Origin: Candidatus Omnitrophota bacterium | Lineage (GTDB): Bacteria; Omnitrophota; Gorgyraeia; Zapsychrales; Fredricksoniimonadaceae | Reading direction: 5' to 3' | Length of the DNA stretch: 64,000 nucleotides | NCBI GenBank assembly: GCA_903908245.1 | Contig: CAIVRE010000030.1 | Coordinates: 11,857-75,856, forward strand | Shown: positions 1 to 64,000 of the stretch, piece after piece | Layout: each line of letters starts with the position of its first letter | Numbering within the stretch: position 1 is the first letter of the stretch | Made by a program: the position numbers and the translations under genes | Notes under the pieces: generated by a model | Database searches by the model: none | What the model was told of the DNA's origin: nothing | Seen by the model: the letters and a program-made list of their open reading frames with translations, nothing else

Positions 1-746
1 TTACAGATCGTGAAAAAAGTGACCCCGTTGATAAATTCATTCTTCGCCGCGTAATCAATGATCCCGGATATTTCGCCTTCATTAAGGTTCTTGGCGATGG
101 TGACATTCAGGATAACGGGGACCCGCAGGGCTTTCAAATTTGCAAGGACCTTGAGTTTGACATCCAGCAGGTCCACGCCCCGCAAAACCGGATACACCTC
201 CCGCTTGAACCCGTCGAACTGAAGGTTGACCCGCTCCAATCCCGCCCGGACAAGATCTTTCAAATAATCAATATTGGTGAACTTCAACCCATTGGTATTG
301 ATGATCGCCGTCTTGTGATGCTTGCGCAGGATCGCAATGATCTCTCCCAGGTCCGGCCTGCACGTCGGTTCACCTCCGGACAAAGTAAAGAACGAAGCCT
401 TGCATTTCCTTACAACATCCTCGATATCCGCACATGAAGGGACAAGGTCCGCCTTGTGTTGCTTAATGTCCCCTAAAGAACAGATCGGGCAACTCATATT
501 GCAACTCCGGGTAGGCCAGATCTCGTACTCAAGGACCTTCTTCTTGCCCTCCATCACAGAAAAATAGAAATCATTAAGCCTTTTGTAACATTCGCTCCTG
601 TTAGACAACAAGATCCTGAAATCCCCGTGCCGGGGGCAGGATTTCTCCATCCACGCCTTGCCGTCCCTGGCCACCACCGAGGCATCCACCACGCCAAGGC
701 AGACAGGGCAGACACTCTTTGTTTTCCTTATGACCTGTGATCCCAT
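1..746 (-). CDS. radical SAM protein, partial (C-terminus beyond window start); N-terminal Cys-rich zinc-ribbon-like segment (CPVC...CPRHG) then CNMSCPIC radical SAM cluster
   Basis: Manual minus-strand translation from ATG at 744-746: MGSQVIRKTKSVCPVCLG...TRSCNMSCPICS (Cx3Cx2C)...TLSGGEPT (SAM-binding Gly-rich). Open to the window edge, so absent from the ORF track. Confidence 0.7.
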   Translation of the reverse strand, partial: MGSQVIRKTKSVCPVCLGVVDASVVARDGKAWMEKSCPRHGDFRILLSNRSECYKRLNDFYFSVMEGKKKVLEYEIWPTRSCNMSCPICSLGDIKQHKADLVPSCADIEDVVRKCKASFFTLSGGEPTCRPDLGEIIAILRKHHKTAIINTNGLKFTNIDYLKDLVRAGLERVNLQFDGFKREVYPVLRGVDLLDVKLKVLANLKALRVPVILNVTIAKNLNEGEISGIIDYAAKNEFINGVTFFTIC

Positions 747-773
747 CCACTTCCTCCCAGGAACCGGCGCCGC

Positions 774-1727
774 TCAACCACGGGGCAAGACCTGCTCTAT
801 CGCGTGAAAATAATCATTTCCCCATTCCCTGGCTTTCCAGTCCAGACACCTGGAACAATAGCTGACCTCGCCAAACTTGCGCGCCATATGCAATTCACGC
901 AGATGCTTATACGCTTCCGATCGCCAAACCTCTGCAATACCCTTCTGATTAATATCCCCGACGACCGTTTCATCCATCCAGTCTTCCACACAAAACTCCG
1001 CAAACCCATCCACATTAATAAAAATACGTTTCCAAAGCAGCGGACAGGGCCACCGGTCCCCGTCAGTGCTGATCTTTAATTTCGCCTGATCCAGAACACC
1101 CCCGATCGTCGTGAACGGACGGACCAGCACCCGGTCCACCTTCCGGCGCCAGTGATCCACAAACGCCCGCAACTCGCCCTCGGATTCCTTCTGATCGATG
1201 ATACTGACAAATATCTTTGTCCGCGCCCCCTTGCGGTCCCTCATCTCGATGAACCGGTGTACATTGGCCATGACCAGATCAAAATCACTGCCCACCCTGA
1301 TCTTCTCATAAGTGGATCTGTTTAAAGCATCCAGGCTGATCTCCACAACCTCAACCCCGATATCCAGGACCCTCCCGGCGATCTCCTGCGAAAGCCTGGT
1401 GCCATTGGTAATAAAATTGACAGGGGAAACTTTCTTATCTTTCGCGTAGCTCAGCATATCCAGGAACCGCGGATGCATCATCGGCTCTCCGTCACAAAGA
1501 AGCCTGAAAAGCACTCCCGGATAAAGCGCGACCTCATCCACGATCTTTTGATAAAGAGCCCAACTCATATGACGCGGACTATAATCAGGCTTTTTGGAAA
1601 CAGCCGTATACGGGCAATGAATACACGACAAGTTGCATACATTGGTGATCTCCATCACCACCATCGCGGGAAATTCCCTTGCCCGCTGATCCGAAAATCC
1701 GAACTTCTGCATAGGAATTCCCTTCAT
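774..1727 (-). CDS. radical SAM/SPASM-domain protein
   Basis: ITNVCNLSCIHCPYT (Cx3Cx2C); C-terminal Cys-rich SPASM/twitch-like region (CPLLW...FCVEDW...YCSRCLDW). Start chosen at MKGIP to avoid overlapping the upstream DegT gene. Confidence 0.8.
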   Translation of the reverse strand: MKGIPMQKFGFSDQRAREFPAMVVMEITNVCNLSCIHCPYTAVSKKPDYSPRHMSWALYQKIVDEVALYPGVLFRLLCDGEPMMHPRFLDMLSYAKDKKVSPVNFITNGTRLSQEIAGRVLDIGVEVVEISLDALNRSTYEKIRVGSDFDLVMANVHRFIEMRDRKGARTKIFVSIIDQKESEGELRAFVDHWRRKVDRVLVRPFTTIGGVLDQAKLKISTDGDRWPCPLLWKRIFINVDGFAEFCVEDWMDETVVGDINQKGIAEVWRSEAYKHLRELHMARKFGEVSYCSRCLDWKAREWGNDYFHAIEQVLPRG

Positions 1728-1740
1728 CTGCGCGATCTTA

Positions 1741-2802
1741 TCAGCAAGCCGCGGCCCTGACGGCCTCAATGATCCGAAGCACCTGTTGCTTGTTCAGCGA
1801 AGGGTAGATAGGGACGGAAAGCACTGACCGCATGATCATTTCCGTCACGGGAAAGTCCTTGCCCGGCAACCGAAGATACTGGTGGATCGACAGCGGCTTG
1901 ATCGTCTGCTTGACTTTCACCCCGTGCGCATAACACTGCCGCATAAAAGAATGAATATCTCCTTTAACCCTGATCATGAACCGGTGAAAAATATGCTTTC
2001 CTCCTGCCGAAGAATATGGAAGCGCGATATCCAGGTCCGAAAAGGCATCACGATAGATCGACGCGATCTTCACCCTTGCCTGGATAAACCCCTTTAATTG
2101 TTTTAACTGGGCCCTGCCAATGGCCGCCTGAAGATCCGTCATTCGATAAGTATATTTAACTCCGACATCCGACGAATCCGGCTCTTTCAATTTTCTTAGC
2201 CTCTCCAGCAACAAAGCCGAGTTGGCCACAACCATTCCGCCTTCTCCGGCAACGATATATTTTGTGCCTTGAAAAGAAAAAACCGCACAATCCCCCCAGC
2301 TGCCCACCGGCCTGCCCTTGTATTCTGCGCCGATAGAATGCGCACAATCCTCGATCACGGGGACACCCAGGGCCTTGAACCGGTCGATCTCGGCCGGACA
2401 GCCGAACATATGGGCCACGATCACGGCTTTTGTCCTGCGGGTCAATTTCTTCTTCGCCTGGGCAAAGGACAGGTTAAAATCATGCTCATCCACATCACAA
2501 ACGACAGGCACGGCACCGCAATAAGCCACCGCGTTAAGCAAAGACCGGCAGGCATAACTCGGCAAGAGCACCTCGGATCCCCGCTCCACACCCAACGCGA
2601 CCAGCGCCAGATGCAACGCGAGGGTCCCCGTGCTTGTTGCAACCGCGCCCAGGCATCCCACGCGATCCGTCACGGCCTCCTCGAACGTTTTAACAAAACG
2701 GCCTTCCGCAAGGAACCTGGTCCTCAAAACCGCGGCCACAGCCTCTTTTTCAGCCCTGCCGATGGTCGGCATGGAATGCTCGATGAACTGCTTTCTTTTC
2801 AC
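1741..2802 (-). CDS. DegT/DnrJ/EryC1/StrS-family PLP-dependent sugar aminotransferase
   Basis: Family-typical N-terminus and FSFQGTKYIVAGEGG lysine motif; 4-nt overlap with the downstream gene. Confidence 0.85.
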   Translation of the reverse strand: MKRKQFIEHSMPTIGRAEKEAVAAVLRTRFLAEGRFVKTFEEAVTDRVGCLGAVATSTGTLALHLALVALGVERGSEVLLPSYACRSLLNAVAYCGAVPVVCDVDEHDFNLSFAQAKKKLTRRTKAVIVAHMFGCPAEIDRFKALGVPVIEDCAHSIGAEYKGRPVGSWGDCAVFSFQGTKYIVAGEGGMVVANSALLLERLRKLKEPDSSDVGVKYTYRMTDLQAAIGRAQLKQLKGFIQARVKIASIYRDAFSDLDIALPYSSAGGKHIFHRFMIRVKGDIHSFMRQCYAHGVKVKQTIKPLSIHQYLRLPGKDFPVTEMIMRSVLSVPIYPSLNKQQVLRIIEAVRAAAC

Positions 2803-3710
2803 TTCGCTCCGGGAATATTTTTTGCTCTTTCCTCATCTTCCGCCTTGAGCCTTTGCGCCAACGAAGAATCAGGATATTTCTCCAGGACTTCGTGCCTGAC
2901 ACTCTGAACATCGTCCAACTTTTTCAATGCGTCATACGCAGTCATCAACTTCTGATAAACATCCTGGATGAACGCACTCTCGATATCCCTGGAAAGGAAA
3001 AAATTCGCCCTGATAAACTCGAAACTTTTCACCGAAGCCTCATTATCCTTGGAATTATCACTCACCAAACCCTGCAGATAAACACTGGCGAACTTGAAAG
3101 GGATAAATATATCATCCGAAGAAAATCCCTGGATCGTCCTGCAGGTAAATTCCTCCAATAAAGCATCCGGATAACGGGCAGCGACTTTCCCGATCTCATC
3201 CGCAAAAAGCAATGCCTGTTCTTTATCGCCCGCCAAAAGAGCTTTATTAAATAAACAATAAGCACCCATGAATTCGGCATCCTTGGCGAACCTGCTGTTC
3301 GGATTATCTTTGGAAAACTGCGTAAACTTATCCGTCGCCTTCGCCAATAACGGCCCGGTCCATCCGGCCTCCTTGGACGATTGAAAAATATCACTCAAGA
3401 TCTGACCGAAAAGATCCCGCTTGTCGGCAGGTGCATACTCCCGGGGCGCTCCCGCACTGACAACAGGCGGTACAGCACCCTGCGCCGGAGAACCGGCACT
3501 CGCTGCCTGCCCATCCACCATATCGATCTCATCAAGGTAATATTTGATCGGCGTCCCGTTAAACTCAACCTCAACATATTCCGCGGTCTTGTTGATAAGC
3601 TTTCCTTCCACCACCTTTCCGGTCTTCAAATGAATAACCTCGGCGGAAACGATCAACGGGATAAAGATCCATACTGCTGTGGCAAAAACAATAACCATTC
3701 GCTTCTTCAT
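2799..3710 (-). CDS. hypothetical exported protein (signal peptide MKKRMVIVFATAVWIFIPLIVSA)
   Basis: ORF with N-terminal signal peptide, no recognisable catalytic motif; translationally coupled to the flanking DegT genes. Confidence 0.5.
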   Translation of the reverse strand: MKKRMVIVFATAVWIFIPLIVSAEVIHLKTGKVVEGKLINKTAEYVEVEFNGTPIKYYLDEIDMVDGQAASAGSPAQGAVPPVVSAGAPREYAPADKRDLFGQILSDIFQSSKEAGWTGPLLAKATDKFTQFSKDNPNSRFAKDAEFMGAYCLFNKALLAGDKEQALLFADEIGKVAARYPDALLEEFTCRTIQGFSSDDIFIPFKFASVYLQGLVSDNSKDNEASVKSFEFIRANFFLSRDIESAFIQDVYQKLMTAYDALKKLDDVQSVRHEVLEKYPDSSLAQRLKAEDEERAKNIPGAK

Positions 3711-4867
3711 ACCTGCCCCCCCTTTTCTTTAACATCCTCTTCACCACCCAAAAATACCCTTAGAACATTGACGACCTGACCCTGCTGCTGCGCGGAAAGC
3801 CCTGTCCAAAAAGGCAAGCTTACCGTCTCATTCCCGATCCTTTCGGCACATGGAAAATCCCCTTCATTATACCCGAATCTGGAGCGGTAAAAAGACAAAA
3901 GATGAACCGCTCGATAATGCACCGCGCATCCGATCCCTTTTTCCGACAATTCCCGCAACAAGGCATCCCGGCACCCCCCGCTCACGCGGACCGTAAAAAG
4001 ATGATACGCACTTTTCACGCCAGGCACGATCCCGGAAAGGCTCACCGGACTGATACCCGCCAGCTCATCCGCATATTTCCTGTATAAAGACGCCCTGGAT
4101 CGCCAGCGACGCTCAATATGCGGGATCTGCGGCAGGAGCATGGCGGCCTGTATATTGCTCATATTATATTTCCAGCCAAGCTCGGGCATATCCCAATGGA
4201 CATAACCGGCTTCGTGCCTGTCCGCCGGCCCCTTGCTCATTCCATGATTTCTCAGGGCCATGACCCGCCCCGCCAGATGGGGATCATTCGTGGCGACCGC
4301 TCCCCCTTCACCGCTCGTTACATTCTTCGTCGCGTAAAAACTGAAACACGCGATATCGCTCAACTGGCCCGGACGGATACCATCTCGCGCGCCCTCGACA
4401 CAGTGCGCGGAATCCTCAATGATCTTCAAGTGATGCGCATCCGCTACTGCCTTGATCGCGCGCATATCACACATTTGGCCGTAAAGATGGACCGGAATGA
4501 CCGCTTTGGTCCTTGGCGTGATCGCCTGCCCGATATTCCGCGGATCGATCAATCCGGTGTTTGGATCAACGTCAACAAAAACCGGCTTCGCCCCTGCATA
4601 AAGAATGGCATTAGGCGTTGCGATAAACGTCATTGGCGTAGTAATGACCTCATCACCCGGCCCCAGCCCAAGGGCAAGAAGAGACAAGTGCAGCGCGGCC
4701 GTGCATGAACTCAGCCCAACAACATGTTTTACCCCCAGATATTCAGCGAATTGACTTTCAAAATCCTTGACATATTGCCCCGTTGTTAAAAATATCCCGT
4801 CGAGGCATTCAAGGACTTTCTGCTTCTCTTCAGCGCCCAGGTTGTGTTTATAGAATTCAACCTTCAT
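3707..4867 (-). CDS. DegT/DnrJ/EryC1/StrS-family PLP-dependent sugar aminotransferase
   Basis: MKVEFYKHNLGAEEKQKVLECLDGIFLTTGQYV...FSFYATKNVTSGEGG lysine motif. Confidence 0.85.
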   Translation of the reverse strand: MKVEFYKHNLGAEEKQKVLECLDGIFLTTGQYVKDFESQFAEYLGVKHVVGLSSCTAALHLSLLALGLGPGDEVITTPMTFIATPNAILYAGAKPVFVDVDPNTGLIDPRNIGQAITPRTKAVIPVHLYGQMCDMRAIKAVADAHHLKIIEDSAHCVEGARDGIRPGQLSDIACFSFYATKNVTSGEGGAVATNDPHLAGRVMALRNHGMSKGPADRHEAGYVHWDMPELGWKYNMSNIQAAMLLPQIPHIERRWRSRASLYRKYADELAGISPVSLSGIVPGVKSAYHLFTVRVSGGCRDALLRELSEKGIGCAVHYRAVHLLSFYRSRFGYNEGDFPCAERIGNETVSLPFWTGLSAQQQGQVVNVLRVFLGGEEDVKEKGGQV

Positions 4868-4868
4868 G
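4845..4868. repeat. 24-nt sequence tgtttatagaattcaaccttcatg covering start codon + first 7 codons (MKVEFYKH) of the DegT gene; identical copy at 6171-6194
   Basis: Exact 24/24 nt identity read directly. Confidence 0.8.
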
Positions 4869-4897
4869 GATCGCCACCCCTGTAATAAGTATCCGTT

Positions 4898-6193
4898 TCA
4901 TTGGGACAGGACCGGTCTTTTTTTAAAAACTTCTTTGAGTATAGTATTGGCCATATTCTCGGCCAGCAGGCGGTTGCCTTTATCTGTACAATGGCCAAAG
5001 TCATAACCGAACGAATCACGGAAATATTCCCGGTAGCTGCCCTTCTCAAGCGCCGCTTTAAATATCTTTTCGTTATCCACGAAAACAACGCCTTCTGCCT
5101 TGCCTTGAAAGATCTTCTTTAACGGTCCCAAATTGCGAATGGGATACTGCGCACAGACATATACTATGCCTCTTTTATGCAGGATCGTCCGGAGTTTAAG
5201 ATAATTATTATTTGTCATTGGACAATAGTAACCTGCTCTTAATTCCCTGGCCTTCTTGCCGTATCTGCCCGCAAGCACCGAATTACCCTTTTCTATATTT
5301 AATACTTCCAATGCTCCGTATGTCATGTCATCTTTTGGATTGAGTTCTATTGCCCTCTTGAATGCCTCTTCCGCCTCGGCAAATTTATTCTGGTTCAGAT
5401 AAGAAACTCCCAGCTCAACATACGCCCAATCATTTTTAGGATCATGCCCTATTGTCCTCCTGAACAGCTCCTCCGCCTCGGCAAATCTCATCTGCCGCCG
5501 GTAAGAAACTCCCAGCTCAATAGGCGCCCTGGCATCTTTGGGATCAAGTTCAATGGCCCTCCTGAATAACTCATCCGCTTCAGAAAATTTACCCTGGCGT
5601 CGATAGAAAACTCCCAGCTCGACATCCGACCCATTGTTCTTTGAGTTGAGATCTAAAGGCCTGCCCTGGTTTGGAGAAGGAACTTCCTCCCTGTGAACAT
5701 CTTCTTTCTTCAGCTTCTTGAGGATATGCGTGTATATGAGCCGGCTGAACCTGTATGCCCGGCAGTGCCGAAATAGCCAGCCATCAGCCTCGGGTATGTC
5801 CTGATAATACATTATCCCGCCATCATTACACCCCATCATTGTTACCACTATATCAGGCTTATACTTGTCAAGATTCGCCTCTAATTGCGATAATATCACT
5901 CCTGTATCAATGCCGATCAATCCCCTGTCGATAACACTGAATTTAACGCCAACATTCCGCTGGTTAAGCACCTCCTCAAGAAACCGCGGGTATTGGTTCA
6001 GGGTGGTCGACTCTCCCAGGCACATGATGCGGCAAGAGCCTTTCTCTTTGATGGCTTGCAGGTTCTTATATTCCTGCAGGGATAACATTATAAAACCGCC
6101 CAGGCGCAAACCTGTCTCAAGGATCAAGGCAGCCAGGAACAATCCGCAAAATATGACGGCAAGTCTTTGATGTTTATAGAATTCAACCTTCAT
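4898..6193 (-). CDS. membrane-anchored SGNH/GDSL-family hydrolase with inserted TPR repeats (paralog 1 of 3)
   Basis: N-terminal TM helix; SGNH blocks GESTT (I), GCND (III), DFGHCT (V); ~5 TPR-like repeats (ELFRRAIELDPKDA...) between blocks III and V. Confidence 0.75.
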   Translation of the reverse strand: MKVEFYKHQRLAVIFCGLFLAALILETGLRLGGFIMLSLQEYKNLQAIKEKGSCRIMCLGESTTLNQYPRFLEEVLNQRNVGVKFSVIDRGLIGIDTGVILSQLEANLDKYKPDIVVTMMGCNDGGIMYYQDIPEADGWLFRHCRAYRFSRLIYTHILKKLKKEDVHREEVPSPNQGRPLDLNSKNNGSDVELGVFYRRQGKFSEADELFRRAIELDPKDARAPIELGVSYRRQMRFAEAEELFRRTIGHDPKNDWAYVELGVSYLNQNKFAEAEEAFKRAIELNPKDDMTYGALEVLNIEKGNSVLAGRYGKKARELRAGYYCPMTNNNYLKLRTILHKRGIVYVCAQYPIRNLGPLKKIFQGKAEGVVFVDNEKIFKAALEKGSYREYFRDSFGYDFGHCTDKGNRLLAENMANTILKEVFKKRPVLSQ

Positions 6194-6194
6194 G
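6171..6194. repeat. second copy of the 24-nt start-codon repeat (see 4845-4868)
   Basis: Exact identity; gives the SGNH-TPR gene the same MKVEFYKH N-terminus as the DegT gene. Confidence 0.8.
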
Positions 6195-7052
6195 CCTCTC
6201 CGCCCTCATAACCGATGAACCGCTCTTCCACATATGATTATTAAAAAAGAACCAGTAAATGCCCCTGATCAATTCGTAAGGAAAAGAAACAATATGCACC
6301 AACACCTGCCGCCCGAAACGATCATTCTTGGTGATCATCCAATACCTGTTCCGGATACATAAATACTGCCGGATATCCCGGCCTGTCTGTGAACCATTGC
6401 CCGTATGTGTGCACGTGATCCGAGGGCAGAATAATACCGCCCAGCCAGCCAGCCTGGCCCGCCAGGCGAGATCCACATCCTCGACAAGAAAGAAGAACCT
6501 TTCATCAAAATACCCCGTTACCTCTTTAAGCTTCTCCAGCATCTTTCGCCTGTAAAAAGCCGCCGCACTGCAAGGGCCGATGATCTTCCCTTCCGCCGGA
6601 ATAGCCATCACCTTCTTCCGTCCGCGATTAAGATCATGGAACCTTCTCAAGAACGTCAGGTCGATCCCATGGGAATAAACCGTCTCGCCATCCTCGTTCA
6701 ATATATCGGCCTGAACCATTCCGATGTTATCCGCAAATGAAAAACTGGCCGAAATGAACTGCCGGATAAAATCATCACCGATCACCACATCACTGTCCAG
6801 CGTCAGGACCCAATCCCCGGATGAAGCCGCTATCCCCTGGTTCCTGGCCCTGCAAGCGCCCTCATTCCCTGAATTCTCTATCAATCGGACTTGCCTGTAA
6901 TTCTCCTTGAGAATACGAAGGGTCGCGTCTTTCGAGCCATTATCAACAACAATGACCTCAACACCCTCGTCCCCCTGGCGAAACACAGCATCCAGGCACG
7001 ACTGAACATGTTCCTGGCTATTGAACGTAACAATGATTATTGACAGCCGCAT
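6183..7052 (-). CDS. family 2 glycosyltransferase
   Basis: MRLSIIIVTFNSQEHVQSCLDAV...VIVVDNGSKD; DxD-type motifs. Confidence 0.85.
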   Translation of the reverse strand: MRLSIIIVTFNSQEHVQSCLDAVFRQGDEGVEVIVVDNGSKDATLRILKENYRQVRLIENSGNEGACRARNQGIAASSGDWVLTLDSDVVIGDDFIRQFISASFSFADNIGMVQADILNEDGETVYSHGIDLTFLRRFHDLNRGRKKVMAIPAEGKIIGPCSAAAFYRRKMLEKLKEVTGYFDERFFFLVEDVDLAWRARLAGWAVLFCPRITCTHTGNGSQTGRDIRQYLCIRNRYWMITKNDRFGRQVLVHIVSFPYELIRGIYWFFFNNHMWKSGSSVMRAERHEG

Positions 7053-8407
7053 TTGCCCTTGAAAATTTGATAAAGAGTTGGCTTGATGCTTTCCAGGTCA
7101 TCAATGCTTAAATCCATGGTCCTGACAATGAACTTCTCATTGCCATCATAATCATCCCAATCAACGGAACCCAACCAGCCCTTGCCCTGGGCATACCGAA
7201 AATATTCCGTTCCCGGGTACGGCGTGGCAAACGTGAACTGCAGCGAATCAGGATCCATTTCTCTGGCAAAATCGATGGTGCTTTGCATCGTTTGCCGGGT
7301 TTCTCCAGGAAGGCCGATGCAAAATGTTAAATGAACTTTTATTCCCAGCCGCTTCGTGACCCCTATCACTGCCCTGGCTTTATCCAGGTCCAGGCTTTTC
7401 TTGCACTGGCTGCGAATATCCTGATCTGCCGATTCAATGCCATATTTCACGGCATATGCGCCGGCACGAGCCATGGTCTCCAGCAATTCTTCATCCATCA
7501 GATCCACTCGCGTCATCGCCGCCCAAGGGACATGAAGACCTCTCCTGATGATCTCTTCACAGATCTTTACAACGTACCCTCGATCACAATTAAAAACCTC
7601 GTCGTCAAAATAAACCGCTTTAAAATCAAACTGCCGGACAAGATGCTCCATCTCATCCACCACATCCATGAAATCCCTTTTCCTGTACCCGTTGCCTTTA
7701 TAAAGAGTCTGCGGCAAAAGACAAAAGGAACACTGGAATGGACATCCCCGGCTGGCCAACATCTGGACACTGGGACATGGCAGCCCCGCGAATCCGTCAT
7801 TGTACTTATAGATCAGGGGCACAAGCCTTTCCGGCCAGGGCAAAACATCCAGATCGTCAACAGATCCCCGCCGGTCGCTCAAAACAACCCCGCCCCCTTC
7901 GCGATATGCCAATCCGGCCACAGGCCTCAAATCCCTGCCGCCCTCAAGGGCATTAACCAGATCAAGGGCTACCTGTTCATATTCTCCGACGATAACATAA
8001 TCGATGCTCTCATGCTCTTTGAGGATCTCGGCAGCGAATTCCCCGGCATGCGCGCCGCACAGGCCGATCTTGATGCCTTTAAGGCTTTGCCGAATGGCCG
8101 CAATGATCCTCATATCATTCTTGAAAGACGGCGTGGATGTTTCAACCAGAACAAGCCCCGGATCAAAGCCGGCGATCTCCTCGATACAGGCAGCCTCCGA
8201 CATTTCGCCGGCGATCGCGTCGACCAGTTTCACGCCCTTGCCTTCTTTTTTCAATAACGCCGCCGTATAAGCGAGGAAGAACGGGAACGGGATATAATGA
8301 ATATGCCCGTCCCGTTCAGGTTTCGACGTAAACGGCCAGCGCGACCCCGCCCTGACCCCGAAGCGCCCGTCTTTAAACCATGGAAGATTGACCAGGACCG
8401 TTCTCAT
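7037..8407 (-). CDS. B12-binding-domain radical SAM protein (class B, putative C-methyltransferase)
   Basis: N-terminal cobalamin-binding Rossmann-like region, then ASRGCPFQCSFC (Cx3Cx2C). Start set at MRTVLVNLPW (ATG 8405-8407) abutting the upstream stop. Confidence 0.8.
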   Translation of the reverse strand: MRTVLVNLPWFKDGRFGVRAGSRWPFTSKPERDGHIHYIPFPFFLAYTAALLKKEGKGVKLVDAIAGEMSEAACIEEIAGFDPGLVLVETSTPSFKNDMRIIAAIRQSLKGIKIGLCGAHAGEFAAEILKEHESIDYVIVGEYEQVALDLVNALEGGRDLRPVAGLAYREGGGVVLSDRRGSVDDLDVLPWPERLVPLIYKYNDGFAGLPCPSVQMLASRGCPFQCSFCLLPQTLYKGNGYRKRDFMDVVDEMEHLVRQFDFKAVYFDDEVFNCDRGYVVKICEEIIRRGLHVPWAAMTRVDLMDEELLETMARAGAYAVKYGIESADQDIRSQCKKSLDLDKARAVIGVTKRLGIKVHLTFCIGLPGETRQTMQSTIDFAREMDPDSLQFTFATPYPGTEYFRYAQGKGWLGSVDWDDYDGNEKFIVRTMDLSIDDLESIKPTLYQIFKGKCGCQ

Positions 8408-8408
8408 A

Positions 8409-8828
8409 TTATTTATTAAGATCAATGTGCCTCTGGATCTGTTCGAAGAATACCCTGACCTGATCAAGATTCTGATTAATATCTTTTGAATCACAATTGA
8501 TCTGGTCAACCGCGTGATTAATGCCCTCCAGGCGGTCGAGCTTCTCGAGCCGGCCGAGCTTTTCAAGGTTATCGAGCCGGGACAGGCCCTGCCTTAATTC
8601 TTCCAGCTTCCTGTTCTGATCAAAGATCATTTGCGCGATATTACCGAAAACCCGGATCAACAGCGCGGCAAGGGCCCCCGCGAACATGATCAAACATCCC
8701 GCAATGACCGCGCGAAGACCGGCCGATCCGGCAACGATCCAATACCCTCCGCCCAGCACTCCGAGCGCGCACAAGCCCCAGGCAAAAACATTCAAAACAA
8801 ACACCGTCGGGATCTCTTTAGTTTTCAT
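8409..8828 (-). CDS. small membrane protein: two TM helices + C-terminal coiled coil (LDNLEKLGRLEKLDRLEG)
   Basis: Hydrophobic segments and heptad-like LxxLEK repeats; function unknown. Confidence 0.5.
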   Translation of the reverse strand: MKTKEIPTVFVLNVFAWGLCALGVLGGGYWIVAGSAGLRAVIAGCLIMFAGALAALLIRVFGNIAQMIFDQNRKLEELRQGLSRLDNLEKLGRLEKLDRLEGINHAVDQINCDSKDINQNLDQVRVFFEQIQRHIDLNK

Positions 8829-10173
8829 GAACAGGGTCCTTTGTGTTGATGTCCAGTTCTACGGCTTCTTGCGATCCCTCCAGCCGCCTGATGAGATCGG
8901 ACGACTGAAATTTCTGATCATCCAACCATCGCTTGATCATAAGAGATATTTGCAGGAAATACTGCCTCAGATACGGATGCTCTTTCTGAAGCAACCCGGG
9001 CCAATCCGGATGCGACCCAAGCATATCCAACAGCTTTTCAAGCAAAACCTCGTCATTGACCTTATAAATAGAGAACAAAAGATGTTTATAAAGCAATCGT
9101 TGGAATCTGGCCCCGCCGAACCTGTCGACGATACAGCGGTTAAGCGCCAGCATCAAGGCAAAGAAGTTCAGGGAAAAACTTTCTTTCGGATAAAGCAGGC
9201 TGGGCATCCCTTCCCGCTCCCCGGCATAATGATAACAGAAAGCCAGGTCCGTCAATGCCAGCCAGGACGACACCTTCGGTGCACTCTTCGCTCCGTTGAT
9301 GCCCGTATCCCGAAAGATAAAATGCTCCAGGTCCCTCAAAGAATGATGAATGGCCAGAAAGAAATCCAGATATAACAACCCATCCCGGCGAAACGCCAGG
9401 TCCTCCTCAAGATAACGATTGGCCAGGCCTACATTCTCTTTCATTTTAGCGGAAAAACCGCCAGAATCGGCAAAGAACTGCTGCTCATAATAATATTCCC
9501 GCCGCCAGTTCCAATATGTATTGAACAGCGAAAAAATATCGTCTTCTTTCCAGTGATGCACGACCGCGCCGGATTCATACGCCAGCGCCTTTCCCGACCT
9601 CACCAGCCGGCGGCTTAAATCCACATCCTCGTAATTACTCCGAAACGCTTCATCATAAGCCCCCGCGCCAAGAACGGCCTCCCGGCGAAACACCGCATTG
9701 GCGCCAAAAAGAAAATCAGGCTTTTGATCCTCCGGCCCCCAGGATTGCTTCATATGGACCGAACGCCAAAGGTCGAACACGGACAATATCTTGTCTTCCA
9801 CCAAATTCCCGCCCGCACCGCATATCCCGGGATCGTCAAACCTTTGCATTAAACGCGAAAGCCAATCGCGATCCGCAATGCAATCCGCATCCAGCGACCC
9901 GACAAACTCTGTATCCATGTTCTTCAAAGCCGTATTCCTGGCGGCGGCAAGACCCCTGTTGGATCCATGGCGCAACAACCGGACACGGTAAGACAACGCG
10001 ATCGCAACGGTCCTGTCTGTTGAACCATCATCCACCACCACCACTTCGGCCAGAGGATGATCCTGCCTGAAAACAGCGTCCAGGCAGGCCGCAATGGTCT
10101 TTTCAGCATTAAAACACGGGATATAAAGGCTGACCTGTTTCACTGGCATTAATACCTTATATCTGCCGGGCAA
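8818..10173 (-). CDS. family 2 glycosyltransferase with ~200-aa C-terminal extension
   Basis: LYIPCFNAEKTIAACLDAVFRQDHPLAEVVVVDDGSTDRT; real start may be the internal MPVKQ. Confidence 0.8.
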   Translation of the reverse strand: MPGRYKVLMPVKQVSLYIPCFNAEKTIAACLDAVFRQDHPLAEVVVVDDGSTDRTVAIALSYRVRLLRHGSNRGLAAARNTALKNMDTEFVGSLDADCIADRDWLSRLMQRFDDPGICGAGGNLVEDKILSVFDLWRSVHMKQSWGPEDQKPDFLFGANAVFRREAVLGAGAYDEAFRSNYEDVDLSRRLVRSGKALAYESGAVVHHWKEDDIFSLFNTYWNWRREYYYEQQFFADSGGFSAKMKENVGLANRYLEEDLAFRRDGLLYLDFFLAIHHSLRDLEHFIFRDTGINGAKSAPKVSSWLALTDLAFCYHYAGEREGMPSLLYPKESFSLNFFALMLALNRCIVDRFGGARFQRLLYKHLLFSIYKVNDEVLLEKLLDMLGSHPDWPGLLQKEHPYLRQYFLQISLMIKRWLDDQKFQSSDLIRRLEGSQEAVELDINTKDPVHEN

Positions 10174-10214
10174 TAGGTTTCTTTCAAGATAATTCCCCCT
10201 TCAGAATGGACCAT

Positions 10215-11865
10215 TCAATTCTGCGATTGATCTAAAATAAAATTCCCCAGCACCAAATAATCCATCGCGCTCTTTTTAAAACTTGAAATAGCATCCTCGG
10301 GCGTACACACAACTGGCTCACCCCTCAAATTAAATGACGTATTAAGGATGACCGGCACCCCGGTTATTGATTCAAAAGCCTTGATAAGGCGCCAAAGTTT
10401 TGGATTTACGCCCTGACTGACCGTTTGAACACGCGCCGTTCCGTCGACATGCACAGCGCCGGGGATCGCATCTTTCTTTTCAGGCCTGACCCTGGGCGCC
10501 AGCAACATGAACGGCGATGCCCCCGACAACTCAAAAAAATCCCGGGCACGCTCCTCCAGGACCATCGGAGCATACGGGCGAAAAGGCTCCCTTTTCTTGA
10601 CTTTATTGTTCAAGAATTCCTTCATATGCGGATCACATGGATTGCCCAGGATAGACCTGCCGCCCAAGGCCCTCGGCCCGAATTCCATCTTTCCCTGGAA
10701 CCATCCCACGACCTTATTCTCCGCTATCTTCCGGGCGACAAACCCGGACAGCTCATCATCCCCCAACTCGCTAAAGATCATATTATGATTTACCAGGACC
10801 CTTTTGATCTGCTCATCGGCATAGCCCGGCCCTAAATACGCATGCCGCAGCCCCCAAAGCCCCTCCGCTATCCCCGGCCGCAGGTTGAATAAAAACCTCC
10901 TTAAAAAGGCCCTGCTCCAGGATCTTGCTGTTAGCGACGCAATTCAAGAACAATCCGCCGCCAAGGCACAATTTGTCAAGCTTCGTCTCATCATGAAGAT
11001 GCCGCGTGATCGTCAACAGGGTTTCTTCAACAAACTTTTGCAAACTGGCCGCGATATCACAATGCCGCTCATCGATCGGCGTTTCAGGCATTCGATCACT
11101 GCCGAACATTCTTAAAAACCGCCGGCTGTACATCCTGTCACCATGATTAAACCCGAAAAATCTTTCATCGATCCTGTAACTTCCGTCCGCGCTGACCTTA
11201 ACGATCTCTTTGAATCGATCCAAATACCTGGGCTTGCCACAACCGGCCAAAGCCATGACCGTCCCCTCCCCCTCATGCGCGGCAAATCCCAAATAAGTGG
11301 TCACAGCTGTATACAACAACCCCAGGGAATGAGGATACCGGATCTCCCTGCGGATCTGGATATCCCGCCCTTGACCACGGCCATACGTCATGGTCGCCCA
11401 TTCTCCAACAGCATCACCCGTCAAAATAGCCGCCTCATCAAACGGAGAAACCAGAAAAGAACCCGCCGCATGCGATAAATGATGCTTGATAAAAAAACAC
11501 TTCCCTTTAAACCCGATCTCCTTTTCCAATATCAACGGAAGGACCAGCCTGTCTTGCAGCCAATAAGGCACGGCCTGAAGAAAATTCCTTAACGAGAACG
11601 GGTAGGCCCGCAGGTGTTCAATGATGACCCGTGAAAACTTCAGGAACGGCTTCTCATAAAAACCCACATAATCGATCCCGGCAAACGTGATCCCGCCTTC
11701 CTGGATACAACAATTGATCGCATTAATGGGAAATTCCGATGTGTTCTTCCTGCGGGTAAATCGTTCTTCCTGAACAGCCGCCACAACTTCGCCGTCCCTG
11801 ATCAGGCACGCCGCAGCGTCATGATAATAACACGATATCCCTAAAATATTCATACCCGGCACCAA
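10215..11865 (-). pseudogene. NodU/CmcH-family O-carbamoyltransferase split by a frameshift near 10820-10860 (ORFs 10813-11865 and 10215-10781)
   Basis: N-terminal ORF MNILGISCYYHDAAACL...AGDSGGALGAAA; C-terminal part (KVVGWFQGKMEFGPRALGGRSILG...HVDGTARVQTV) in another frame. The C-terminal frame stays open upstream (AYLGPGYADEQIKRVL) across the N-terminal ORF's stop; the site is next to a C5/G5 homopolymer. Confidence 0.7.
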
Positions 11866-11888
11866 ACCTTGTCACATTATTATTACGT

Positions 11889-12050
11889 TCAGATCCCGGC
11901 ATAAATAAATGTTGTCACAATAGCAGGGCCGACATAATACGCCGCAAAAACAAGCAAGGACAACACAATAAAGATCGGAAGCAAAAAAGCCAATTTATGC
12001 TTCTTGATCAAATAAGACATTTCCTGAAAGACATACCGCACTTTATTCAT
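11889..12050 (-). CDS. 53-aa membrane mini-protein, DUF5989/SxtK-like (not in ORF track, <60 aa)
   Basis: Manual translation: MNKVRYVFQEMSYLIKKHKLAFLLPIFIVLSLLVFAAYYVGPAIVTTFIYAGI. I recall this pattern (basic patch, TM helix, ...PFIYT..) as the DUF5989/SxtK small proteins that accompany carbamoyltransferase genes. Confidence 0.55.
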   Translation of the reverse strand: MNKVRYVFQEMSYLIKKHKLAFLLPIFIVLSLLVFAAYYVGPAIVTTFIYAGI

Positions 12051-12068
12051 CACCACCCCCTCGATCGG

Positions 12069-12299
12069 TCATGCCTGCCGCAAATGGTCATCCCGACCTG
12101 CTTCATACCCCGACGCGTCACGCCAACACGTGTTCTTCACTTCACATTTCTCTGAAAAAAAACTGCGTTTAAAGATCCTTAAGAATAAAGACGTCAGACC
12201 GAATCCAATAACATATAAGATGGCCAGGACCATAGTGATCAGGATCCTTTGCAGCACTTCCATTAAAGCCTGTATTATCTTTTGAACGCGCTTCAACAT
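12069..12299 (-). CDS. small membrane protein, possibly a short SxtJ-like protein
   Basis: 76-aa ORF with a TM helix (ITMVLAILYVIGFGLTSLFLRIF), between the amidotransferase and the DUF5989-like ORF. Assignment by position and loose motif resemblance only. Confidence 0.4.
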   Translation of the reverse strand: MLKRVQKIIQALMEVLQRILITMVLAILYVIGFGLTSLFLRIFKRSFFSEKCEVKNTCWRDASGYEAGRDDHLRQA

Positions 12300-12305
12300 G
12301 GCCTT

Positions 12306-13385
12306 TTACGCCCCCTCATCCTGCTCCAACTTTTGCATCACACGTTTCAAAAGATCCTGGCCAAAATTGATCTCCAGAAGTTTTAACGCCTCCGACCGTG
12401 ACAATAATGATCCCCGGATCATTTTGCTCATTTCCACATGATAATGAGTATACCCAAAGTCCTTCATCGAGCGATAAACCGAGAGAAAATTCAAATAACA
12501 ATTGGTCGATGATCCAGGATAACTGAACCGCGGGAACTTCCAATTTAATTCCTTTTTCAATATTTCAACATAAACAGCGGGATCCATAGGCAAGAACCAG
12601 TGAGGTGAAACGACCGTGGCTTTATGGCGTTTCTTCGCGATATTCAAGACCTCTTCCATACTCCGGGGGAAATCCTTATATTTCAGGTTTTGCCGGGTAT
12701 ACCGGTCCAGGAACTCCCGGGTCGCTTTCGACATTGAAACAAATTCTGCCTGACGGGTATTACAACCGCAACGCGACGCCAACGGCTGGTGCATCACCTG
12801 TCCCTTGGTCCATCCTGCAACGATCATCGGAATATCAAAACGCGCCGCCATTTCAAAAGTAAGCCCCATATACCATATGGAACACGGATGACACAAAACA
12901 GCCTTATCGCCGCCCTTAACGATCGCGGCAAACATCTCTTTCATGAAATCCGACTTAAAAAGCAGGAGATCAACCCCCAATATCCGAACGGCATTGTGAA
13001 TATTCTCCAAAGCATCTTCTGTTTCAAAGCCATGGTCGAACGTGAACGCCAAAGGATTAAGCTTATAGCGCTTTTTCATATAATAAAGCGCCGCCGTACT
13101 GTCTTTCCCGCCGCTGCACATGACCAGGCAGTCATACCGCCCCCTGCTTTTATTCTGATCCAATATCTTGACAAAGTCACTTTCCAGAAATTTCACCGGC
13201 GGGTTGGCATCTTTTTGTTTGTCAAACTCATGACAAATATTACAAACACCGCTGCTGTCCAGCCAGATATCGGGCCTGCTTTCAGGCAGGACACACCGCT
13301 GGCAAAGGCTCCTCGGCTCCAACGCTATTTTTGTACCCGCAGAATCCATTGCTTTCCCCGCTGTTCGCTGGCGATAACCCGGCAC
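12306..13385 (-). CDS. N-acetyl sugar amidotransferase (PP-loop ATP pyrophosphatase, WbpG/PseA-like)
   Basis: N-terminal Zn-ribbon (CQRCVLPE...CNICHEF) and SGGKDS PP-loop. Confidence 0.75.
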   Translation of the reverse strand: MPGYRQRTAGKAMDSAGTKIALEPRSLCQRCVLPESRPDIWLDSSGVCNICHEFDKQKDANPPVKFLESDFVKILDQNKSRGRYDCLVMCSGGKDSTAALYYMKKRYKLNPLAFTFDHGFETEDALENIHNAVRILGVDLLLFKSDFMKEMFAAIVKGGDKAVLCHPCSIWYMGLTFEMAARFDIPMIVAGWTKGQVMHQPLASRCGCNTRQAEFVSMSKATREFLDRYTRQNLKYKDFPRSMEEVLNIAKKRHKATVVSPHWFLPMDPAVYVEILKKELNWKFPRFSYPGSSTNCYLNFLSVYRSMKDFGYTHYHVEMSKMIRGSLLSRSEALKLLEINFGQDLLKRVMQKLEQDEGA

Positions 13386-13440
13386 CCCTCAAGAAGAATA
13401 GAAAAAACAAATCCTTGCCGCCAGAACAGGCATTTATGCC

Positions 13441-14844
13441 TTATGTTTGCCGGACAACAGAATATTCTTTATTGCCCTTCTGATCGATCTCTTCGAGCAT
13501 CTTCAAACGCCTGTTGCGCACTTCAATGGTGTTCTGCCCGTCAAGCGAACGCCACAACCCGAGATGATACCCGTCAAGCACGATCCCGAATTCCTCTTTA
13601 TGCTTTTCCAGATAAGAGAACTGATTGATCGTGAGCGTGCTGAAGGTGTTGCGCTTGATCTGCCCGGCGTACCTGGCGATGAACGCCGCCGTCTGCATGA
13701 AATCGTCATCATTCTCGCCGGGAAAACCGACGACCCAATTGACCACGATATCGATCCCGGCCTCACGGCATAAACCGATGAACCTCTCTGCTTCCTCGAT
13801 CGTAAACCCCTTGCGCATCAGGCCCAAAACCTTGTTCGAGGCGCTTTCTATCCCCAGATTAAAATATCGGCATCCGGCTTGCCGGATCTTCTTGAGGACC
13901 TCGATGTCGATCCTTTTATCTATCCTGAAATTACCGCCCCACGCAACATTAAGCCGACGCTTGACCATCAGGTCACACAGCCGAAGCAAATTGGGCAGAT
14001 TGCCGTTGATCAGCGAATCATTGAATGCAAATGAAGTATTGCGATACTTCCGTTTAATGAGCTCCATCTCTTTAATGATATTCCCGGCGCTCCTGAACCG
14101 GTACGGGCTCCAGAATTTCGTATCCGTGCAGAAAACACACTGCATGACACACCCCCGGCTGGTAAGAATGGGGAATTCCGTCCAATCGGTATACGCGCTG
14201 AGGTCATAAACACTGAAATCCGGATAAGGCAGGCTGTCAAGGTCCATGATCGCCGGCGCAAGACCGTTAAAGACCCATTTGTCCCCCCGGGGAAGAAGAA
14301 CGCCCTCGCAGCCTTCCAGGGATTTTTTGGCTTTAAGCCGCGCGAGCACATTGACCAGGGTCCTCTCTCCTTCTCCGACAATGACGATATCCGCGAACGC
14401 CTGCAGGCCATACGGCAATATCCAGTCGGCGTCATTCCCGCTAAGATTGTAGCAATTAGGCCCCCCCAGAAGGATCTTGATGCCCGGACACCGGCTCTTT
14501 ATTCTTTTAACGATATTAAGCGTGAATAACGCCGACGTGTTCTGGACGGAAAACCCGATGATGTCAGGACGGACCGCCAGGATATGCCCGATACACTTGT
14601 CATAAGTGGCTTCATTGATGAAAGGCAGCTGATAAAAACTGTCCTCCAGGTACCAGCGATACCCGTTATTACTGTCCCAACAGATCTTCTGGTCATCCGC
14701 CGCCTGTTTGTAGAGCATAATGCTCAGGTCGATGACATGCGCGCGATACCCCGCCTTCTTAAGCGTTGAATAAAGATACGCCAGGGCCAAAGGCGGCATT
14801 CCGACACCGAAAGAACAAGGGGCTTGAACCAGCGCAATTTTCAT
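13441..14844 (-). CDS. B12-binding-domain radical SAM protein
   Basis: MKIALVQAPCSFGVGMPPLALAYLYS (B12-binding fold), then TSRGCVMQCVFC. Start set at MKIALV, where ATG overlaps the upstream TGA (ATGA). Confidence 0.8.
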   Translation of the reverse strand: MKIALVQAPCSFGVGMPPLALAYLYSTLKKAGYRAHVIDLSIMLYKQAADDQKICWDSNNGYRWYLEDSFYQLPFINEATYDKCIGHILAVRPDIIGFSVQNTSALFTLNIVKRIKSRCPGIKILLGGPNCYNLSGNDADWILPYGLQAFADIVIVGEGERTLVNVLARLKAKKSLEGCEGVLLPRGDKWVFNGLAPAIMDLDSLPYPDFSVYDLSAYTDWTEFPILTSRGCVMQCVFCTDTKFWSPYRFRSAGNIIKEMELIKRKYRNTSFAFNDSLINGNLPNLLRLCDLMVKRRLNVAWGGNFRIDKRIDIEVLKKIRQAGCRYFNLGIESASNKVLGLMRKGFTIEEAERFIGLCREAGIDIVVNWVVGFPGENDDDFMQTAAFIARYAGQIKRNTFSTLTINQFSYLEKHKEEFGIVLDGYHLGLWRSLDGQNTIEVRNRRLKMLEEIDQKGNKEYSVVRQT

Positions 14845-16262
14845 CAGGACTGGACCTCGCATTGATAATGGCCATGCAACTCTCTGGCCAGGGCCCGGAA
14901 CCGCTGCAACCGGCCCTGCCTTATCTCCGGCGTGCTGACGGGGCTGCACCAGCCGTGATCTTCACGGATAATGCCGTATTTTTCAAGATTTCGCCCCAGA
15001 AAAGAATTTTCCTCGATATGACATCCCGTGACCTGGTCGAAACGGTGAATAAAGCGCGCATTCTGCCGGATAAAATCCAGGGTCATCTCGAAATCCTCTT
15101 CCGTTTCCGTCGGGTACCCGATGAGAAAGAAACAATTCGCTTCGATCCCCGCCAGAGACGTTTCCCGGATGATCCTTCTGGCATCATCCAGGTCCATATT
15201 CTTGCGCATATCCGAAAGAACACGCGGAGAACCGCTCTCAACACCATACGCCAGGCTGCCGCATCCGGCGGCCCGCATTTTTGTCAATAACCCGAGGCCC
15301 ATCCCCGGATGAAATGCGACTTTCGCGGACCATTGGATCTTAAGGCCGGACCCTGTGATAAGATCGCATATCTCTTCCACCCGCCGGATATCCCCGTTAA
15401 AAAGCGAATCCGCGAACTCGAATTCAGTGATCTCATATGTCTGGACCAGGGCTTTAAGGTCATTCACGACTTTGAGCGCAGAGCATGCGCGGTATGTTTT
15501 CCAGAGAGGGCTATCCGCGCAAAAAGTGCACCGGTTCACACAGCCCCGGCTTGAAACCACAGGCAATGACTTGCGGACATAACGGCCGACCTCAAAATCG
15601 CTGTAGTCCGGAACACCCAGCGCATCGAGGTCCCTGATCATGGCCCTGGGCTTGTTCTCCACCATCACCCCGTCGCGCCGGTATATGATGCCGTCGGCCT
15701 TCTGCCAATCCCCGCCCTGCCGCTTCAACATGACGAGCTCGCGCAACGTTTCCTCGCCCTCTCCGACAACAAAAATATCAAAGATCCCTCCCACGAATGC
15801 CTCGGACCTGAGGGCAGCGAACCTGGTCATCTTGTCGAGCAGAACCTGCTTAAAGCGCGTCACTTCCGCCCCGCCGGCGATCAGGACCAGGTCCGGCCTT
15901 TTGAGTTTCAAATGTTGCGCCAGGATAATGCTGACATTAAGGCTCGACATGAACAACGAGAACCCGACCATTCCCGGATCGTGGCTCAGGATCCTGTCCG
16001 CCCATTGCTCGATAAACGGTATTAAGGAAGGAACAATATTTTTCTCAAAAAGAGGCAAATCCGTAAAATCATCCGGATGATTCAGGTCCCAGTATTGATT
16101 CTTTGGCATGGCCTTGTAAAGGTCAAAACTGAGGTCGAAACATTTGGCGCGCACGCCGGCCCCGTTCAAATATCCTTTTAAATAACCGAGACCGACAGGA
16201 GGCTGCACAACGCCCCACGCAGGACACATCACCAATGCCAGGTCCGTCTTTTCCATCCTCAA
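14844..16262 (-). CDS. B12-binding-domain radical SAM protein
   Basis: LALVMCPAWGVVQPPVGLGYLKGYL..., SSRGCVNRCTFC. Confidence 0.8.
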   Translation of the reverse strand: MRMEKTDLALVMCPAWGVVQPPVGLGYLKGYLNGAGVRAKCFDLSFDLYKAMPKNQYWDLNHPDDFTDLPLFEKNIVPSLIPFIEQWADRILSHDPGMVGFSLFMSSLNVSIILAQHLKLKRPDLVLIAGGAEVTRFKQVLLDKMTRFAALRSEAFVGGIFDIFVVGEGEETLRELVMLKRQGGDWQKADGIIYRRDGVMVENKPRAMIRDLDALGVPDYSDFEVGRYVRKSLPVVSSRGCVNRCTFCADSPLWKTYRACSALKVVNDLKALVQTYEITEFEFADSLFNGDIRRVEEICDLITGSGLKIQWSAKVAFHPGMGLGLLTKMRAAGCGSLAYGVESGSPRVLSDMRKNMDLDDARRIIRETSLAGIEANCFFLIGYPTETEEDFEMTLDFIRQNARFIHRFDQVTGCHIEENSFLGRNLEKYGIIREDHGWCSPVSTPEIRQGRLQRFRALARELHGHYQCEVQS

Positions 16263-16274
16263 GCCCTTTGCATT

Positions 16275-17393
16275 CTACTTGAACAATTCACTTTTCTGCC
16301 GCTCCGCAACGATCACATCAAAATCATCCCGATAAGAACACCACTGCAGGCAGGGCTTGTCGCACTTGCGGATCAACTTGCGCAAAACTCTCGCCCTGCC
16401 GGAATACCAGAGGCTCCTTAAACTGTCGCGCTTGACATCCCCGAAAGTCGCCTCATGCTCGGGCTGTTTAACGCAAAAATACACCTTCCCCTCCTGGACG
16501 ATCTGAATACGGTTGAACCCCGCGTAACAATTCATCTTTTCGGCCCCGGACCGTCCCCGAAGATACTTCTTGATGGACTCCAGATTCTGAAGGCTGTTCG
16601 CGATAAAATCGAAATTGTCCGCGCTGGACTTCTTGTATTGGATGATCGCGTTGATCGCATTATCCAGGACCTGGAACCTTTCAGGCTTCACGAACACATC
16701 CGAACCGGCGTCCGCCTTTGCCTGGTCCGTGTTATCCCCGACAACAGGCTGGAAGATGATCTTGCCTATCTTCAATTGCCGGCAAAGCTCGATCACCCCC
16801 GTCAATTCCTCCAGGTTCTGGTCCATGATCGTGCATACACAGCAGATCGAAGGGATATTTTCCTTCCGTTGCTCTTTCATTTCATTGATCAAATTGATAT
16901 TGGCAATGATCTTGGCCAGATACTTCTGCCCCCGGATCCTGGCAAAAGACTCCTCGGAAGAGGCATCAATGGAAACGCTCAGGCTGCTCAAACGGGACTT
17001 GAACATTTCCTCCACGAGCTTCTCCGACATAATGGTGCCATTGGTGACCACCGTTATCGATGTGATCCCGCAGCTCACGCCGTAAGCCACCAGCTCGAAC
17101 AACCGCGGCTCCAGGAACGGCTCGCCCCCGATCAGGATCAGGGACCTGACCTTCATGTCCGCGCCCTCTCTAATAAGTTTCTTTATCGTATCAATATCCA
17201 GATCGACCGGACGGTTGAGCGCCTTATTGGACTCCATCCGTTCGTGCATACTGCACATCTTGCATCTCAAATTGCAATTGAACGTAAAGTTGATCTGCAA
17301 GGCATCCGCGGGAACAAGGGGATGATCGATCTTCCGGGAAAGCCAGAACAAGAAATTCCTTACAAGCAATCGAATGAACCTGTTGTTATCCAT
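16275..17393 (-). CDS. radical SAM/SPASM-domain protein
   Basis: FNCNLRCKMC cluster; C-terminal Cys-rich SPASM-like region (CYAGF...FCVKQ...CDKPCLQWCSY). Confidence 0.8.
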   Translation of the reverse strand: MDNNRFIRLLVRNFLFWLSRKIDHPLVPADALQINFTFNCNLRCKMCSMHERMESNKALNRPVDLDIDTIKKLIREGADMKVRSLILIGGEPFLEPRLFELVAYGVSCGITSITVVTNGTIMSEKLVEEMFKSRLSSLSVSIDASSEESFARIRGQKYLAKIIANINLINEMKEQRKENIPSICCVCTIMDQNLEELTGVIELCRQLKIGKIIFQPVVGDNTDQAKADAGSDVFVKPERFQVLDNAINAIIQYKKSSADNFDFIANSLQNLESIKKYLRGRSGAEKMNCYAGFNRIQIVQEGKVYFCVKQPEHEATFGDVKRDSLRSLWYSGRARVLRKLIRKCDKPCLQWCSYRDDFDVIVAERQKSELFK

Positions 17394-17434
17394 TTGTCCT
17401 TTCCAAATATTTCAGGCTTTTCCCGCCTGTCGTA

Positions 17435-20158
17435 TTATCCCTGAACAACGATCCTTGCCATAAAAGCGACCTTTTCCTGCGGCCGGAGCGTTTTCAGTTC
17501 TTTTTCAAGATACTGCAGGACCCTGCCGCGATGGTAAAGATCCGAATTCACAACATTCATGATCGTGGTGACACTCGGGCCGCAAGGCAATATGCTGACA
17601 TCCGGCAACCCCTCCGGGCCCGAGATGCCGGCCGATACGGTCATAGATCCCCCGGGAACATCTTCCGTATTAACGCCCGAATGAACAACTTCCCAATCTT
17701 CATCAATATTGGCCTTGAACGGAGGCAAAACCCCGCTCACGCCATTGACGGAGAACTTGTCGTATCTTTCCGAGAGCATAACATTGGTCTGAATGCGATC
17801 AAGCTCGATCTCTTCAGCCGCGACCATCCAGGCGCGCAATTCGATCCGATCCCTGTCGAGCAATTTGATCTCCCAATACTGGCTCAACGGTAACCGCAGC
17901 CAATGGCCTTGAGCAACGATCGTATGCTCATCCATACGCTCGACTCTCCAGGCTGCCGTTAAACCGGAAGAATGCCACCTTCCCCTGCATCGCAAAGCAG
18001 TATAGACGCCAAGATTCTTCGTCAACTCTTTGCCTTTCCAAAAAAGCTGCCCCCGGCCCTGGTCAAAACAACAACTCAATTCACCCCGCTCAACCCTGCC
18101 GACAATTTTTTCATTGGCGACAATGTTTTTCCTGCCGAAAGAAGCCTCGACATTAAAACAGGCATATTCCCCGGGCTTGATCCTGCTCCCGCTCTCGCTC
18201 TCGACCTTCCAGACGCGGATCTCACGGGATCGGGAAAAAATATCGGAATTAAAGACCTTTACAAAATTATCCAGGCCATCCGCCCCCCTGAGCACCACGG
18301 CAGGGACATCATTGATCCGGCTGAACATCCCGACTTCAGACTGCCGGACACACCCGTGAAGGACATCAACCTCATACTCGAGAAAATCAGCCGAAAAATC
18401 CTTCTCAAGAGGGCCGCAGAACCATGATGTGTATCCTTTGACAAATACCCAGTTGAGCAAATGCTGTTCAATGGAGACTTCTTCACTGACCTCTATAAAA
18501 ACTTTAAACCGGAACGCATCTTCCCCGGCCGCCTCGATCTCCCAGACCTGGATAACCGGCAGATCCGGCCAGGACACCTTGATGATCATTTTATCATCGG
18601 AGACCTTTTCAACCGTCCATTGCGCAAACGTAGACAAATACCTTCGTCCGCCAACGTAAACAGAAGACACAACGGAATTCAACGCCACCGGGACAGGCCC
18701 CCGGCGAACAATATCGCATCGCCCGTTATTAAAGATCAGATTCACCGTTTTAAGCGATACGGTATAACCTGCCCGCAAGCCGTCCAGATATTGCTCCAGG
18801 TCCGGGACATTCAAAAGGAACTTGCCCGAAAACCAGTGCGAATGGTCCGTTTGCGGCATATTATGCTGCGCGCCGGATATCCTGTATTGCAGGACCCTTG
18901 AATCAACGATAGAGTCGGCATTCAATATCTGGGCCCTGCACTGATCATCCCGGCATTCCAGGATCAATCCAGGCAATCCCGCGTCATCGGGCCCCGAAGG
19001 CATCACGCCCATGCATTGATGGGGAATATTCTTTTCAATGAACGACTGCCAGTCCTTGCTGTTCTGGTCAATGGGCGGGAAATGCCCTTTCTCGGAAGGA
19101 GTGAACCAGTCGGCATACTCCTTCTGCAATAAGATATTAATATATCCTTCCTGAATATCCAAAGCCTCATCCGCCTCGACCGCCACGTCCCATTTCAACC
19201 CGTGATCTTCGGTGATCTCTATTTTCCAGACCAGGGTCAACGCCAGCTGATATATTCTTCCCCGGGCCACGAACCGTGTTTCGCCCTCTTTCTGCACTTC
19301 CCAATCCGCCTGAAAAGAATTGTAATTCCTGCCTTCGATCTGAAACCGGGTATATCCCCCGGAATTCGACGTGACCGGCCTGTCGTTCCAATTAAAGAAT
19401 ATCCGGCCGTTATTAAAAATAACCGAAAGAGGGCCTTTAGCCAACACTGCGACTTTCTCCCTGGCGCCGATCATCTGCGTGTAAAAAGGGATGACTTTCT
19501 CGGCCAGGCCGTCTTTCATTATCCTTCCGTCTTTAACAAGAATGACCCTTTGGCAAAGCCTGCGCAGCATATTCATGTCATGCGTCACACAAATGATCGT
19601 CGTGCCGGAATCTTTAAGCTCAAATATCCTTTTAATACACTTCTTTTGAAAGAACTCATCCCCCACGGCGAGAATATCGTCGATAACCAGGATCTCGGGC
19701 TCAACATGGATCGCGGCGGAGAACGCCAGGCGTACGAACATGCCCTGGGAATAGCATTTTACCGGAGCGTCGATGAACCGGCCGATATCGGCAAAATGGA
19801 TGATCCGCTCCACGATCTCCGCCTGCCTGGCCTGATCGATGCCGGACAAATTCAAATTAAGATATACATTCTCCCGTCCGGTCAATTCCGGCTGGAAGCC
19901 GGCCCCCATTTCCAGAAGCCCTGCCACTCTTCCGGCAACCCTGGCTTCTCCCCGGTCCGGCTTCAAAAGCCCTGCAATGACCTTCAGGAGCGTTGTCTTG
20001 CCGGCCCCGTTCTCTCCGATGATCCCCAGTGTTTCACCGGCCTCGATCTGGAAACTGATCCCTTTCAAGGCCCAGAAATTCTCCCAGGAAACCTTGCCGC
20101 CGACAACGAACTTGATCCGGTAAATTTCCCAGACATCCTTCAGATCTACAATAGCCAT
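17435..20158 (-). CDS. wzt: Wzt/TagH-like polysaccharide-export ABC ATP-binding protein (907 aa) with long C-terminal extension holding three tandem ~200-aa repeats
   Basis: Walker A GENGAGKTT, ABC signature YSQGM, Walker B ILVIDD in first ~240 aa. Repeats start IFNNGRIFFNWNDRPV / LIFNNGRCDIVRRGPV / QLFWKGKELTKNLGV, with conserved W..E.....G.W..LP..Q.WEI positions. Confidence 0.85.
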   Translation of the reverse strand: MAIVDLKDVWEIYRIKFVVGGKVSWENFWALKGISFQIEAGETLGIIGENGAGKTTLLKVIAGLLKPDRGEARVAGRVAGLLEMGAGFQPELTGRENVYLNLNLSGIDQARQAEIVERIIHFADIGRFIDAPVKCYSQGMFVRLAFSAAIHVEPEILVIDDILAVGDEFFQKKCIKRIFELKDSGTTIICVTHDMNMLRRLCQRVILVKDGRIMKDGLAEKVIPFYTQMIGAREKVAVLAKGPLSVIFNNGRIFFNWNDRPVTSNSGGYTRFQIEGRNYNSFQADWEVQKEGETRFVARGRIYQLALTLVWKIEITEDHGLKWDVAVEADEALDIQEGYINILLQKEYADWFTPSEKGHFPPIDQNSKDWQSFIEKNIPHQCMGVMPSGPDDAGLPGLILECRDDQCRAQILNADSIVDSRVLQYRISGAQHNMPQTDHSHWFSGKFLLNVPDLEQYLDGLRAGYTVSLKTVNLIFNNGRCDIVRRGPVPVALNSVVSSVYVGGRRYLSTFAQWTVEKVSDDKMIIKVSWPDLPVIQVWEIEAAGEDAFRFKVFIEVSEEVSIEQHLLNWVFVKGYTSWFCGPLEKDFSADFLEYEVDVLHGCVRQSEVGMFSRINDVPAVVLRGADGLDNFVKVFNSDIFSRSREIRVWKVESESGSRIKPGEYACFNVEASFGRKNIVANEKIVGRVERGELSCCFDQGRGQLFWKGKELTKNLGVYTALRCRGRWHSSGLTAAWRVERMDEHTIVAQGHWLRLPLSQYWEIKLLDRDRIELRAWMVAAEEIELDRIQTNVMLSERYDKFSVNGVSGVLPPFKANIDEDWEVVHSGVNTEDVPGGSMTVSAGISGPEGLPDVSILPCGPSVTTIMNVVNSDLYHRGRVLQYLEKELKTLRPQEKVAFMARIVVQG

Positions 20159-20206
20159 CAGATCGTCCTTATCCGCTTTAAGCCCTGTGGGATCAACCTT
20201 TTCACC

Positions 20207-21685
20207 TTAATGCGCCCCGGCCTCTTCCAACAAAGTAACGCCAAAAACATCGCGCAAAATAACCCGGGCAATATTCCCGGCCAACATGGTGTTGCCCAGG
20301 TCCGTACAATGGCCAAAGTCCCCGGCGAACCTGTCCCTGAAAACCTGCTCGAAACGGTATTTCTTCAACGCATCCTTGAACAGCCTTTCATTATCGACAA
20401 AACTGACATTCTGGCGTTGGTCCGCAGGGAAAATCTGTTTTAACGGCTCTATATTGCGCATGGCATACTGCACACACACAAGGCGGATCCCGTGCTGATC
20501 GAGCAATTTCTTTATTTTATGGTAATTTTCCACAGTCACCGACGCATACCCTTGCGGCGCTACGGCATACCCCCGCGCAAGATAATCCTCACTCAAATCA
20601 AATTTCCCAAGGACACGGTAAACATGAGCCAGGCCGAAATAAGGGCTGACATCAATGATCCCACCCGGCTTATTAAGCTCTATGGATTCTTTATACCGCA
20701 CCACCGCCTCATCATACCGGCCCTGCGCCGCGGCCACTTCCCCGGCGAACAGGCTTATCCATCCGGCATGACAATGATCCATAAGGGCCTTCAGCAAAAC
20801 TTCCGCTTCTGCATACTTATGCATGGCGATCAATTGGACAAATAGCATCCTCAGGTCCCCGCTCTCTCGAGGGCATAACACAAATTCTTTTTTATATTTC
20901 TCGATCATCCGTTCGAGCATCTTTTGCTGCTCTTTCGGCTCACACAGCCACATCAACCTGAAATAAGCATCGGAATTCCCGGGATTGATCCTGATGGCCT
21001 TATGGAACGCAAATTTTGCCGCATTGACCTTGCCCTGAGCGTTAAGCTCCATACCGCGTTTCACATAAAAACTGTCATCTCCCGGCGACACAACCGCCGG
21101 CTGCGGCATTGTTGCGCCGCCTGAGGCAACGGGCAACACCCCTGGTCGAGGCTCTCCTGGCGCCTCCTGCTTCTTTTCCCCCCACTTAGCCTGAATATGC
21201 AGGCCAAGCAATTGCATAAGCTTGTATGTTTTTAAAGCCTGGAAAAAATTCTGCCCGTGCGCATTGAACCCGGCGGGCATGTGCCTGGCACCCGCGTCAT
21301 TAATGCCGATCATGGCCACCACCGCATCAGGCCTGTATTTTCTGATATTACTCTCCATCCTTTCAAGGATAAGATCCGTATTGGTCGCCGACAAACCTTC
21401 ATCAATAACGCTGAACTGTGTTTTGATCCGCTGGGCATTGAGGATCTTTTCAAGGAACCGCGGGTACTGCCCCTGCGTCGTCGATTCCCCGACACACATG
21501 ATCCGGTAGGCCGCCCCGTTCTTACTAGCGGACCAATTCTTGTACTGCTGTACAGCCAGAATAACAAAACCCGCTGTCTGCAGCCCTATTTCAAGAATGA
21601 CCAAAGTAAGGAATACGCCAAACAACATCAGCGCTATTCTCTGGCCTGGAGAACTTACCGTTGGGGGTTTTTGATCCTTTTCCAT
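20207..21685 (-). CDS. membrane-anchored SGNH hydrolase with inserted TPR repeats (paralog 2)
   Basis: TM helix, CVGESTT, GIND, DFGHCT blocks and TPR repeats; collinear with 4898-6193 and 21721-23208. Confidence 0.75.
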   Translation of the reverse strand: MEKDQKPPTVSSPGQRIALMLFGVFLTLVILEIGLQTAGFVILAVQQYKNWSASKNGAAYRIMCVGESTTQGQYPRFLEKILNAQRIKTQFSVIDEGLSATNTDLILERMESNIRKYRPDAVVAMIGINDAGARHMPAGFNAHGQNFFQALKTYKLMQLLGLHIQAKWGEKKQEAPGEPRPGVLPVASGGATMPQPAVVSPGDDSFYVKRGMELNAQGKVNAAKFAFHKAIRINPGNSDAYFRLMWLCEPKEQQKMLERMIEKYKKEFVLCPRESGDLRMLFVQLIAMHKYAEAEVLLKALMDHCHAGWISLFAGEVAAAQGRYDEAVVRYKESIELNKPGGIIDVSPYFGLAHVYRVLGKFDLSEDYLARGYAVAPQGYASVTVENYHKIKKLLDQHGIRLVCVQYAMRNIEPLKQIFPADQRQNVSFVDNERLFKDALKKYRFEQVFRDRFAGDFGHCTDLGNTMLAGNIARVILRDVFGVTLLEEAGAH

Positions 21686-21720
21686 AAAATCCGCTCCATT
21701 GAACAGGACACTTCCGAGAT

Positions 21721-23208
21721 CTATCTCATCTTCAAGACTTCTTTTATAACAACACCGGCTATCTGCTCCGCCAAAAGCTTATTCCCCAGACTGGTGCAAT
21801 GCCCGAAATCACCTCCGAACATATCCAGGAAATATTCATGGATATGCCCGCCAGCTACCGCCGCTTTGAACACCCCCTCATTATCAACAAAAAAAACTCC
21901 GTCCGAGGACGCAAAGATCTTCTTAAGCACCGAGACTTTACGCATGGGATACTGCACGCAGACCAGCTTGATCTTTCTTCGATCCAATATCGCCTTCAAA
22001 TTCCGATAATTTGTAACAGTAAACAAACTGTAGAAATCATCGTCCAAAGACTTTACCGTCGGCTCATAAACCGCGGCCTCTTTGGCCTTCCCCATCTCCT
22101 GATAAAACAGCATCAACCTTCGATAACAACGGTCATTCTTCGGGTTTTTTTCGATATACCATTTTAATTCTTTCTCGGCATCGGCATATCGCTTCTGGAT
22201 CATATAAATATAAACCAAAGAAAAAGTCACATTCTCGTTTTTATTATTGAAAAACTCCGCCTTCTTATACGCCGCTTCCGCCTGCTCATATTTCTTCTGA
22301 AACAAATAAAGATCTCCCAATGAGCAATATACCACTGCATCACCGGATGTTAATTCAATGACCTTTAATAACAAGGCCTCCACAGACTCCCAGCGGTTGG
22401 TGCTCCTATAGATCCATGACAACCCGTAATAAGCCTGGGCATTCCGGGGGTTCTTTGCCAAAACCTCATTGAACGCCTTCTCTGCCTGTTCCTGGTCCCC
22501 CCTCGAAAAAGCATCCCACCCGTCGGATAAGAACTTCTGTTCATCCGCCGAATGACGGCCGCCCGAAACACCAAGGAGCTCCTGACCGCTTGAAAGCCCA
22601 AAATTCTTCAATTTCTTCCCTTTTACCTCCGCCGGCGGCTCAGACAAGCCAGGAGCCTGCACGGCAGAAGGCTTTGCCGTACGGATCTCTTGCATTTTTG
22701 CTGTCAAATGAAGCCGCAAGAATCGAGCTAATTTACAAACACGCAAAGAGAACAACCACTGAACAAACCCCGATGAACCCTTTACCTGCTGCGGCATATG
22801 CAGCCCCTGATCGTTGATCCCCATCATCACCACGACCAGGTCCGGCTTATATTTATCCAGATTCACTTCCAGTTGCTCCAGGATCACATCGGTGTTAACC
22901 GAAGGCATCCCTTTATCAATAACGCTAAATTTTATATCCTTACCACGACGATTAAGCGCCTCTTCAAGAAAAGGGGGATATTGCTTTGCGGTAGTAGACT
23001 CCCCCAAACACATAATACGATAACCATTGGCCCTTAAAGAACGCAAATTCTCGGACTCCTGAAGAAAATAGAATATTGCGCCGCCTATACGCAGCCCTGA
23101 TTCCAGAAGGACAAGACACAGGAATATCCCGAATAAAACAAGCCCTGTTTTCTGCAATAATGTCGTCCTGAACTCACTGCGCGGCTCATTGCTCATAAGA
23201 TCGATCAA
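21721..23208 (-). CDS. membrane-anchored SGNH hydrolase with inserted TPR repeats (paralog 3)
   Basis: TM helix, CLGESTT, GINDQG, DFGHCT blocks and TPR repeats. Confidence 0.75.
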   Translation of the reverse strand: MIDLMSNEPRSEFRTTLLQKTGLVLFGIFLCLVLLESGLRIGGAIFYFLQESENLRSLRANGYRIMCLGESTTAKQYPPFLEEALNRRGKDIKFSVIDKGMPSVNTDVILEQLEVNLDKYKPDLVVVMMGINDQGLHMPQQVKGSSGFVQWLFSLRVCKLARFLRLHLTAKMQEIRTAKPSAVQAPGLSEPPAEVKGKKLKNFGLSSGQELLGVSGGRHSADEQKFLSDGWDAFSRGDQEQAEKAFNEVLAKNPRNAQAYYGLSWIYRSTNRWESVEALLLKVIELTSGDAVVYCSLGDLYLFQKKYEQAEAAYKKAEFFNNKNENVTFSLVYIYMIQKRYADAEKELKWYIEKNPKNDRCYRRLMLFYQEMGKAKEAAVYEPTVKSLDDDFYSLFTVTNYRNLKAILDRRKIKLVCVQYPMRKVSVLKKIFASSDGVFFVDNEGVFKAAVAGGHIHEYFLDMFGGDFGHCTSLGNKLLAEQIAGVVIKEVLKMR

Positions 23209-23214
23209 TTGCCC

Positions 23215-24408
23215 CTATCCGATATTCTTTAACTTCTTTTGCAGGATCTCCCTGGAAACCCTTATCTCTTTTAGCAACTCGACACATTGAGACTTGTCCG
23301 CTCCGCGCCATAACACGAACCAAAGCCTTGCCTTATTGGCTATCTTTCCAAGAACATATTTCGCGTTCTGATACACCCGATAATACATCCTCTTATAAAA
23401 ACTCCATGTGCCAAGCTTTTGCGCTTTCAGCGCGATAAGCCGATCGAATTCAGGCTTTCCAAAATTCTGGTCATAACAGCTCATCATGCATCCGCCACAA
23501 CCTTTTGTCACTATCTCCCGGCGCAATTGATCATGCTTCGGCGAGCCCCAGATCGCGGACAATCTTTTCCCCTTAACATTACCGATAACCCTGTTCGACA
23601 ATACCCAGCAGGGATAAACATCTCCCCCCGCCGAGACAGGGCACGAACTGAAGATCGCTGAACAGCCTTTCTGCTCCGCATTGATCCTGGCCTCTCCGCA
23701 CAAATAGGAAGGGATATTCTGAAGATACTCCGAAGGATTGGTCATGATCCTGTATTCTTTTGCCAGCCGCTCCACTTCCGCCATGCTTCGCTCAATATCT
23801 TCCCGCAGCTCTTTTGGCGCAAAAAATCCCGACCGGATCGCTTTGTCTTTTATAAAAATATCGCTGAAAGGCTGGAACTTTACCGTCGTAACCCCGAATT
23901 GATGCGCCAGCTCGATCACCCGCGGCAACGCCGCATAGTTCTGCCGGCTGACGATCGAAGCGATCGTTGTTTCGATCTTATACCTGGAAAGATTTCTCAA
24001 AGCATCCACGGCTTTGACAAAACTTCCTTTCCCTCTTAAAGAGTCGTGTGTCTGCTCATCTCCCTCGATCGAAATATTAACAACCCCGATCCCGGCCAGG
24101 CTCAGTTTATGCGCCACTTCATCCGTCAGTAAAGTACCATTGGACGCCAGGCAGGTATTGATCCTCGACCGGCTGACAGAAGCGATCAGGTCAAAAATAT
24201 CTTCACGCAAGAGCGGCTCACCGCCGCTGAACACAATACTGCGCGGGCAAAGCCGGACAGCGTCCGCGATCAGGCACTGCATCTCTTGCGCGCTTAATTC
24301 CTCATTGTTGCCGGATCCCGGGATCTGGCACATCGCGCAGCGCAAATTGCAGCGGTTCGTGATCGACAGGATCACTTCATTTAGCCGGTGTTCCATAGTG
24401 TTTATCAC
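23215..24408 (-). CDS. radical SAM/SPASM-domain protein
   Basis: ITNRCNLRCAMC; Gly-rich FSGGEPLLR; C-terminal Cys cluster (CSAIFSSCP...CWVL...CGGCMMSC). Confidence 0.8.
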   Translation of the reverse strand: MINTMEHRLNEVILSITNRCNLRCAMCQIPGSGNNEELSAQEMQCLIADAVRLCPRSIVFSGGEPLLREDIFDLIASVSRSRINTCLASNGTLLTDEVAHKLSLAGIGVVNISIEGDEQTHDSLRGKGSFVKAVDALRNLSRYKIETTIASIVSRQNYAALPRVIELAHQFGVTTVKFQPFSDIFIKDKAIRSGFFAPKELREDIERSMAEVERLAKEYRIMTNPSEYLQNIPSYLCGEARINAEQKGCSAIFSSCPVSAGGDVYPCWVLSNRVIGNVKGKRLSAIWGSPKHDQLRREIVTKGCGGCMMSCYDQNFGKPEFDRLIALKAQKLGTWSFYKRMYYRVYQNAKYVLGKIANKARLWFVLWRGADKSQCVELLKEIRVSREILQKKLKNIG

Positions 24409-25552
24409 CTAAAACGACCTCTTCATATTTATCCATTGAACCGATCCCCTCTTCCAGCGCCTGCCTCTTTTCCGCCTTTGTCAATGATGAACGGTCCAAC
24501 GCTGTCACAAAATCATTCACGACCATCTTTAAAGAATCCGCCCCCGGCCGCGCCCAGCATGTTTGCAGGCACGGCTTATCGCACGCGCGCATTCGCTCCC
24601 TGGCCATCCTCGCGCTCTCCGTATGCAGGCAATCATTCAGGCTCATATCCTTGATATTGCCGAACGAGGGGCCGCAACTGCGCACAGCACCGTCGGGACC
24701 GACATCAACGAATACGAAAGGATTACACTTCCAGTCGCTCTTGGTCAGCGAACCCTGAAAATATCCTAACCACTGGTAAGGATCATGCAGGAATGCGACC
24801 AGGCCGGAGCTCTTCTGATATTCAACGATCCGGTCGACCTGGCTTTTAAAAACGCCCAGCAATTCCGGCGTGATCCAGAGCCCCCCGCCTTTGATGGTGT
24901 TCTGCATATCGGCTTGCGCCACGATCACCGGATGATACACCAGGCATTCCACCCCAACCTCCCTGGCCAAAGGAATGATGTCGTATAACTCATGAACGTT
25001 CTCTTTCATCATGGTGACCCAGGCCGAGATCTGCGGGCCATGCGAGGCCTTCTTTTTCTCCTCAGACAAAAAACGCAACGCCCTGATCGCCTTAGAATAA
25101 GCCCCTTCCGTCCCCCGGATATAGTCGTGCGTCCTGGCACAGGCCCCGTCGAGAGAAACCGCAATATTGCTCAGGCCGGAGTCAATGACCCTGGCCGCGA
25201 ATTGCGGAGTATCAATGAGGCTGCCGTTGGTCACTGCCTCGGTCTTCAGACCCAACGAAACCGAGTAACAAATGATCTCAAAAATGTCTTTTCTTAAAAA
25301 TATCTCCCCGCCGGTGAACAGGACCGTGCAATCCGTCCCCCAGCCGGCCACTTCATCCAGGCTCTTTTTTAATACATTTATGTCCAGCTCCTGGTCCTGC
25401 AGGACCTTCTTTACCCCGCACATCTGACAATTAAAATTACACTTGTGCAATAAGCTGAAAAAAACCCAATACGGCCTGGCGAAAGGCCGGTTCAGAGCTT
25501 CGGAAAAATAATAATCCAGGTTCTTCTGAAATTCACCGACGATATTGGACAT
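24377..25552 (-). CDS. radical SAM/SPASM-domain protein
   Basis: HKCNFNCQMC; FTGGEIFLRKD; C-terminal Cys-rich region (CNPFVF...CGPSF...CDKPCLQTC). Confidence 0.8.
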   Translation of the reverse strand: MSNIVGEFQKNLDYYFSEALNRPFARPYWVFFSLLHKCNFNCQMCGVKKVLQDQELDINVLKKSLDEVAGWGTDCTVLFTGGEIFLRKDIFEIICYSVSLGLKTEAVTNGSLIDTPQFAARVIDSGLSNIAVSLDGACARTHDYIRGTEGAYSKAIRALRFLSEEKKKASHGPQISAWVTMMKENVHELYDIIPLAREVGVECLVYHPVIVAQADMQNTIKGGGLWITPELLGVFKSQVDRIVEYQKSSGLVAFLHDPYQWLGYFQGSLTKSDWKCNPFVFVDVGPDGAVRSCGPSFGNIKDMSLNDCLHTESARMARERMRACDKPCLQTCWARPGADSLKMVVNDFVTALDRSSLTKAEKRQALEEGIGSMDKYEEVVLGDKHYGTPAK

Positions 25553-25575
25553 GGCATTGACTTCTTGTTGTTATT

Positions 25576-27486
25576 TTAATCACAAAAACACGGCAGCAAA
25601 CACGGCCAGTGGCATTTCCTGGCCGCCGCCCTGGCCTTGACGATCTGAGGCCCCATCATGATCTCTTTAAGCGTTTGCTTGCGAATATCCCCGTAAGCTG
25701 AAAAACAGGTGGTGCACATCCCCTGGTTGGAGACCAGGATCGTTTTCTCTCCCGAATGGCACTGGACATCATCGCAGGTCAAACTGCCGCGGTAATATTT
25801 CTTCATCAGCTCAAGATTCCGGGCCGAGTTCTTTATAAATCCGGGGGCTTCTTCTTTCAACTTTTTAAGCTGATCAAGGGAATTATCCAACAAAGAAAAC
25901 CTTTCTTCCTTGACCCAGAACGGAGAATGCTTCCTTTCCGCCATCATCAGATTGTTGGGCAGCAAAGCCTGGAATTGCAGGGAATTGGCCCCCAGCGACC
26001 TGACAAAATCCACCAGCGCGGCCAACTCTTCCAGGTTCTCATTAAAGATGATCGTGATCAGATTGAAATTCACCTGCGGATGCTTCCTCTTGAGCGCCGA
26101 AAGCGCCTGCAGCCCCTGGACCGTTTCCTGCCAGGCTGTATCGGAATTCCTGACATGATTATGCGTCTTTGCCTGCAAGGAATCCAGCGAAACGACCGGA
26201 GCAATGGTGCCGTCCAGTAAATATGGCTCCAACCGGTCCATATATTTATTGATCAATATGCCATTGGACAGGATCCCCAAGTTCTTGATCCCGATCGACC
26301 GGGCGTGATCCATGATCTCAAAAATATCTTTTCTTAATAAAACCTCGCCGCCGGATAAAGCGATCTCCGCAAAGCCCGACTCTTTCCCCTGGGACAGCAT
26401 GCTCCTGACACTGTCCAGATCCATATCTTTCTCATCCCGGGACGTTTTCCAGATATCGCAGATCCGGCAGCTTAAATTACAGGCATGCGTGATGTCCAAT
26501 ATCAGCAGGTTCGGACGGTCCGCCTTTTGCGGCCGCTCCTTTTGTATCAGATCAGCGCCGGCCCTGAAAAATTCCACGATATTGCCCGCGATATAAAAAA
26601 CCTTGTGCAACGCAAAAAGAGCGAATACAGCCGCTTTCTTTAAAGGGTGCCTGATCTTGTGTTCATGGATCAGCGCCGTCCCAAGCCTGCAGCTGAACCA
26701 GGGGATCTTAAGGCTATTGATCAATGTCGCTGCCCAGAACTCCAGCGTCCCTGTCCTCAATTCCTTGAGCAAAGGATGATCACGGTGTAAATACGCGACA
26801 AGATAATTCCCCCTGCCGTATTTATACGCCTGGTCCGCACAGCTGCGCAGCGTGTCCTCGCGATAATGGGTCACGCGGATGTCTTTGTTCCAAATGAACC
26901 TGTGCCCTTTCTTATAAAGCCGCCAGGACAGCTCCAGGTCTTCACCGCCGGGCAACGGAAAATCCTCGTTGAATCCTTCCGCTGCCAGAACATGCCGTTT
27001 GAACGAAACATTGCATGTAGGAAAAAATATCGTCTCCCGGCTCCCCTTGATCTCCGTCTCAATGCTGCCATTGGCCAGGAACTGCCCCAGGAGCACCGGC
27101 GCTCTGTCGGTAGCCGTCACCGTTAATCCGCCGATCGCGGCGATACCGGGATTCTCTTCATGCGCGCGCGCCATGGACCCCGCCCAATCGGCCGCGGCGA
27201 CACAATCATCGTCGATAAAACAGATGACCCCTCCCCGGGAATGTTTGATCCCAAGGTTCCTCGCGACCGCGGGGCCCTGATGATCCTGGGTGAGGCACTT
27301 AAGATTCGCATGCCCGATCCTTAACTGATCGACCAGGCTGTTTGTCGCGGGACTGCCGCCATCATTGACCACCACGATCTCTATCGCGTCCTGAGGATGA
27401 TCCTGGGCAAACAGCGAAGCCAGGCACCGGGCCAGCATTGCATCCCGGCCGCGCGTAGGAATAATGACGGAAACCTGAACACTCAT
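25576..27486 (-). CDS. bifunctional fusion: N-terminal GT2 glycosyltransferase (~310 aa) + C-terminal radical SAM/SPASM domain (~320 aa)
   Basis: N-terminus VSVIIPTRGRDAML...VVVNDGGS...FIDDDC (GT2). From ~aa 320: ILDITHACNLSCRICD (Cx3Cx2C), LSGGEVLLRKD, C-terminal CDDVQC...CTTCF...CHWPCLLPCFC. One uninterrupted 636-aa ORF. Confidence 0.8.
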   Translation of the reverse strand: MSVQVSVIIPTRGRDAMLARCLASLFAQDHPQDAIEIVVVNDGGSPATNSLVDQLRIGHANLKCLTQDHQGPAVARNLGIKHSRGGVICFIDDDCVAAADWAGSMARAHEENPGIAAIGGLTVTATDRAPVLLGQFLANGSIETEIKGSRETIFFPTCNVSFKRHVLAAEGFNEDFPLPGGEDLELSWRLYKKGHRFIWNKDIRVTHYREDTLRSCADQAYKYGRGNYLVAYLHRDHPLLKELRTGTLEFWAATLINSLKIPWFSCRLGTALIHEHKIRHPLKKAAVFALFALHKVFYIAGNIVEFFRAGADLIQKERPQKADRPNLLILDITHACNLSCRICDIWKTSRDEKDMDLDSVRSMLSQGKESGFAEIALSGGEVLLRKDIFEIMDHARSIGIKNLGILSNGILINKYMDRLEPYLLDGTIAPVVSLDSLQAKTHNHVRNSDTAWQETVQGLQALSALKRKHPQVNFNLITIIFNENLEELAALVDFVRSLGANSLQFQALLPNNLMMAERKHSPFWVKEERFSLLDNSLDQLKKLKEEAPGFIKNSARNLELMKKYYRGSLTCDDVQCHSGEKTILVSNQGMCTTCFSAYGDIRKQTLKEIMMGPQIVKARAAARKCHWPCLLPCFCD

Positions 27487-27503
27487 CGCATTTATCCTTG
27501 AAT

Positions 27504-28283
27504 TCAGATCTTCTTTAAAATACCGGGTTCGAATTTAATGAATATCGCCAGACCCAGGGACAAACTGGCCATCGCGAATAACACGACCTGAATGAATACC
27601 GCCGGCCCCGGCAGCACCCCTTCGAAAATGATCTTTTGATAGAAAGCGATATACGGCGTCAGCGGATTGACGTTGTATATCCAATGGAACTGCGCGGGGA
27701 CCATTGCCATCGAATAAAAAACAGGGGTGACCCAGAACCAGAACATCAGTACCACGCTTAAAAGATGCTCAATATCCCGAAAAATAATATTGAGAACAGA
27801 TAACGCCAGGCAGAGACCCGCCGTTAAACAAAGAAGCAGGACAAAGATCAGCGGGAGCAGCCAGGCCAGAATAATGATCTTTGGATTAAAGAACAGGAAG
27901 ATCGGGTACATCACGACCCAACCGATAAGAAAATTAAGGAAATTCGCGATGACCGATGCCAGCGGAAAGATCACAACAGGGACATTGTATTGCCGCATAA
28001 TGCCCTGTCGATTCAATATGGAAGCGGGCGCCTCGGACAATGCGTTCGAAAAGAACATCCACGGGATAATGCCTGACAGGACAAAGAACGGATAATTGGC
28101 AATGCCGGCCTTAAAGACCTGGGTAAAAACAAAAGCGATCGCGGACATGATCAAAAGAGGATTGATGACCGCCCAGAAGATCCCCAAAAGAGAGCCGGCA
28201 TACCGGCTCCTCAATTGCGCGATCGACAGGCTCCACAACGCATGTCGAAAATAAAAAATGTTTTTAACCAAACCTTTATCCAT
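27504..28283 (-). CDS. wzm: ABC-2-type polysaccharide-export permease (Wzm/KpsM/TagG-like)
   Basis: 259-aa polytopic membrane protein with the ABC-2 pattern (FWAVINPLLIMSAIAFVF...). Confidence 0.8.
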   Translation of the reverse strand: MDKGLVKNIFYFRHALWSLSIAQLRSRYAGSLLGIFWAVINPLLIMSAIAFVFTQVFKAGIANYPFFVLSGIIPWMFFSNALSEAPASILNRQGIMRQYNVPVVIFPLASVIANFLNFLIGWVVMYPIFLFFNPKIIILAWLLPLIFVLLLCLTAGLCLALSVLNIIFRDIEHLLSVVLMFWFWVTPVFYSMAMVPAQFHWIYNVNPLTPYIAFYQKIIFEGVLPGPAVFIQVVLFAMASLSLGLAIFIKFEPGILKKI

Positions 28284-29577
28284 GGGCCAACCGCTCCCCG
28301 GTCTTTATCCCGTCGAGGATCGCATCTTCCATCGACATATAACGCCAGCTCCCGTAGCGCCCGCAAGTCAGGACCCGATGCGCCTGGAGGAACTTGAGGA
28401 TCTCCCCCCGCGCCGCCGCATAACCCTTGTCATACACAGGATAAGCGTACTCAATATCATTGATGTCGCGAACAAGCACCGCATCGCCCGCTGACAGCAA
28501 TCCGACTTTCTCCAGGTCCTGTTCAATGCGCGCAACGATCCCGGCCTTATCCAGCGGTTTCTGCCTGGAATACGAAACCTCCGCGTACAAAGAGCTTTTC
28601 CCCGCCGGAACAAGATCGGACGAGAAATTATGATAAAACCCCACCCGAAAAAAGCTGATATCTTTCTGTGGAAAATAGGCCCAATGTTTCTTGCTCGGAC
28701 AGGCCTGCCGCAACCCGAGGTTCAAATTGAACAGGGAGTTCCAGCGCAAACGGCCGAACGCGGCCTTGATCCCCCTGGGCAGGCCGCTGATCATGCCGGA
28801 CAATTCCGGCAGGGGGATCGTCGAGACCAAATGAGCGTAATCCTGCTTCACGCCATTGGAAAACTCGACCCGCTGCTTCTTCAGGTCGATCGTCCGGACC
28901 TTAAACCCCGTATGGATATTATCCAGGCCCGCCTTTAACGCCCGGGGAAGCGCTTCGATCCCGCCTTTGCGGGGATACCAGAAATGCGCGTTATAACCCA
29001 AAGGCTCCTGCCGGCCCGGACCGCCGGACACCTGGCGCAGCGTGGGTTGAGGCACAAACCCTTCCGTCCAGGCGCACGTCATCATCCTTGGAGAGACCGT
29101 CCAGAACTTCGTGTTATACGGGACCATAAAATGCTTCGCGATCCCGTCCCCAAACGTCCCCTTGATCCAGCGCGCAAGGTCCGCACCCGCCTTTACACGC
29201 GAACCCCGGCGCGCCTTGATAAAACCGTCAAGGCACTCTTTCCGGACATTGTCCGGCAACGCCGAAAGATTGGCCTGAAAAGGATACCCGATGAACCGCT
29301 CATGCGAATAGACCCAAGCGCTTCTCTGATGCCCCGCCAGGCCTTCTTTCAGCAATCCATTGACCAGGCCCAAAGACCCTTTATGCCTGAAATGGAGCAA
29401 ATGTCCGTCGATATCAAACGTGAACCCTTTGGCCTTCCTTGACCGGCACAACCCCCCGACCTCAGGTTCTTTTTCATAAACATGGCACGCCTGCCCCTGC
29501 CCCTGCCCCTGCAGATGCCTGGCCGCGCTCAGGCCCGCCAGCCCCGCGCCAAGGATAACATACCCCTTATCTGTCAT
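28276..29577 (-). CDS. FAD/NAD(P)-binding oxidoreductase, UDP-galactopyranose-mutase-like
   Basis: N-terminal Rossmann GxGxxG (VILGAGLAGLSAA), EKEPEVGG; resemblance to Glf/amine-oxidase folds. Precise function uncertain. Confidence 0.5.
   Translation of the reverse strand: MTDKGYVILGAGLAGLSAARHLQGQGQGQACHVYEKEPEVGGLCRSRKAKGFTFDIDGHLLHFRHKGSLGLVNGLLKEGLAGHQRSAWVYSHERFIGYPFQANLSALPDNVRKECLDGFIKARRGSRVKAGADLARWIKGTFGDGIAKHFMVPYNTKFWTVSPRMMTCAWTEGFVPQPTLRQVSGGPGRQEPLGYNAHFWYPRKGGIEALPRALKAGLDNIHTGFKVRTIDLKKQRVEFSNGVKQDYAHLVSTIPLPELSGMISGLPRGIKAAFGRLRWNSLFNLNLGLRQACPSKKHWAYFPQKDISFFRVGFYHNFSSDLVPAGKSSLYAEVSYSRQKPLDKAGIVARIEQDLEKVGLLSAGDAVLVRDINDIEYAYPVYDKGYAAARGEILKFLQAHRVLTCGRYGSWRYMSMEDAILDGIKTGERLAHG
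29491..29512. repeat. hexanucleotide microsatellite (ctgccc)x3.5 encoding GQGQGQ in the oxidoreductase
   Basis: Seen directly: ctgcccctgcccctgcccctgc. Confidence 0.7.
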
Positions 29578-30553
29578 TGCGCTCCGCCTTCATCAGCACC
29601 CTGAAGAAAATATAACTTGTCAGCAAGACCGCCAATATCAACAGCCCGCCCGCCCAGTCATCGCATTGGCTAAGAATGATCCCGCAAACCGCGGCGAACA
29701 ACGACAAGCCCAGCAGGACCAACAACGCGCTTTTGCGCGTCAGGCCCAGCGCGACCAGCCGAAGCGCCATATGATCATCACTTTTATTGAACGGAAGAAT
29801 GCGCTTGCTGCAACGAAAATAAATAAGGACGGCTGTTTCCAGAAGAGGGACCCAGAACAGAAGGATCGGGCTCAATAACGCGACCGGCTCACCCCTTCTG
29901 GCATAACTGACCATTAACGCCAATGCCGCCAGGACAAACCCCAGGAAATGGCTCCCGGCATTGCCCAGATAGATCCTTGCCGGAGGAAAATTAAAGAACC
30001 CAAAACCCGTGATCACCGCGAAAAGGCCCAGCGCCAATATCCGGGCATTCACATCGGGATAAAAGAACGTAAGGGCGAATATGGCCCCTGTCACCGTCAA
30101 GGCCACGCCGGCGCTTAACCCGTCGATGACGTCGAGCAGGTTAAAGGCATTGGTGATCCCGATGATCCACAAGAACGTGACCAGGGCATTACCCCAGTCA
30201 TTAAGATAGATCATATGCGTCCTGACATCGATCAGGATCAGCACGACCGCACATACAGACTGCAGCAGGAGCTTCTGGACAACCGACGCCTCTTTCAGGT
30301 CGTCCATCACCCCGAACGCCAGCATCGCCAGGGATATGCCCAGGACACTCATGATCCTGCCGGGATCAATGCCGAAACCAATAACCCCTAGGACAGAGGA
30401 AACCACCAGAGCGCCGCCTATCCCGATCCCGCCGACAAGCGCGATCTCGCCGGATACCAGGACACGGGTCCTGAACGCCAGGCGGCGCAACACCACCATC
30501 AATAACAGGCTGCAAACCAGTGCCGACGAAGCGACCAGGTAATATTTAAACAT
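29567..30553 (-). CDS. polyprenyl-phosphate N-acetylhexosamine-1-phosphate transferase (WecA/WbpL/MraY family, GT4 membrane)
   Basis: Polytopic membrane protein with VMDDLKE and NAFNLLDVIDGLSAG motifs. Confidence 0.8.
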   Translation of the reverse strand: MFKYYLVASSALVCSLLLMVVLRRLAFRTRVLVSGEIALVGGIGIGGALVVSSVLGVIGFGIDPGRIMSVLGISLAMLAFGVMDDLKEASVVQKLLLQSVCAVVLILIDVRTHMIYLNDWGNALVTFLWIIGITNAFNLLDVIDGLSAGVALTVTGAIFALTFFYPDVNARILALGLFAVITGFGFFNFPPARIYLGNAGSHFLGFVLAALALMVSYARRGEPVALLSPILLFWVPLLETAVLIYFRCSKRILPFNKSDDHMALRLVALGLTRKSALLVLLGLSLFAAVCGIILSQCDDWAGGLLILAVLLTSYIFFRVLMKAERNDR

Positions 30554-31709
30554 TCACCGCCCGCATGTTCGAATAAAGCGCCTCGATCTTCCGGACCGCA
30601 TGACCGGAAGTGAACTCGCTGCCCGCAATAAATTCGGCAGCTCTTCGGGATACCGTCATCCTCAGCTCAGGGTTTCCCAATAATTCCAGGACCCTGTCCC
30701 GCATACCCCGGATATCTCCTGTCGGGACCAGGTATCCGGTATCCCCCTGCACAATAACATCCCGAATGCCTCCCGTATCAGTCGCGACCACCGCAACACC
30801 GGCCGCCATGGACTCCAGGACAGCGACCGGAAGGCCTTCCCATAACGATGTCAGGACGAACACATCCAGGGCGGAAAGGACGGACCCGACATCCCGCCGC
30901 CAGCCCGTCAATACAATATCCTTCTCCAACCCGGCCTCACGAACAAGCGCGGTGATCGCGCCGCGCAGGATCCCGTCACCAGCCAGCACAAACTTTACGC
31001 CTGGCAATGCCGTCTTAAGTTCAGCCGCCAGCCTGATAAAATCCAGCGGCGCTTTCTGAGGCTTGAAACAGGCGACCATCCCGACCACAAGGTCCAGCTC
31101 ACCGAACCCGAACTCCCTGCGCGCCCGTCCGCGCTGATCTTCACGCTTAAAGTCTTCCCTGTTGATGCCGCAACGAATGACGCAATAGCCCTCAAGAGGA
31201 ACGATCCCGTTCTCCCGCCCCCGCTGTTCATCCCGCGCCGAAACCACGATCAATCGATGGGTAAATCCGGCACAAAACTTTTCCAGGAACAGGAACGATC
31301 GATAAATCCATCCCGATTGATGCTCATGAAAACTCCAGCCATGAACGGTATGAATGATCCGCCTGACCCCGGCCGCCCCGGCCGCCAGCCTGCCCAGCAC
31401 CCCGGCTTTTGAACTGTGCGTATGGACCAGGCCTATCTTATTTTTTTTTATAAAGAAATACAAAGAAATAAACGTAAAAAGATCCCTGAACGGATCGATA
31501 CGGCGCTCCAGGAAAGGCGAACGGAAAACACTCAAACCCGCGATGGCCAAAGCCTCGTCGACCAGGAACCCGTCCCGCGCGGTAAAAAGAAAAACATTGA
31601 ACTTGCGGCGGTCAATGCCCCGGATCAGGCTTAATAAATGCGTTTGAGCTCCACCCAGCTCAAGCTTGGTGATAACATACAGCAAATTGATCTTGGTCTC
31701 TGTCACCAT
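30546..31709 (-). CDS. GT4 (group 1) glycosyltransferase
   Basis: LLYVITKLELGGAQTHLLSL...; C-terminal EGLPVAVLESMAAGVAVVATDTGG motif. Confidence 0.8.
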   Translation of the reverse strand: MVTETKINLLYVITKLELGGAQTHLLSLIRGIDRRKFNVFLFTARDGFLVDEALAIAGLSVFRSPFLERRIDPFRDLFTFISLYFFIKKNKIGLVHTHSSKAGVLGRLAAGAAGVRRIIHTVHGWSFHEHQSGWIYRSFLFLEKFCAGFTHRLIVVSARDEQRGRENGIVPLEGYCVIRCGINREDFKREDQRGRARREFGFGELDLVVGMVACFKPQKAPLDFIRLAAELKTALPGVKFVLAGDGILRGAITALVREAGLEKDIVLTGWRRDVGSVLSALDVFVLTSLWEGLPVAVLESMAAGVAVVATDTGGIRDVIVQGDTGYLVPTGDIRGMRDRVLELLGNPELRMTVSRRAAEFIAGSEFTSGHAVRKIEALYSNMRAVNV

Positions 31710-31756
31710 GACTGTCCGGCCTTGAAAATAAGCATATCTGATATAATACTTTAATT

Positions 31757-32923
31757 ATGTTTATATTATTACTATTTTTTATAACTCTCCGGCCGTTCAT
31801 CTGTTCTTTTGCCTTTCTTGAACCCGAGATCATTTATGCGACACTGCTGTCCCTCTTTCTTCTTTCCTGGATATTTATAAAGAAGATCGAGCTGGCGACC
31901 TCCCCCAGGATGACCATCGCCCTTTCCCTGTTCCTGCTTGCCCTGGCCGTATCCCTGATATTCTCCAAAAACCAGATGTTCGCGGCCATCCACACCTGTC
32001 AGTTCATTAACGGCCTCCTGCTTTTCCTTGTTTGCCGATCCCTGCCCCGTGAAAAGATCCCTGCGGTCCTGCTGTCAATGCTGATAACCGCCCTGTTCAT
32101 TTGCGCCCTGGCATTATATCAATCCTTCGGAAAGGCACCCGAAGCCCTCACATCAAAAAATATCATCGACCAGATAGGCATCACTTATATCGAACAACAC
32201 CGGGCCTACGCTCCTTTTATCACACCCAACGCGCTGGGGGGCTACCTCATCCTCATCATCCCCCTTGCCTTCACCCTCAAAAACCGGGCCTGGCTGGCGG
32301 CCCCCCTGATCCTTACCCTCCTCCTGACCAAATCCCTGGGAGCGATCATCAGTTTCACCGCAGCCACAACACTATATTTTTATTTTCAAGGCAACTTAAA
32401 GAAAAAACGCATGAGGACTATCCTGCTCGGGCTTATCGCCGGCGCTCTCATCATCTTCCTGATCAGGGCACAGGCGAACCAGCACATATTCCAGCCATCA
32501 TTCTCTGTTCAAATGCGCCTGGAATACTGGCGGCTAACCTGGAAACTCATCAGCGCATATCCTTTAACAGGAACAGGCCCGGGCTGTTTCGACCTGCCCG
32601 ATGCGCGCTACACCCACAATTCTTACCTGCAGCTCTGGGCAGAAACAGGGATAATAGGCATAACATCTTTCCTTTACCTGCTGTTTACCCTGTTCAAATC
32701 GGGACGGGGCATCTTAAAAGAAGGGCTTGATAAAAACCTGGCCGCCGGATTAATATGGGCCTCCGTCGGCTTCTTTATCCACAACTTTTTTGATTTTACG
32801 TTCTTTCTGCCGGAAGTTTCGTTTATGTGTTGCGTTGTCCTGGGGTTGCTCTTGAACCGCTCGCCCCTCTCCGGCGCAGCGCTGATAAAAGATAATGGCA
32901 CCGGGCAAGAAAGATCCCGATAA
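31757..32923 (+). CDS. O-antigen ligase/polymerase-like membrane protein (Wzy_C domain)
   Basis: ~10 predicted TM helices; HNSYLQLWAETGIIG-type motif. Only plus-strand gene; AT-rich divergent promoter region 31710-31756 shared with the GT4 gene. Confidence 0.7.
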   Translation: MFILLLFFITLRPFICSFAFLEPEIIYATLLSLFLLSWIFIKKIELATSPRMTIALSLFLLALAVSLIFSKNQMFAAIHTCQFINGLLLFLVCRSLPREKIPAVLLSMLITALFICALALYQSFGKAPEALTSKNIIDQIGITYIEQHRAYAPFITPNALGGYLILIIPLAFTLKNRAWLAAPLILTLLLTKSLGAIISFTAATTLYFYFQGNLKKKRMRTILLGLIAGALIIFLIRAQANQHIFQPSFSVQMRLEYWRLTWKLISAYPLTGTGPGCFDLPDARYTHNSYLQLWAETGIIGITSFLYLLFTLFKSGRGILKEGLDKNLAAGLIWASVGFFIHNFFDFTFFLPEVSFMCCVVLGLLLNRSPLSGAALIKDNGTGQERSR

Positions 32924-33806
32924 CACGCGGCCGGAACACAACCACATAGCCCCATGCGCACAGGTCATGGACGAGCATCGGGACAAAATGCAACACGAAC
33001 CCGAAAAACGTTTCGTTCTTGATGATCGCAAGATAACGGTTCTTGATCAGGTCGGCATGAAGGTCATCGCTTAAATACTGCCGCGCGAAAGACCTAGCCG
33101 ATCCGGGATCCACACGCACCGATCCTCCCCGCGCATGATACGCCAGCGCCGAAGGGATATAATACGCCCTCCACCCATTCCTGTTGGCCCGCCAGGCAAG
33201 ATCTAAATCTTCATTGAATATCCGGAAATCAGGATCGAACCACCCCGCGGCTTCCTTGACCTGATCTAGCATCTTTTTACGATAAAAAGCCACGGCCCCG
33301 CCGACACCGAAAACAACCTCTTCCTGCCCGAACTGCCCGTGATCCGGCCTGCCGTAACCTCGTTCCATGGCAGTCCTCCAGACACTCAGGAACAAGCCCG
33401 TACTGTCCACGGTCTTTTTATCCTGCCGCAGGACCTTGCCGCTCACCATCCCGATATCCCCGCTGAACAGGAACCCCCCGAGCGCTTCCCCGATAAAATG
33501 ATCGTCGAGGACCACATCATCGTTCAAACACAAGACAAACTCCCCCCGGCTCATGGCAATGCCCTGATTCATGGACCCGCAATAAAAAAGATTCGTGGAA
33601 GAAGCGTGCACCCTCAGGGACGGGCATAATTCCTGCGCCCTGCGGCTTACGGCAGGGTCAAAAGAATTATCGATCAGAATAATATCAAGAAAAGGATGTG
33701 TTTGCCTGTTAACCGACTGAAGGCAGGAAATAAAATAATCATTCTTCCCGCAGGTGACAACAACAACTGAAACCAGCTTGTCCATATTAAAACCTTGTGC
33801 CGACAC
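32823..33806 (-). CDS. family 2 glycosyltransferase
   Basis: LVSVVVVTCGKNDYFISCLQSV...ILIDNSF...LNDDV; its 3' end overlaps the convergent Wzy-like gene by ~100 nt. Confidence 0.8.
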   Translation of the reverse strand: MSAQGFNMDKLVSVVVVTCGKNDYFISCLQSVNRQTHPFLDIILIDNSFDPAVSRRAQELCPSLRVHASSTNLFYCGSMNQGIAMSRGEFVLCLNDDVVLDDHFIGEALGGFLFSGDIGMVSGKVLRQDKKTVDSTGLFLSVWRTAMERGYGRPDHGQFGQEEVVFGVGGAVAFYRKKMLDQVKEAAGWFDPDFRIFNEDLDLAWRANRNGWRAYYIPSALAYHARGGSVRVDPGSARSFARQYLSDDLHADLIKNRYLAIIKNETFFGFVLHFVPMLVHDLCAWGYVVVFRPRVIGIFLARCHYLLSALRRRGASGSRATPGQRNT

Positions 33807-34880
33807 CTAACCCTTGGCCCATCGGGGGCGGTTATGGTCGTAGATCTCTTTAAGAATATCGTCGGAATTCCTGGTCAATGCCCAACCCGGATAATGCGCC
33901 ATGAACCTGGACACATCGCTGATCCACCAGATATCGTCCCCGCTCCGGTTGGCTTCCACATAAGAGACCTTCATCTTCCTGCCCGTGATCTTTTCACACA
34001 TGCCGATCGATTCCAGGAGGGAGCAATTACTGAAACGGCTGCCTCCCATGTTGTAAACTTCTCCGCACTTCGGGTCCTGATAGAAATGATAGAACGCGTT
34101 CACGAGATCGTAACTATGGATATTATCCCTGACCTGCTTCCCCTTATAACCAAAGATCTGGTATTCCCGGCCGATCACGGCGCATTTCATCAAATAGGCC
34201 AGATACCCGTGCGGCTCAACCCCGCTGTGACGGGGGCCGGATAAACAGCCTCCCCGGAAAACGCCGGTCTTCATGCCGAAATAACGGCCATACTCCTGCG
34301 TGAGAAGGTCGGCCGCCGCCTTGGAAACGCCGAACAGCGAATGCTTGCACTGGTCGAGCGACATACTCTCGTCGATACCCCTGGCAAAATAAGGATGCGC
34401 CGGATCCAGCTCCCAACGGGTGTCCAGCTCGACAAGCGGCAGGCGGTTACAGTTATCCCCGTAAACCTTGTTGGTCGACATAAAAATGAATACCGTATCC
34501 GGACAATGCTTGCGCGCAGCCTCCAGCAGATTCAGCGTCCCGACCGCGTTGACGCCAAAGTCCGTGAACGGCTCCTTCGCGGCCCAGTCATGGCTGGGCT
34601 GCGCGGCATTATGGATGATCACCGCGATATCCCGGCCGTATTCTTCAAAGATACGCGTCAACGCCGCCATATCACGGATATCAATATCATGGTTAATGAA
34701 GCCATCCCCGCATTCCTGCCTAAGCTCGTCAAGATTCCAGCCGGTAGCCCCCTCCGTACCGAAGAAATATTGACGCAGGTCATTATCGATCCCGACGACC
34801 CGGAACCCCCGGGCATGAAAGAACCGGACCGATTCGGAACCGACAAGCCCGGCAGACCCTGTGATCAACGCGATCTTCAT
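33807..34880 (-). CDS. NAD-dependent epimerase/dehydratase (SDR), CDP-paratose/tyvelose 2-epimerase-like
   Basis: [36 protein letters not shown]. Confidence 0.8.
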
Positions 34881-34905
34881 TATTATCTCCGATACGAACT
34901 GACGC

Positions 34906-35976
34906 TCAAACCATTATATCCTTGAGATCATCCGCATGACCCCTGATCCATTGAAAAGTATCCTGCAAAATATCCTGTGCCGAACGCGAAGGCTTCCAGT
35001 CAAAAGCCTCTGCGGTCCGGCCATTATCGGTCACATACCAGATCAGGTCGCCAGGCCGCGTTGGCGCCACGCTCCCGATCTCCAGGCGATGCCCGGTCAG
35101 TTGCGCGCAGATCGCGGTTGTTTCCTTAAGCGACAGCGTCACCCCGGCCGAACCGCCGACATTGAATACCTCCCCGCGGAACACAGGATCATCATCGACC
35201 AGGCATTGAACCTGACGGGCCACAAGGCTCGACAGATCATCCACATGTAAAAGGTCCCGCACCTGTTTTCCCAGGCCGCCGAATCCGGTATAGTTCAGCG
35301 GCCTTTTGAAAAAATGGCTCGCCAGCCAGAACGTAAAGACCCCTTGGTCGATCTTGCCCAACTGCCACGGGCCGGCAACAACCCCGCACCGGTTAATGAT
35401 CGACGGCAACTCATACCGGGCGCCATACTCCCTCAGGATCAATTCCGCGGACAATTTGCTCGCGCCATAGAGCGTGCGGACCCCGTCCAAAGGCATCTGC
35501 ACCTGAACGCCAACCGGTGTTATTCCCGAAGACGATTGCGCAAGATCAAATCTGGTTTCATTTTCGACATAACGGCAGGCATTGATACGGTCGTAAGGAT
35601 AAATGCGGGAACTGGAAAAGAAAATGACCGGGACTTTGCGCTCCCTGGCCCATTCAAAACAATTGATCGCGCCCAACAGATTGACATCCAGCAGATAGCG
35701 CGCATCCCCGGGACCGGAACCGGTCTGCGCGGATGACTCCGCGCTGCACTCGATCATCAGGGCAAAATCGCCGCCGAGACCTTTAAGGTTTTCAGGATCG
35801 CGGATATCCCCGTGGACCACTGTAACGCCATGCGCCAGGACCCTGGCACGCAGGAACTCCGAACCCCGCCGGCTCAGATTATCCAGCACCGTCACCGCAT
35901 AACCGCGGGAAACAAGGTCGACCGCCAGATTTGATCCTATGAAACCACACCCCCCTGTAATGAGTATCCGTTTCAT
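34906..35976 (-). CDS. NAD-dependent epimerase/dehydratase (SDR), paralog of the preceding gene
   Basis: [21 protein letters not shown]... Start set at MKRIL so the gene does not overlap dnaJ. Confidence 0.8.
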
Positions 35977-35995
35977 AGCGGCTTGATCCGACCTG

Positions 35996-37132
35996 TTATT
36001 TAAAGACTTTTTTGATCTTGTCCTGCAAAGAATCCGCTGCGTCCGTACTTTCACCGCTGGCTTTGGCAAATTCTTCCAGCAGGCGGCGCTGTTCACTGGA
36101 CAGCCTTTTGGGGACATCGACCATCACACGGGCATAGATCTCGCCGGACACGCGCTCATCGCGCAGGTCAGGCATTCCCTTGCCCTTCACACGGAAAACT
36201 TTTCCGCTTTCAGTCCCCGCGGGGACTTTCATCGTGACCTGTCCGTCAACAGTGGGCACCACCACTTCCCCTCCCAGAGCCGCCTTCACGAAACTCACAG
36301 GAAGATCAAGCTCCAGGTCATTGCCCACACGGCGGAATTTCGCGTGCGGCTTGACACGGATGAACAGATACAGGTCGCCCGGCCCTCCGGGGCCGATCTC
36401 CCCCTCGCCGCGCAAACGCATCTGCGAATCATTATCCAACCCGCGCGGGAAATTCACCTCGATCTCGCGCACATGCTTGATCGCGCCGCGCCCGCTGCAC
36501 TTGGGGCAGGTCTCTTTAATGATACGCCCTTCCCCCTGACAGGACGGACAGGTCTGCGCCATGCGGAAGAACCCGCTGTTCATCATCACCTGGCCGCGCC
36601 CGCCGCATGCCTGGCAGTCAGAAAGAGCCGTGCCATTCTTCGAACCATTGCCCTGGCAATCCCGGCACACTTCATTGCGCGGGACCTTGATGGTTTTTTT
36701 AGCCCCGCTGTACACTTCTTCGAGCGTAAGCTCCGCTTCATACTGGATATCACGGCCGCGCGCCGCCCGGCGCTGCTGGCGCCGCCCGCCGCCTCCGCCA
36801 AAAGACCCTCCGAAAAACTGGCTAAGGATATCGTCCATACCGCTTTCCCCGAAAACACTGGAAAAATCCGCCCCGCGGAAAATATCATCCGAGGTATAGC
36901 TCTGATCAATACCCGCGTGGCCATGCTGGTCATAGGTCTGGCGCTTCTGCGCGTCCGAAAGGACGCCGTAAGCCTCCGAGATCTCCTTGAACTTCTCCTC
37001 CGCCTGCTTTTTCTCGGACTCCTCGACACGGTCCGGATGATGGCGCATCGCCAGCGCCCGGTATGCCTTCTTGATATCCGCGACAGCCGCGTCTTTCTTG
37101 ATCCCTAATATTTCGTAGTAATCTTTTTTCAT
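35996..37132 (-). CDS. dnaJ: chaperone DnaJ
   Basis: J-domain MKKDYYEILGI...HPDR, G/F region, four CxxCxGxG zinc-finger repeats. Confidence 0.95.
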   Translation of the reverse strand: MKKDYYEILGIKKDAAVADIKKAYRALAMRHHPDRVEESEKKQAEEKFKEISEAYGVLSDAQKRQTYDQHGHAGIDQSYTSDDIFRGADFSSVFGESGMDDILSQFFGGSFGGGGGRRQQRRAARGRDIQYEAELTLEEVYSGAKKTIKVPRNEVCRDCQGNGSKNGTALSDCQACGGRGQVMMNSGFFRMAQTCPSCQGEGRIIKETCPKCSGRGAIKHVREIEVNFPRGLDNDSQMRLRGEGEIGPGGPGDLYLFIRVKPHAKFRRVGNDLELDLPVSFVKAALGGEVVVPTVDGQVTMKVPAGTESGKVFRVKGKGMPDLRDERVSGEIYARVMVDVPKRLSSEQRRLLEEFAKASGESTDAADSLQDKIKKVFK

Positions 37133-37160
37133 ATATTAATTAACCGTTTCACCCCGGGAA

Positions 37161-37187
37161 CCTCCTTCACCCCCGGGGTGAAGGAGG
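37161..37187 (-). promoter_or_regulatory. near-perfect 27-nt GC-rich palindrome (12-bp stem) right after the dnaK stop codon
   Basis: cctccttcacccccggggtgaaggagg is almost its own reverse complement; lies between dnaK stop (37188) and dnaJ start (37132); no U-tract follows. Confidence 0.55.
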
Positions 37188-39119
37188 TTATTTATCATCC
37201 TTTACTTCAAAGTCGGCATCAATAACGCCGTCGCGTTTCTTGGGGCCGTCAGACTTCGGCTCTTCCTTGGGCTGATCCGGCTGGCCCTGCCCGGCACCGG
37301 CCGCATCCGGCCCCGCCCCGCCGCCTTCGGCCGCCCCGGCTCCGCCGGCCTGCGCAGCCGTGGCTTTATACATTTCCTCGGCCAATTTATGGCTGGCCTT
37401 GGTAAGCGCTTCCGTCGCGGTCTTGACGCGGTCCGCGTTCTTGTCCTTGACCGCCTGCTTGAGCGCTTCAAGCTCCTTCATGATCTCCTCACGCTCGGCC
37501 TGCGGCACCTTGTCGCCGTAATCCTTGAGCGCTTTCTCCGTCGAATAAACAAGGGTGTTCGCCTGGTTGACCATCTCGGCTTCTTCCTTGCTCTTCTTGT
37601 CCTGCTCGGCATATTTCTCGGCGTCTTTGACCATCTTCTGGATCTCTTCCTCGGACAATTTCTTGGGGGACGTGATCTGAATGGACTGCTCTTTCCCTGT
37701 AGCCTTATCCTTGGCGTGCACATGCACGATCCCGTTCACGTCGATATCAAAGGTCACCTCGATCTGCGGAACCCCGCGCGGAGCAGGCGGAATACCCACC
37801 AGGTCAAAACGGCCCAGCTCGACATTGTCATTGGACATCTGGCGCTCACCCTGCAGGACGCGGATCGTGACCGCGGGCTGATTGTCTTCTGCCGTTGAAA
37901 ATACATTGCTCTTCTTGGTCGGGATGGTCGTATTGCGTTCGATCATCTTGGTCATGACCCCGCCCATTGTCTCGATCCCGAGCGTCAGGGGCGTCACATC
38001 CAAAAGAAGCACATCTTTCACATCCCCCTTGATGATCCCCGCCTGGACCGCGGCCCCGAGGGCCACGCACTCCATCGGGTCGATCCCGCGCTCGATCTTC
38101 TGGGCAACCTCTTTCTCCACGAAATCCTGAACGATCGGCATGCGGGTAGGCCCACCGACCATGATGATCTTGTCGACTTTCACTTCTGTCCCGAGCTTGG
38201 CCGAGGCATCTTTCATCGCCTGACGGATAGGTCCGCGGCAACGTTCCACAATAGGGCCGACCAGGGATTCCAGTTTCGCGCGGTCAAGGGTCAGGGCCAA
38301 ATGCCGCGGGCCGGAAGCGTCCGCCGTAATGAACGGAAGGTTGACCTCGGTCTGGACCGTGCTGGAAAGCTCAACCTTGGCTTTTTCCGCCGCTTCACGC
38401 AAACGATGGAACGCCATCTTGTCCTGCGAAAGGTCAATGCCGCTTTCCTTCTTGAACTCATTGACGATATGCCCGATCAGCGCATTATCCATGTCTGTGC
38501 CGCCGAGCAAATTGTCGCCGCTGGTGGAAAGGACCTCAAAGGTCCCGCCTTCGCCCATCTCGAGGATGGTCACGTCCAGCGTACCGCCGCCAAGGTCGAA
38601 CACCATGATCTTCTGTTCCTTGCCGGCCTTGTCGATCCCGTAAGCCAGGCACGCGGCCGTCGGCTCATTGATGATCCGCATGACCTTGAGGCCCGCGATC
38701 TCGCCCGCATCCTTCGTGGCCTGGCGCTGATTGTCATTGAAATACGCCGGGACCGTGATGACCGCGCCATCAACCGTATCACCCAAATACTTCTCGGCAT
38801 CCGCCTTAATCTTCTGCAGGATGAACGCCGATACCTGCTGGGGCGTGAATTCCTTGCCCATCACATTGAATTTATGGTCGGTCCCCATCTTGCGCTTGGC
38901 GGCATAAATCGTGCCCTGGGAATTCACCGCGGCCTGACGGCGCGCCGGTTCACCCACCAGGCGCTGGTCATCCTTGGTGAACGCCACAAAAGAAGGGAAC
39001 GCCTTGCCCGAAGCCACGCCGGCGCCTTCCGCCGACGGAATGATCACCGGACGGCCGCCTTCCATGACTGCCGCCGCTGAATTTGATGTGCCTAAATCGA
39101 TACCTATGAACTTTGCCAT
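37188..39119 (-). CDS. dnaK: molecular chaperone DnaK (Hsp70)
   Basis: [22 protein letters not shown]...; full Hsp70 signature regions. Confidence 0.97.
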
Positions 39120-39166
39120 ATCATGCCCCTTTTTATATTATTAAAAATTTAATCCTTGATCACGCG

Positions 39167-39724
39167 TTAATTCCTCTTTGAAACCTTCACCTTGGCCGTG
39201 CGTACGACGCGGCCATCCATAATATAACCCTTCTGGAACACTTCCAGGACCGTCCCGTCATCGACATCGTCCGACTCGACCGCCATGAGCGCTTCATGGC
39301 AGGTATGGTCGAATTTCTTCCCCGCAGCGTCGATCTCAGTCACGTCATATTTCTTGAGAAGTTCCTGCATCCTTTTTAAGACCATCTCGACACCCTTTAA
39401 CAACGACGATCCTTCCGCAGGATTCGCGCGCGCAGCCGTTACCGAACGCTCAAAATCCTCATAAAACCCGAGCATCTCAATAATAACTTCCTCATGAGCA
39501 TATTTGATAAGCTCCGCGCGTTCACGTTCATGGCGCTTGCGCATATTGTCAAACTCGGCGAACAGGCGGATATATTTATCTTTGGCTTCGCCCAACTCTT
39601 GTTGAAGCTTTTCGATTTCAGTGACGACCGGAGTATTGTCTATTTGCCGGGCCGACACAAGGTCGGCCCCTACGCCAACGTCATTCAATCCCGCATCATT
39701 CGCTTTTTCGTCTGCCATAATCAA
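39167..39724 (-). CDS. grpE: nucleotide exchange factor GrpE
   Basis: GrpE coiled-coil and C-terminal domain motifs (YIRLFAEFDNMRKR...). Confidence 0.9.
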   Translation of the reverse strand: MIMADEKANDAGLNDVGVGADLVSARQIDNTPVVTEIEKLQQELGEAKDKYIRLFAEFDNMRKRHERERAELIKYAHEEVIIEMLGFYEDFERSVTAARANPAEGSSLLKGVEMVLKRMQELLKKYDVTEIDAAGKKFDHTCHEALMAVESDDVDDGTVLEVFQKGYIMDGRVVRTAKVKVSKRN

Positions 39725-40452
39725 TCCAACTCTCTCATCAATTCCGACACATATTCAAGGGCCGAGACCACCCGCGCGTAATCCATCCTGGTCGAACCCA
39801 ATACCGCAATATGCCCGGCCGCACCGCCGCGGGTCTTGAAATGCGATACCGCCATGGCACAGTCATCAAAATCCACGCACGCTGTTTCCTGGCCGATATA
39901 GATCTTTATTCTTTTATCCAGGTCCCGGCGCAACACCTCCAGGATCCGCTCTTTTTCTTCCAACGCCTTTAAAATACACGCCATCTTGCGCAATCCCTGC
40001 GCGCCCACCGCCTCTGCCAGATAATTAGTGCCGCGGAACGAATAGGTCCGCGGATAACCCTCAAGGGTCACAATGCTCGCGCAATGCGTAAGGTCCGATA
40101 TCACCGCGGAAGTGCGCTCCATCAAAGATACCAGCTCCCGCACCCCCTGCTCGTATTCCCGCTGGATACAACGGCGCTCTTCTTCCACCAGCGCGATCTC
40201 CCTCATCAGAAAATCAACAAAGTACCGGTACCCGCGCTGGGTCGGGATCCGCCCCGCCGAAGTATGCGGATGCATCAGATAACCATCAGACTCCAGGTCC
40301 GCCAGAATATTACGGATGGTCGCGGAACTGATACCGTCCTCATAACCGTCCGCGATGAACGCCGAACTTACCGGCGTATCCGTACGGATATACTGCTGGA
40401 CCACCATCGTCAGGACAACATCTTTGCGCTGCTGTTGATTGGCACGAACCAT
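39721..40452 (-). CDS. hrcA: heat-inducible transcription repressor HrcA (short, 243 aa)
   Basis: N-terminal winged helix (VVQQYIRTDTPVSSAFIADGYEDGISSATIRNILADLESDGYLMHPHTSAGRIPTQRGYRYFVD); first gene of the hrcA-grpE-dnaK-dnaJ arrangement. Confidence 0.85.
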   Translation of the reverse strand: MVRANQQQRKDVVLTMVVQQYIRTDTPVSSAFIADGYEDGISSATIRNILADLESDGYLMHPHTSAGRIPTQRGYRYFVDFLMREIALVEEERRCIQREYEQGVRELVSLMERTSAVISDLTHCASIVTLEGYPRTYSFRGTNYLAEAVGAQGLRKMACILKALEEKERILEVLRRDLDKRIKIYIGQETACVDFDDCAMAVSHFKTRGGAAGHIAVLGSTRMDYARVVSALEYVSELMRELD

Positions 40453-40465
40453 ACAAACATCCTTT

Positions 40466-40492
40466 TTGGCACTCTTGACGCCTCTTTGCTAG
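40466..40492 (-). promoter_or_regulatory. degenerate CIRCE-like operator (minus-strand CTAGCAAAG-N9-GAGTGCCAA) between promoter and hrcA start
   Basis: One half matches CIRCE GAGTGCTAA 8/9; the other half (CTAGCAAAG vs TTAGCACTC) 6/9; correct 9-nt spacer and position. Confidence 0.45.
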
Positions 40493-40498
40493 CGCGAG

Positions 40499-40527
40499 AT
40501 TATAAAAAAAAGAACGCATAATGTCAA
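40499..40527 (-). promoter_or_regulatory. consensus sigma70-type promoter for the hrcA operon: TTGACA-17-TATAAT
   Basis: Minus strand: ttgaca (40522-40527), 17-nt spacer, tataat (40499-40504); ~45 nt upstream of the hrcA ATG. Confidence 0.7.
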
Positions 40528-40550
40528 ATGCTGTTACAACGCGTTCTTCG
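40503..40550 (-). terminator. possible intrinsic terminator of the MORN-repeat gene (8-bp stem AAGAACGC/GCGTTCTT, 23-nt loop, U-tract), overlapping the hrcA promoter
   Basis: Inverted repeat aagaacgc (40510-40517) / gcgttctt (40543-40550) followed on the minus strand by an 8-nt T run; loop is large, so weak. Confidence 0.35.
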
Positions 40551-41574
40551 CCCCTCCCGTCTCGCTGAAAAAATACTGGTCGCTCTTCACTTTTCCCGAC
40601 GGAAAGTATTCGACCCTCCGCGCGAGCCGGCCGGCCTCGTAAGTCTCTTCCGCGGCCAGGACCCCCGCGCCATCGTAAACTTTAAAAACACCGGAACGCT
40701 CGTTATCCTTGAAAGGCCCTTCACATTTAAGCTGGCCGTCTTCAAAATATTCCCGCCCGACACCTTCTTTACTGTCCATCCTGACAGGGACAAGCCAATG
40801 GACCGCGCCGCCCTCATAATATTCACGCCAGGCCGGATCATCCATCCTTCCGGCGGTATAATTCGTTTTGACCCGCAGCTTGCCGCTCTTGTAAAAGATC
40901 TTTACAGGGCCGCTCAAAGCATCGTTCTCATAAAAACCTTCGTTCTGCAACTCACCCGTCGGAGAATATTCCCGGCCAACCCCGCTGCGAATTCCATCGG
41001 AAGACCGATAAACGCCCTTAAGGTTCCCGTCGGGGGTGAATTCACGGATACGGCCGTACTGCACGCCGTTGCGGTAATCGTATTCGCGATAAACCCCGCC
41101 CGAACTGAAATATTTCTTGGTCAGCCCGTCCTCCTGGTTATGGCGGTACTGGCGCTCAAAGACCAGCACACTGTCCTCGGAATATTCACGGACGATGCCC
41201 TCTTTCCAGCCGGCAACGAACGGCTCCTCCCTCATGATCCGCCCGCTCGGATAATAACTCGTCACAAGCCCGTGAAGCACGCCATCGCGGTAGAAGGACT
41301 TGACCTTGGGCTTGCCATCGGGATAATATTCCATCAGCAGCCCGTTAAGCTTGCCGTTAAGGTACGTCCCGCTCAAATGCAAGAGACCGTCGGGATAGAA
41401 AGCACGGAACCGTCCGTGGGCCACCCCCAACTGATATTCGACCGTCCGCGCCAGCACGCCCTTGTCATCAAATTCATCATAGAACCCGTCCTTCATGGCC
41501 TGGGCCGCGAACAACGGCGCATCAATACCGGCGATGAAAAGCCCAAGGACAAAAATGACATCATGTTTACGCAT
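40534..41574 (-). CDS. exported MORN-repeat (MORN_2/YwqK-like) protein
   Basis: Signal peptide MRKHDVIFVLGLFIAGIDAPLFAA, then >10 repeats of the Y..G.L.G....YY.NG..K pattern. Confidence 0.7.
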   Translation of the reverse strand: MRKHDVIFVLGLFIAGIDAPLFAAQAMKDGFYDEFDDKGVLARTVEYQLGVAHGRFRAFYPDGLLHLSGTYLNGKLNGLLMEYYPDGKPKVKSFYRDGVLHGLVTSYYPSGRIMREEPFVAGWKEGIVREYSEDSVLVFERQYRHNQEDGLTKKYFSSGGVYREYDYRNGVQYGRIREFTPDGNLKGVYRSSDGIRSGVGREYSPTGELQNEGFYENDALSGPVKIFYKSGKLRVKTNYTAGRMDDPAWREYYEGGAVHWLVPVRMDSKEGVGREYFEDGQLKCEGPFKDNERSGVFKVYDGAGVLAAEETYEAGRLARRVEYFPSGKVKSDQYFFSETGGAKNAL

Positions 41575-41616
41575 GACAGCATTCTAACAAACCGGCAATG
41601 CAATTCAAACCGATTT

Positions 41617-43724
<2,108 letters not shown>

Positions 43725-43725
<1 letters not shown>

Positions 43726-44435
43726 TATTTTACTTCTACTTTCTGCGCCGCATCTTTCTTCGAGGCGGCTTCTTTCTTGTTAACAGTGACGATCAAAACC
43801 CCGTTATCATACCTGGCTTGCACGCCATCAGACATCGCGTCTTTCGGCAACGGGATCCTCCGGGAGAAATACCCGAAACTCCGCTGCTGGCGATACACTT
43901 TACTCCCCTGGCTGGCCTCGGCCTCGGACGACCTTTCTCCGGAAACCAAGAGGACGCCCTCTTTCACTTCCACATTGATCTTGGCCTTATCCATCCCCGG
44001 CATATCAAACGTAATGATATACGCCTGGCCGCTTTCCTTAATATCATAATCCGGACTAAATGCGCCCAGACTATTGCGCGCCCTGGGCATCATGCCCGTT
44101 CCGGGAGCGAACTGCCCCATCATGGCCTGCATATTCTGCTCCATTGCATCCATCATGACAAAAGGATCATAACTATATCCAACGGATCCTGCCGGATTCA
44201 CTGAATATGATGTCCCCACAGAAGCCGCCACAGGAACGCCAGGACCACTTTGCGCACCAAGCTTCTGTTCCAGCACCTCGATCTTGCCCTGCAATGCCGC
44301 GACCTGGTCCTTCAATGCGACAACCTCATCCTTATCCGGCGCTGCCTTTCCCAATGACGCATGAACTGGCGTCGATGACAACAACAGAACTCCGGTTAAG
44401 ACGGCCACCATCGCGACTGACGAATCCCGTTGCAT
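43725..44435 (-). CDS. Hsp20/alpha-crystallin small heat-shock protein with N-terminal signal peptide and coiled-coil linker (predicted exported)
   Basis: Start [27 protein letters not shown], preceded by AAGGAGG SD 5 nt upstream. C-terminal ACD ([30 protein letters not shown]...[12 protein letters not shown]). The longer ORF-track start (44492) lacks an SD. Confidence 0.75.
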
Positions 44436-44506
44436 AAACCCCTCCTTGTTAAATTCCCTTACTTTCTTTTCCTTAATTATCCTTACCTTCACGGTACATC
44501 ACTTGT

Positions 44507-44977
44507 TTACCGCACATCGATCCTGATCTGTTTGGGTTTTGCCTCTTCCTTCTTGAGCACCGATAACTCAAGGACCCCGTTCTCGAACTTCGCACTCACT
44601 TTCTGCGCGTCAACACTTGACGGTAAAGTAAACGCCCTGTAAAACGAACCATAATACCGCTCGGACCGCAACACATCTGCCTCCGGATTCTCCAACTCGG
44701 GCTTCTTCTCTCCCTGGACCGTAAGGACATTATTCTCAATGGAAACATTGATATCGTCTTTCCTGATCCCCGGCAATTCCACTTTTACCACCACACCGTC
44801 CTTGTTATCAATCACATCCACGGCCGGCGACCATCCGCCTGTCAGTAAAGAAACGTCATCATCTCCCCTGCCGGGGATCGACGCCTCAAGGAACCGGTTC
44901 AGGTCACGATGGAACCTCTGCATCTCGAACAAAGGGCTTTTCCACGCTGCATTTTGTTTTTGTAGAAAAAATGACAT
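44507..44977 (-). CDS. Hsp20/alpha-crystallin small heat-shock protein (IbpA-like)
   Basis: ACD motifs (VDVIDNKDGVVVKVELPGIRKDDINVSIENNVLTVQGEKK...AKFENGVLELSV); AGGAGG SD 6 nt upstream. Confidence 0.9.
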   Translation of the reverse strand: MSFFLQKQNAAWKSPLFEMQRFHRDLNRFLEASIPGRGDDDVSLLTGGWSPAVDVIDNKDGVVVKVELPGIRKDDINVSIENNVLTVQGEKKPELENPEADVLRSERYYGSFYRAFTLPSSVDAQKVSAKFENGVLELSVLKKEEAKPKQIRIDVR

Positions 44978-45034
44978 AACACACCTCCTGATTTGAATGT
45001 TAATGATTGGTCGTGATCAAAACTGAAATCTTTT

Positions 45035-45061
45035 CCAGCACTCAATCGCCGTGAGTGCTAA
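45035..45061. promoter_or_regulatory. CIRCE operator (HrcA site) upstream of the hsp20 genes
   Basis: Minus strand reads TTAGCACTC-acggcgatt-GAGTGCTGG (left half 9/9, right half 7/9 to TTAGCACTC-N9-GAGTGCTAA); 58 nt upstream of the hsp20 start. Confidence 0.8.
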
Positions 45062-45078
45062 GCATCAATCAAAAAAAA

Positions 45079-45363
45079 TTAATGCCGAGGGGCTTCCATC
45101 TCAAGAATCACTTTGACACCGCTGATATTGACCCGGCGCTCTTCCATTAAATAACGCACATACGTCAGCCGCCGGATCTGAACCTGCGAATAACAGCGCG
45201 TACGCACGCCAACGCGCTGAGGACTGACCACGCCCATCTCGTCAAGCTTGCGCAAGGTCCAGATCGGGACCCCGACCATATCGGACGCGACGCCTATCAC
45301 AAAGAGCGGAGCCTGCGGATCGATCGGAACATCAAAATCGTTCAGATTTCTTTCTGTCCGCAT
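45079..45363 (-). CDS. hspR: MerR-family heat-shock repressor HspR
   Basis: PLFVIGVASDMVGVPIWTLRKLDEMGVVSPQRVGVRTRCYSQVQIRRLTYVRYLMEE matches the HspR HTH region. Start set at MRTERN because the upstream ATG lies inside the -10 element. Confidence 0.8.
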   Translation of the reverse strand: MRTERNLNDFDVPIDPQAPLFVIGVASDMVGVPIWTLRKLDEMGVVSPQRVGVRTRCYSQVQIRRLTYVRYLMEERRVNISGVKVILEMEAPRH

Positions 45364-45368
45364 ATTGC

Positions 45369-45421
45369 CCTCTTGACCTCCACTGAAAAGCATAATACAA
45401 GCTCATCACTTTGTCAAGAGG
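45369..45421 (-). promoter_or_regulatory. hspR promoter (TTGACA-17-TATGCT) bracketed by a perfect 9-nt inverted repeat CCTCTTGAC...GTCAAGAGG (candidate HspR operator)
   Basis: Minus strand: ttgaca (45412-45417), 17-nt spacer, tatgct (45389-45394). IR half-sites at 45369-45377 and 45413-45421, overlapping the -35 and the RBS. Confidence 0.6.
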
Positions 45422-45455
45422 AACTTATCAAAAAAATTAGATTATCTAATCGCCA

Positions 45456-46697
45456 TCATCCGTTCTTGAACTGCTCCGCGCGATGCGCCGGCACACGCGC
45501 CTGCAAATGAATACCGTCAGCGCCGTATTCCTCTAATATGACATCGCCTTCCTGATGGGCCAAACGCACCAGGTCCATCCGGTCCATCGGCAGCACCACA
45601 TCCACTTCAATGACCTGCTCGGCAAGATGATCTTCCACAAGGCTCAAGAGCGCGCCGATATTCAACTGGGACGATGCCGATATCTCGACCGTGTTCTCGA
45701 ACTTGCGATGAGCATCGACAATAATACTTTTATCCGCCACCTGGTCGATCTTGTTAAGCACAAGGATCGTCGGCTTCTTGAGCGCGCCGATCTGCTCAAG
45801 CACATGATCGACCGATGTCTTAAAGTTCAGGTATTCCGGATTGCTGACATCCAGCACATGCAACAAAAGATCCGCGCCCTGGACTTCTTCGAGCGTTGCC
45901 TTGAACGCCTCGATCAGATTGTGCGGCAAATCATGCATGAACCCAACAGTATCGGAAAAAACAACCTGCTGCCGGTTCGGCAGGCTGCACTGGCGCGCCA
46001 GCGAATCAAGCGTGGTAAAAAGGCCGTCCCTGGTGACCGCGTGCGCATCGGTCAGCGTATTGAGTAATGTCGACTTCCCTGCATTCGTATACCCGACGAG
46101 CGAGATGAGAGGGATATACCGCCCCTGACGCTTCTTGCGTTTCACCTGGCGCGACCGGGTCACATCCTCCAGGTCTTTCTTGATCCTGTCCACCCGCTGT
46201 TCGATCCGCCGGCGGTCAGTCTCGAGCTTTGTTTCGCCGGGGCCGCTGGTCCCGATGCCGCCGCCCTGCCGTGAAAGAGCCTCATAATTCCCCGACAGGC
46301 GCGGCAAACGATATTGCAGCTGCGCCAGCTCGACCTGCAGCTTCCCCTCGAGCGATATGGCACGGCGGGCAAAGATATCCAGGATCAGCTGCGTGCGGTC
46401 AAACACCCTTGCGCCCAAAGCTTCTTCCAGCTCACGCTGTTGGCGTCCTTTAAGTTCAGCACTGAAAATGACCGTATCAGCCTCAAGGACCGGCACCAAT
46501 GCCGCGATCTCCTGGACCTTGCCCTTGTGGATCAGCGTTGCCGCTTCCGGCGGATGCGCGGGGCACATCACCTTGCCCGCCACCTCCCCGTTACACGCCT
46601 TGACCAGCTCCTCCATCTCATAGGCTGTCTGATGCAAAGGCCACGGACTCCTCTCTTTAAAATCAACGATCGCCAGCAATACACGTTCTTTTTTCAT
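45456..46697 (-). CDS. hflX: GTPase HflX
   Basis: HflX N-terminal domain, then G-domain (GYTNAGKSTLLNTL, DTVGF). Confidence 0.9.
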   Translation of the reverse strand: MKKERVLLAIVDFKERSPWPLHQTAYEMEELVKACNGEVAGKVMCPAHPPEAATLIHKGKVQEIAALVPVLEADTVIFSAELKGRQQRELEEALGARVFDRTQLILDIFARRAISLEGKLQVELAQLQYRLPRLSGNYEALSRQGGGIGTSGPGETKLETDRRRIEQRVDRIKKDLEDVTRSRQVKRKKRQGRYIPLISLVGYTNAGKSTLLNTLTDAHAVTRDGLFTTLDSLARQCSLPNRQQVVFSDTVGFMHDLPHNLIEAFKATLEEVQGADLLLHVLDVSNPEYLNFKTSVDHVLEQIGALKKPTILVLNKIDQVADKSIIVDAHRKFENTVEISASSQLNIGALLSLVEDHLAEQVIEVDVVLPMDRMDLVRLAHQEGDVILEEYGADGIHLQARVPAHRAEQFKNG

Positions 46698-47599
46698 ACA
46701 AGAGCACTCCATTTGATCCGTTGATCTTTACGAAACCAGGTCATTTGCCTTTTGATATAATGACGCGTATGAAGCTTCATCAACTCTACGGCCTTTTCTT
46801 CCCCGTATTCACCGTCAAGGAACCCCTTCACTTCGGGGATCCCGATCAGCCTCGCAGCGCTGGATGACAGCTTCCGTGCCATCAACCCGCGCACCTCGTC
46901 CACCAGCCCCGCCGCGAACATGGCGTCCACCCGCGCTTCCGCCCGGGCATACAGCTCCTCACGCGGCCGTTCAAGCCCGATGAGCGCGATCGGCTGTTTT
47001 CCCCAAAGCCCGTCGCGCGTTCTCTGCAACCGGGAGATCGGAATGCCGGAAGCCTCGAAAACCTCCAGCGCCCGGACAATGCGCACCCGGTCGTTGGCAT
47101 TGATCTTCGCCGCGGCGTCAGGATCAACCTCTCCCAGCCGCCGATAGAGCACACCCAGTCCCTCATGCCCGGCACGTTCAAGCAGTGCCTCCCGCACCCC
47201 ATCCGGCACCGGAACAGATTCAAACATCCCGTCGAGAATGGCCGCCATATACATCCCGCTGCCGCCACATACGACCGCCTTGCGCTTGCGCCTTACGATA
47301 TCCTCGATCGCGGCGACCGCCAGCACCCGGTATTTGGCCGCATTAAAATCTTCTTCCACCGAAACCACGTCCAGAAGATGATGCGGCACGGCGGCGCGCA
47401 TGAACGCGGATGGCTTGTCGCTGGCAATATCGACCTCGCGGTAAACCTGCATCGCGTCGCAGGAAACGACCTCACCGTTCAGGCGACGGGCCGCCTCGAA
47501 CGCGAACGCGGATTTCCCGACAGCCGAAGGCCCGACCAGGAACACAATATCATTTTCAGACAAGGACCGTTGAAGGAAAGCGGAGAAAGTATCGTCCAT
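46694..47599 (-). CDS. miaA: tRNA dimethylallyltransferase MiaA
   Basis: P-loop GPSAVGKS, CDAMQVYREVDI. Confidence 0.9.
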   Translation of the reverse strand: MDDTFSAFLQRSLSENDIVFLVGPSAVGKSAFAFEAARRLNGEVVSCDAMQVYREVDIASDKPSAFMRAAVPHHLLDVVSVEEDFNAAKYRVLAVAAIEDIVRRKRKAVVCGGSGMYMAAILDGMFESVPVPDGVREALLERAGHEGLGVLYRRLGEVDPDAAAKINANDRVRIVRALEVFEASGIPISRLQRTRDGLWGKQPIALIGLERPREELYARAEARVDAMFAAGLVDEVRGLMARKLSSSAARLIGIPEVKGFLDGEYGEEKAVELMKLHTRHYIKRQMTWFRKDQRIKWSALV

Positions 47600-48381
47600 T
47601 AAGGATAGATCAGGGTTGGATAACCCAGGCCGGAAAGTTTCTGCTCCAGCTCCAGGGCGTCTTTAAGTGCGGTCAACTGTCCCGCGCGCACGCGATAATA
47701 CTGCCGGCCCTCGGGCGAACGGGTCTCGACGATATACGCGTACTCCTTGCGGTCCAGAAGCTCTTTCATCAGCTTCTCGGCGCGCGACTTGTCGTTGAAC
47801 GACCCCACCTGGACGGCAAAATACTGTTTTTCTTCCAGAAGGCCGCGGGCAATATCAGCCTCGAAACTCTCCGGATATTCGCTGATGATCTTCTGCAAAA
47901 ACTCGCGGGCCTTGTTCCAGCGCGCCAGCTTGAGGTTCACGCGCGCAGCCTTCAAATAAATAAGTCCCATCTGCTCCGAATCGCGGCGCTTCCCCATCAA
48001 AGAAGTAACTTCTTTTAAAGCGCTTTCGTATTGCCCCTGCATGTAAAGCGCGTCGATGACCCCCACCGAGGCCTTGTCATAAATATCGATAGCCGGGCGT
48101 TCCGACAAAAGCTTCCTGAAGATCTCATACGCCTTGGGATATTCTGCCAGGCGTAAATGGCTCAACCCCAGGTAATATTCAACCTCGGCCGACCGGGACC
48201 GGGACAGGTGCTGCCCGAGCAGGTCTCTGGCAAGAGTGTTCGCGCCCTTGAAATCCTCCTGGATGATCGCGGCCTTGAGGTCGGCCAGAGGATCCGTCGC
48301 GGCGTAAAGGGGCGTAACGGCAGAGAACAGCGTTAACAACAGAAAGAAATATCGCATATAAGATTGCAACCTAAATATCAT
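47599..48381 (-). CDS. exported TPR-repeat protein with C-terminal SPOR (peptidoglycan-binding) domain
   Basis: Signal peptide, TPR-like repeats, C-terminal YFAVQVGSF...YYRVRAGQL SPOR pattern. Confidence 0.7.
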   Translation of the reverse strand: MIFRLQSYMRYFFLLLTLFSAVTPLYAATDPLADLKAAIIQEDFKGANTLARDLLGQHLSRSRSAEVEYYLGLSHLRLAEYPKAYEIFRKLLSERPAIDIYDKASVGVIDALYMQGQYESALKEVTSLMGKRRDSEQMGLIYLKAARVNLKLARWNKAREFLQKIISEYPESFEADIARGLLEEKQYFAVQVGSFNDKSRAEKLMKELLDRKEYAYIVETRSPEGRQYYRVRAGQLTALKDALELEQKLSGLGYPTLIYP

Positions 48382-48530
48382 GTTACAAGTCCATTAAAAC
48401 GGATCAGGTTAAATTGTATCGTCAGCGCCCCTGGTGTCAACGCAAATAAACCCCGCGTCATTTCCTTCTTACAGGATCGCCATCCCGGGCCCAAAAAACC
48501 GACAGAGGTGGCCACCCTATTGATTGACGA

Positions 48531-49280
48531 TCATTTCAAAGACCGCCGGTGTTCCATATAATCCGCGATCACACGATCATGATCGAACGCATATTTCAAA
48601 TTACGCAATTCCGCCAGCGGGACGATCATAAGCGCCTTGGCATCATCCCCGGCCTGCGCCTGGCCTATGCCCCGGGCAATGAAGACCGTCGTCACTGTAT
48701 GGAACCGCGGGTCACGGCCCGGGTCGGAATAGGTATGGAACTGCTTAAGGTCGGCCAACTCCAGGCCGGTCTCTTCCCTGGCCTCACGGCAGGCGGCGTC
48801 TTCCAGGCTCTCGCCGTTATCCACGAACCCGCCGGGTAAAGCCAGGCCATAGGGTGGATTGGAACGCTCGATCACGACGACCCCGCCCTCGACCTCAATA
48901 ATAATATCGGTCGTCACGTACGGCCCCCAGCCCATATCTTCCGTCACATGCCGCAGATACCCGAATACCTGTTTGGCAAAAATATCAAAGGCCTGATCCG
49001 TATCCAGGCAAATATTGATCTCTCCCAGCGACCCGCGGCCTTCGCGCCCGGCGCGCAGCACTTCCTGTGAAATGATCTTGGCGCAGCCCACCAAAGGGAA
49101 CGCGCCCCTGGCACAACCCAGTGCCGGGATCATGACCGAAGGCTTCCCCTGCGCCGCAGCTTGCCTGATCATGTCCGCGCACGCGGCGCGGACCGTGAAC
49201 TCATTGACAATGCCCGTCATCACCGGCAGGCCGGCAACAGAGCCTTTGACGATATTGACTTCGATATTACGAATCTTCAT
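48531..49280 (-). CDS. Nudix hydrolase with N-terminal degenerate macro-like domain
   Basis: C-terminal Nudix box GGFVDNGESLEDAACREAREETGL. N-terminal ~110 aa resembles the ends of macro domains but lacks the Gly-rich ADP-ribose loop. Start set at MKIRN. Confidence 0.6.
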   Translation of the reverse strand: MKIRNIEVNIVKGSVAGLPVMTGIVNEFTVRAACADMIRQAAAQGKPSVMIPALGCARGAFPLVGCAKIISQEVLRAGREGRGSLGEINICLDTDQAFDIFAKQVFGYLRHVTEDMGWGPYVTTDIIIEVEGGVVVIERSNPPYGLALPGGFVDNGESLEDAACREAREETGLELADLKQFHTYSDPGRDPRFHTVTTVFIARGIGQAQAGDDAKALMIVPLAELRNLKYAFDHDRVIADYMEHRRSLK

Positions 49281-49302
49281 TTTTTTATCCCAAACCTCCT
49301 CC

Positions 49303-50733
49303 CTACCGGAGAGGGAGGAGGTAAACAAAATCCAACGCCTGCTCACGAGTCGTAATCTTCCCCAAATGCTGAGCCTCATCAATAGCGGCCAGGATAGATT
49401 TGAACTCCGGGCCAGGAACCAATTTTAACTCTTTGATCAGGTCATTGCCATCAATAAGACGAACAAACGGCTTCTCTCTCTTCTTCTCAAAAAATAATCC
49501 GATCAAAGGATCGATGATCTCCGCCTGATGTTGGATATCTTCAGGTTTCGTCAGTGGGCCGCGGGTAGCGCGCTGGTCACAAAGTGCCAGTAGAAGCACC
49601 GACACAGCCTCTTCTTTTGCATCCCGCAAGAAACGGAACACCATCTTCCCGGGCGCCTTCTTATAATTCGACATATACCCCGGCCGCAGATGCAATGCCA
49701 CCATATCTTCCAGGGCGTACCGTTCGGCCGTCGACAGCTTAAGCTGACGGCTGATAATGCGCGTAATATCCCGGCCCACACGCTCGTGGCCATGAAAGCT
49801 CAAACGCCCGCCCGGCATTTCCTTGCGGGTTTCCGGCTTGCCGGTATCGTGCAGTAAACAGGCGAATTTAATAAGCGCGGCGCGTGAATGCCCGCCGCCA
49901 ACAATGGCCGAAAAATACTGCCCCAACTCGGATCCGGGCTGGACCGCCTTCAGCGATTTTTCAAACTCGGCCAGCGCAAGCAGCGAATGTTTCCACACAT
50001 TCAAATGATGATACCCGCCCTTGGGCACACTTTCGAGCAGCTTCAGCTGAGGGATGACCGCAAACAGCAATCCGCTTTTTTCCATCAGCCGAATAGTCCG
50101 CGCAGCCCGCGTCGTCTCAAAGATCTTGAATAATTCGTCACGGACCCGCTCGGGCGATACTTTACGGATCAGGCGTATGCGCGGCTTAATGGCCAACAAT
50201 GTCCTGGGATCGACCCTGAACCCCGTCTGGGCCGAAAGGCTGTACGCCCGCAACAGACGAAGAGGGTCATCATCGAACGCCGCGGCGCCGGTCATGCGGA
50301 TCACCTTGGCTTTTATATCCGAAAGGGCCCTGGGATTTTTCAGGCACGCAGAAAGGATGTCCTGTCCGGCCTTAAGTGCCATCAGGTCGACGACCAGCGT
50401 ATTGATGGTGAAATCGCGCTTTTTAATATCGCCGGCGAGATCTTTCGCCCTCAGGTCGGCAAAGTCATAAGTCCAAAGCCCCTCACGGCTTTTAATGGCC
50501 ACACGGGCACAGCCGTTCTCGGCATCAAGCAGGATAAAAGCCCCGCGCGACTTCCGGGCGAAAACCCGGGCAAACGCCACAGCTCCCTTCGATACGATAA
50601 AATCCAGGTCACGGCCGCAGCGGCCAAGGTGCTGGTCGCGCAAATACCCGCCGACCAGATAAAGGGACACGCGCTCTTTGCGGGCTAATCCGATCAGTGA
50701 GGGGACTTCAGGCAGACTACAAAAAGTGGGCAC
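49303..50733 (-). CDS. cca: CCA-adding tRNA nucleotidyltransferase / poly(A) polymerase-family enzyme with HD domain
   Basis: VGGYLRD head motif; HD motif LLHDTGKP...HGHERVG. Confidence 0.85.
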   Translation of the reverse strand: MPTFCSLPEVPSLIGLARKERVSLYLVGGYLRDQHLGRCGRDLDFIVSKGAVAFARVFARKSRGAFILLDAENGCARVAIKSREGLWTYDFADLRAKDLAGDIKKRDFTINTLVVDLMALKAGQDILSACLKNPRALSDIKAKVIRMTGAAAFDDDPLRLLRAYSLSAQTGFRVDPRTLLAIKPRIRLIRKVSPERVRDELFKIFETTRAARTIRLMEKSGLLFAVIPQLKLLESVPKGGYHHLNVWKHSLLALAEFEKSLKAVQPGSELGQYFSAIVGGGHSRAALIKFACLLHDTGKPETRKEMPGGRLSFHGHERVGRDITRIISRQLKLSTAERYALEDMVALHLRPGYMSNYKKAPGKMVFRFLRDAKEEAVSVLLLALCDQRATRGPLTKPEDIQHQAEIIDPLIGLFFEKKREKPFVRLIDGNDLIKELKLVPGPEFKSILAAIDEAQHLGKITTREQALDFVYLLPLR

Positions 50734-50742
50734 AGGGATGCC

Positions 50743-51147
50743 TCACAAATCATTCGTTAATGCTTGGGAAAAAACCTTTTCTTCCACGAACATCATGGCC
50801 TTATAACGGACGGCCACCGCGATCCCGTCCGACGGACGGCAATCAATGCTGACCGAATGCCCCGCCTTGTCGCGCAAACGCAGCTTGGCAAAGAACGTGC
50901 CGTCCACCAGGTCATCGATCGACAGGCACTCCACCTCGGCGCCCAGCGCGGAGATCACCGCGACAAGAAGGTCATGCGTGAGCGGCCGCAGCGCCTCGAT
51001 CCCGGCGATCTTCATCTGGATGCTGGTAGCTTCCACGAGGCCGATAACAATAGGGATCTGCCGGGAACCGCCTTTTTCGCGCAGCACCACGGCCTGATCG
51101 TGATTCTTTTCATCAATGATGATCTTGACCAACTCGATCTCGACCAT
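50743..51147 (-). CDS. bifunctional nuclease (BFN/DUF151) family protein
   Basis: 134-aa protein with the BFN-domain pattern (VVLREKGGSRQIPIVIGLVEA...). Confidence 0.65.
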   Translation of the reverse strand: MVEIELVKIIIDEKNHDQAVVLREKGGSRQIPIVIGLVEATSIQMKIAGIEALRPLTHDLLVAVISALGAEVECLSIDDLVDGTFFAKLRLRDKAGHSVSIDCRPSDGIAVAVRYKAMMFVEEKVFSQALTNDL

Positions 51148-51148
51148 A

Positions 51149-51625
51149 TTATTTCTTCCTTTTCAGGTCGCGTTCACGCTCCAGGATCACCTGGATCTCT
51201 TTCATGAAATGACTGACGTCACGGAACTGGCGGTATACCGACGCGAAACGCACGTAAGCCACCTCATCAAGCGTGTAAAGCTTGTCCATGATCAGCTCGC
51301 CGATCACCGAAGAATCCACCTCACGGTCATATTTCTTCTGGATCGTACGCTCGATATCAACCGCAACCTCTTCCACCTGCGCCACGCTCACCGGCCGCTT
51401 CTCGCAGGCCTTCATAATACCGTTGATCACGCGCGAACGGTCATACGGCTGGCGCCGCGCGTCTTTTTTGATGACCATCAGCGATACCTGTTCAACATAT
51501 TCATGCGTGGTGAACCGTTTGGCACATTTAAGGCATTCCCGACGCCGGCGGGTAGACGTGGCTTCCGCGTTCTCACGCGAATCAACGACTTTTGTATCCT
51601 TATACGCACAGGCAGGGCATTTCAT
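51149..51625 (-). CDS. nrdR: transcriptional repressor NrdR
   Basis: [17 protein letters not shown]...CLKCAKRF Zn-ribbon plus ATP-cone. Confidence 0.9.
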   Translation of the reverse strand: MKCPACAYKDTKVVDSRENAEATSTRRRRECLKCAKRFTTHEYVEQVSLMVIKKDARRQPYDRSRVINGIMKACEKRPVSVAQVEEVAVDIERTIQKKYDREVDSSVIGELIMDKLYTLDEVAYVRFASVYRQFRDVSHFMKEIQVILERERDLKRKK

Positions 51626-52872
51626 CAGTACACCAACCCCTCATAGATAGGAAATTTCCGTGTCAATGCCTCGACCCCCGCGCGGACCTTGTCAAGCGCA
51701 GCCGCATTATCACGATGGACAATGGCCTCGTCGATCAAGCCGGCAACAATGTCCATTTCGGCTTCTTTCATCCCGCGCGTGGTAAGCGCGGGCGTGCCAA
51801 TACGGATCCCGCTGGTCACCGCCGGTGCCTGGGTATCAAAAGGAATAAGGTTCTTGTTAACGGTGATCTTGACAGCATCCAGCAACGTGGCCGCATCCTT
51901 GCCCGAAATATTCTTCGGGCGAAGATCAACCATGAACAGGTGATTATCCGTCCCTCCGGAAACAATACGAAAACCCCGTTTTTCCAGCGCCGCAGCGAAC
52001 GCCTTGGCGTTTTTCACCACCTGCTGCTGATACGCCTTGAATTCCGGCTTAAGCGCCTCGCCGAACGCGACCGCTTTCCCGGCGATCACATGCATGAGAG
52101 GCCCGCCCTGGATCCCGGGGAAGATATTCATGTCGACCTTCTTGGCAAATTCAGCCTTGCACAGGATGATCCCGCCGCGCGGGCCGCGCAGGGTCTTATG
52201 GGTCGTCGACGTAACAAACTCCGCGTACGGCACCGGGCTCGGATGAACGCCCGCCGCGACCAATCCCGCAAAATGCGCCATATCCACAAAAAGCACCGCC
52301 CCGACCTTGTCGCAGATCGCGCGAAAACGCTTGAAATCCAGCACGCGCGAATACGCCGAATACCCGGCAATGATCATTTTGGGTTTATGCTCCAGGGCCA
52401 GGCGCTCGACCTCATCCATGTCGATCAACTCGGTCCTGGGATCGACCTTGTACGAAACCATATTATAAAGCTTTCCGGAAAAGTTGATCTTCAACCCGTG
52501 CGTCAAGTGCCCGCCGCAGGCCAGGTCCAACCCCATCACCGTATCGCCCGGCTTGACCGCGGAAAGATACACCGCCATATTCGCCTGCGACCCGGAATGC
52601 GCCTGTACATTCGCGTGATCCGCACCAAAAAGTTCCTTTAAACGGTCAATGGCCAGCTGTTCGACCTCATCCACATTCTCACAACCGTTATACCAGCGCG
52701 CCTTGGGATACCCCTCGGCATACTTGTTGGTCATGACCGAACCCATGGCCTCCATCACCGCCTGAGAAACGATATTTTCCGAAGCAATAAGCTCCAGATT
52801 CTCTTTCTGGCGCTTAAGTTCGCTGGAAATGCTTTTGTAAACCTCGGGATCCGCCTTCTGTAAGTCCTTCAT
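51625..52872 (-). CDS. glyA: serine hydroxymethyltransferase
   Basis: [42 protein letters not shown]. Confidence 0.95.
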
Positions 52873-52880
52873 AACCGCCC

Positions 52881-53351
52881 CTACCCCTTGCTTTTGGAAA
52901 ATTGTTTTTCAATAGCCCTGATCTGCCTGACCCGGCGCAAATGGCGCCCGCCCTCAAACTCCGTCGAAAGCCACACCTTGATGATCTCAAGCATTGCCTT
53001 CTCACCAACAAACCTGGACCCCAGCACCAGCACGTTGGCATTGTTATGCTGACGGGAGAGCTCGGCCGCTTCCCGGTTATAACACAAAGCCGCGTAGGCT
53101 CCCGGCACCTTGTTGGCCGCGATGGAGTGCCCGATCCCCGTCATGCACACCAGGATACCGCGCGAATTCTTGTGTTTCACCACATTCGCCGCAACGGCCA
53201 GCGACAATTTCGGGTAATCGCACGGCGGTTCAGGCTCGTACGTACCGACATCAACGACTTCATGCCCCGCGCCGCGCAAAAACGCGACCACCTTGCCCTT
53301 GAGTGCAAACCCGCGATGATCCGCGCCGATAAAAACCGTTAATTGTTTCAT
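52881..53351 (-). CDS. rpiB: ribose-5-phosphate isomerase B
   Basis: RpiB/LacA/LacB pattern ([13 protein letters not shown]...[17 protein letters not shown]). Confidence 0.9.
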
Positions 53352-53373
53352 TGACCCCTCTGACCCGAAAAAA

Positions 53374-54444
53374 TTAAATTAATGGCACAACCCTGTCCAG
53401 GCAATCCTCGATGAACGCCGCGCAGGCCTGGTATTGCGCCCGCGCGTGGCCGATAGGATCGGGAATATCCAGGTCGGCCTCCCGAAGGGCCGCGGCACTG
53501 CGAAACTCGCCCAGCAGATAAACCCTCGCCTCAACGCCCGGCACGCGCTCAAGCACCTGAGAACGGTGCGCGCGCGTCATCACAAAAACAAGGTCCGACT
53601 TCTTGAGCAGCATGTTGGTGACCGGCTGGGACAAATGCTCGCGCGCGTCCATCCCGAAACTCTTGAGGACCTGCACCGCTTCCTGACTAGCAGATGTCGG
53701 AAAAAGCACGCCGGTCCCGCAGGACGCCACATCGACGTTCTGGCGGCCCTTGACCCTCTTCTTTAACAGATATTCCGCCATCACCGAACGACAGCTGTTA
53801 CCGGTACAAACGAACAGGATATTCTTCCGCCCGACCACCGCATCAACGTCTTTCTGACTGATCACGCCCTCACGAACGACCGTCGGCCTCGGCTTCGTAA
53901 AATCAACGATCGTTGACGCCGTTCCTATATTGACCTTCCCGCTGTCGATCGCAATATCGACCAGCCCCTCCAGGTCACGCAAAGCCTCGGCACAGGTCGT
54001 CGGTGCCGGATTGCCTTCAAAATTCGCCGATGGCGCCGCGATCGTGCAACGCGCGTTCTCCACCAGCCTGAGGGCCACCGGATGGTCCGGGATACGGATC
54101 CCGATCGTCGCCCCCGTCTTTTCACCGGCCGCAGGGACGATCACTGTAAGCGGCCCCGGCCAATAACGGTCGATCAATTTAAAAAGTTTCGGGTCTGTAT
54201 ATGACGTATAATTACGGACAAGTTCTTTCTGCGCGATCATCACAGAGAACGGCTTGTCATCCGAACGTTTCTTGACTTCCCGCAAACGCTTCATCGCCAC
54301 AGGATTGGAATTGTCCGCCGCGATCCCGTAAACCGTCTCCGTCGGAAAGACCACCAGCCCCCCCTTGTGCACGCAGGCCGCGGCTTCAAGGATGGCGGAC
54401 GCCCCCGGGGCGCTCAGATCGATCTTAAGGACTTTGGTCTTCAC
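53374..54444 (-). CDS. fusion: L-threonylcarbamoyladenylate synthase (YrdC/TsaC, Sua5/YwlC-like) + C-terminal low-molecular-weight protein (Tyr/Arg) phosphatase
   Basis: N-terminal half FPTETVYGIAAD...SANFEG (YrdC fold); C-terminal half NILFVCTGNSCRSVMAEYLL (CX5R P-loop) and DIPDPIG (DP acid). Confidence 0.8.
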   Translation of the reverse strand: MKTKVLKIDLSAPGASAILEAAACVHKGGLVVFPTETVYGIAADNSNPVAMKRLREVKKRSDDKPFSVMIAQKELVRNYTSYTDPKLFKLIDRYWPGPLTVIVPAAGEKTGATIGIRIPDHPVALRLVENARCTIAAPSANFEGNPAPTTCAEALRDLEGLVDIAIDSGKVNIGTASTIVDFTKPRPTVVREGVISQKDVDAVVGRKNILFVCTGNSCRSVMAEYLLKKRVKGRQNVDVASCGTGVLFPTSASQEAVQVLKSFGMDAREHLSQPVTNMLLKKSDLVFVMTRAHRSQVLERVPGVEARVYLLGEFRSAAALREADLDIPDPIGHARAQYQACAAFIEDCLDRVVPLI

Positions 54445-54455
54445 CGCAGCACCTG

Positions 54456-54932
54456 TTAACCCTTCAATATCTTCTCGGCCTGGTCATTCGTAAAATTGTC
54501 CAGTTTCTTTAGAAGCTTCGCGTCAGACAATGCCAGGATACGCACCGCGATCAATGCCGCGTTCTTGGCGCCGGGCTTGCCGATGCCAACGCCCGCCACC
54601 GGAACTCCGGGCGGCATCTGGACCGTCGAAAGCAGGGCATCCAGGCCATTGAACCCCATCGACTCAAGCGGAATGCCGATGACCGGGATCTGGGTATGCG
54701 CCGCAACGGTCCCGGCCAATGCCGCGGACCCGCCAGCCGCACAGATCACCACCTTGATCCCGCGCGCGCCAAGCCCTTGCGCATATTCCGCGGTCTGTCT
54801 GGGCGTACGATGCGCGGAAAGCACCTTCACTTCATTGCCTATGCCAAAGGCATCGAGCATCTTGACCGCCTCTTCCACGACCGGCATATCGTTCTTGCTG
54901 CCCATCATTAACGCGACCTGTATATTTGACAT
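54456..54932 (-). CDS. purE: N5-carboxyaminoimidazole ribonucleotide mutase
   Basis: VALMMGSKNDMPVVEEA...LSAHRTP...VVICAAGGSAALAG. Confidence 0.95.
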   Translation of the reverse strand: MSNIQVALMMGSKNDMPVVEEAVKMLDAFGIGNEVKVLSAHRTPRQTAEYAQGLGARGIKVVICAAGGSAALAGTVAAHTQIPVIGIPLESMGFNGLDALLSTVQMPPGVPVAGVGIGKPGAKNAALIAVRILALSDAKLLKKLDNFTNDQAEKILKG

Positions 54933-54943
54933 AAATTTCTCCC

Positions 54944-56209
54944 TTATCTTTGAAGCGCCTTCTGCCCGATATCTTTTCTGTATTGCATGCCGTCAAAAGA
55001 GATCACAGACACCGCCTTATAAGCATATTCGATCGCCCGCGTGATGCCGGGGCCCAGCGCGGTCACGCCCAAAACCCGCCCGCCGGAACTGACGACCTTA
55101 CCACCTTCTTTTTTAGTCCCCGCGTGAAACACGCCCGCATCCCCTGGCACATCCCCCAGACCCCTGATCTCTTTGCCTGAGGAATAATCGCCCGGATACC
55201 CGCCGGCCGCCATCACCACGCAAACACACGCGCGGCTGTCCCATTCCAGTTCCATCCCTGACAAACCGCCGGCAACAGATGCCAGCATCATAGTTACAAT
55301 ATCACTTTTTAACCGCGGAAGCACGGCCTGTGTTTCAGGGTCGCCAAAACGCGTGTTGAACTCCAGGACCTTCGGCCCCTGTGCTGTCACCATAATGCCC
55401 GCATAAAGAATCCCCTTGAACGGCGCGCCGTCCTTGTGCATCCCCTCGATCGACGGCCGGATGACCGTCTCTGATATCTCCGCCATCAAAGCAGGCGTCA
55501 CGACCGGCGCGGGCGAATACGCCCCCATCCCGCCGGTATTCGGCCCCTGGTCATTGTCAAAGATACGCTTGTGGTCCTGGCTTGATTCCAGAATAATAAA
55601 ATCTTTTCCATCAGCGACCGCCAGGATGGACGCTTCTTCACCGTAAAGAAATTCTTCAATGACCACGCGCTTGCCGGCATCCTTGAAAACACGGTCCGAC
55701 ATAATGCTTTTAAGCGCGGCAACAGCCCCGGCTTTATCCTGACAAATAATAACGCCCTTTCCCGCAGCCAATCCATCAGCCTTAACGACCAAAGGAAAGC
55801 GGCACTTGTCCAGGAAAGCAATGGCCGGCGCAATAGCATCAAAAGAACCATACGAGGCCGTCGGGATATGATGGCGGGCCATGAACTCTTTAGCAAAAGC
55901 CTTGCTGCCTTCCAGGCGCGCCGCGGCTTTGGAAGGGCCAAAGGCCTTCAAACCTGCCTTTTCAAAAACATCAACGATCCCCAGGACCAAAGGCACTTCA
56001 GGCCCGACGACCGTCAGATCTATTTTGTTGTCTTGAGCAAACTTGAGGAGGGAAGCAATATCATCCGCTTTGATATTAACGCAATCGGCGAGAGCGGCGA
56101 TGCCCCCGTTGCCGGGAGCGCAGAAAACTTTTGTCACACGAGGACTCTGGCGGATCTTCCACACCAGGGCATGCTCACGACCGCCTGAACCAACGACAAG
56201 GATCTTCAT
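54944..56209 (-). CDS. purD: phosphoribosylamine-glycine ligase
   Basis: MKILVVGSGGREHALVWKI... Confidence 0.95.
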   Translation of the reverse strand: MKILVVGSGGREHALVWKIRQSPRVTKVFCAPGNGGIAALADCVNIKADDIASLLKFAQDNKIDLTVVGPEVPLVLGIVDVFEKAGLKAFGPSKAAARLEGSKAFAKEFMARHHIPTASYGSFDAIAPAIAFLDKCRFPLVVKADGLAAGKGVIICQDKAGAVAALKSIMSDRVFKDAGKRVVIEEFLYGEEASILAVADGKDFIILESSQDHKRIFDNDQGPNTGGMGAYSPAPVVTPALMAEISETVIRPSIEGMHKDGAPFKGILYAGIMVTAQGPKVLEFNTRFGDPETQAVLPRLKSDIVTMMLASVAGGLSGMELEWDSRACVCVVMAAGGYPGDYSSGKEIRGLGDVPGDAGVFHAGTKKEGGKVVSSGGRVLGVTALGPGITRAIEYAYKAVSVISFDGMQYRKDIGQKALQR

Positions 56210-56229
56210 TCGCCTGCCTTCATGCTAGG

Positions 56230-56394
56230 GCTTTTCGGTTGAAGCCAATGACCAATATTTTTTCGGCCGGGCCGACCATGACGCCCTAAAAAGCCGTGAG
56301 ACTCGACCTTCATATTCGGCAGGGTTTTGGTTATGCCACCGGTCGGCCCTTAAGCCTTCAAAAACATTAGTCATTGGCTTAGAGACCGAAAAGC
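56230..56394. repeat. ~165-nt imperfect palindrome (nested inverted repeats) in the purM-purD intergenic region / purD 5' leader; candidate structured RNA or MITE-like element
   Basis: Arms: gcttttcggt (56230-39) / accgaaaagc (56385-94); aagccaatgac (56242-52) / gtcattggctt (56370-80, perfect 11 nt); gggccgacc (56269-77) / ggtcggccc (56341-49); ~63-nt apical region. Ends 20 nt upstream of the purD ATG. Confidence 0.6.
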
Positions 56395-56490
56395 TGCAAA
56401 ACAATGAAACCAATTCCAACTTTTCATTACTGCGCAATTGGCTTAAGTTCCAACGACAGCCCCGGCAAGCAATAAGGCGACAAAACACAT

Positions 56491-57489
56491 TTAGATCAAT
56501 TCTAACTTCTCTTTGCCGCGCTTGATGACCTTGCCGATCACATACGACGGTATACCGGTCTTGCGCAAGGCCTGTTGGACTTTAATAACCTCAATAGGCT
56601 TCACGACCACAATAAACCCGACGCCCATGTTAAAAGTGCGATACAACTCGCGCTCGGCAATATCTGCCTTCTTCATGATCAGATCAAAGACCTCAGGCAT
56701 GGGCCAGGTCCCTTTGGTGATCTCAAGCGCGCAGGTGTCGGGCAAACATTTAGTCAATTTCTCATAAAACGCACCGCCGGTATTATGCGCCATACCATGA
56801 ATATCAAACCTGCCGATCAAAGGCAGGATGTTCTTCACATAAATGCGCGTCGGCTCAAGGATCAGCTTCGCATATTTCTTTTGCTCTGCAGGACTAAAAA
56901 CTTTACGCACCAGCGAATAACCATTGGAATGCGCGCCGCTCGATGGAAGCGCGATCACTACATCTCCCGGCTTTATTTTAGAACCATCAATGATCTTCGA
57001 CTTCTCGACCACGCCAACGGTAAAACCCGCAAGATCGTAATCTTCCGCCTTATACATCCCGGGCATTTCGGCGGTTTCACCGCCGGTCAACGCGCAACCC
57101 GCCTGACGGCAGCCTTCGGCAATGCCCTTCATCACCTCAACTAAAATTTTCTTGTCAACCTTCCCGCAGGCCACATAATCAAGGAAGAACAATGGCTTGG
57201 CTCCAACACACAGAACATCATTAACATTCATCGCAACAAGGTCAATGCCCACCGTATCGTGCTTGCCAACATGATTGGCGATCAAAAGCTTGGTACCAAC
57301 GCCATCGGTTGAAGAAACCAGCACCGGCTCTTTGTACCCCTTAGGCAACGCGAACAGCGAACCAAATGCGCGGGTACGGTCCATCACGCCAGGCTGGCGC
57401 GTTGACTTCACCAGGCCCTTGATAGCCCCGACAAATTCATCCGCCTTCTGGATATCCACACCACTGTCTTTATAAGTCAATTTCTTCAT
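56491..57489 (-). CDS. purM: phosphoribosylformylglycinamidine cyclo-ligase
   Basis: PurM/AIR synthase pattern (YKDSGVDI..., GGETAEMPG). Confidence 0.95.
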   Translation of the reverse strand: MKKLTYKDSGVDIQKADEFVGAIKGLVKSTRQPGVMDRTRAFGSLFALPKGYKEPVLVSSTDGVGTKLLIANHVGKHDTVGIDLVAMNVNDVLCVGAKPLFFLDYVACGKVDKKILVEVMKGIAEGCRQAGCALTGGETAEMPGMYKAEDYDLAGFTVGVVEKSKIIDGSKIKPGDVVIALPSSGAHSNGYSLVRKVFSPAEQKKYAKLILEPTRIYVKNILPLIGRFDIHGMAHNTGGAFYEKLTKCLPDTCALEITKGTWPMPEVFDLIMKKADIAERELYRTFNMGVGFIVVVKPIEVIKVQQALRKTGIPSYVIGKVIKRGKEKLELI

Positions 57490-58313
57490 AGCAAGTGCTT
57501 CTTCACGTAATCAATGCCATTCTGGAAGACCTTGGCGCCGTCGCCGAAACCCGTTCGGGCGACCCGGCGGGACGCCCCTACATTCAGGCGCGTCCAGAAA
57601 GGATGCTGCGTAAAAAGAAAATGACGCTCCGGGTGCGGCATAAGCCCCAGGATACGCCCCGTCGGATCGCAAATGCCCGCGATATCTTCCGTAGATCCGT
57701 TCGGATTATCCGGATACGCCGGCTTACTTCCGTCGGCCGCGACATAAGAGAACACGATCTGCCCGTTCTTCTTAAGGCCATCCATCACAGCCCTGTTCAC
57801 AGGAATAAATTTCCCCTCGCCATGGGCGACAGGGATAAAAATTGTTTTTGGAAGATCTTTCGTCCAGACGCATTTCCCGTCAACCTTCAGGTGCACCCAG
57901 CGGTCCTCGAACTTGCCCGAATCATTATTGAATAAAGTCGCCGTCTGGATCGTCTTTGAACCTGCGGCAAAAGGCCCGGGCAGGATCCCGCTCTTCACCA
58001 GGATCTGAAACCCGTTGCAAATACCGATAATGAGCTTCCTGTCCTTGATGAACTTCGCCACATCTGCGCCCAACCGGACGCGCAGCTCATTGGCAAAGAT
58101 CCGCCCCGACGCAATATCATCGCCGTAGCTGAACCCGCCCGGCAGCGCCAGGATATGATAATCCTTCATGGCCACACGCCCGGCAAAAAGCTCCTGCAAA
58201 TGGACCTGATCGACATCGGCGCCGCATTGCTCAAAGGCAAAAGCGGTCTCCACGTTGCAATTCGTTCCGGCGGTGCGCAATACTAGGACGCGGGGTTTAT
58301 TGGCCATGCTCAT
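57486..58313 (-). CDS. purQ: phosphoribosylformylglycinamidine synthase I (glutaminase subunit)
   Basis: Class I GATase with catalytic IGICNGFQ. Confidence 0.9.
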   Translation of the reverse strand: MSMANKPRVLVLRTAGTNCNVETAFAFEQCGADVDQVHLQELFAGRVAMKDYHILALPGGFSYGDDIASGRIFANELRVRLGADVAKFIKDRKLIIGICNGFQILVKSGILPGPFAAGSKTIQTATLFNNDSGKFEDRWVHLKVDGKCVWTKDLPKTIFIPVAHGEGKFIPVNRAVMDGLKKNGQIVFSYVAADGSKPAYPDNPNGSTEDIAGICDPTGRILGLMPHPERHFLFTQHPFWTRLNVGASRRVARTGFGDGAKVFQNGIDYVKKHLL

Positions 58314-58972
58314 TTCTTCTTGCGATAAAAATCCTTGATGATCCTGACCACTTCTTCCGGCTCATCAACAATATGATAAAGATACAGATCGTTCTCATCG
58401 ATGCACTTCTCGCCCAACAGCCTTTCCTTCATCCACTCCTGCAGGCCCTTCCAGAAATAACTGCCCACCATAATGACCGGGACTTTCGGCATGCGCCCGG
58501 TCTGGGTGAGCGTAAGGCTCTCAAAAAGCTCATCAAGCGTACCAAAACCGCCCGGGAACACCACCACCGCTTTGGCGTATTTCACGAACATCACCTTGCG
58601 GCAGAAGAAATAATGGAAGTTCACCAATGTCCGGATATACGGATTGGGCTTCTGCTCGAAGGGAAGCTCGATATTAAGCCCGATGCTCTCGCCCTTCGCC
58701 ATGAACGCCCCGCGATTGCCCGCCTCCATGATGCCAGGCCCTCCGCCTGTAATAACAGAATATTTGTTCTCTGCCAGCAACTTCGCCGTCTGCTCGCACA
58801 ATTGATACATCCTGTGGTTCGGCTTCAAACGTGCCGACCCAAAAATAGTCACCGCGTTCTCGACAGAATGAAGCCGGTCAAACCCCTCCACGAATTCCGC
58901 CATGATGCGAAAAATGCGCCACTGGTCCATTTCGTAAAAATCCGTCGACACCTTCTGTTCTTTTTTAGGCAT
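58310..58972 (-). CDS. LOG-family (TIGR00730) nucleotide 5'-monophosphate nucleosidase-like protein
   Basis: GGGPGIMEA and PGGFGTLDELFE LOG motifs. Confidence 0.85.
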   Translation of the reverse strand: MPKKEQKVSTDFYEMDQWRIFRIMAEFVEGFDRLHSVENAVTIFGSARLKPNHRMYQLCEQTAKLLAENKYSVITGGGPGIMEAGNRGAFMAKGESIGLNIELPFEQKPNPYIRTLVNFHYFFCRKVMFVKYAKAVVVFPGGFGTLDELFESLTLTQTGRMPKVPVIMVGSYFWKGLQEWMKERLLGEKCIDENDLYLYHIVDEPEEVVRIIKDFYRKKK

Positions 58973-58982
58973 TAGGGGCCCC

Positions 58983-61892
58983 TTAAAACATTAATGGTTT
59001 CTTCCACTGTGCCTTAAGCACATTGATATCCGCCTTCAGGCAAAGATTGTCCTTCAGGCCGTAATAAAACACCGCTTCATCCGCCAGCACCTGCCCGACC
59101 AGCTTGCAGGGAACATCCTTCACGGCCTTCTCAAAAGCCTTCTTGTCCTGAGGCGCGACCTCAACGACAAAACGGGAATTCGACTCGGAGAACAGGAGCA
59201 TGTCATCACGGTCCGAATGCCCCTCATACGGCACGCTTTTCAAAAGAAGCGCCGCGCCTAACCCTCCGGCAAAAGCCATCTCGGCCACCGCAACGGCCAG
59301 GCCGCCTTCGGAACAATCATGCGCCGAAGATACCAGTCCCCTGGCGATCGCCTTCGACAGCGACGTATAAACAGCCAATGCTTCCCGCGGACGGACCACC
59401 GGCACCTGCCCGCCGATATAACCGTACGACGCCAGGTAAGCCGACGCGCCCCATTCATCATATGTTGAACCGACCACATAAAGCAGCCCGCCGGCCCGCT
59501 TAAGGTCCATGGTGACCGAACGCGTAACATCGGCCACCATCCCGATCGCAGAGATCAGGATGGTCCCGGGGATCGCAATGGACTTGCCTTTATCGTTATA
59601 CTCGTTATAAAAACTGTCCTTGCCGGAAATGAACGGTGTGCCATAGGCGACCGCGAGATCATGACAACCTTTGGCCGCACGCACCAGCCCGCCCAGGCGA
59701 TCAGGTTTATCCGGATTCCCCCAGCAGAAATTGTCAAGCAGCGCGACCTGCGAAAGATCCCCGCCGACTGCAATGATCTGACGGATCGCTTCATCGACAG
59801 CGGACGCTGCCATCCAGTACGGATCGATCGCGCCAAAACGGGGATTGATCCCGTTGGATATCGCGATACCTTTATCCGTCCCCAAACGCGGCCGGAGCAC
59901 ACTGGCGTCGGATGGGCCATCGCATTTCGGCCCCGCGAAAGGCTTCACCACGCTGCCGCCCTGCACTTCATGATCATAACGGCGGACAACCGCTTCCTTG
60001 GAACAAATATTGAAATCCGCCAGGACCTCCATCAGCTTCGGCGTAAGGTCCGCCGGGCTTTCGAATTTCGGCATTTCATGCTTCGGCGCGGACCACAACG
60101 CTTTTTTGGTGATCCGGGGAGTCCCTTCATGCATAAAGGCCATATCCAGGTCGGCCATCCGCATGCCATTATAAAAAAGTTCGAGCCGCCCCGTACCGGG
60201 GAAAGTGCCGATGACCGCAAAATCCACATTCTCGGCGGCGAATATCTGCTTGAAACGTTCCAGGTTCTTCGGAGGGACCGACATGACCATCCGCTCCTGG
60301 GATTCCGAGATCCAGATCTCGGCATAATTCAACCCATGGTATTTCAGCGGCACAAGCTCCAGGTCAACGCGCGCGCCCAATTCCGCACCCATCTCGCCGA
60401 CCGCGCTCGAAAGCCCGCCCGCCCCGCAATCAGTAATGGCGGTATAAAGGCCTTCATCCCGCGCCTTGAGCAGGACATCCAAAACCTTCTTTTCTTCAAT
60501 AGGATTCCCGATCTGCACCGCGCCGGAAGACACCACCTCGGACTCGTGCGTCAGGTCTCCCGACGAAAACGTTGCGCCGTGAATGCCGTCGCGCCCGGTG
60601 CGGCCGCCGCAAACAACGATCAGGTCGTTCTTTTTAACTTTCTTGTGTTCCATCTTTCTGGGAATGATCCCGACCGTACCGCAAAAGACCAGCGGATTGC
60701 CCACATAACGGTCATCAAAACAAATAGCCCCGTTGACCGTCGGAATGCCCATCTTGTTGCCATAATCACGCACTCCGCTGACCACCCCCTTCATCACACG
60801 CTTGGGATGAAGGGCTCCGGACGGCAATTGATCAAAAGCAAAATCCGGACGGGCAAAACAAAACACATCCGTATTGCATATCGGCTTTGCGCCAAGGCCG
60901 GTCCCCAGGATATCGCGGATAACGCCACCCACGCCCGTATTGGCGCCACCGAACGGCTCCAGCGCGGAAGGATGGTTATGCGTCTCCACCTTGAAACACA
61001 CGTTGAACTTGTCATCAAATTTAATAACACCGGCGTTATCATGAAAGACCGACACACACCACGGCTTGTTCAGCGTGTTGGTGGCTTTAACGATGGTCTG
61101 CTTGAGCAGATTCTCAATGAACTCGGTCGTCGACTTCTTGCCTTCGGTGACGGTATACTCGATATTCCCGCGGAAAGTCTTGTGATTGCAATGCTCGCTC
61201 CAGGTCTGCGCCAGCGTCTCAAGCTCGATATCCGTCGGCTCGCGCTTCAAGCCCGCGAAATACTTCTCGATGACCTTCATCTCGTTCAAATTCAGATAAA
61301 GCTGCCCCTTTTTGCTCAACTCAACAAGCGCTTTATCGGACAAGCCGAGCATCCTGACCCTGGCCGGTTCGGGCGTGCTTAACACAGGTTCTTTTTGAGC
61401 AACAGACAACGGCCGGAAACTGTCCCGGGCATCTTTGACCGCATGCTGAACGATCTTGTTCATCAATACTTTATCTTTGATCAGCTCAAGCTCTTTGGAC
61501 GACAACGCGCCTTCTATAATATACCTGCGTGCCGTACGGACCGCGGTCACACCGCTTAACCCAAGGTCATGGATGCCTTTTAGAGTTGACGCTTCGACAG
61601 GGTCCATCACGCCGGGATTATACGCAACCTCAACTTCGCTGATACCTTTGCGGGGAGAAACTTTTGACGGGCGGTCGGTCAGGATATAATCCTGCACAAC
61701 AAGATCGACCAACAGGTTCCGGCAAATGCGGTCGGCGACAGGGCGGTCAATATCGCCTTCCAGAAGAAAAACCTGCACCGCACGCACATCCTTCACCGAC
61801 ACAATGCCAAGGTCAAGGATATCGTGACGCACGCCGGCGCCTGTCGAGTCAAATATGCCAGGTTTTTCCTGGATCTCAATACGCCAGATCAT
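58983..61892 (-). CDS. purL: phosphoribosylformylglycinamidine synthase II (PurL) with ~230-aa N-terminal PurS-like extension
   Basis: Core smPurL motifs (TWSEHCNHKTF...); 969 aa vs ~740 for smPurL, the extra N-terminus looks like two PurS-like units. No separate purS ORF seen. Confidence 0.85.
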   Translation of the reverse strand: MIWRIEIQEKPGIFDSTGAGVRHDILDLGIVSVKDVRAVQVFLLEGDIDRPVADRICRNLLVDLVVQDYILTDRPSKVSPRKGISEVEVAYNPGVMDPVEASTLKGIHDLGLSGVTAVRTARRYIIEGALSSKELELIKDKVLMNKIVQHAVKDARDSFRPLSVAQKEPVLSTPEPARVRMLGLSDKALVELSKKGQLYLNLNEMKVIEKYFAGLKREPTDIELETLAQTWSEHCNHKTFRGNIEYTVTEGKKSTTEFIENLLKQTIVKATNTLNKPWCVSVFHDNAGVIKFDDKFNVCFKVETHNHPSALEPFGGANTGVGGVIRDILGTGLGAKPICNTDVFCFARPDFAFDQLPSGALHPKRVMKGVVSGVRDYGNKMGIPTVNGAICFDDRYVGNPLVFCGTVGIIPRKMEHKKVKKNDLIVVCGGRTGRDGIHGATFSSGDLTHESEVVSSGAVQIGNPIEEKKVLDVLLKARDEGLYTAITDCGAGGLSSAVGEMGAELGARVDLELVPLKYHGLNYAEIWISESQERMVMSVPPKNLERFKQIFAAENVDFAVIGTFPGTGRLELFYNGMRMADLDMAFMHEGTPRITKKALWSAPKHEMPKFESPADLTPKLMEVLADFNICSKEAVVRRYDHEVQGGSVVKPFAGPKCDGPSDASVLRPRLGTDKGIAISNGINPRFGAIDPYWMAASAVDEAIRQIIAVGGDLSQVALLDNFCWGNPDKPDRLGGLVRAAKGCHDLAVAYGTPFISGKDSFYNEYNDKGKSIAIPGTILISAIGMVADVTRSVTMDLKRAGGLLYVVGSTYDEWGASAYLASYGYIGGQVPVVRPREALAVYTSLSKAIARGLVSSAHDCSEGGLAVAVAEMAFAGGLGAALLLKSVPYEGHSDRDDMLLFSESNSRFVVEVAPQDKKAFEKAVKDVPCKLVGQVLADEAVFYYGLKDNLCLKADINVLKAQWKKPLMF

Positions 61893-62596
61893 TTCCCTGT
61901 TACTCTCTTTAAGACTTCCTGATAACCTTCTTTAATATTGCCAAGGTCATTGCGGAAGCGGTCTTTATCCAGGCGGACACCGGTCCCGACCTCCCAAAGG
62001 CGGCAGGTATCGGGTGAGATCTCATCCGCCAGGATGATCTCGCCCTTACAGCGGCCGAACTCGATCTTGAAATCGATCAGCTCGATATTAAGCGCCAGAA
62101 AAAACTTCTTCATCAGCTCATTGACCTTCATGGTGATCGTCCTGATCGCACGCAGTTCCTCTTCCGTCGCGAGGCCAAGCGCCACCACATGGTCGTCATT
62201 CATGAGCGGATCATTGAACGCATCGTTCTTGTAGCATAATTCATAGATCGGCCGCGCAAGCGTCTTGCCTTCCGGCACTCCGTAATTACGGCACAGGGAG
62301 CCAGCCGCACGGTTACGGATAATGACCTCGACCGGGACAATACTGACCTTCTTGACCAGCATTTCACGGTCACTCAGCTTCTTGACAAAATGCGTAGGGA
62401 CCCCGCTCTTTGTCAGGAATTCGAACATGCTCGATGAAATACCGTTGTTCATCACGCCTTTTTCATCGATAACGCCCTTCTTCTTGCCATTCCCTGCCGT
62501 CGCATCATCCTTGAAATACTGGATGACCAGGTCCGCGTTATCCGTCGCGTAAAGGATCTTGGCCTTGCCTTCGTAAAGCTTCTCTCTTTTCTCCAT
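61889..62596 (-). CDS. purC: SAICAR synthetase
   Basis: MEKREKLYEGKAKILYATD...; start at the internal MEKRE. Confidence 0.93.
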   Translation of the reverse strand: MEKREKLYEGKAKILYATDNADLVIQYFKDDATAGNGKKKGVIDEKGVMNNGISSSMFEFLTKSGVPTHFVKKLSDREMLVKKVSIVPVEVIIRNRAAGSLCRNYGVPEGKTLARPIYELCYKNDAFNDPLMNDDHVVALGLATEEELRAIRTITMKVNELMKKFFLALNIELIDFKIEFGRCKGEIILADEISPDTCRLWEVGTGVRLDKDRFRNDLGNIKEGYQEVLKRVTGK

Positions 62597-62686
62597 ACAT
62601 TGCCCCTTTATCATTATCGGGACACATAGAATTTTCGATCAGTCGACCGCAGAAAAATTCAATATGTCCCGTGCATGACCTCAGTA

Positions 62687-63982
62687 TTATTTAATCCCCA
62701 CGCGCTTGAACACATAATCGCGATGCTTGATGTAATACTTGATATCAAAACACGCATCGATCTCTTCCTTGGAAAGATACTTGCGCACACGGCGGTCGCG
62801 GTTAAGCACATCACGGAAGTCGGATGTTTCCTGCCACACCTGCATGGCCGCGCTCTGAATGATCTCGTAAGCCTCGCTGCGCGCCAGGCCCTTCTTCATC
62901 AACTCCAGCAAACAACGCTGGGAATAGATCAGCCCGCGCGTGATCTGCAGGGAATTGATCATGTTCTTGGGGTAAACCAGAAGCCCGTCGATCAAGGGGA
63001 TGAACTTGTTGAGCATATAATCCAGGGCGATCGTGCTGTCCGGCAGGATGATCCGCTCGGCGGAACTGTGGCTGATGTCGCGCTCGTGCCACAACGCGAT
63101 ATTATCCAGCCCGATCGACGCATTCGCCTTGAGGATACGCGCCAGCCCGCAGATCCGCTCGCACGTCACAGGGTTGCGCTTGTGCGGCATGGCCGAAGAC
63201 CCGATCTGGCCTTTGAAAAAAGGCTCTTCCACTTCAAGCACTTCCGTCTTCTGCAACAGGCGGATCTCGGTCGCGAATTTATTGAGGGACGCGCCCACCA
63301 GGGCGAGCACATTGAGGAAATTCGCGTGATGATCGCGCTGAATGACCTGGGTCGCGATATTCGCCGGCTTTAAATTCAATTTCTGACAAACATATTCTTC
63401 GACAAAGGGGTCAATATTCGCGTATGTTCCGACCGCCCCCGAAAGCTTACCCACGCGCATATCTTCCGCGGCGAGCTCCAGGCGCTTGAGGTTGCGCGTC
63501 ATCTCATCATACCAAAGCGCCATCTTGAGGCCGAACGTCATCGGCTCGGCATGTACGCCATGGGTACGCGCGATACAAACCGTATCCTTGTACTTCTTGG
63601 CTTTCGCCTTGAGGATCGCCAGCAGCTTCTTCATGTCGCCGATCAGGATATCGGACGCTTCCACGCACTGAACAGAAATAGACGTATCAATAAGGTCGGA
63701 CGACGTCATCCCCATATGAAGATACTGGGCTTCCGCTCCGATATTCTCGCCGACATTATGGATGAACGCCACCACATCGTGCTTGGTGCGCTCTTCAATG
63801 CGCTTGACCTCGTCAAGGTCGAACTTGGCGTTCTTTTTGATCTTCTCGAGCGCGGGCTTGGGGATCTTGCCGAGCTGACACATGGCCTCACAGGCCAAGA
63901 CTTCGATCTGAAGCATGATCTCGAGCTTGCGCTGCTCGGACCAAATGCGGCCCATCTTGGAAAGTGTGTAACGGTCGATCAT
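62687..63982 (-). CDS. purB: adenylosuccinate lyase
   Basis: MIDRYTLSKMGRIWSEQRKLEIMLQIEVLA...; fumarate-lyase signature. Confidence 0.95.
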   Translation of the reverse strand: MIDRYTLSKMGRIWSEQRKLEIMLQIEVLACEAMCQLGKIPKPALEKIKKNAKFDLDEVKRIEERTKHDVVAFIHNVGENIGAEAQYLHMGMTSSDLIDTSISVQCVEASDILIGDMKKLLAILKAKAKKYKDTVCIARTHGVHAEPMTFGLKMALWYDEMTRNLKRLELAAEDMRVGKLSGAVGTYANIDPFVEEYVCQKLNLKPANIATQVIQRDHHANFLNVLALVGASLNKFATEIRLLQKTEVLEVEEPFFKGQIGSSAMPHKRNPVTCERICGLARILKANASIGLDNIALWHERDISHSSAERIILPDSTIALDYMLNKFIPLIDGLLVYPKNMINSLQITRGLIYSQRCLLELMKKGLARSEAYEIIQSAAMQVWQETSDFRDVLNRDRRVRKYLSKEEIDACFDIKYYIKHRDYVFKRVGIK

Positions 63983-64000
63983 AAAAAAATCTCCTTTATT

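Follow-up and report, generated by a model that had tools for sequence, protein, structure and literature searches.

Several radical SAM enzymes of known function, AprD4, BlsE, DesII and BtrN among them, act on sugars, while GDGT-MAS is a lipid-acting enzyme. In a Candidatus Omnitrophota MAG we analyzed a window of 64,000 nt (the whole stretch of DNA studied), in which positions 1-35976 hold relatives of these enzymes among surface-glycan genes. We consider it quite probable that this region makes up the proximal half of a surface-glycoconjugate biosynthesis locus of very large size (at least 77 kb), whose radical SAM enzymes edit sugars before export. The locus suggests that sugars here undergo radical chemistry of an unknown kind, and a literature search found no paper describing such loci, in line with an earlier note on this DNA that had proposed the locus as a candidate undescribed pathway.

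The region is a co-directional minus-strand array that is 98.4% coding, with gaps between genes of -32 to +91 bp; the exception is the Wzy_C gene, the sole plus-strand member, which overlaps its neighbor by 101 bp. Its GC content is 0.505 versus 0.552 in the flanking housekeeping genes, and lowered GC relative to flanks is usual for variable surface-glycan loci. The array's first gene likely starts at 35976, because in the longest ORF the Pfam domain begins at residue 51, and dnaJ-dnaK-grpE-hrcA lie beyond it. No radical SAM homologue occurs in the remaining 28 kb of the window. All genes named in the earlier note are present at or near the coordinates it gave, on the minus strand (Wzy_C on the plus strand), and the glycan framework it described was confirmed (PF00953, glycosyltransferases, Wzy_C, ABC2_membrane, ABC_tran, two DegT enzymes, two SDRs, amidotransferase and carbamoyltransferase). 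The genes are as follows.

3..746, minus: radical SAM, N-terminal 248 aa, Tes/GDGT-MAS-like (PF23545 Zn-ribbon, PF04055)
774..1712, minus: radical SAM/SPASM (twitch-like), 312 aa (PF04055, PF13186; motif CNLSCIHC)
1741..2802, minus: DegT-family sugar aminotransferase (PF01041, E 3e-85; PseC-like, 232 bits, under cut-off)
2799..3710, minus: 303-aa protein, signal-peptide-like hydrophobic N-terminus (no Pfam match; weak TPR/YbgF similarity in NCBIfam)
3707..4867, minus: DegT-family sugar aminotransferase, PseC-like (PF01041, E 3e-120; TIGR03588, 330 bits versus cut-off 423)
4898..6193, minus: membrane-anchored SGNH/GDSL hydrolase with TPR, paralogue a (Lipase_GDSL_2, TPR, N-terminal TM)
6183..7052, minus: GT2 glycosyltransferase (PF00535)
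7037..8407, minus: B12-binding-domain radical SAM, HpnJ/AprD4-like (PF02310, PF04055)
8409..8828, minus: 139-aa two-TM membrane protein (TM segments; no match in Pfam or NCBIfam)
8818..10149, minus: GT2 glycosyltransferase, C-terminal extension of ~200 aa (PF00535, E 6e-35)
10215..10781, minus: carbamoyltransferase, C-terminal part (split gene), NodU-like (PF16861, E 6e-72)
10813..11862, minus: carbamoyltransferase, N-terminal part (split gene) (PF02543, E 7e-79)
11889..12050, minus: 53-aa membrane protein, DUF5989 (PF19451, E 6e-4, under cut-off; TM segment)
12069..12299, minus: 76-aa membrane protein (ORF; TM segment)
12306..13349, minus: WbuX-like N-acetyl-sugar amidotransferase, PP-loop (TIGR03573, 169 bits versus cut-off 203; weak QueC match)
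13441..14844, minus: B12-binding radical SAM (PF02310, PF04055)
14844..16262, minus: B12-binding radical SAM, ApyD/class-B-like (PF02310, PF04055)
16275..17393, minus: radical SAM/SPASM (PF04055, PF13186)
17435..20158, minus: long Wzt, 907 aa; ABC ATPase (aa 1-235) and three tandem all-beta repeats of ~225 aa
20207..21685, minus: membrane-anchored SGNH/GDSL with TPR, paralogue b
21721..23208, minus: membrane-anchored SGNH/GDSL with TPR, paralogue c
23215..24408, minus: radical SAM/SPASM, full Cys-rich C-terminus (PF04055, PF13186)
24377..25552, minus: radical SAM/SPASM, BlsE-like (PF04055; PF13186, 22.9 bits versus cut-off 21.5)
25576..27486, minus: GT2 glycosyltransferase fused to a radical SAM domain with SPASM-like Cys motif (PF00535, PF04055)
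27504..28283, minus: Wzm ABC-2 permease (PF01061; top NCBIfam match galactan Wzm)
28276..29577, minus: FAD enzyme, homologue of eukaryote-type UDP-galactopyranose mutase (PF01593, PF13450)
29567..30553, minus: WecA/MraY-family polyprenyl-phosphate sugar-1-phosphate transferase, initiating enzyme (PF00953, E 2e-30; WecA model 78 bits, under cut-off; eleven hydrophobic segments)
30546..31709, minus: GT4-type (Pfam Glycos_transf_1) glycosyltransferase (PF00534, PF13439)
31757..32923, plus: Wzy_C-domain membrane protein, WaaL-type ligase or O-oligosaccharyltransferase (PF04932, E 2e-17; at least 9 hydrophobic segments)
32823..33806, minus: GT2 glycosyltransferase (PF00535, PF13641)
33807..34880, minus: SDR nucleotide-sugar epimerase/dehydratase (PF01370, PF16363; 4,6-dehydratase and GalE models matched, under cut-off)
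34906..35976, minus: SDR nucleotide-sugar epimerase/dehydratase, first gene of the array, adjoining dnaJ (PF01370)

In a Pfam profile search, PF04055 exceeded its gathering cut-off in nine ORFs within the window, matching the minimum of nine radical SAM genes counted earlier; every one carries CX3CX2C, and these genes make up 31% of the 36-kb locus. The three B12-binding genes and the fusion described previously are likewise real, with PF02310 above cut-off in 7037-8407, 13441-14844 and 14844-16262 and both parent domains present in 25576-27486. The proposed SPASM/twitch set holds for the four genes with PF13186 above cut-off (774-1712, 16275-17393, 23215-24408 and 24377-25552) and fails for the cut gene 3-746, where the N-terminal Zn-ribbon and the Tes/GDGT-MAS likeness rule this identity out. 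That gene, whose full-length product has 448 aa, loses its 3' end at the window edge, bears the motif CNMSCPIC and scores 155/144 bits with the NCBIfam TrsS/Tes models, under cut-off; its full-length copy on L001 matches PDB 7TOL (E 2e-44).

None of the locus radical SAM enzymes reaches a curated family cut-off, and therefore every radical SAM chemistry is assigned by remote analogy. The specific product put forward earlier, a C-methylated, amidino, carbamoylated deoxy-sugar polymer, was drawn purely from family names and is not upheld; we infer the substrates and product of the locus. The HpnJ model scores 262 bits on 7037..8407 versus a cut-off of 578, class-B C-methyltransferase families are the closest curated models for 13441..14844 (TIGR03975, 160 bits versus cut-off 282), and all NCBIfam matches of 14844..16262 lie under cut-off. 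For four enzymes the nearest solved relatives are sugar-acting, namely AprD4 for 7037-8407 (6FD2, E 1e-33), BlsE for 24377-25552 (E 7e-16) and for the fusion (2e-13, its closest solved relative by sequence), and BtrN for 774-1712 (top PDB match, E 4e-8), while 23215..24408 matches SkfB (3e-15) and BlsE (2e-13); the PDB similarities other than those to AprD4 and GDGT-MAS covered mainly the shared radical SAM core. By fold, the radical SAM domain of the fusion matches DesII and BlsE (Foldseek on the AF2 model). These relatives support the earlier reading, a surface-glycan locus of the ABC-transporter type in which radical SAM enzymes tailor sugars. By analogy, the BlsE/DesII/BtrN-like SPASM or twitch enzymes may abstract hydrogen, with oxidation, decarboxylation, deamination or epimerization to follow; the AprD4/HpnJ-like enzyme could catalyze 1,2-diol dehydration or ring rearrangement, and the class-B B12 enzymes could C-methylate.

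On a 500-kb metagenome contig this locus carries on beyond the window start, adding 14 radical SAM genes, so that the note understated the array: the total is at least 23 and the locus spans at least 77 kb, both lower bounds since the array end was not reached. Glycan-type genes in this extension include DegT, GT2, WbqC, PMT_2/YfhO GT-C, LPG_synthase_TM and a second Wzm/Wzt pair, and a matching distal module occurs on a 3.36-Mb Omnitrophota contig. Here, distal Tes/MJ0619-like Zn-ribbon enzymes may form C-C bonds or methylate, and MiaB-like enzymes may methylthiolate. The Zn-ribbon enzymes of the locus are closest to GDGT-MAS, which counts against the sugar reading, and three of five distal B12 paralogues rank the 'ladderane lipid' model best or second-best. 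The likenesses to AprD4 by sequence and to DesII and BlsE by fold stand on the side of sugars.

The fusion gene serves as the marker of this type of locus. It has at least 240 homologues, of which the best 120 listed are near-full-length (45-100% identity) and, where named, nearly all from Omnitrophota. Across 17 sequences with 46-73% identity to it, the GT2 DxD, the radical SAM Cys triad and the CX12GX4C...CX3CX3CXC tail are invariant, and therefore both halves are under selection. Its AF2 model has a pLDDT of 87.9 and, with a pTM of 0.53, an uncertain domain arrangement.

A pattern-based scan of species-representative genomes found 53 loci in ~50 Omnitrophota species, a count that is not a measure of the Omnitrophota fraction with the locus. 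Genomes of 24 other Omnitrophota species have 2-9 (median 6) more radical SAM genes within 10 kb downstream of the fusion (CX3CX2C in 142/144, co-directional in 141/144), and the family of 16275..17393 usually comes after the fusion. In all 24 related species whose genomes offered sufficient flanking sequence, the radical SAM genes lie within the glycan operon. Upstream of the fusion are Wzm (24/25 genomes), long Wzt (23/25), UGM-like (19/25), WecA-like (17/25) and GT1 (17/25) genes. Such a pairing of a conserved core with a radical SAM array that varies from species to species suggests that the cell surface diversifies in a serotype-like manner.

Judged from gene content, the WecA-family transferase would start the glycan on polyprenyl phosphate. 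The UDP-galactopyranose-mutase homologue (PDB 4DSG, E 5e-51 across its full length), SDRs, DegT enzymes, WbuX-like amidotransferase and carbamoyltransferase would provide amino, amidino or furanose sugars or modify them. The mutase homologue was absent from the earlier note. Chain extension by GT4 and GT2 enzymes would take place on the cytoplasmic side; glycosyltransferases in 1-35976 number six, with four GT2 (fusion included) plus GT1/GT4 by Pfam. The 139-aa protein is kept between a GT2 and the HpnJ-like enzyme, its homologues are likewise placed in other loci, and the module GT2-139aa-rSAM-GT2, ending with 6183..7052, recurs in nine of the listed Omnitrophota loci. Both this module and the fusion may act on carrier-lipid-linked sugars right after glycosyl transfer; for the radical SAM enzymes in general, candidate substrates are nucleotide sugars, lipid-linked intermediates or the finished polymer. 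Radical SAM enzymes require a reducing cytoplasm, and we infer that sugar editing precedes export, which would proceed via Wzm/Wzt, with ligation to an acceptor by the Wzy_C-type enzyme. A carbohydrate-binding identity was looked for in the beta domains of the long Wzt and not established, and no chain terminator was found in the locus. The membrane-anchored SGNH/TPR proteins could work outside the cytoplasm; their three genes had not been listed before.

A RiPP locus, with the 53-aa ORF as precursor, is rejected: the only small ORFs of the window locus are two hydrophobic membrane proteins accompanying the carbamoyltransferase, and no precursor was found. The earlier argument that packing is too tight for precursors needs amending, as the 440-bp gap 11866-12305 contains these two ORFs. 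The carbamoyltransferase itself is split into two ORFs, identically on independent contigs. The 53-aa and 76-aa proteins are its accessory partners: of three further genomes compared, two (L061 and L040) have equivalents adjoining it, and there the counterparts of the 76-aa protein are ~72 aa long with similar N-termini.

The surface-glycan locus fills positions 1–35976 of the window as one co-directional array on the minus strand, the gene for a Wzy_C protein on the plus strand being the sole exception. Coding sequence covers 98.4% of the array; its gaps range from −32 to +91 bp, the exceptions being a 101-bp overlap at the plus-strand Wzy_C gene and a single 440-bp gap at 11866–12305, and its right-hand boundary is formed by dnaJ-dnaK-grpE-hrcA. 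The earlier note, made from the sequence alone, had called at least nine radical SAM enzymes here; PF04055 scores above its gathering threshold in nine ORFs of the window, and the CX3CX2C motif is present in all nine.

Features of the glycan locus, in window coordinates
3–746, minus strand: radical SAM gene truncated by the window edge, with a PF23545 Zn-ribbon; its full-length copy on another contig (L001) matches GDGT-MAS 7TOL (E 2e-44)
774–1712, minus strand: radical SAM with SPASM domain (PF13186) above cut-off; nearest relative BtrN (4e-8)
4898–6193, minus strand: SGNH/TPR protein
7037–8407, minus strand: B12-binding radical SAM (PF02310, 39.7 bits, cut-off 32.1); HpnJ model TIGR03471 261.6 bits, E 1e-77, near full length (cut-off 577.6); AprD4 6FD2 1e-33
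10215–11862, minus strand: carbamoyltransferase, in two ORFs
11889–12299, minus strand: two small ORFs within the 440-bp gap
13441–14844, minus strand: B12-binding radical SAM (PF02310, 41.9 bits); TIGR03975 160 bits (cut-off 282)
14844–16262, minus strand: B12-binding radical SAM (PF02310, 32.8 bits); TIGR03975 139 bits; this and the preceding gene score 139–160 bits on class-B methylase/ApyD models
16275–17393, minus strand: radical SAM with SPASM domain above cut-off; nearest relative MoaA (1e-7)
17435–20158, minus strand: Wzt (C-terminal repeats at 17435–19450)
20207–21685, minus strand: SGNH/TPR protein
21721–23208, minus strand: SGNH/TPR protein
23215–24408, minus strand: radical SAM with SPASM domain above cut-off; best PDB match SkfB (3e-15), BlsE 2e-13
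24377–25552, minus strand: radical SAM with SPASM domain (22.9 bits, cut-off 21.5); nearest relative BlsE (7e-16)
25576–27486, minus strand: GT2-radical-SAM fusion (PF04055), 636 aa
28276–29577, minus strand: homologue of UDP-galactopyranose mutase (UGM)

Radical SAM genes account for 31% of the 36-kb locus, and the remaining 28 kb of the window contains no radical SAM homologue, indicating that their density is a property of the locus and not of the genome. They are mutually only 21–30% identical and are thus functionally distinct enzymes rather than recent duplicates. No radical SAM of the window, nor any extension gene scored, reaches an NCBIfam cut-off, so they belong to no curated family. 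The proposed SPASM/twitch assignment stands for the four ORFs with PF13186 and fails for the window-edge gene, whose additional domain is the PF23545 Zn-ribbon, while all three genes proposed to bind B12 carry PF02310 above its cut-off. Among the latter, 7037–8407 lies closer to AprD4 and HpnJ, neither of which is a methylase, than to the methylase models. Several of the closest characterised enzymes abstract hydrogen from sugars; the similarities are remote and in part reflect a shared core fold. The sequence-level assignments are solid, and the radical SAM chemistry is unproven.

The framework genes listed in the earlier note are borne out by Pfam and NCBIfam matches: a PF00953 transferase of the WecA/MraY family, Wzm, Wzt, the Wzy_C protein, one GT4-type and three GT2 glycosyltransferases besides the fusion, two SDRs, two DegT aminotransferases, a WbuX-like amidotransferase and a carbamoyltransferase. 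The initiating transferase has eleven hydrophobic segments and matches PF00953 with E 2e-30 (106 bits, cut-off 27), whereas the WecA equivalog model gives it only 78 bits against 326. Both halves of the exporter, the Wzm ABC-2 permease and the Wzt nucleotide-binding protein, are present, and the ligase-type protein matches PF04932 (Wzy_C) with E 2e-17 (64 bits, cut-off 31.7). Pfam tables for the window locus and its extension contain no kinase or SAM-methyltransferase domain of a WbdD-type chain terminator; a chain terminator or regulator is not universal among ABC-transporter-dependent glycan pathways. The product of 28276–29577 is homologous over its full length to UDP-galactopyranose mutase of the eukaryote type (PDB 4DSG, E 5e-51, residues 6–424; only 29.5 bits on the bacterial model TIGR00031), so the glycan probably contains a furanose. 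The conserved core resembles galactan-type ABC-transporter pathways. G+C content is 0.505 in the radical-SAM-rich part (1–28283), 0.546 at the conserved-core end (28284–35976) and 0.552 in the housekeeping flank (35977–64000). Promoter and terminator scans of 1–38000 gave counts modestly to clearly above those of shuffled sequences, with terminator-like sites 2–4.6 sd above, and revealed no convincing intergenic site inside the array and no usable operon boundaries; Rfam and tRNA scans gave no match, including none to a cobalamin riboswitch.

Several accessory genes distinguish the locus further. The C-terminus of Wzt (residues about 239–907) is built from three repeats of about 225 aa arranged in tandem. 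The repeats are modelled as all-beta and are related to one another with pairwise E of 1e-11 to 8e-20; they have no Pfam or PDB sequence match and no sequence similarity to known Wzt binding domains. Of 25 related Omnitrophota loci, 23 encode an ABC ATPase of about 905 aa that retains this extension. The carbamoyltransferase is encoded by an N-terminal ORF of 349 aa and a C-terminal ORF of 188 aa, separated by 31 bp. Several independent metagenome contigs show this split as well; in other Omnitrophota, one gene of about 600 aa encodes the enzyme. The split form is either a true two-subunit enzyme or a population-wide pseudogene. In the 440-bp gap lie a 53-aa ORF with a weak DUF5989 match and a 76-aa ORF, both dominated by one transmembrane helix, a pair that resembles SxtJ/SxtK-type small proteins. 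Such pairs lie immediately upstream of the carbamoyltransferase gene, in variable order, in two of three other Omnitrophota checked (loci L061, 4872–5297, and L040, 14153–14560), with the DUF5989-like ORF of relatives ending in ...PFIYTLF, and the two membrane proteins are predicted to be accessory to the carbamoyltransferase. Each of the three SGNH/TPR paralogues carries a membrane anchor at its N-terminus besides an SGNH/GDSL hydrolase domain and TPR repeats; several other Omnitrophota loci have similar GDSL genes between the UGM-like gene and Wzm.

By exact-sequence look-up, genes of the window locus were located on several ENA metagenome contigs, one of them 500 kb long (ERZ1426827). Past the window start, in the direction of the operon, this contig adds 14 radical SAM genes: one MiaB-like gene, a methylthiotransferase homologue; three more Zn-ribbon genes; six more of B12 type; and four more that are plain or SPASM. 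Interspersed are DegT genes, a GT2, WbqC, a PMT_2 GT-C, LPG_synthase_TM and a second, short Wzt/Wzm pair. The whole array therefore holds at least 23 radical SAM genes in about 77 kb, all on one strand, a lower bound because the extension was read from gene lists of the 500-kb contig that stop short of the far end of the locus. CX3CX2C is present in all 11 extension genes whose DNA was read, and the gene tables list PF04055 for them. Two paralogue families are expanded in tandem (also L063, L064), namely five B12-type radical SAMs that are 44–66% identical and the Zn-ribbon Tes-like radical SAMs, which are 35–50% identical among the four sequences compared; the latter family numbers five in the array, including the window-edge gene, the fifth being known from the gene list alone. 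The same distal module occurs on a 3.36-Mb Omnitrophota contig, where 11 radical SAM genes lie in 16 kb and the module ends in LPG_synthase_TM, GT2, WbqC and YfhO.

Genomes representing one species each were searched for the fusion, by means of its alignment and two peptide patterns, and we classified the ORFs of each locus by comparison with the window proteins. This yielded 53 fusion loci, almost all labelled Omnitrophota, with a best match of 73% identity to the fusion; we attribute the few labels of Planctomycetia, Paceibacterota or Nanoarchaeota to faulty binning or labelling. In the 10 kb upstream of the fusion we found Wzm in 24 of 25 loci, a long Wzt in 23, a UGM-like gene in 19, and a WecA-like gene and a GT1 in 17 each. 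Within 10 kb downstream, all 24 of 24 loci contain two to nine further radical SAM genes (median six), and these carry CX3CX2C in 142 of 144 cases and are co-directional in 141 of 144. A module comprising SPASM-SPASM-GT2-139-aa membrane protein-HpnJ/AprD4-like radical SAM-GT2 recurs in about ten species. In this locus type, the core is conserved and the radical SAM array that comes after it varies. It is widespread in the phylum, universality being beyond the reach of a two-pattern scan, and in relatives the radical SAM genes are embedded in the same Wzm/Wzt/WecA/GT context rather than lying outside the glycan operons.

The marker gene of this locus type had been named as a GT2-radical-SAM fusion, and its 636-aa ORF indeed contains a PF00535-type GT2 domain together with PF04055. 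At E ≤ 1e-10 it has at least 240 homologues, of which the best 120 are near-full-length at 45–100% identity, and nearly all named homologues among the matches listed are Candidatus Omnitrophota; these names, and a gene order shared across Omnitrophota genomes, are the basis for assigning the organism to the phylum. Across 17 diverse homologues the GT2 DxD, the radical SAM triad, and a CX12GX4C plus terminal Cys cluster are invariant; in the window protein these SPASM-like cysteines are C576-X12-G-X4-C594 and C625/629/633/635, and PF13186 does not match. In Foldseek searches with the AlphaFold model (pLDDT 87.9), the GT2 half is closest to the membrane-bound mannosyltransferase PcManGT, followed by the polymer-modifying enzymes TarP and TarS, and the radical SAM half to DesII, BlsE (TM 0.69, normalised to target) and SkfB; by sequence, the radical SAM domain matches BlsE with 2e-13. 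Double-length ORFs of about 650–990 aa with two radical SAM domains in some Omnitrophota loci (L009/L029, 15110–17470; also L026, L052 and L024) and a GT2-radical-SAM ORF of 1170 aa (L043) indicate that further fusions occur within such arrays.

We regard the locus as a glycan pathway that depends on an ABC transporter and carries a radical SAM tailoring battery without precedent. A bold reading, which we hold less likely than not, is that Omnitrophota edit a carrier-lipid-linked surface glycan by radical chemistry after its assembly, a RiPP-like logic applied to a polysaccharide. Under this reading, the conserved WecA/UGM/Wzm/Wzt/GT2-radical-SAM core would build a simple scaffold, and up to 20 or more radical SAMs, differing from species to species, would act on unactivated sugar carbons and introduce C-methyl, deoxy, keto or epimerised, C-C-bridged (carbocyclic or cross-linked) and methylthio groups, yielding sugars without known counterpart that could form the hypervariable surface of ultra-small, host-associated bacteria. 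In the mechanism that we consider most likely, the WecA-like enzyme would start the glycan on polyprenyl phosphate, and amino, amidino, carbamoyl and furanose sugars would be assembled on it in the cytoplasm. The radical SAM enzymes would edit these sugars prior to export; for the fusion and the HpnJ/AprD4-like enzyme flanked by GT2 genes, we favour the carrier-lipid stage. Wzm/Wzt would then export the product, and Wzt may read the finished chain through its triple beta-domain; in a known system, a modified chain terminus is recognised by the transporter via a Wzt carbohydrate-binding domain (PMC9445017). The Wzy_C enzyme would join the product to an acceptor, and the SGNH/TPR proteins would modify it outside the cytoplasm. 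The GtrB-like GT2, the flippase-like protein and the GT-C enzyme of the distal module suggest a second route, in which a heavily edited polyprenyl-P-monosaccharide would be added in the periplasm as a side branch. The lower G+C of the array (0.505 versus 0.552) and its variability between species fit a serotype-like, fast-evolving surface structure.

The radical SAMs might instead act only on soluble nucleotide sugars, leaving ordinary glycosyltransferases to polymerise unusual monomers with no editing of lipid-linked or polymeric glycan, an explanation that we hold plausible but less likely. The characterised relatives DesII, BlsE, BtrN and AprD4 all use small soluble substrates, and the DegT and SDR genes found among the radical SAMs are typical nucleotide-sugar enzymes. 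However, the covalent GT2-radical-SAM fusion, near-full-length in the best 120 of its at least 240 homologues, and the conserved GT2-membrane protein-radical SAM-GT2 module make more sense with radical chemistry acting after glycosyl transfer. The structural proximity of its GT2 domain to PcManGT and then TarP/TarS also speaks against purely soluble substrates, and 23 radical SAMs set against about 8 glycosyltransferases imply several edits per residue.

A lipid target would be an unlikely alternative for part of the battery: the Zn-ribbon Tes-like, distal B12 and MiaB-like enzymes would modify the acyl or isoprenoid part of a glycolipid, lipid A or the carrier, giving an unusual glycolipid or membrane-spanning lipid. 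The window-edge gene and four paralogues share an N-terminal Zn-ribbon and radical SAM core with the GDGT-MAS/Tes and MJ0619-type C-methylase family (PF23545), and besides the match of E 2e-44 to 7TOL, these enzymes score 105–147 bits on the Tes model NF045702, far under its cut-off of 450. Likewise, two distal B12 paralogues score best on the 'lipid biosynthesis B12-binding/radical SAM' (ladderane) model but far under its cut-off of 360 bits. PF23545 also includes, by its Pfam name, a pterin C-methylase. Unlike GDGT-MAS/Tes, the Zn-ribbon genes of the locus occur as five paralogues in one array among sugar aminotransferases and glycosyltransferases; the neighbours of the enzymes in question are DegT aminotransferases, GT2, WbqC and GT-C, and the 77 kb examined contain no fatty-acid, polyketide, isoprenoid or glycerol-ether lipid genes. 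Surveys do report Omnitrophota with homologues of Mss and Hbs, two radical SAM lipid enzymes, and with 'ladderane' BGCs (PMC11868695; bioRxiv 10.1101/2023.10.20.563219; PMC9902471), which counts for a lipid target; conversely, the Tes-, Mss-, Hbs- and 'ladderane'-type hits reported in the phylum could stem from paralogues in glycan loci and not from lipid or RiPP pathways, which calls for care in surveys of biomarkers and in genome mining.

The resemblance of locus enzymes to those of antibiotic pathways raises the more improbable alternative of a diffusible, aminoglycoside-like pseudo-oligosaccharide exported by the ABC transporter in place of a surface polymer. Within the comparison set of AprD4 (apramycin), BtrN (butirosin), DesII (desosamine), BlsE (blasticidin S) and GenK/GenD1 (gentamicin), the first four are the nearest solved relatives of four locus enzymes, and as in those pathways the radical SAMs adjoin DegT aminotransferases and a carbamoyltransferase. 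BtrN, AprD4, GenK/GenD1, DegT aminotransferases and TobZ-type carbamoyltransferase all have roles in aminoglycoside pathways, and the locus offers BtrN-like, AprD4-like and GenK/GenD1-like B12 radical SAMs, many DegTs and a TobZ/NodU-type carbamoyltransferase. Yet the antibiotic enzymes occur singly or in pairs and act on soluble small molecules in the secondary metabolism of Actinobacteria or Bacillus, whereas the Omnitrophota radical SAMs, with low identities to them, form arrays of 5–20 or more inside an operon for a polyprenyl-linked surface glycan, in a candidate phylum of anaerobes. The polyprenyl-phosphate transferase, O-antigen-type Wzm/Wzt, Wzy_C, GT-C and periplasmic SGNH/TPR proteins are lipid-linked-glycan machinery; Pfam tables of window and extension show no 2-deoxy-scyllo-inosose synthase, cyclitol-forming enzyme or DHQ-synthase-type domain; and the core is kept at a fixed type of chromosomal position across the phylum, unlike sporadic antibiotic clusters.

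Least credible of all is a RiPP or protein-maturation cluster, in which a ribosomal peptide or protein would be the substrate of the SPASM and B12 enzymes and be glycosylated afterwards: although the best NCBIfam models for several enzymes are the peptide maturases StsB, WgkB, PqqE, ApyD and TIGR03975 (all below cut-off) and 23215–24408 has SkfB as its best PDB match, gaps of at most 91 bp leave no room for a precursor gene, the only ORFs in the 440-bp exception are hydrophobic membrane proteins with equivalents beside the carbamoyltransferase elsewhere, the Pfam tables of the window locus hold no PqqD/RRE, (leader) peptidase or cyclodehydratase domain, and the arrays are always embedded in a Wzm/Wzt/WecA/GT context. 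We thus rejected a RiPP locus on gap sizes, the membrane nature of the small ORFs and the absent RRE/peptidase domains, in agreement with the earlier note.

Membership in hopanoid, tetraether or aminoglycoside clusters was rejected on curated cut-offs and missing signature genes. The hopanoid side-chain module consists of HpnI, a GT2, the B12-type radical SAM HpnJ, which contracts a sugar ring, and HpnK as third member; 7037–8407 likewise scores best on the HpnJ model and is paired with GT2 genes. Unlike hpn clusters, the window and its extension contain no squalene-hopene cyclase (shc), HpnH or other hopanoid gene, and the context is Wzm/Wzt. 

Among known systems, the locus also compares closely with the ABC-transporter O-polysaccharide and galactan pathways of E. 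coli O9a and Klebsiella O1/O2 (galactan I with Glf) and with the WzmWzt of Aquifex and mycobacteria. In common with these, the locus has WecA-family initiation, a UGM homologue, cytoplasmic GT4 and GT2 extension, a Wzy_C ligase-type protein, a Wzm permease and a C-terminally extended Wzt ATPase. It differs from them in its nine radical SAM genes in the window and at least 23 overall, in a Wzt extension made of three repeats of ~225 aa, in the WbdD-type terminator not being found, in its three SGNH/TPR proteins and in the second Wzm/Wzt pair farther on. The distal part also matches three-component periplasmic glycosylation systems (GtrB/CsbB-type GT2, flippase, YfhO/ArnT GT-C), having a GT2 of ~244 aa, LPG_synthase_TM, and PMT_2 or YfhO. 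In known three-component systems the polyprenyl-P-sugar is transferred unmodified, whereas the distal genes are surrounded by at least 10 radical SAM genes.

To our knowledge, radical SAM chemistry on carbohydrates comes from a handful of single antibiotic-pathway enzymes. A conserved glycan locus with 9–23 radical SAM genes would open many new enzyme families, including the widespread GT2-radical-SAM fusion as well as relatives of AprD4/HpnJ, BlsE/DesII, Tes and MiaB from a sugar context, and it predicts sugar structures unseen in any cell envelope. It would also provide a concrete and testable molecular trait for Omnitrophota, a widespread uncultured phylum. Omnitrophota are thought to live attached to, or prey on, other cells, and such cells meet host and phage at their surface. 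In the full-text literature searched, which included few subscription journals, we found neither radical-SAM-rich glycan loci nor a GT2-radical-SAM fusion described, nor this trait in Omnitrophota; reports of hypervariable polysaccharide cassettes in the phylum make no mention of radical SAM genes (bioRxiv 10.64898/2026.05.20.726742; 10.64898/2026.06.07.730766).

Beside the glycan locus lies a heat-shock cluster (35996–45016) with dnaJ, dnaK, grpE, hrcA, a MORN-repeat protein (40534–41583), clpB and two hsp20 genes, and a perfect 14-bp hairpin is situated between dnaK and dnaJ at 37159–37189. Farther into the flank, the ORF at 53374–54483 encodes a Sua5/YciO/YrdC domain fused to a low-molecular-weight phosphotyrosine phosphatase domain.

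Follow-up and report, generated by a model that had tools for sequence, protein, structure and literature searches.

Which reactions, and on which substrate, are catalyzed by three radical SAM enzymes with cobalamin-binding-type domains whose genes stand among glycan-assembly genes of a Candidatus Omnitrophota bacterium? B12-type radical SAM enzymes form a large superfamily that is mostly uncharacterized, and to our knowledge nearly all of its known sugar modifiers come from antibiotic pathways; Omnitrophota are ultra-small, possibly host-dependent bacteria. We analyzed the locus within a continuous stretch of 64,000 nucleotides (the window), together with orthologous loci. The answer that we favor, and regard as moderately probable, is that the three genes, here called A, B and C, each encode a distinct and separately conserved tailoring enzyme of a radical-SAM-rich, ABC-transporter-dependent, O-antigen-like surface-glycan pathway. 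They represent three conserved, unnamed subfamilies in a Wzm/Wzt O-antigen-type operon that holds at least six, and probably 11, further radical SAM genes. Should the glycan be their substrate, the product must hold unusual sugars (such as C-branched, deoxy or carbocyclic ones), which could then matter for host attachment or phage resistance and be of use as biomarkers.

Three radical SAM genes in a glycan operon

All three genes are read from the minus strand. Gene A (7037-8407) encodes an HpnJ/AprD4-like radical SAM protein of 456 aa with an N-terminal Rossmann (B12-binding-type) domain, while gene B (13441-14844; 467 aa) and gene C (14844-16256/16262) each encode a B12-binding-type domain followed by a radical SAM domain. 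Gene C can be read from a TTG at 16262 (472 aa) or an ATG at 16256 (470 aa); the ATG, which matches the calls on public contigs, is probably the true start. The longest mechanical ORFs of A and B (to 8566 and 14949, respectively) are too long, and the ATG starts chosen for these two genes in the first-pass annotation agree with the length and N-termini of all orthologs.

The same annotation had described three radical SAM genes of class-B architecture, each with an N-terminal cobalamin-binding-like domain and a CxxxCxxC motif, and Pfam searches and a motif scan agree with it. Radical_SAM (PF04055; cut-off 29.5 bits) is matched at 64.6 bits in A, 83.9 bits in B and 55.7 bits in C, and B12-binding (PF02310; gathering score 32.1 bits) at 40.1, 42.3 and 32.8 bits, respectively, the value for C being marginal. 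Each protein contains a single CX3CX2C motif: CPFQCSFC in A (residue 222), CVMQCVFC in B (residue 232) and CVNRCTFC in C (residue 239). The motif scan found no DxHxxG in A, B or C, an absence that is expected and uninformative for class-B-type radical SAM enzymes (PMC12931638). The AF2 models of A (pLDDT 94.0) and B (pLDDT 94.5) show an N-terminal alternating beta/alpha domain, and Foldseek aligns both over their full length with the solved structures of TsrM, OxsB, TokK, CysS and MgmA. Given the long ORFs, the matches to curated domain models (E 1e-8 to 1e-23) and the hundreds of homologs, the three genes are not chance features.

Genes A, B and C lie in an array of 27 same-strand genes with gaps of at most 55 nt. 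The window contains eight complete radical SAM genes and a truncated ninth, four of them of the SPASM/twitch type, and on the 500-kb source contig this operon reaches at least 14, a fourth B12-type gene among them; the original set of three was thus an undercount. The truncated gene (1-746, minus strand) is cut by the window edge after an N-terminal 248 aa that carry a Zn ribbon (CPVC...CPRH) and CNMSCPIC; its full 448 aa on the source contig (500,543 bp) match Pfam Zn_ribbon_HMPTM and Radical_SAM. The remaining radical SAM genes, all identified by Pfam and all on the minus strand, encode a radical SAM/SPASM protein with CNLSCIHC (774-1769), a second one directly upstream of C (16275-17393; PF04055 and PF13186), a radical SAM/SPASM protein (23215-24408) and a radical SAM protein (24377-25552) that both carry CX3CX2C, and a 636-aa GT2::radical SAM fusion (25576-27486; Glycos_transf_2 at residues 6-157, Radical_SAM at residues 332-495).

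The glycan setting that had been proposed for these genes is well borne out. The minus-strand array encodes a Wzm-like ABC-2 permease (27504-28283; Pfam ABC2_membrane), a Wzt-like ABC transporter ATPase of 907 aa (17435-20158; Pfam ABC_tran) and a WecA/MraY-family polyprenyl-phosphate sugar-phosphate transferase for glycan initiation (29567-30553; Glycos_transf_4, 106 bits). A Wzy_C/WaaL-family O-antigen ligase-like membrane protein (31757-32923; PF04932, 64 bits) is encoded next to the array by the sole plus-strand gene of the cluster. The Wzt-like ATPase scores below the cut-offs of the NCBIfam TagH and Wzt-RfbE-like models, and its C-terminal extension of about 650 aa has no Pfam match. Gene A is flanked by two minus-strand GT2 genes recognized by Pfam: the first (6183-7052) shares its initial 16 nt with the end of A, and the second (GT2b; 8818-10173) lies upstream of A beyond a 139-aa membrane/coiled-coil ORF (8409-8828, minus strand) that directly precedes A. 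The cluster also encodes GT1 and GT2 enzymes, DegT aminotransferases, a WbuX-like amidotransferase and a carbamoyltransferase whose gene is split by a frame change. The gene set of an ABC-transporter-dependent O-antigen type (Wzm, Wzt, initiator, glycosyltransferases and WaaL-type ligase) is therefore complete in the locus.

ARAGORN found no tRNA in the window, and consensus scans for promoters and terminators between 6 and 18 kb gave intragenic matches only. A plasmid or phage origin is ruled out by the housekeeping flanks (hrcA-grpE-dnaK-dnaJ, clpB, miaA, glyA and pur genes).

Divergence, coupling and conservation

The three genes had been called paralogs. They do have a common superfamily architecture, but they are not recent paralogs: pairwise identity is 28-30% overall (30% for B and C, 28% for A and either of them), B and C are not sisters in a neighbor-joining tree, and each protein belongs to a separate conserved orthogroup whose named members come, with few exceptions, from Omnitrophota MAGs. 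The orthologs of A form more than 120 clusters at 52-72% identity; the B orthogroup comprises P0001-P0038, and that of C comprises P0241-P0314 (50-72% identity, mostly Omnitrophota). A recent tandem duplication giving rise to B and C is ruled out by their 30% identity and by the closer non-orthologous relatives that each of them has. Among the NCBIfam profiles, A, B and C score below the curated cut-off of every named family; on the BchE profile (TIGR02026; cut-off 481.35 bits), for example, they reach 180.1, 137.1 and 105.5 bits, respectively.

We also considered whether one or more of the three genes could be a decaying or non-functional copy, as the split carbamoyltransferase gene nearby might suggest, and as might the Leu that replaces, in the A protein of the window, the Trp of a CLWPQ motif conserved in the A family and in HpnJ. 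However, compared with its orthologs none of the three ORFs is disrupted or truncated, the cluster cysteines and family-invariant residues are kept, and proteins identical to A, B and C are encoded on 6-13 independent metagenome contigs. We regard decay as very improbable.

Genes C and B meet at a stop/start junction (14842-14858, minus strand), in which GAGG (14858-14855) is followed by a 10-nt spacer and TGATG. The stop codon of C (TGA, 14846-14844) and the start codon of B (ATG, 14844-14842) have 1 nt in common, and the coding strand reads ...GAG GTC CAG TCC TGA/TG AAA... across the junction. An ATGA overlap at 14842-14846 had been annotated here; the actual junction is TGATG, with 1 nt shared rather than 4 nt. 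The translational coupling of B and C that was claimed on that basis is nonetheless supported, both by the TGATG overlap and by its retention in the orthologous locus L005, which keeps the TGATGAAA junction with GAGG 10 nt upstream and has the same junction sequence as the window, GAGGTnCAGnCnTGATGAAA. As a proxy for co-occurrence, we compared contig sizes between clusters: among the 25 B-ortholog clusters with a longest contig of at least 5 kb, 16 pair with a C-ortholog cluster of the same longest-contig size. Under the glycan-tailoring model, C and B would be produced together through the stop/start coupling and would carry out two successive radical steps.

Two gene modules recur in other, uncultivated Omnitrophota. 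In module 1 (rSAM - rSAM/SPASM - GT2 - small ORF - A - GT2), the order GT2b - small ORF - A is kept in L005, L007, L010 and the ERZ1426815 contig, and in L009 and L011 GT2b and A are kept, with the small ORF not detected. The rSAM and rSAM/SPASM pair of this module is directly upstream of GT2b-A in L005, L007, L009, L010 and L011, and is displaced in the window (23215-25552). In module 2 (Wzm - Wzt - GT2::rSAM - rSAM/SPASM - C - B), the radical SAM/SPASM gene upstream of C occupies the same position in L005, L006 and ERZ1426815, and the GT2::rSAM fusion is kept in these three and in L089. We found no published description of the cassette in the literature on radical SAM enzymes with O-antigen, Wzt or Omnitrophota.

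Proposed substrates and reactions

Both the fusion of a GT2 to a radical SAM domain and the GT2 genes on either side of A, one of which overlaps it, suggest that the substrates are sugars, which would be residues of a nucleotide- or lipid-linked glycan. B and C are predicted to adopt the overall fold of cobalamin-dependent radical SAM enzymes, and for their two steps we consider either C-methylations that depend on cobalamin or a different rearrangement assisted by it. Methylation by B and C is possible, as is other radical chemistry. Cobalamin binding is not readable from sequence, and AprD4 and ArsL have the fold without cobalamin (PMC12931638). The Pfam and NCBIfam searches found no cobalamin genes in the window, and the Rfam scan, which gave no matches at all, found no cobalamin riboswitch; fewer than 75% of Omnitrophota genomes encode cobalamin biosynthesis (PMC10066038).

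In a uniform version of this chemistry, A, B and C would all be cobalamin-dependent C-methyltransferases of the GenK/Fom3/TokK type, each placing a different C-methyl group on the sugars of the glycan. All three proteins combine PF02310 with PF04055, C-methyltransferases are by far the commonest characterized function in the superfamily (PMC12931638), B matches the cobalamin-bound methylases TsrM, MgmA, CysS and TokK over its full length, and further radical SAM genes in the operon extension, of the Zn_ribbon_HMPTM type, are methylase-like. Three observations speak against it: (i) all three proteins score below the cut-offs of PhpK, HpnR, KedN5, the TsrM family, the MgmA family and TIGR03975; (ii) the Trp positions of TokK and CysS differ in B and C; and (iii) the nearest relatives of A, HpnJ by profile and AprD4 by fold, are non-methylating sugar-modifying enzymes, AprD4 acting without cobalamin (PMC12931638). 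As to the second point, profile alignments place GFSVQNTS of B and GFSLFMSS of C (Gln/Thr and Phe/Ser) at the lower-axial Trp of TokK and CysS (SCYVW), and Asp (FCTDT in B, FCADS in C) two residues past the third cluster Cys, where TokK and CysS have Trp; the comparison is drawn from alignments and not from a superposition, and methylation of the Mmp10 or MgmA kind is still compatible with it. The third point tells against the C-methylation that the first-pass annotation had envisaged where A is concerned: by analogy with these relatives, A is most likely not a methylase, and methylation and even B12 use are doubtful for it. Taken as a whole, we consider uniform methylation by all three enzymes unlikely.

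SPASM enzymes are typical of peptide maturation, and B and C find their best NCBIfam matches in RiPP-type radical SAM families, TIGR03975 (160.2 bits for B, 138.6 bits for C) and ApyD (NF050148; 149.7 and 159.6 bits), an observation that runs against a glycan-tailoring role. Together with the four SPASM/twitch-type genes, these matches could mean that the target of B, C and the SPASM enzymes is not a sugar but a ribosomal peptide or a protein, matured through RiPP-type C-methylation and crosslinking, the glycosyltransferases decorating the peptide or being unrelated. The scores, however, are all far under the cut-offs (281.85 and 750 bits, respectively), there is no peptidase or leader-recognition gene, and no conserved precursor-like small ORF accompanies B and C, the small ORFs being SxtJ/DUF5989-like and accompanying the carbamoyltransferase only. 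The conserved neighbors are instead Wzm, Wzt and the GT2::rSAM fusion, and we regard peptide maturation as quite improbable.

For A, within the glycan-tailoring model that we prefer, we propose abstraction of a hydrogen from an amino-sugar, followed by a rearrangement or dehydration that would proceed perhaps without cobalamin. This proposal is drawn by analogy with the ring contraction of HpnJ and the amino-sugar 1,2-diol dehydration of AprD4. The HpnJ-like family A also provides a means of studying sugar ring-contraction or dehydration chemistry outside hopanoid producers. A-like genes are also paired with glycosyltransferases in a polysaccharide cluster of the cultured Psychromonas sp. SA13A, which offers a possible experimental entry point.

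Comparison with known systems

A is a sister family of HpnJ, as judged from sequence comparison. It matches the HpnJ profile (TIGR03471) over its full length at 262.2 bits (E 9e-78), which is less than half of the curated cut-off of 577.6 bits; its Omnitrophota ortholog in L009 reaches 286 bits, compared with 696 (L058) and 732 bits (L041) for true HpnJ. Identity to true HpnJ of Acidobacteriota is 31-35%, and the N-terminal GVRAGSRWP and PFPFFLAY are common to both; CxFCLWPQ is also present in the A family consensus, where the A protein of the window reads CSFCLLPQT. As hpnI adjoins hpnJ, so GT2 genes adjoin A. The context of A differs, being an exported polymer and not a hopanoid. What HpnJ and AprD4 do is stated here after PMC13459092, PMC9204698 and PMC12931638; for HpnJ, the proposed reaction is a ring contraction by which the glucosamine of BHT-glucosamine becomes a cyclitol ether, a chemistry inferred from a knockout only (PMC13459092). 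The analogy with HpnJ is incomplete. Neither of the GT2s flanking A has HpnI among its NCBIfam matches, and tblastn finds no YdjC/HpnK-type deacetylase in the window, although the same query matches several true-HpnJ loci; the lack of a YdjC/HpnK match weakens a strict HpnI/K/J analogy.

The kinship with HpnJ raises the alternative that the head group of a membrane glycolipid is modified, as by HpnJ on hopanoid glucosamine or by calditol synthase (Cds) on archaeal lipids, and not a polymeric O-antigen. A homology of A to Cds is conceivable as well. Lipid-bound hexoses are the substrates of both HpnJ and Cds (PMC13459092), and the Omnitrophota locus L089 carries a YdjC/HpnK-family deacetylase and a GT2 besides its fusion gene. 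On the other hand, neither shc, hpnH, hpnI nor hpnK/YdjC is among the Pfam and NCBIfam matches of the window genes, reports of HpnJ proper are confined to genomes that carry SHC and HpnH (PMC12324291), and the WecA-like initiator, Wzm/Wzt exporter and WaaL-like ligase of the window are usual where a polymer is exported and ligated. A glycolipid substrate appears improbable to us, and an O-antigen-like glycan remains the preferred substrate. In its most far-reaching form, which we put forward tentatively and think unlikely, an Omnitrophota O-antigen-type polymer would be rebuilt by at least 14 radical SAM enzymes, with a hopanoid-independent, HpnJ-type contraction of a hexosamine to a carbocyclic cyclitol by A and several radical C-alkylations or rearrangements by B, C, the fourth B12-type gene and Zn-ribbon class-D-like and MiaB-like enzymes, giving a new class of radical-tailored glycan of the cell envelope that would characterize an entire uncultivated phylum.

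AprD4 is the top Foldseek match of A (6fd2; E 7e-29, TM 0.78/0.78, 25% identity over the whole length) and its best solved-structure match by sequence too (E 1e-33). It is likewise an amino-sugar-modifying enzyme with a Rossmann N-domain, namely a radical SAM 1,2-diol dehydratase that acts on the aminoglycoside paromamine and binds no cobalamin (PMC12931638). Its cluster motif is CX3CX3C (C-PYP-C-RFY-C), whereas that of A is CX3CX2C, and A reaches 142.4 bits on the AprD4 family profile (NF033070), below the cut-off of 500.

The top Foldseek matches of B are TsrM (6wte), MgmA/QCMT (9ccb), CysS (9n1b), AprD4, OxsB (5ul2) and TokK (7kdx). The B model aligns with TsrM, MgmA, CysS, TokK and OxsB over both domains (E 1e-16 to 3e-23, TMq 0.59-0.72), but at only 16-19% identity and with no single closest relative; a profile of the B family finds OxsB at E 8e-27, the alignment covering both the B12 and the radical SAM domain. 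B and C have the Rossmann GEGE and GG motifs in common with class-I B12 radical SAM enzymes, but are shorter, lack extra C-terminal or N-terminal domains and, compared with TokK and CysS, lack both cobalamin-flanking Trp residues. TIGR03975 and ApyD proteins differ in length (about 600-645 aa, compared with about 470 aa for B and C) and in setting, the window having no precursor peptide and a glycan-pathway context. GenK, GenD1, Fom3 and MoeK5, finally, resemble the enzymes studied here in superfamily architecture and in tailoring a sugar or small polar substrate, but by description they belong to secondary-metabolite clusters and not to Wzm/Wzt O-antigen-type operons.

Genes A, B and C in a glycan gene array

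The three minus-strand radical SAM genes with an N-terminal B12-binding-type domain, A (7037-8407; 456 aa), B (13441-14844; 467 aa) and C (14844-16262; 472 aa from TTG), lie in a region in which all genes are on the minus strand. Started from the ATG at 16256, the C product has 470 aa, in agreement with public gene calls. Pfam places PF02310 (B12-binding; gathering score 32.1 bits) N-terminal to Radical_SAM in all three proteins, with Radical_SAM and PF02310 scores of 64.6 and 40.1 bits for A, 83.9 and 42.3 bits for B, and 55.7 and 32.8 bits for C. Each contains exactly one CX3CX2C motif, and together the scores and motif count bear out the first-pass annotation of three radical SAM genes with a B12-binding-like N-domain and CxxxCxxC. 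The junction between C and B, previously described as a 4-nt ATGA overlap, instead reads ...GAG GTC CAG TCC TGATG AAA... on the coding strand: the stop codon of C (TGA, 14846-14844) and the start codon of B (ATG, 14844-14842) share 1 nt, and GAGG is positioned 10 nt upstream of the B start. The orthologous locus L005 carries the identical junction, GAGGTnCAGnCnTGATGAAA, and C/B coupling is therefore kept among close orthologues. More distant loci lack it, with a gap of 342 nt in L089 and three intervening genes in L006.

A, B and C belong to an array of 27 consecutive minus-strand genes (31709 down to 774) with gaps of at most 55 nt and many overlaps. The array contains a GT1 and a WecA-like GT4, an amine-oxidase-like flavoprotein, Wzm, a GT2::radical-SAM fusion (25576-27486; 636 aa; GT2 at residues 6-157, radical SAM at 332-495), a radical SAM and SPASM pair, a Wzt-like ATPase of 907 aa, and a SPASM radical SAM enzyme followed by C and B. 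Also present are a WbuX-like amidotransferase; a split carbamoyltransferase; two small membrane ORFs; a run of GT2, 139-aa ORF, A and GT2; three TPR/GDSL-like proteins; two DegT aminotransferases on either side of an ORF without a family match; and a further SPASM radical SAM enzyme. A WaaL/Wzy_C-type O-antigen ligase-like gene beside the array (31757-32923, plus strand) is the only plus-strand gene of the glycan cluster; nearly all other genes of the 64-kb window are minus-strand, and the whole window has negative GC skew. Past the ligase gene are a GT2 and two epimerase/dehydratase genes, and housekeeping genes (dnaJ, dnaK, grpE, hrcA, clpB, hsp20, miaA, glyA and pur) occupy about 36 kb to 64 kb. 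This is a chromosomal locus, and it looks like an ABC-transporter-dependent O-antigen-type pathway.

Several neighbouring features deserve mention. The C-terminal extension of the Wzt-like ATPase (about 650 aa; 17435-19408, minus strand) is unusually large and has no Pfam match, and the size of the protein is conserved (906-912 aa in L005 and on the ERZ1426815 contig); elsewhere it is the C-terminal domain of Wzt that recognises the terminal modification of the glycan. The carbamoyltransferase is divided between two minus-strand ORFs, one N-terminal (10813-11865) and one C-terminal (10215-10781); the frame changes near 10815-10840. The split is identical on public contigs of the same population and differs in L005 (170 aa and 421 aa); it may reflect a pseudogene, a sequencing-independent frameshift or a true two-part enzyme. 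Just upstream in transcription order, the small membrane ORFs (11889-12299, minus strand; 76 aa, and 55 aa with a weak DUF5989 match) are reminiscent of the SxtJ/SxtK-like small proteins adjoining the carbamoyltransferase in L005. The TPR/GDSL-like proteins (4898-6193, 20207-21685 and 21721-23208, minus strand) are paralogous, combine an N-terminal GDSL/SGNH-like hydrolase domain with C-terminal TPR repeats, and may be glycan O-acyl transferases or esterases. The heat-shock block adjoining the glycan cluster (35996-44977, minus strand) comprises hrcA, grpE, dnaK, dnaJ, a MORN-repeat protein, clpB and two hsp20 genes; a long plus-strand ORF at 40528-42906, overlapping clpB and the MORN gene, is probably spurious.

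Eight complete genes in the window encode a CX3CX2C radical SAM domain, and 1-746 (minus strand) encodes the N-terminal 248 aa of a ninth, of Zn-ribbon type, cut at the window edge. The window genes are also found on a 500,543-bp public contig (ENA ERZ1426827), where the operon extends beyond the left window edge and adds six further radical SAM genes (four with Zn_ribbon_HMPTM, one MiaB-like (UPF0004) and one, of 497 aa, that is the fourth of B12-binding type), giving at least 14 in one operon; this extension also holds another DegT aminotransferase. Elsewhere, 21 kb of L007 (ENA ERZ23498930 scaffold_10, 93056-114417) surrounding an A orthologue hold at least 13 radical SAM genes, six of which encode a B12-binding domain, and L033 has nine A-like B12-type radical SAM ORFs in 19 kb.

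Kinship and family membership

Identity between B and C is 30% (E 1e-66), and A is about 28% identical to either. Each falls in its own orthogroup with a sharp lower boundary: for B, 37 further clusters at 51-74% identity, the next at 43% or less; for C, about 70 clusters at 50-72%, followed by a step to 40-44% and another to 35% or less; for A, the best 119 of 4399 hits (E <= 1e-10) are all at 52-72%. Named sources of the orthologues are almost always Candidatus Omnitrophota/Omnitrophica. In a neighbour-joining tree of 126 sequences the B and C orthologues each form a monophyletic group, but the two groups are not sisters; the smallest clade holding both has 51 leaves, and A branches as a distant outgroup. 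The low identities, separate orthogroups and tree therefore confine the earlier term "paralogs" to the superfamily level. The 30% identity and non-sister positions rule out a recent duplication as the origin of the B/C tandem. It is scarcely credible that these are pseudogenes, as the reading frames are intact and conserved.

No NCBIfam model was reached at its curated cut-off by A, B or C. The highest scores were HpnJ 262 bits (cut-off 577.6), BchE 180, ApyD 148 and AprD4 142 for A; the RiPP C-methyltransferase model TIGR03975 160 (cut-off 282), ApyD 150, BchE 137 and PhpK 128 for B; and ApyD 160, TIGR03975 139 and HpnJ 108 for C. The names of the best profiles and the SPASM genes could point to RiPP or protein maturation, but there is no precursor gene and the Wzm/Wzt/glycosyltransferase context is conserved, which makes this reading very unlikely. 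When the A-family alignment was scanned against species-representative genomes, 585 relatives were found. The closest are Omnitrophota MAGs (53-58% identity); those at 38-47% come from mixed taxa, including Desulfobacter, Planctomycetota, archaeal MAGs and the cultured Psychromonas sp. SA13A; and those at 31-35%, where true HpnJ is found (696 and 732 bits), are mostly from Acidobacteriota. From these identity tiers and HpnJ scores, A is therefore a sister family of HpnJ and not HpnJ itself. Modification of a glycolipid head group would fit this kinship, but the initiator, exporter and ligase indicate a polymer, and we regard it as improbable. All three orthogroups are without a characterised member and below every family threshold.

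Predicted fold and cobalamin pocket

Confident AF2 models of A (pLDDT 94.0, pTM 0.93) and B (pLDDT 94.5, pTM 0.91) match solved structures, and a B12-type fold, on which the first-pass annotation depended, is therefore present in both. The B model aligns over its full length with TsrM, MgmA, CysS, AprD4, OxsB and TokK (E 3e-23 to 6e-16, TMq 0.59-0.72) at about 17% identity, none being clearly closest; by profile, the B family is nearest OxsB (8e-27, across both domains). The best match of the A model is AprD4 (E 7e-29, TM 0.78/0.78, 25% identity), which is also the best by sequence. A predicted fold of this type does not prove cobalamin binding; AprD4 and ArsL carry it without cobalamin, and according to a 2026 review sequence cannot separate non-methylating members from methylases (PMC12931638).

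TokK and CysS have a Trp in SCYVW (lower axial) and another two residues past the third cluster Cys (PMC12931638). At these two pocket positions, compared by alignment, B has GFSVQNTS and FCTDT and C has GFSLFMSS and FCADS, residues that make a TokK/CysS-type methylase slightly less likely for both. CLWPQ is the sequence in the A family and in HpnJ, and the window's own A has CLLPQ.

Conserved modules and proposed chemistry

Two gene groupings recur in independent loci. Module 1 (rSAM - rSAM/SPASM - GT2 - small ORF - A - GT2(-GT2)) is present in L005, L007, L009, L010, L011 and the ERZ1426815 contig. Module 2 (Wzm - Wzt - GT2::rSAM - rSAM/SPASM - C - B) is present in L005 and ERZ1426815, in rearranged order in the window, in L006 with Wzt not adjacent and B displaced, and in a looser version in L089. 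B/C co-occurrence was gauged by a proxy: of the 25 B-orthologue clusters whose longest contig reaches 5 kb or more, 16 match a C-orthologue cluster in longest-contig size. At least four further Omnitrophota loci retain the GT2::radical-SAM fusion, in every case close to Wzm/Wzt. The cultured gammaproteobacterium Psychromonas sp. SA13A (NZ_WTKU01000006.1, 182612-200657) carries two A-like genes (37-39% identity, about 615 aa), each with a glycosyltransferase-like gene after it, in a polysaccharide cluster that also contains GT2, UDP-galactopyranose mutase, RmlB/RmlD-like and LuxC/LuxE-like acyl-activating genes.

The fusion connects radical chemistry with glycosyl transfer and, together with the GT2 genes flanking and overlapping A, would tie the radical enzymes to sugar transfer steps. 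Co-translation of B and C suggests that they would act in two consecutive steps or as a complex. Cobalamin-dependent C-methylation by B and C is a prior expectation from the superfamily, and other chemistry fits equally here. The 64-kb window contains no cobalamin biosynthesis or uptake genes and no riboswitch; cobalamin biosynthesis is reported in <75% of Omnitrophota genomes (PMC10066038). Operons that combine Wzm/Wzt with 9 to at least 14 radical SAM genes and are conserved across Omnitrophota were not described in the literature searched.

A knockout underlies the proposal that HpnJ turns BHT-glucosamine into a cyclitol ether by ring contraction (PMC13459092, PMC9204698), and AprD4 dehydrates a 1,2-diol of paromamine without cobalamin (PMC12931638). 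With these as the nearest characterised relatives of A, both acting on amino-sugars and neither methylating, we favour a reaction in which A would abstract a hydrogen from an amino-sugar residue, which would then be rearranged or dehydrated. Such a residue could come from the two DegT aminotransferases. A strict HpnI/K/J analogy is countered by the lack of a YdjC-type deacetylase in the window and of HpnI among the NCBIfam matches of both GT2s flanking A. In L089, another Omnitrophota locus of this type, the radical SAM and GT2 genes are accompanied by those for a YdjC-family (HpnK-like) deacetylase (2556-3425) and an asparagine-synthase-like protein. The proposal of several C-methylations on the glycan keeps its glycan setting, given by Wzm, Wzt and the glycosyltransferases, and loses ground for A through the HpnJ and AprD4 kinship; that all three are C-methyltransferases appears unlikely. 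The radical SAM architecture and the general role of tailoring sugars are already known, and the locus would be a good lead for new sugar chemistry.

What the first reader, a model, noticed from the sequence alone, without database searches (positions are those of the whole stretch)
17435..20158. Giant Wzt (907 aa) with triplicated C-terminal domain, encoded 7 kb from its Wzm partner
Canonical Wzt ATPases carry one C-terminal carbohydrate-binding module that recognises the capped glycan terminus. Here the ABC domain is followed by three tandem divergent repeats. wzm (27504-28283) is separated from wzt by SGNH-TPR and radical SAM genes. Together these suggest a multivalent or novel substrate-recognition module, possibly reading radical-SAM-installed terminal modifications. 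No WbdD-like terminating kinase/methyltransferase is visible.
Basis: partly seen in the sequence, partly recalled or inferred. Interest (0 to 1): 0.55.

Follow-up and report, generated by a model that had tools for sequence, protein, structure and literature searches.

The report
Glycan exporter ATPase with three-domain tail
The 907-residue protein is a genuine sugar-polymer export ATPase whose usual sugar-recognition tail has been replaced by three old copies of an undescribed beta-sheet domain, and in related genomes the same domain is also attached to the radical-SAM enzymes that probably decorate the polymer.

Summary
ORF 17435-20158 (-) encodes 907 aa: a Wzt-type ABC ATPase domain (aa 1-235, 46-48% identical to Aquifex aeolicus Wzt) followed by three ~215-aa repeats (Smith-Waterman z = 19-29 against shuffles).

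The repeats are not the canonical Wzt carbohydrate-binding domain. Pfam Wzt_C gives no match, and a profile-profile comparison gives 0.13% probability. AlphaFold2 (pLDDT 92) predicts a ~19-strand sandwich that best matches galactose-mutarotase-like "supersandwich" domains (YidC P1, GH94, OpgG).

The domain has no match in Pfam, NCBIfam or PDB sequences. It is rare (564 of 1.84 billion cluster representatives) and occurs in 1 to 7-8 tandem copies on Wzt ATPases of Omnitrophota-like MAGs. It is also fused to radical-SAM enzymes, GT-C glycosyltransferases and a sulfatase.

The triplication is ancient and position-specific. Most members, including this one, carry Asp in place of the catalytic Walker-B Glu.

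In relatives wzm lies directly upstream of wzt, so the 7-kb separation here is a rearrangement within the operon. All 11 related loci examined (not the window) are rich in radical-SAM genes.

Best reading: a new glycan-recognition array that replaces the canonical domain. Binding itself is inferred, not shown.

The parts
17435..20158 (-). Giant wzt gene, 907 aa: ATPase domain plus three tandem beta-domains
19454..20158 (-). Nucleotide-binding domain, aa 1-235, Wzt/TagH subfamily. Closest solved relative is A. aeolicus Wzt.
   Evidence: E = 2e-66; 46-48% identity, TM 0.77-0.85 to NBD-only chains
19676..19681 (-). Walker-B D160-D161. Asp occupies the position of the catalytic Glu (A. aeolicus E167).
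19472..19504 (-). C-terminal 'hinge' helix of the NBD (aa 219-229), containing the invariant Y226
18791..19444 (-). Repeat R1 (aa 239-456), the NBD-proximal type
18119..18751 (-). Repeat R2 (aa 470-680), the internal type
17441..18094 (-). Repeat R3 (aa 689-906), the terminal type. AF2 pLDDT 92.3; galactose-mutarotase-like supersandwich.
27504..28283 (-). wzm, the ABC-2 permease partner
   Evidence: adjacent to giant wzt in relatives
28276..29577 (-). Amine-oxidase-family flavoprotein. Conserved immediately upstream of wzm in relatives.
29567..31709 (-). WecA/MraY-family initiating transferase (29567-30553) and GT1 glycosyltransferase (30546-31709)
   Evidence: same pair in L003 and L007
25576..27486 (-). 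GT2-radical SAM fusion protein. In relatives it lies directly downstream of giant wzt (49-55% identity).
23215..25552 (-). Two radical SAM/SPASM genes (23215-24408 and 24377-25552)
20207..23208 (-). Two SGNH-hydrolase/TPR genes (20207-21685 and 21721-23208)
   Evidence: the same pair sits upstream of wzt in L001
13441..17393 (-). Radical SAM/SPASM gene (16275-17393) and two B12-binding radical SAM genes (14844-16262 and 13441-14949), directly downstream of wzt
   Evidence: orthologues in relatives
31757..32923 (+). Wzy_C / O-antigen-ligase-like membrane protein

Best explanation
The gene encodes the ATPase subunit of a Wzm/Wzt-type ABC-2 exporter for a lipid-linked (probably undecaprenyl-diphosphate-linked) surface glycan. 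The glycan is built and heavily tailored in the cytoplasm by a cluster of at least 35 kb that contains eight radical-SAM genes.

In this lineage the canonical jelly-roll carbohydrate-binding domain of Wzt has been replaced. In its place is an array of a different, previously undescribed ~215-aa all-beta domain with a galactose-mutarotase-like supersandwich fold.

I infer that this domain is a glycan-recognition module. The three anciently diverged copies per protomer (six per Wzt dimer) would capture the finished or modified polymer in the cytoplasm and hand it to the Wzm channel. This is functionally analogous to the canonical domain, but multivalent.
- R1 appears specialised for the position next to the ATPase hinge helix.
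- R3 appears specialised for the distal end.
- Internal copies vary in number between relatives.

Related clusters attach the same module to the radical-SAM tailoring enzymes, to GT-C transferases and to a sulfatase, which fits one shared ligand.

Asp in place of the catalytic Glu in both ATP sites of the homodimer predicts slow hydrolysis and a long-lived ATP-bound state, possibly gated by glycan binding.

Shown here: the architecture, fold prediction, family distribution, synteny, absence of homology to Wzt_C, and the Asp substitution. Inferred: glycan binding, what is recognised, and the kinetic consequence.
For: - The ATPase domain is a true Wzt: NCBIfam TagH/Wzt hits; PDB best match A. 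aeolicus Wzt at E = 2e-66; Foldseek top hits are WzmWzt.
- Its closest relatives outside the family are ~404-aa Wzt proteins carrying PF14524 at ~50% identity. This indicates a domain replacement inside the clade that carries the canonical domain.
- A Wzm gene, a WecA-like transferase, glycosyltransferases, sugar aminotransferases, epimerases and a ligase-like gene sit in the same cluster.
- The R3 model is confident (pLDDT 92.3, pTM 0.89). It matches supersandwich domains of carbohydrate-active proteins and YidC P1 at E = 1e-6 to 1e-4 and TM 0.5-0.66. The full-length model gives all three repeats the same strand pattern.
- The domain is conserved and modular: 564 hits, 447 of them at E <= 1e-10, with 1 to 7-8 copies per protein.
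- It is fused to radical SAM, B12-radical SAM, PMT_2 GT-C and sulfatase domains. In L003, L004, L014 and L015 it is fused to radical-SAM or neighbouring genes next to wzt.
- Repeat positions are orthologous in 117 of 117 cases. N-terminal copies are R1-type and C-terminal copies R3-type across copy-number variants.
- All 11 related loci with flanking sequence carry several radical-SAM genes. Two control loci with canonical Wzt_C carry none, and one of them has a methyltransferase-glycosyltransferase fusion instead.
- The Asp substitution is seen in 35 of 35 close relatives where the motif was recognised, against Glu in 96 of 97 canonical Wzt.
Against:
- The supersandwich fold is not exclusively carbohydrate-binding. 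YidC P1 is among the best matches.
- The control for the radical-SAM association is only two loci.
- The Asp substitution is not universal in the domain family. Among the 90 NBD-bearing representatives, 19 matched the motif pattern with Glu, mostly in 1-2-copy members, and the 8-copy P0093 also has Glu by a looser pattern.
- The nature of the exported polymer is unknown.
Confidence: 0.55

Rival explanations
1. Docking scaffold. The domains mediate protein-protein (homotypic or heterotypic) contacts. They would assemble radical-SAM enzymes, glycosyltransferases and the exporter into one membrane-associated complex, rather than binding the glycan.
For: The same domain is fused to radical-SAM enzymes encoded next to wzt in L003, L004 and L015 and to other enzymes. 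Canonical Wzt C-terminal domains dimerise (PMC9445017). YidC P1, a top structural match, is a protein-interaction domain.
Against: In the window and in most relatives (L001, L002, L007, L008, L010-L012) no radical-SAM enzyme carries the domain, so homotypic docking cannot be general. Fusion to GT-C enzymes, whose C-terminal soluble domains are periplasmic in characterised members, would put the domain on the other side of the membrane; topology was not resolved here.
Confidence: 0.18
2. Molecular ruler or spacer. Only the distal R3-type domain binds the chain terminus. The variable number of internal domains sets the distance from the membrane and hence the chain length accepted for export.
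For: Copy number varies from 1 to 7-8. The R1-type is conserved at the N-terminal end and the R3-type at the C-terminal end, with extra copies internal. No separate terminator or ruler protein is visible in the window.
Against: Internal R2 copies are about as conserved as R1 and R3 (mean within-position identity 0.35 against 0.39 and 0.41) and keep most shared motif residues. That is more than a passive spacer would need. No chain-length data exist.
Confidence: 0.15
3. Triplicated canonical Wzt carbohydrate-binding module. The repeats would be divergent copies of the PF14524 jelly-roll domain.
For: The position C-terminal to a Wzt ATPase domain matches. The domains are all-beta. Foldseek alignments to full-length A. 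aeolicus Wzt extend beyond the ATPase domain.
Against: There is no PF14524 hit at E <= 1. hhalign gives 0.13% probability against 20 canonical Wzt. The unit is ~215 aa with ~19 strands, against ~150 aa for the canonical domain. No Wzt C-terminal domain appears in the top 50 PDB fold matches. The extended alignments have rmsd 10-14 A and TM of only 0.52-0.57.
Confidence: 0.04
4. Catalytic domains. The repeats would be enzymes, for example mutarotase/epimerase-like, acting on the glycan before export.
For: Aldose 1-epimerase (1lur) is among the fold matches. There are conserved polar residues (N104, N183, D185, R191 in R3 numbering).
Against: No conserved His/Glu catalytic pair is seen across copies. 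Only W74 and Y111 are invariant across architectures. There is no sequence match to any enzyme family. In glycoside hydrolases this fold is usually a non-catalytic accessory domain.
Confidence: 0.05

Closest known systems
Wzt with canonical C-terminal carbohydrate-binding domain (E. coli O9a, Raoultella terrigena/Klebsiella O12, Aquifex aeolicus WzmWzt; Pfam Wzt_C PF14524)
   Same: The ATPase domain is 46-50% identical. There is a Wzm ABC-2 partner, a cytoplasmic C-terminal beta-domain extension after the hinge helix, and a cluster with a WecA-like initiator and glycosyltransferases. The likely role is recruiting a completed lipid-linked glycan to the channel.
   Different: The extension is a different domain: a supersandwich of ~215 aa with no sequence or profile similarity to Wzt_C. 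It is present in three (1 to 7-8 in relatives) tandem, anciently diverged copies. The catalytic Glu is replaced by Asp. No WbdD/WbbB-type terminator is visible. Radical-SAM enzymes dominate the cluster.
Galactose-mutarotase-like supersandwich domains (YidC periplasmic P1 domain; N-terminal domains of GH94 phosphorylases and cyclic beta-1,2-glucan synthase; OpgG; GH2 domain 5; aldose 1-epimerase)
   Same: Predicted fold (Foldseek E = 1e-6 to 1e-4, TM 0.5-0.66). Most matches are parts of carbohydrate-active proteins.
   Different: About 10% sequence identity and no detectable sequence homology. None of these occurs in tandem arrays on an ABC ATPase.
RiPP recognition elements (RRE) on radical-SAM maturases
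   Same: A conceptual analogy only: one substrate-recognition module shared among the tailoring enzymes of a pathway, including radical SAM/SPASM enzymes.
   Different: An RRE is a small winged-helix peptide-binding domain. Here the module is a large beta-sandwich in a glycan pathway, and it is also carried by the exporter.
WbdD coiled-coil molecular ruler of the E. coli O9a pathway
   Same: A possible role for a length-variable cytoplasmic element in deciding when a chain is exported.
   Different: WbdD is a separate kinase/methyltransferase with a coiled coil. Here the variable element is a domain array on the transporter, and no catalytic terminator is present.

Membership tests
Wzt (ATPase of Wzm/Wzt ABC-2 glycan exporters) | Nucleotide-binding domain of the Wzt/TagH subfamily | tested here: met
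   NCBIfam TagH/Wzt models at E = 1e-45 to 1e-53. PDB A. aeolicus Wzt at E = 2e-66. Foldseek top hits are WzmWzt.
Wzt (ATPase of Wzm/Wzt ABC-2 glycan exporters) | Cognate ABC-2 permease (Wzm) encoded in the same cluster | tested here: met
   27504-28283 matches ABC2_membrane and Wzm/RfbD-like models. It is directly adjacent to giant wzt in L002, L003, L004, L007, L010, L011, L012 and L015.
Wzt (ATPase of Wzm/Wzt ABC-2 glycan exporters) | Cluster encodes assembly of a polyprenol-linked glycan (initiating phosphoglycosyl transferase plus glycosyltransferases) | tested here: met
   A Glycos_transf_4 (WecA/MraY family) gene, GT1, several GT2, DegT aminotransferases and epimerases.
Wzt (ATPase of Wzm/Wzt ABC-2 glycan exporters) | Canonical catalytic Glu after the Walker-B Asp | tested here: not met
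   D160-D161 aligns with A. aeolicus D166-E167. Asp is found in 35 of 35 close relatives, against Glu in 96 of 97 canonical Wzt.
Wzt (ATPase of Wzm/Wzt ABC-2 glycan exporters) | ATP-driven export of a lipid-linked polysaccharide | not testable with these tools
   Requires biochemistry or genetics.
Canonical Wzt carbohydrate-binding domain (Pfam Wzt_C, PF14524) | Sequence match to PF14524 | tested here: not met
   No hit at E <= 1. The precomputed Pfam annotation of all homologues lists PF00005 only.
Canonical Wzt carbohydrate-binding domain (Pfam Wzt_C, PF14524) | Profile-level homology to C-terminal domains of canonical Wzt | tested here: not met
   hhalign of A4 against A6 gives probability 0.13% and E = 0.44.
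Canonical Wzt carbohydrate-binding domain (Pfam Wzt_C, PF14524) | Jelly-roll beta-sandwich of ~150 aa that forms a strand-swapped dimer | tested here: not met
   The model is a ~215-aa, ~19-strand sandwich whose best matches are supersandwich domains. Dimerisation was not testable.
Canonical Wzt carbohydrate-binding domain (Pfam Wzt_C, PF14524) | Binds the capped non-reducing terminus of the glycan | not testable with these tools
   Needs binding assays.
Galactose-mutarotase-like supersandwich fold | Structural similarity (TM >= 0.5) to several members | tested here: met
   Foldseek against PDB gave 78 hits at E <= 1e-3. The top hits are 8rfe, 3wvf/3bs6 (YidC P1), GH94, 9awt, 1txk and 1lur, with query-normalised TM 0.5-0.66.
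Galactose-mutarotase-like supersandwich fold | Detectable sequence homology to a member | tested here: not met
   phmmer and a profile search against PDB sequences found nothing below E = 0.03 and E = 1.4 respectively.
Terminator-coupled (WbdD/WbbB-type) ABC pathway | Dedicated chain-terminating kinase, methyltransferase or Kdo-transferase in the cluster | tested here: not met
   No such Pfam domain in the ORFs scanned between 774 and 36117. Only the window was available. B12-radical SAM methylase-type enzymes and a frameshifted carbamoyltransferase are alternative candidates for installing a cap.

The most novel reading that the evidence does not exclude
The supersandwich array is a substrate-holding and quality-control platform shared by the exporter and the tailoring enzymes. 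In this reading it keeps the nascent lipid-linked glycan at the transporter while radical-SAM enzymes modify it. The differentiated R1, R2 and R3 sites each read a different modification or chain segment. Only a fully tailored chain of the right length then triggers the slow Asp-variant ATPase to export. This would be a glycan counterpart of leader-peptide-guided RiPP maturation combined with a domain-count ruler.
Probability: 0.2. Interest if true: 0.8.

Novelty: new variant of a known kind. Interest (0 to 1): 0.62.

Why it matters
ABC-transporter-dependent glycan export is understood from a few proteobacterial and Aquifex systems. In those systems one jelly-roll domain reads a terminal cap.

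This locus shows that a whole uncultured lineage replaced that module with an unrelated, copy-number-variable domain array. The same lineage altered the catalytic site of the ATPase and shares the array's domain with radical-SAM tailoring enzymes.

The finding gives three things:
- a new candidate carbohydrate-binding module family;
- a testable link between radical-SAM sugar chemistry and export licensing;
- a natural series of 1 to 7-8 copies with which to test how exporters sense polymer completion and length.

Tried and rejected
- BLASTP self-comparison of the C-terminal region found no internal hits. Smith-Waterman with shuffles and HMMs were needed.
- The search for related loci with the diverse alignment A4 failed because it had no conserved stretch. 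The R3-only alignment A5 worked, but it relies on one peptide pattern, so 11 loci is a lower bound.
- A crude hydropathy and positive-inside analysis of the GT-C fusion proteins could not decide which side of the membrane their domain copies face.
- I first read the invariant Y226 as the equivalent of A. aeolicus Tyr233, which contacts the O antigen. After correcting the +1 offset between SEQRES index and author numbering (checked with E167, N202 and K205), Y226 aligns with Tyr232 and T227 with Tyr233. The claim is dropped. Only conservation of the hinge helix remains.
- Literature searches for radical SAM + Wzt, Omnitrophota + radical SAM and Omnitrophota + O-antigen found no description of this architecture.
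- A RiPP-type peptide product was considered because of the SPASM enzymes. I rejected it as the main product because the cluster has a WecA-like initiator, many glycosyltransferases, sugar-nucleotide enzymes, a ligase-like gene and a Wzt-clade ATPase.
Full report
**1. The observation**

The ORF at 17435..20158 on the minus strand is 907 aa. Its start codon is supported by an alignment with 38 homologues that begin at the same motif. The identical protein is encoded on nine independently assembled contigs, so it is not an assembly artefact.

Residues 1-235 match Pfam ABC_tran and NCBIfam TagH/Wzt models. Nothing in Pfam or NCBIfam matches residues 236-907, and Wzt_C (PF14524) does not match.

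A default BLASTP self-comparison was blank. Smith-Waterman alignment of the three thirds gave scores of 120-181 against a shuffle mean of 31 and SD of 5, so z = 19-29. A family HMM delimits the three domains at aa 239-456, 470-680 and 689-906. The repeats are 22-27% identical to one another.

The triplication is real. Between it and wzt lie a GT2-radical SAM fusion, two radical SAM/SPASM genes and two SGNH-TPR genes.

**2. The ATPase domain**

It is a bona fide Wzt.
- The best PDB sequence matches are A. aeolicus Wzt (E = 2e-66), then TarH/TagH and mycobacterial RfbE.
- The full-length AF2 model (pLDDT 84.9) matches WzmWzt structures first, at 46-48% identity over the ATPase domain.
- A search with the ATPase domain alone returns fragments of the same family first. 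After those come ~404-aa proteins carrying PF14524 at ~50% identity.

The ATPase domain therefore sits inside the Wzt clade that carries the canonical binding domain, and the C-terminal module has been exchanged.

One unexpected feature is the residue after the Walker-B Asp. It is the catalytic Glu (E167) in A. aeolicus and Asp (D161) here. Asp is found in 35 of 35 close relatives where the motif was recognised, against Glu in 96 of 97 canonical Wzt. It is found in all 4- and 5-copy members where the motif was found, but only in about half of the 1-2-copy members. Lack of the catalytic Glu is the hallmark of degenerate, slowly hydrolysing ABC sites (PMC7544095). In a Wzt homodimer both sites would be of this kind.

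**3. The repeat unit**

AF2 on R3 with 39 orthologues gave pLDDT 92.3 and pTM 0.89, with about 19 strands and no helices.

Foldseek against the PDB gave 78 hits at E <= 1e-3. The top hits are the cyclic beta-1,2-glucan synthase, the YidC periplasmic P1 domain, GH94 phosphorylases, a GH36-type galactosaminidase, GH2 domain 5, OpgG, aldose 1-epimerase and heparinase III. Query-normalised TM is 0.5-0.66 and sequence identity about 10%. This is the galactose-mutarotase-like supersandwich.

No Wzt C-terminal domain appears in the top 50. Canonical Wzt C-terminal domains are jelly rolls that dimerise by strand swap (PMC9445017).

A profile of 15 domain copies against an alignment of 20 canonical Wzt proteins gave hhalign probability 0.13%. 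Neither the single sequence nor the profile finds any PDB sequence.

The domain is therefore an undescribed sequence family with a fold different from the canonical Wzt module.

**4. Distribution and architecture**

A profile of the three window repeats found 564 of 1.84 billion cluster representatives at E <= 1e-3.

Of the best 150, 90 have a Wzt-type ATPase domain. Their copy numbers are:

| Copies | Proteins |
|---|---|
| 1 | 3 |
| 2 | 24 |
| 3 | 39 |
| 4 | 12 |
| 5 | 11 |
| 7-8 | 1 |

Many of the others are N-terminally truncated fragments. Some are different architectures: PMT_2 (GT-C) glycosyltransferases with 2-4 C-terminal copies, radical SAM/SPASM and B12-radical SAM enzymes with 2-3 copies, and a sulfatase with one.

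In related loci the genes next to wzt carry the domain themselves. In L003 and L004 these are radical-SAM genes. L014 and L015 also have extra domain-bearing ORFs beside wzt. In the window only Wzt has it.

Named sources are Candidatus Omnitrophota/Omnitrophica MAGs and some MAGs labelled Planctomycetia.

**5. Age and positional specialisation**

Across 39 three-copy proteins, each repeat's nearest neighbour in another protein is at the same position in 117 of 117 cases. Mean identity is 35-41% within a position and 23-25% between positions.

Position-specific HMMs show that proteins with an ATPase domain almost always begin with an R1-type copy and end with an R3-type copy. Extra copies are internal.

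The triplication predates the family's radiation, and the ends of the array are specialised.

**6. Context**

The glycan cluster runs from before 774 to about 36117, where dnaJ-dnaK-grpE-hrcA begin. It contains:
- eight radical-SAM genes (four SPASM, three B12-binding, one fused to GT2);
- three SGNH-TPR genes;
- two DegT aminotransferases, a WbuX-like amidotransferase and a carbamoyltransferase;
- a WecA-like transferase, a GT1 and several GT2 glycosyltransferases;
- two epimerase/dehydratases and a ligase-like gene.

In relatives the order is amine-oxidase-like flavoprotein, Wzm, giant Wzt, GT2-radical SAM, radical SAM/SPASM, B12-radical SAM and so on. The window has the same genes rearranged. 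The closest relative, L001, shares the arrangement SGNH-TPR x2, Wzt, radical SAM/SPASM.

All 11 related loci with flanking sequence have several radical-SAM genes. Two control loci with canonical Wzt_C have none, and one of them has a methyltransferase-GT fusion next to wzt.

No second Wzt-type ATPase is in the window.

**7. Interpretation**

The most economical reading is that the array is the substrate-recognition part of the exporter. It would be analogous in role to the canonical binding domain, but built from another fold and multivalent.

The module is also borne by enzymes acting on the same polymer. A single-residue change in the ATPase may tie hydrolysis to substrate binding.

Glycan binding, the identity of the ligand (a terminal cap or internal modified residues) and the kinetic effect are all inferences.

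The rivals are a docking scaffold, a domain-count ruler, a catalytic role and a divergent canonical module. They are scored separately. The first two are compatible with parts of the main reading.

**8. Novelty**

The text library held here contains no description of this domain, of tandem arrays on Wzt, or of the link to radical SAM.

It is a new variant of a known kind, ABC-transporter-dependent glycan export with a substrate-recognition extension. It includes what appears to be a new domain family.

Noticed in passing
window 19676-19681 (aa D160-D161): Asp replaces the catalytic Walker-B Glu of the Wzt ATPase. The change is shared by most multi-copy family members and is absent from canonical Wzt. 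In a homodimer both ATP sites would be of the 'degenerate' type.
   Followed up: partly
window 10215-11865 (-): The NodU/CmcH-type carbamoyltransferase is split into N-domain (10813-11865) and C-domain (10215-10781) ORFs in different frames. The downstream frame reads on upstream through a typical '...AYLGPGY...' motif. This is a frameshift near 10815-10860: either a pseudogene or an assembly error.
   Followed up: partly
window 25576-27486 (-): A GT2 glycosyltransferase fused to a radical-SAM domain (636 aa). It is 49-55% identical across relatives, which is more conserved than Wzt itself, and normally lies directly downstream of giant wzt. Its chemistry is unknown.
   Followed up: partly
window 28276-29577 (-): An amine-oxidase-family flavoprotein (PRK07208-like, with a weak UDP-galactopyranose-mutase hit). 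Its reading frame overlaps both wzm and the WecA-like gene. It is conserved immediately upstream of wzm in most relatives. Its role is unknown; a sugar-nucleotide mutase or oxidase is possible.
   Followed up: partly
window 4898-6193, 20207-21685, 21721-23208 (-): Three paralogous SGNH-hydrolase/TPR proteins in one glycan cluster. They may be O-acyl transferases or esterases acting on the polymer. The pair next to wzt is conserved in L001.
   Followed up: no
window 11889-12056 and 12069-12299 (-): Two small ORFs (55 and 76 aa), each with a hydrophobic helix, lie between the WbuX-like gene and the carbamoyltransferase. They are possibly small membrane proteins of the kind often found beside carbamoyltransferases.
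   Followed up: no
L003 16237-16872 and 16918-17553: Two nearly identical tandem copies of the supersandwich domain at the N-terminus of a 1095-aa radical SAM/SPASM protein. This is a recent duplication and shows that the module is still expanding.
   Followed up: no
L002 16877-19442; protein P0155: A sulfatase gene sits next to a radical SAM/SPASM gene (an arrangement like an anaerobic sulfatase maturase) in a related cluster. Elsewhere a sulfatase is fused to one copy of the domain. This hints that sulfated glycans may be involved in some relatives.
   Followed up: no
window 13441-14949 and 14844-16262 (-): Two adjacent B12-binding radical-SAM ORFs overlap by 106 nt as listed. The downstream gene's true start is probably further in. 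Together with 7037-8566 there are three class-B (methylase-type) radical-SAM genes, which are candidates for installing C- or O-methyl groups on the glycan.
   Followed up: no
window 1-64000: GC skew is negative in every 2-kb bin (-0.09 to -0.24), and nearly all long ORFs are on the minus strand. This is a strong, uniform strand bias across the whole window.
   Followed up: no
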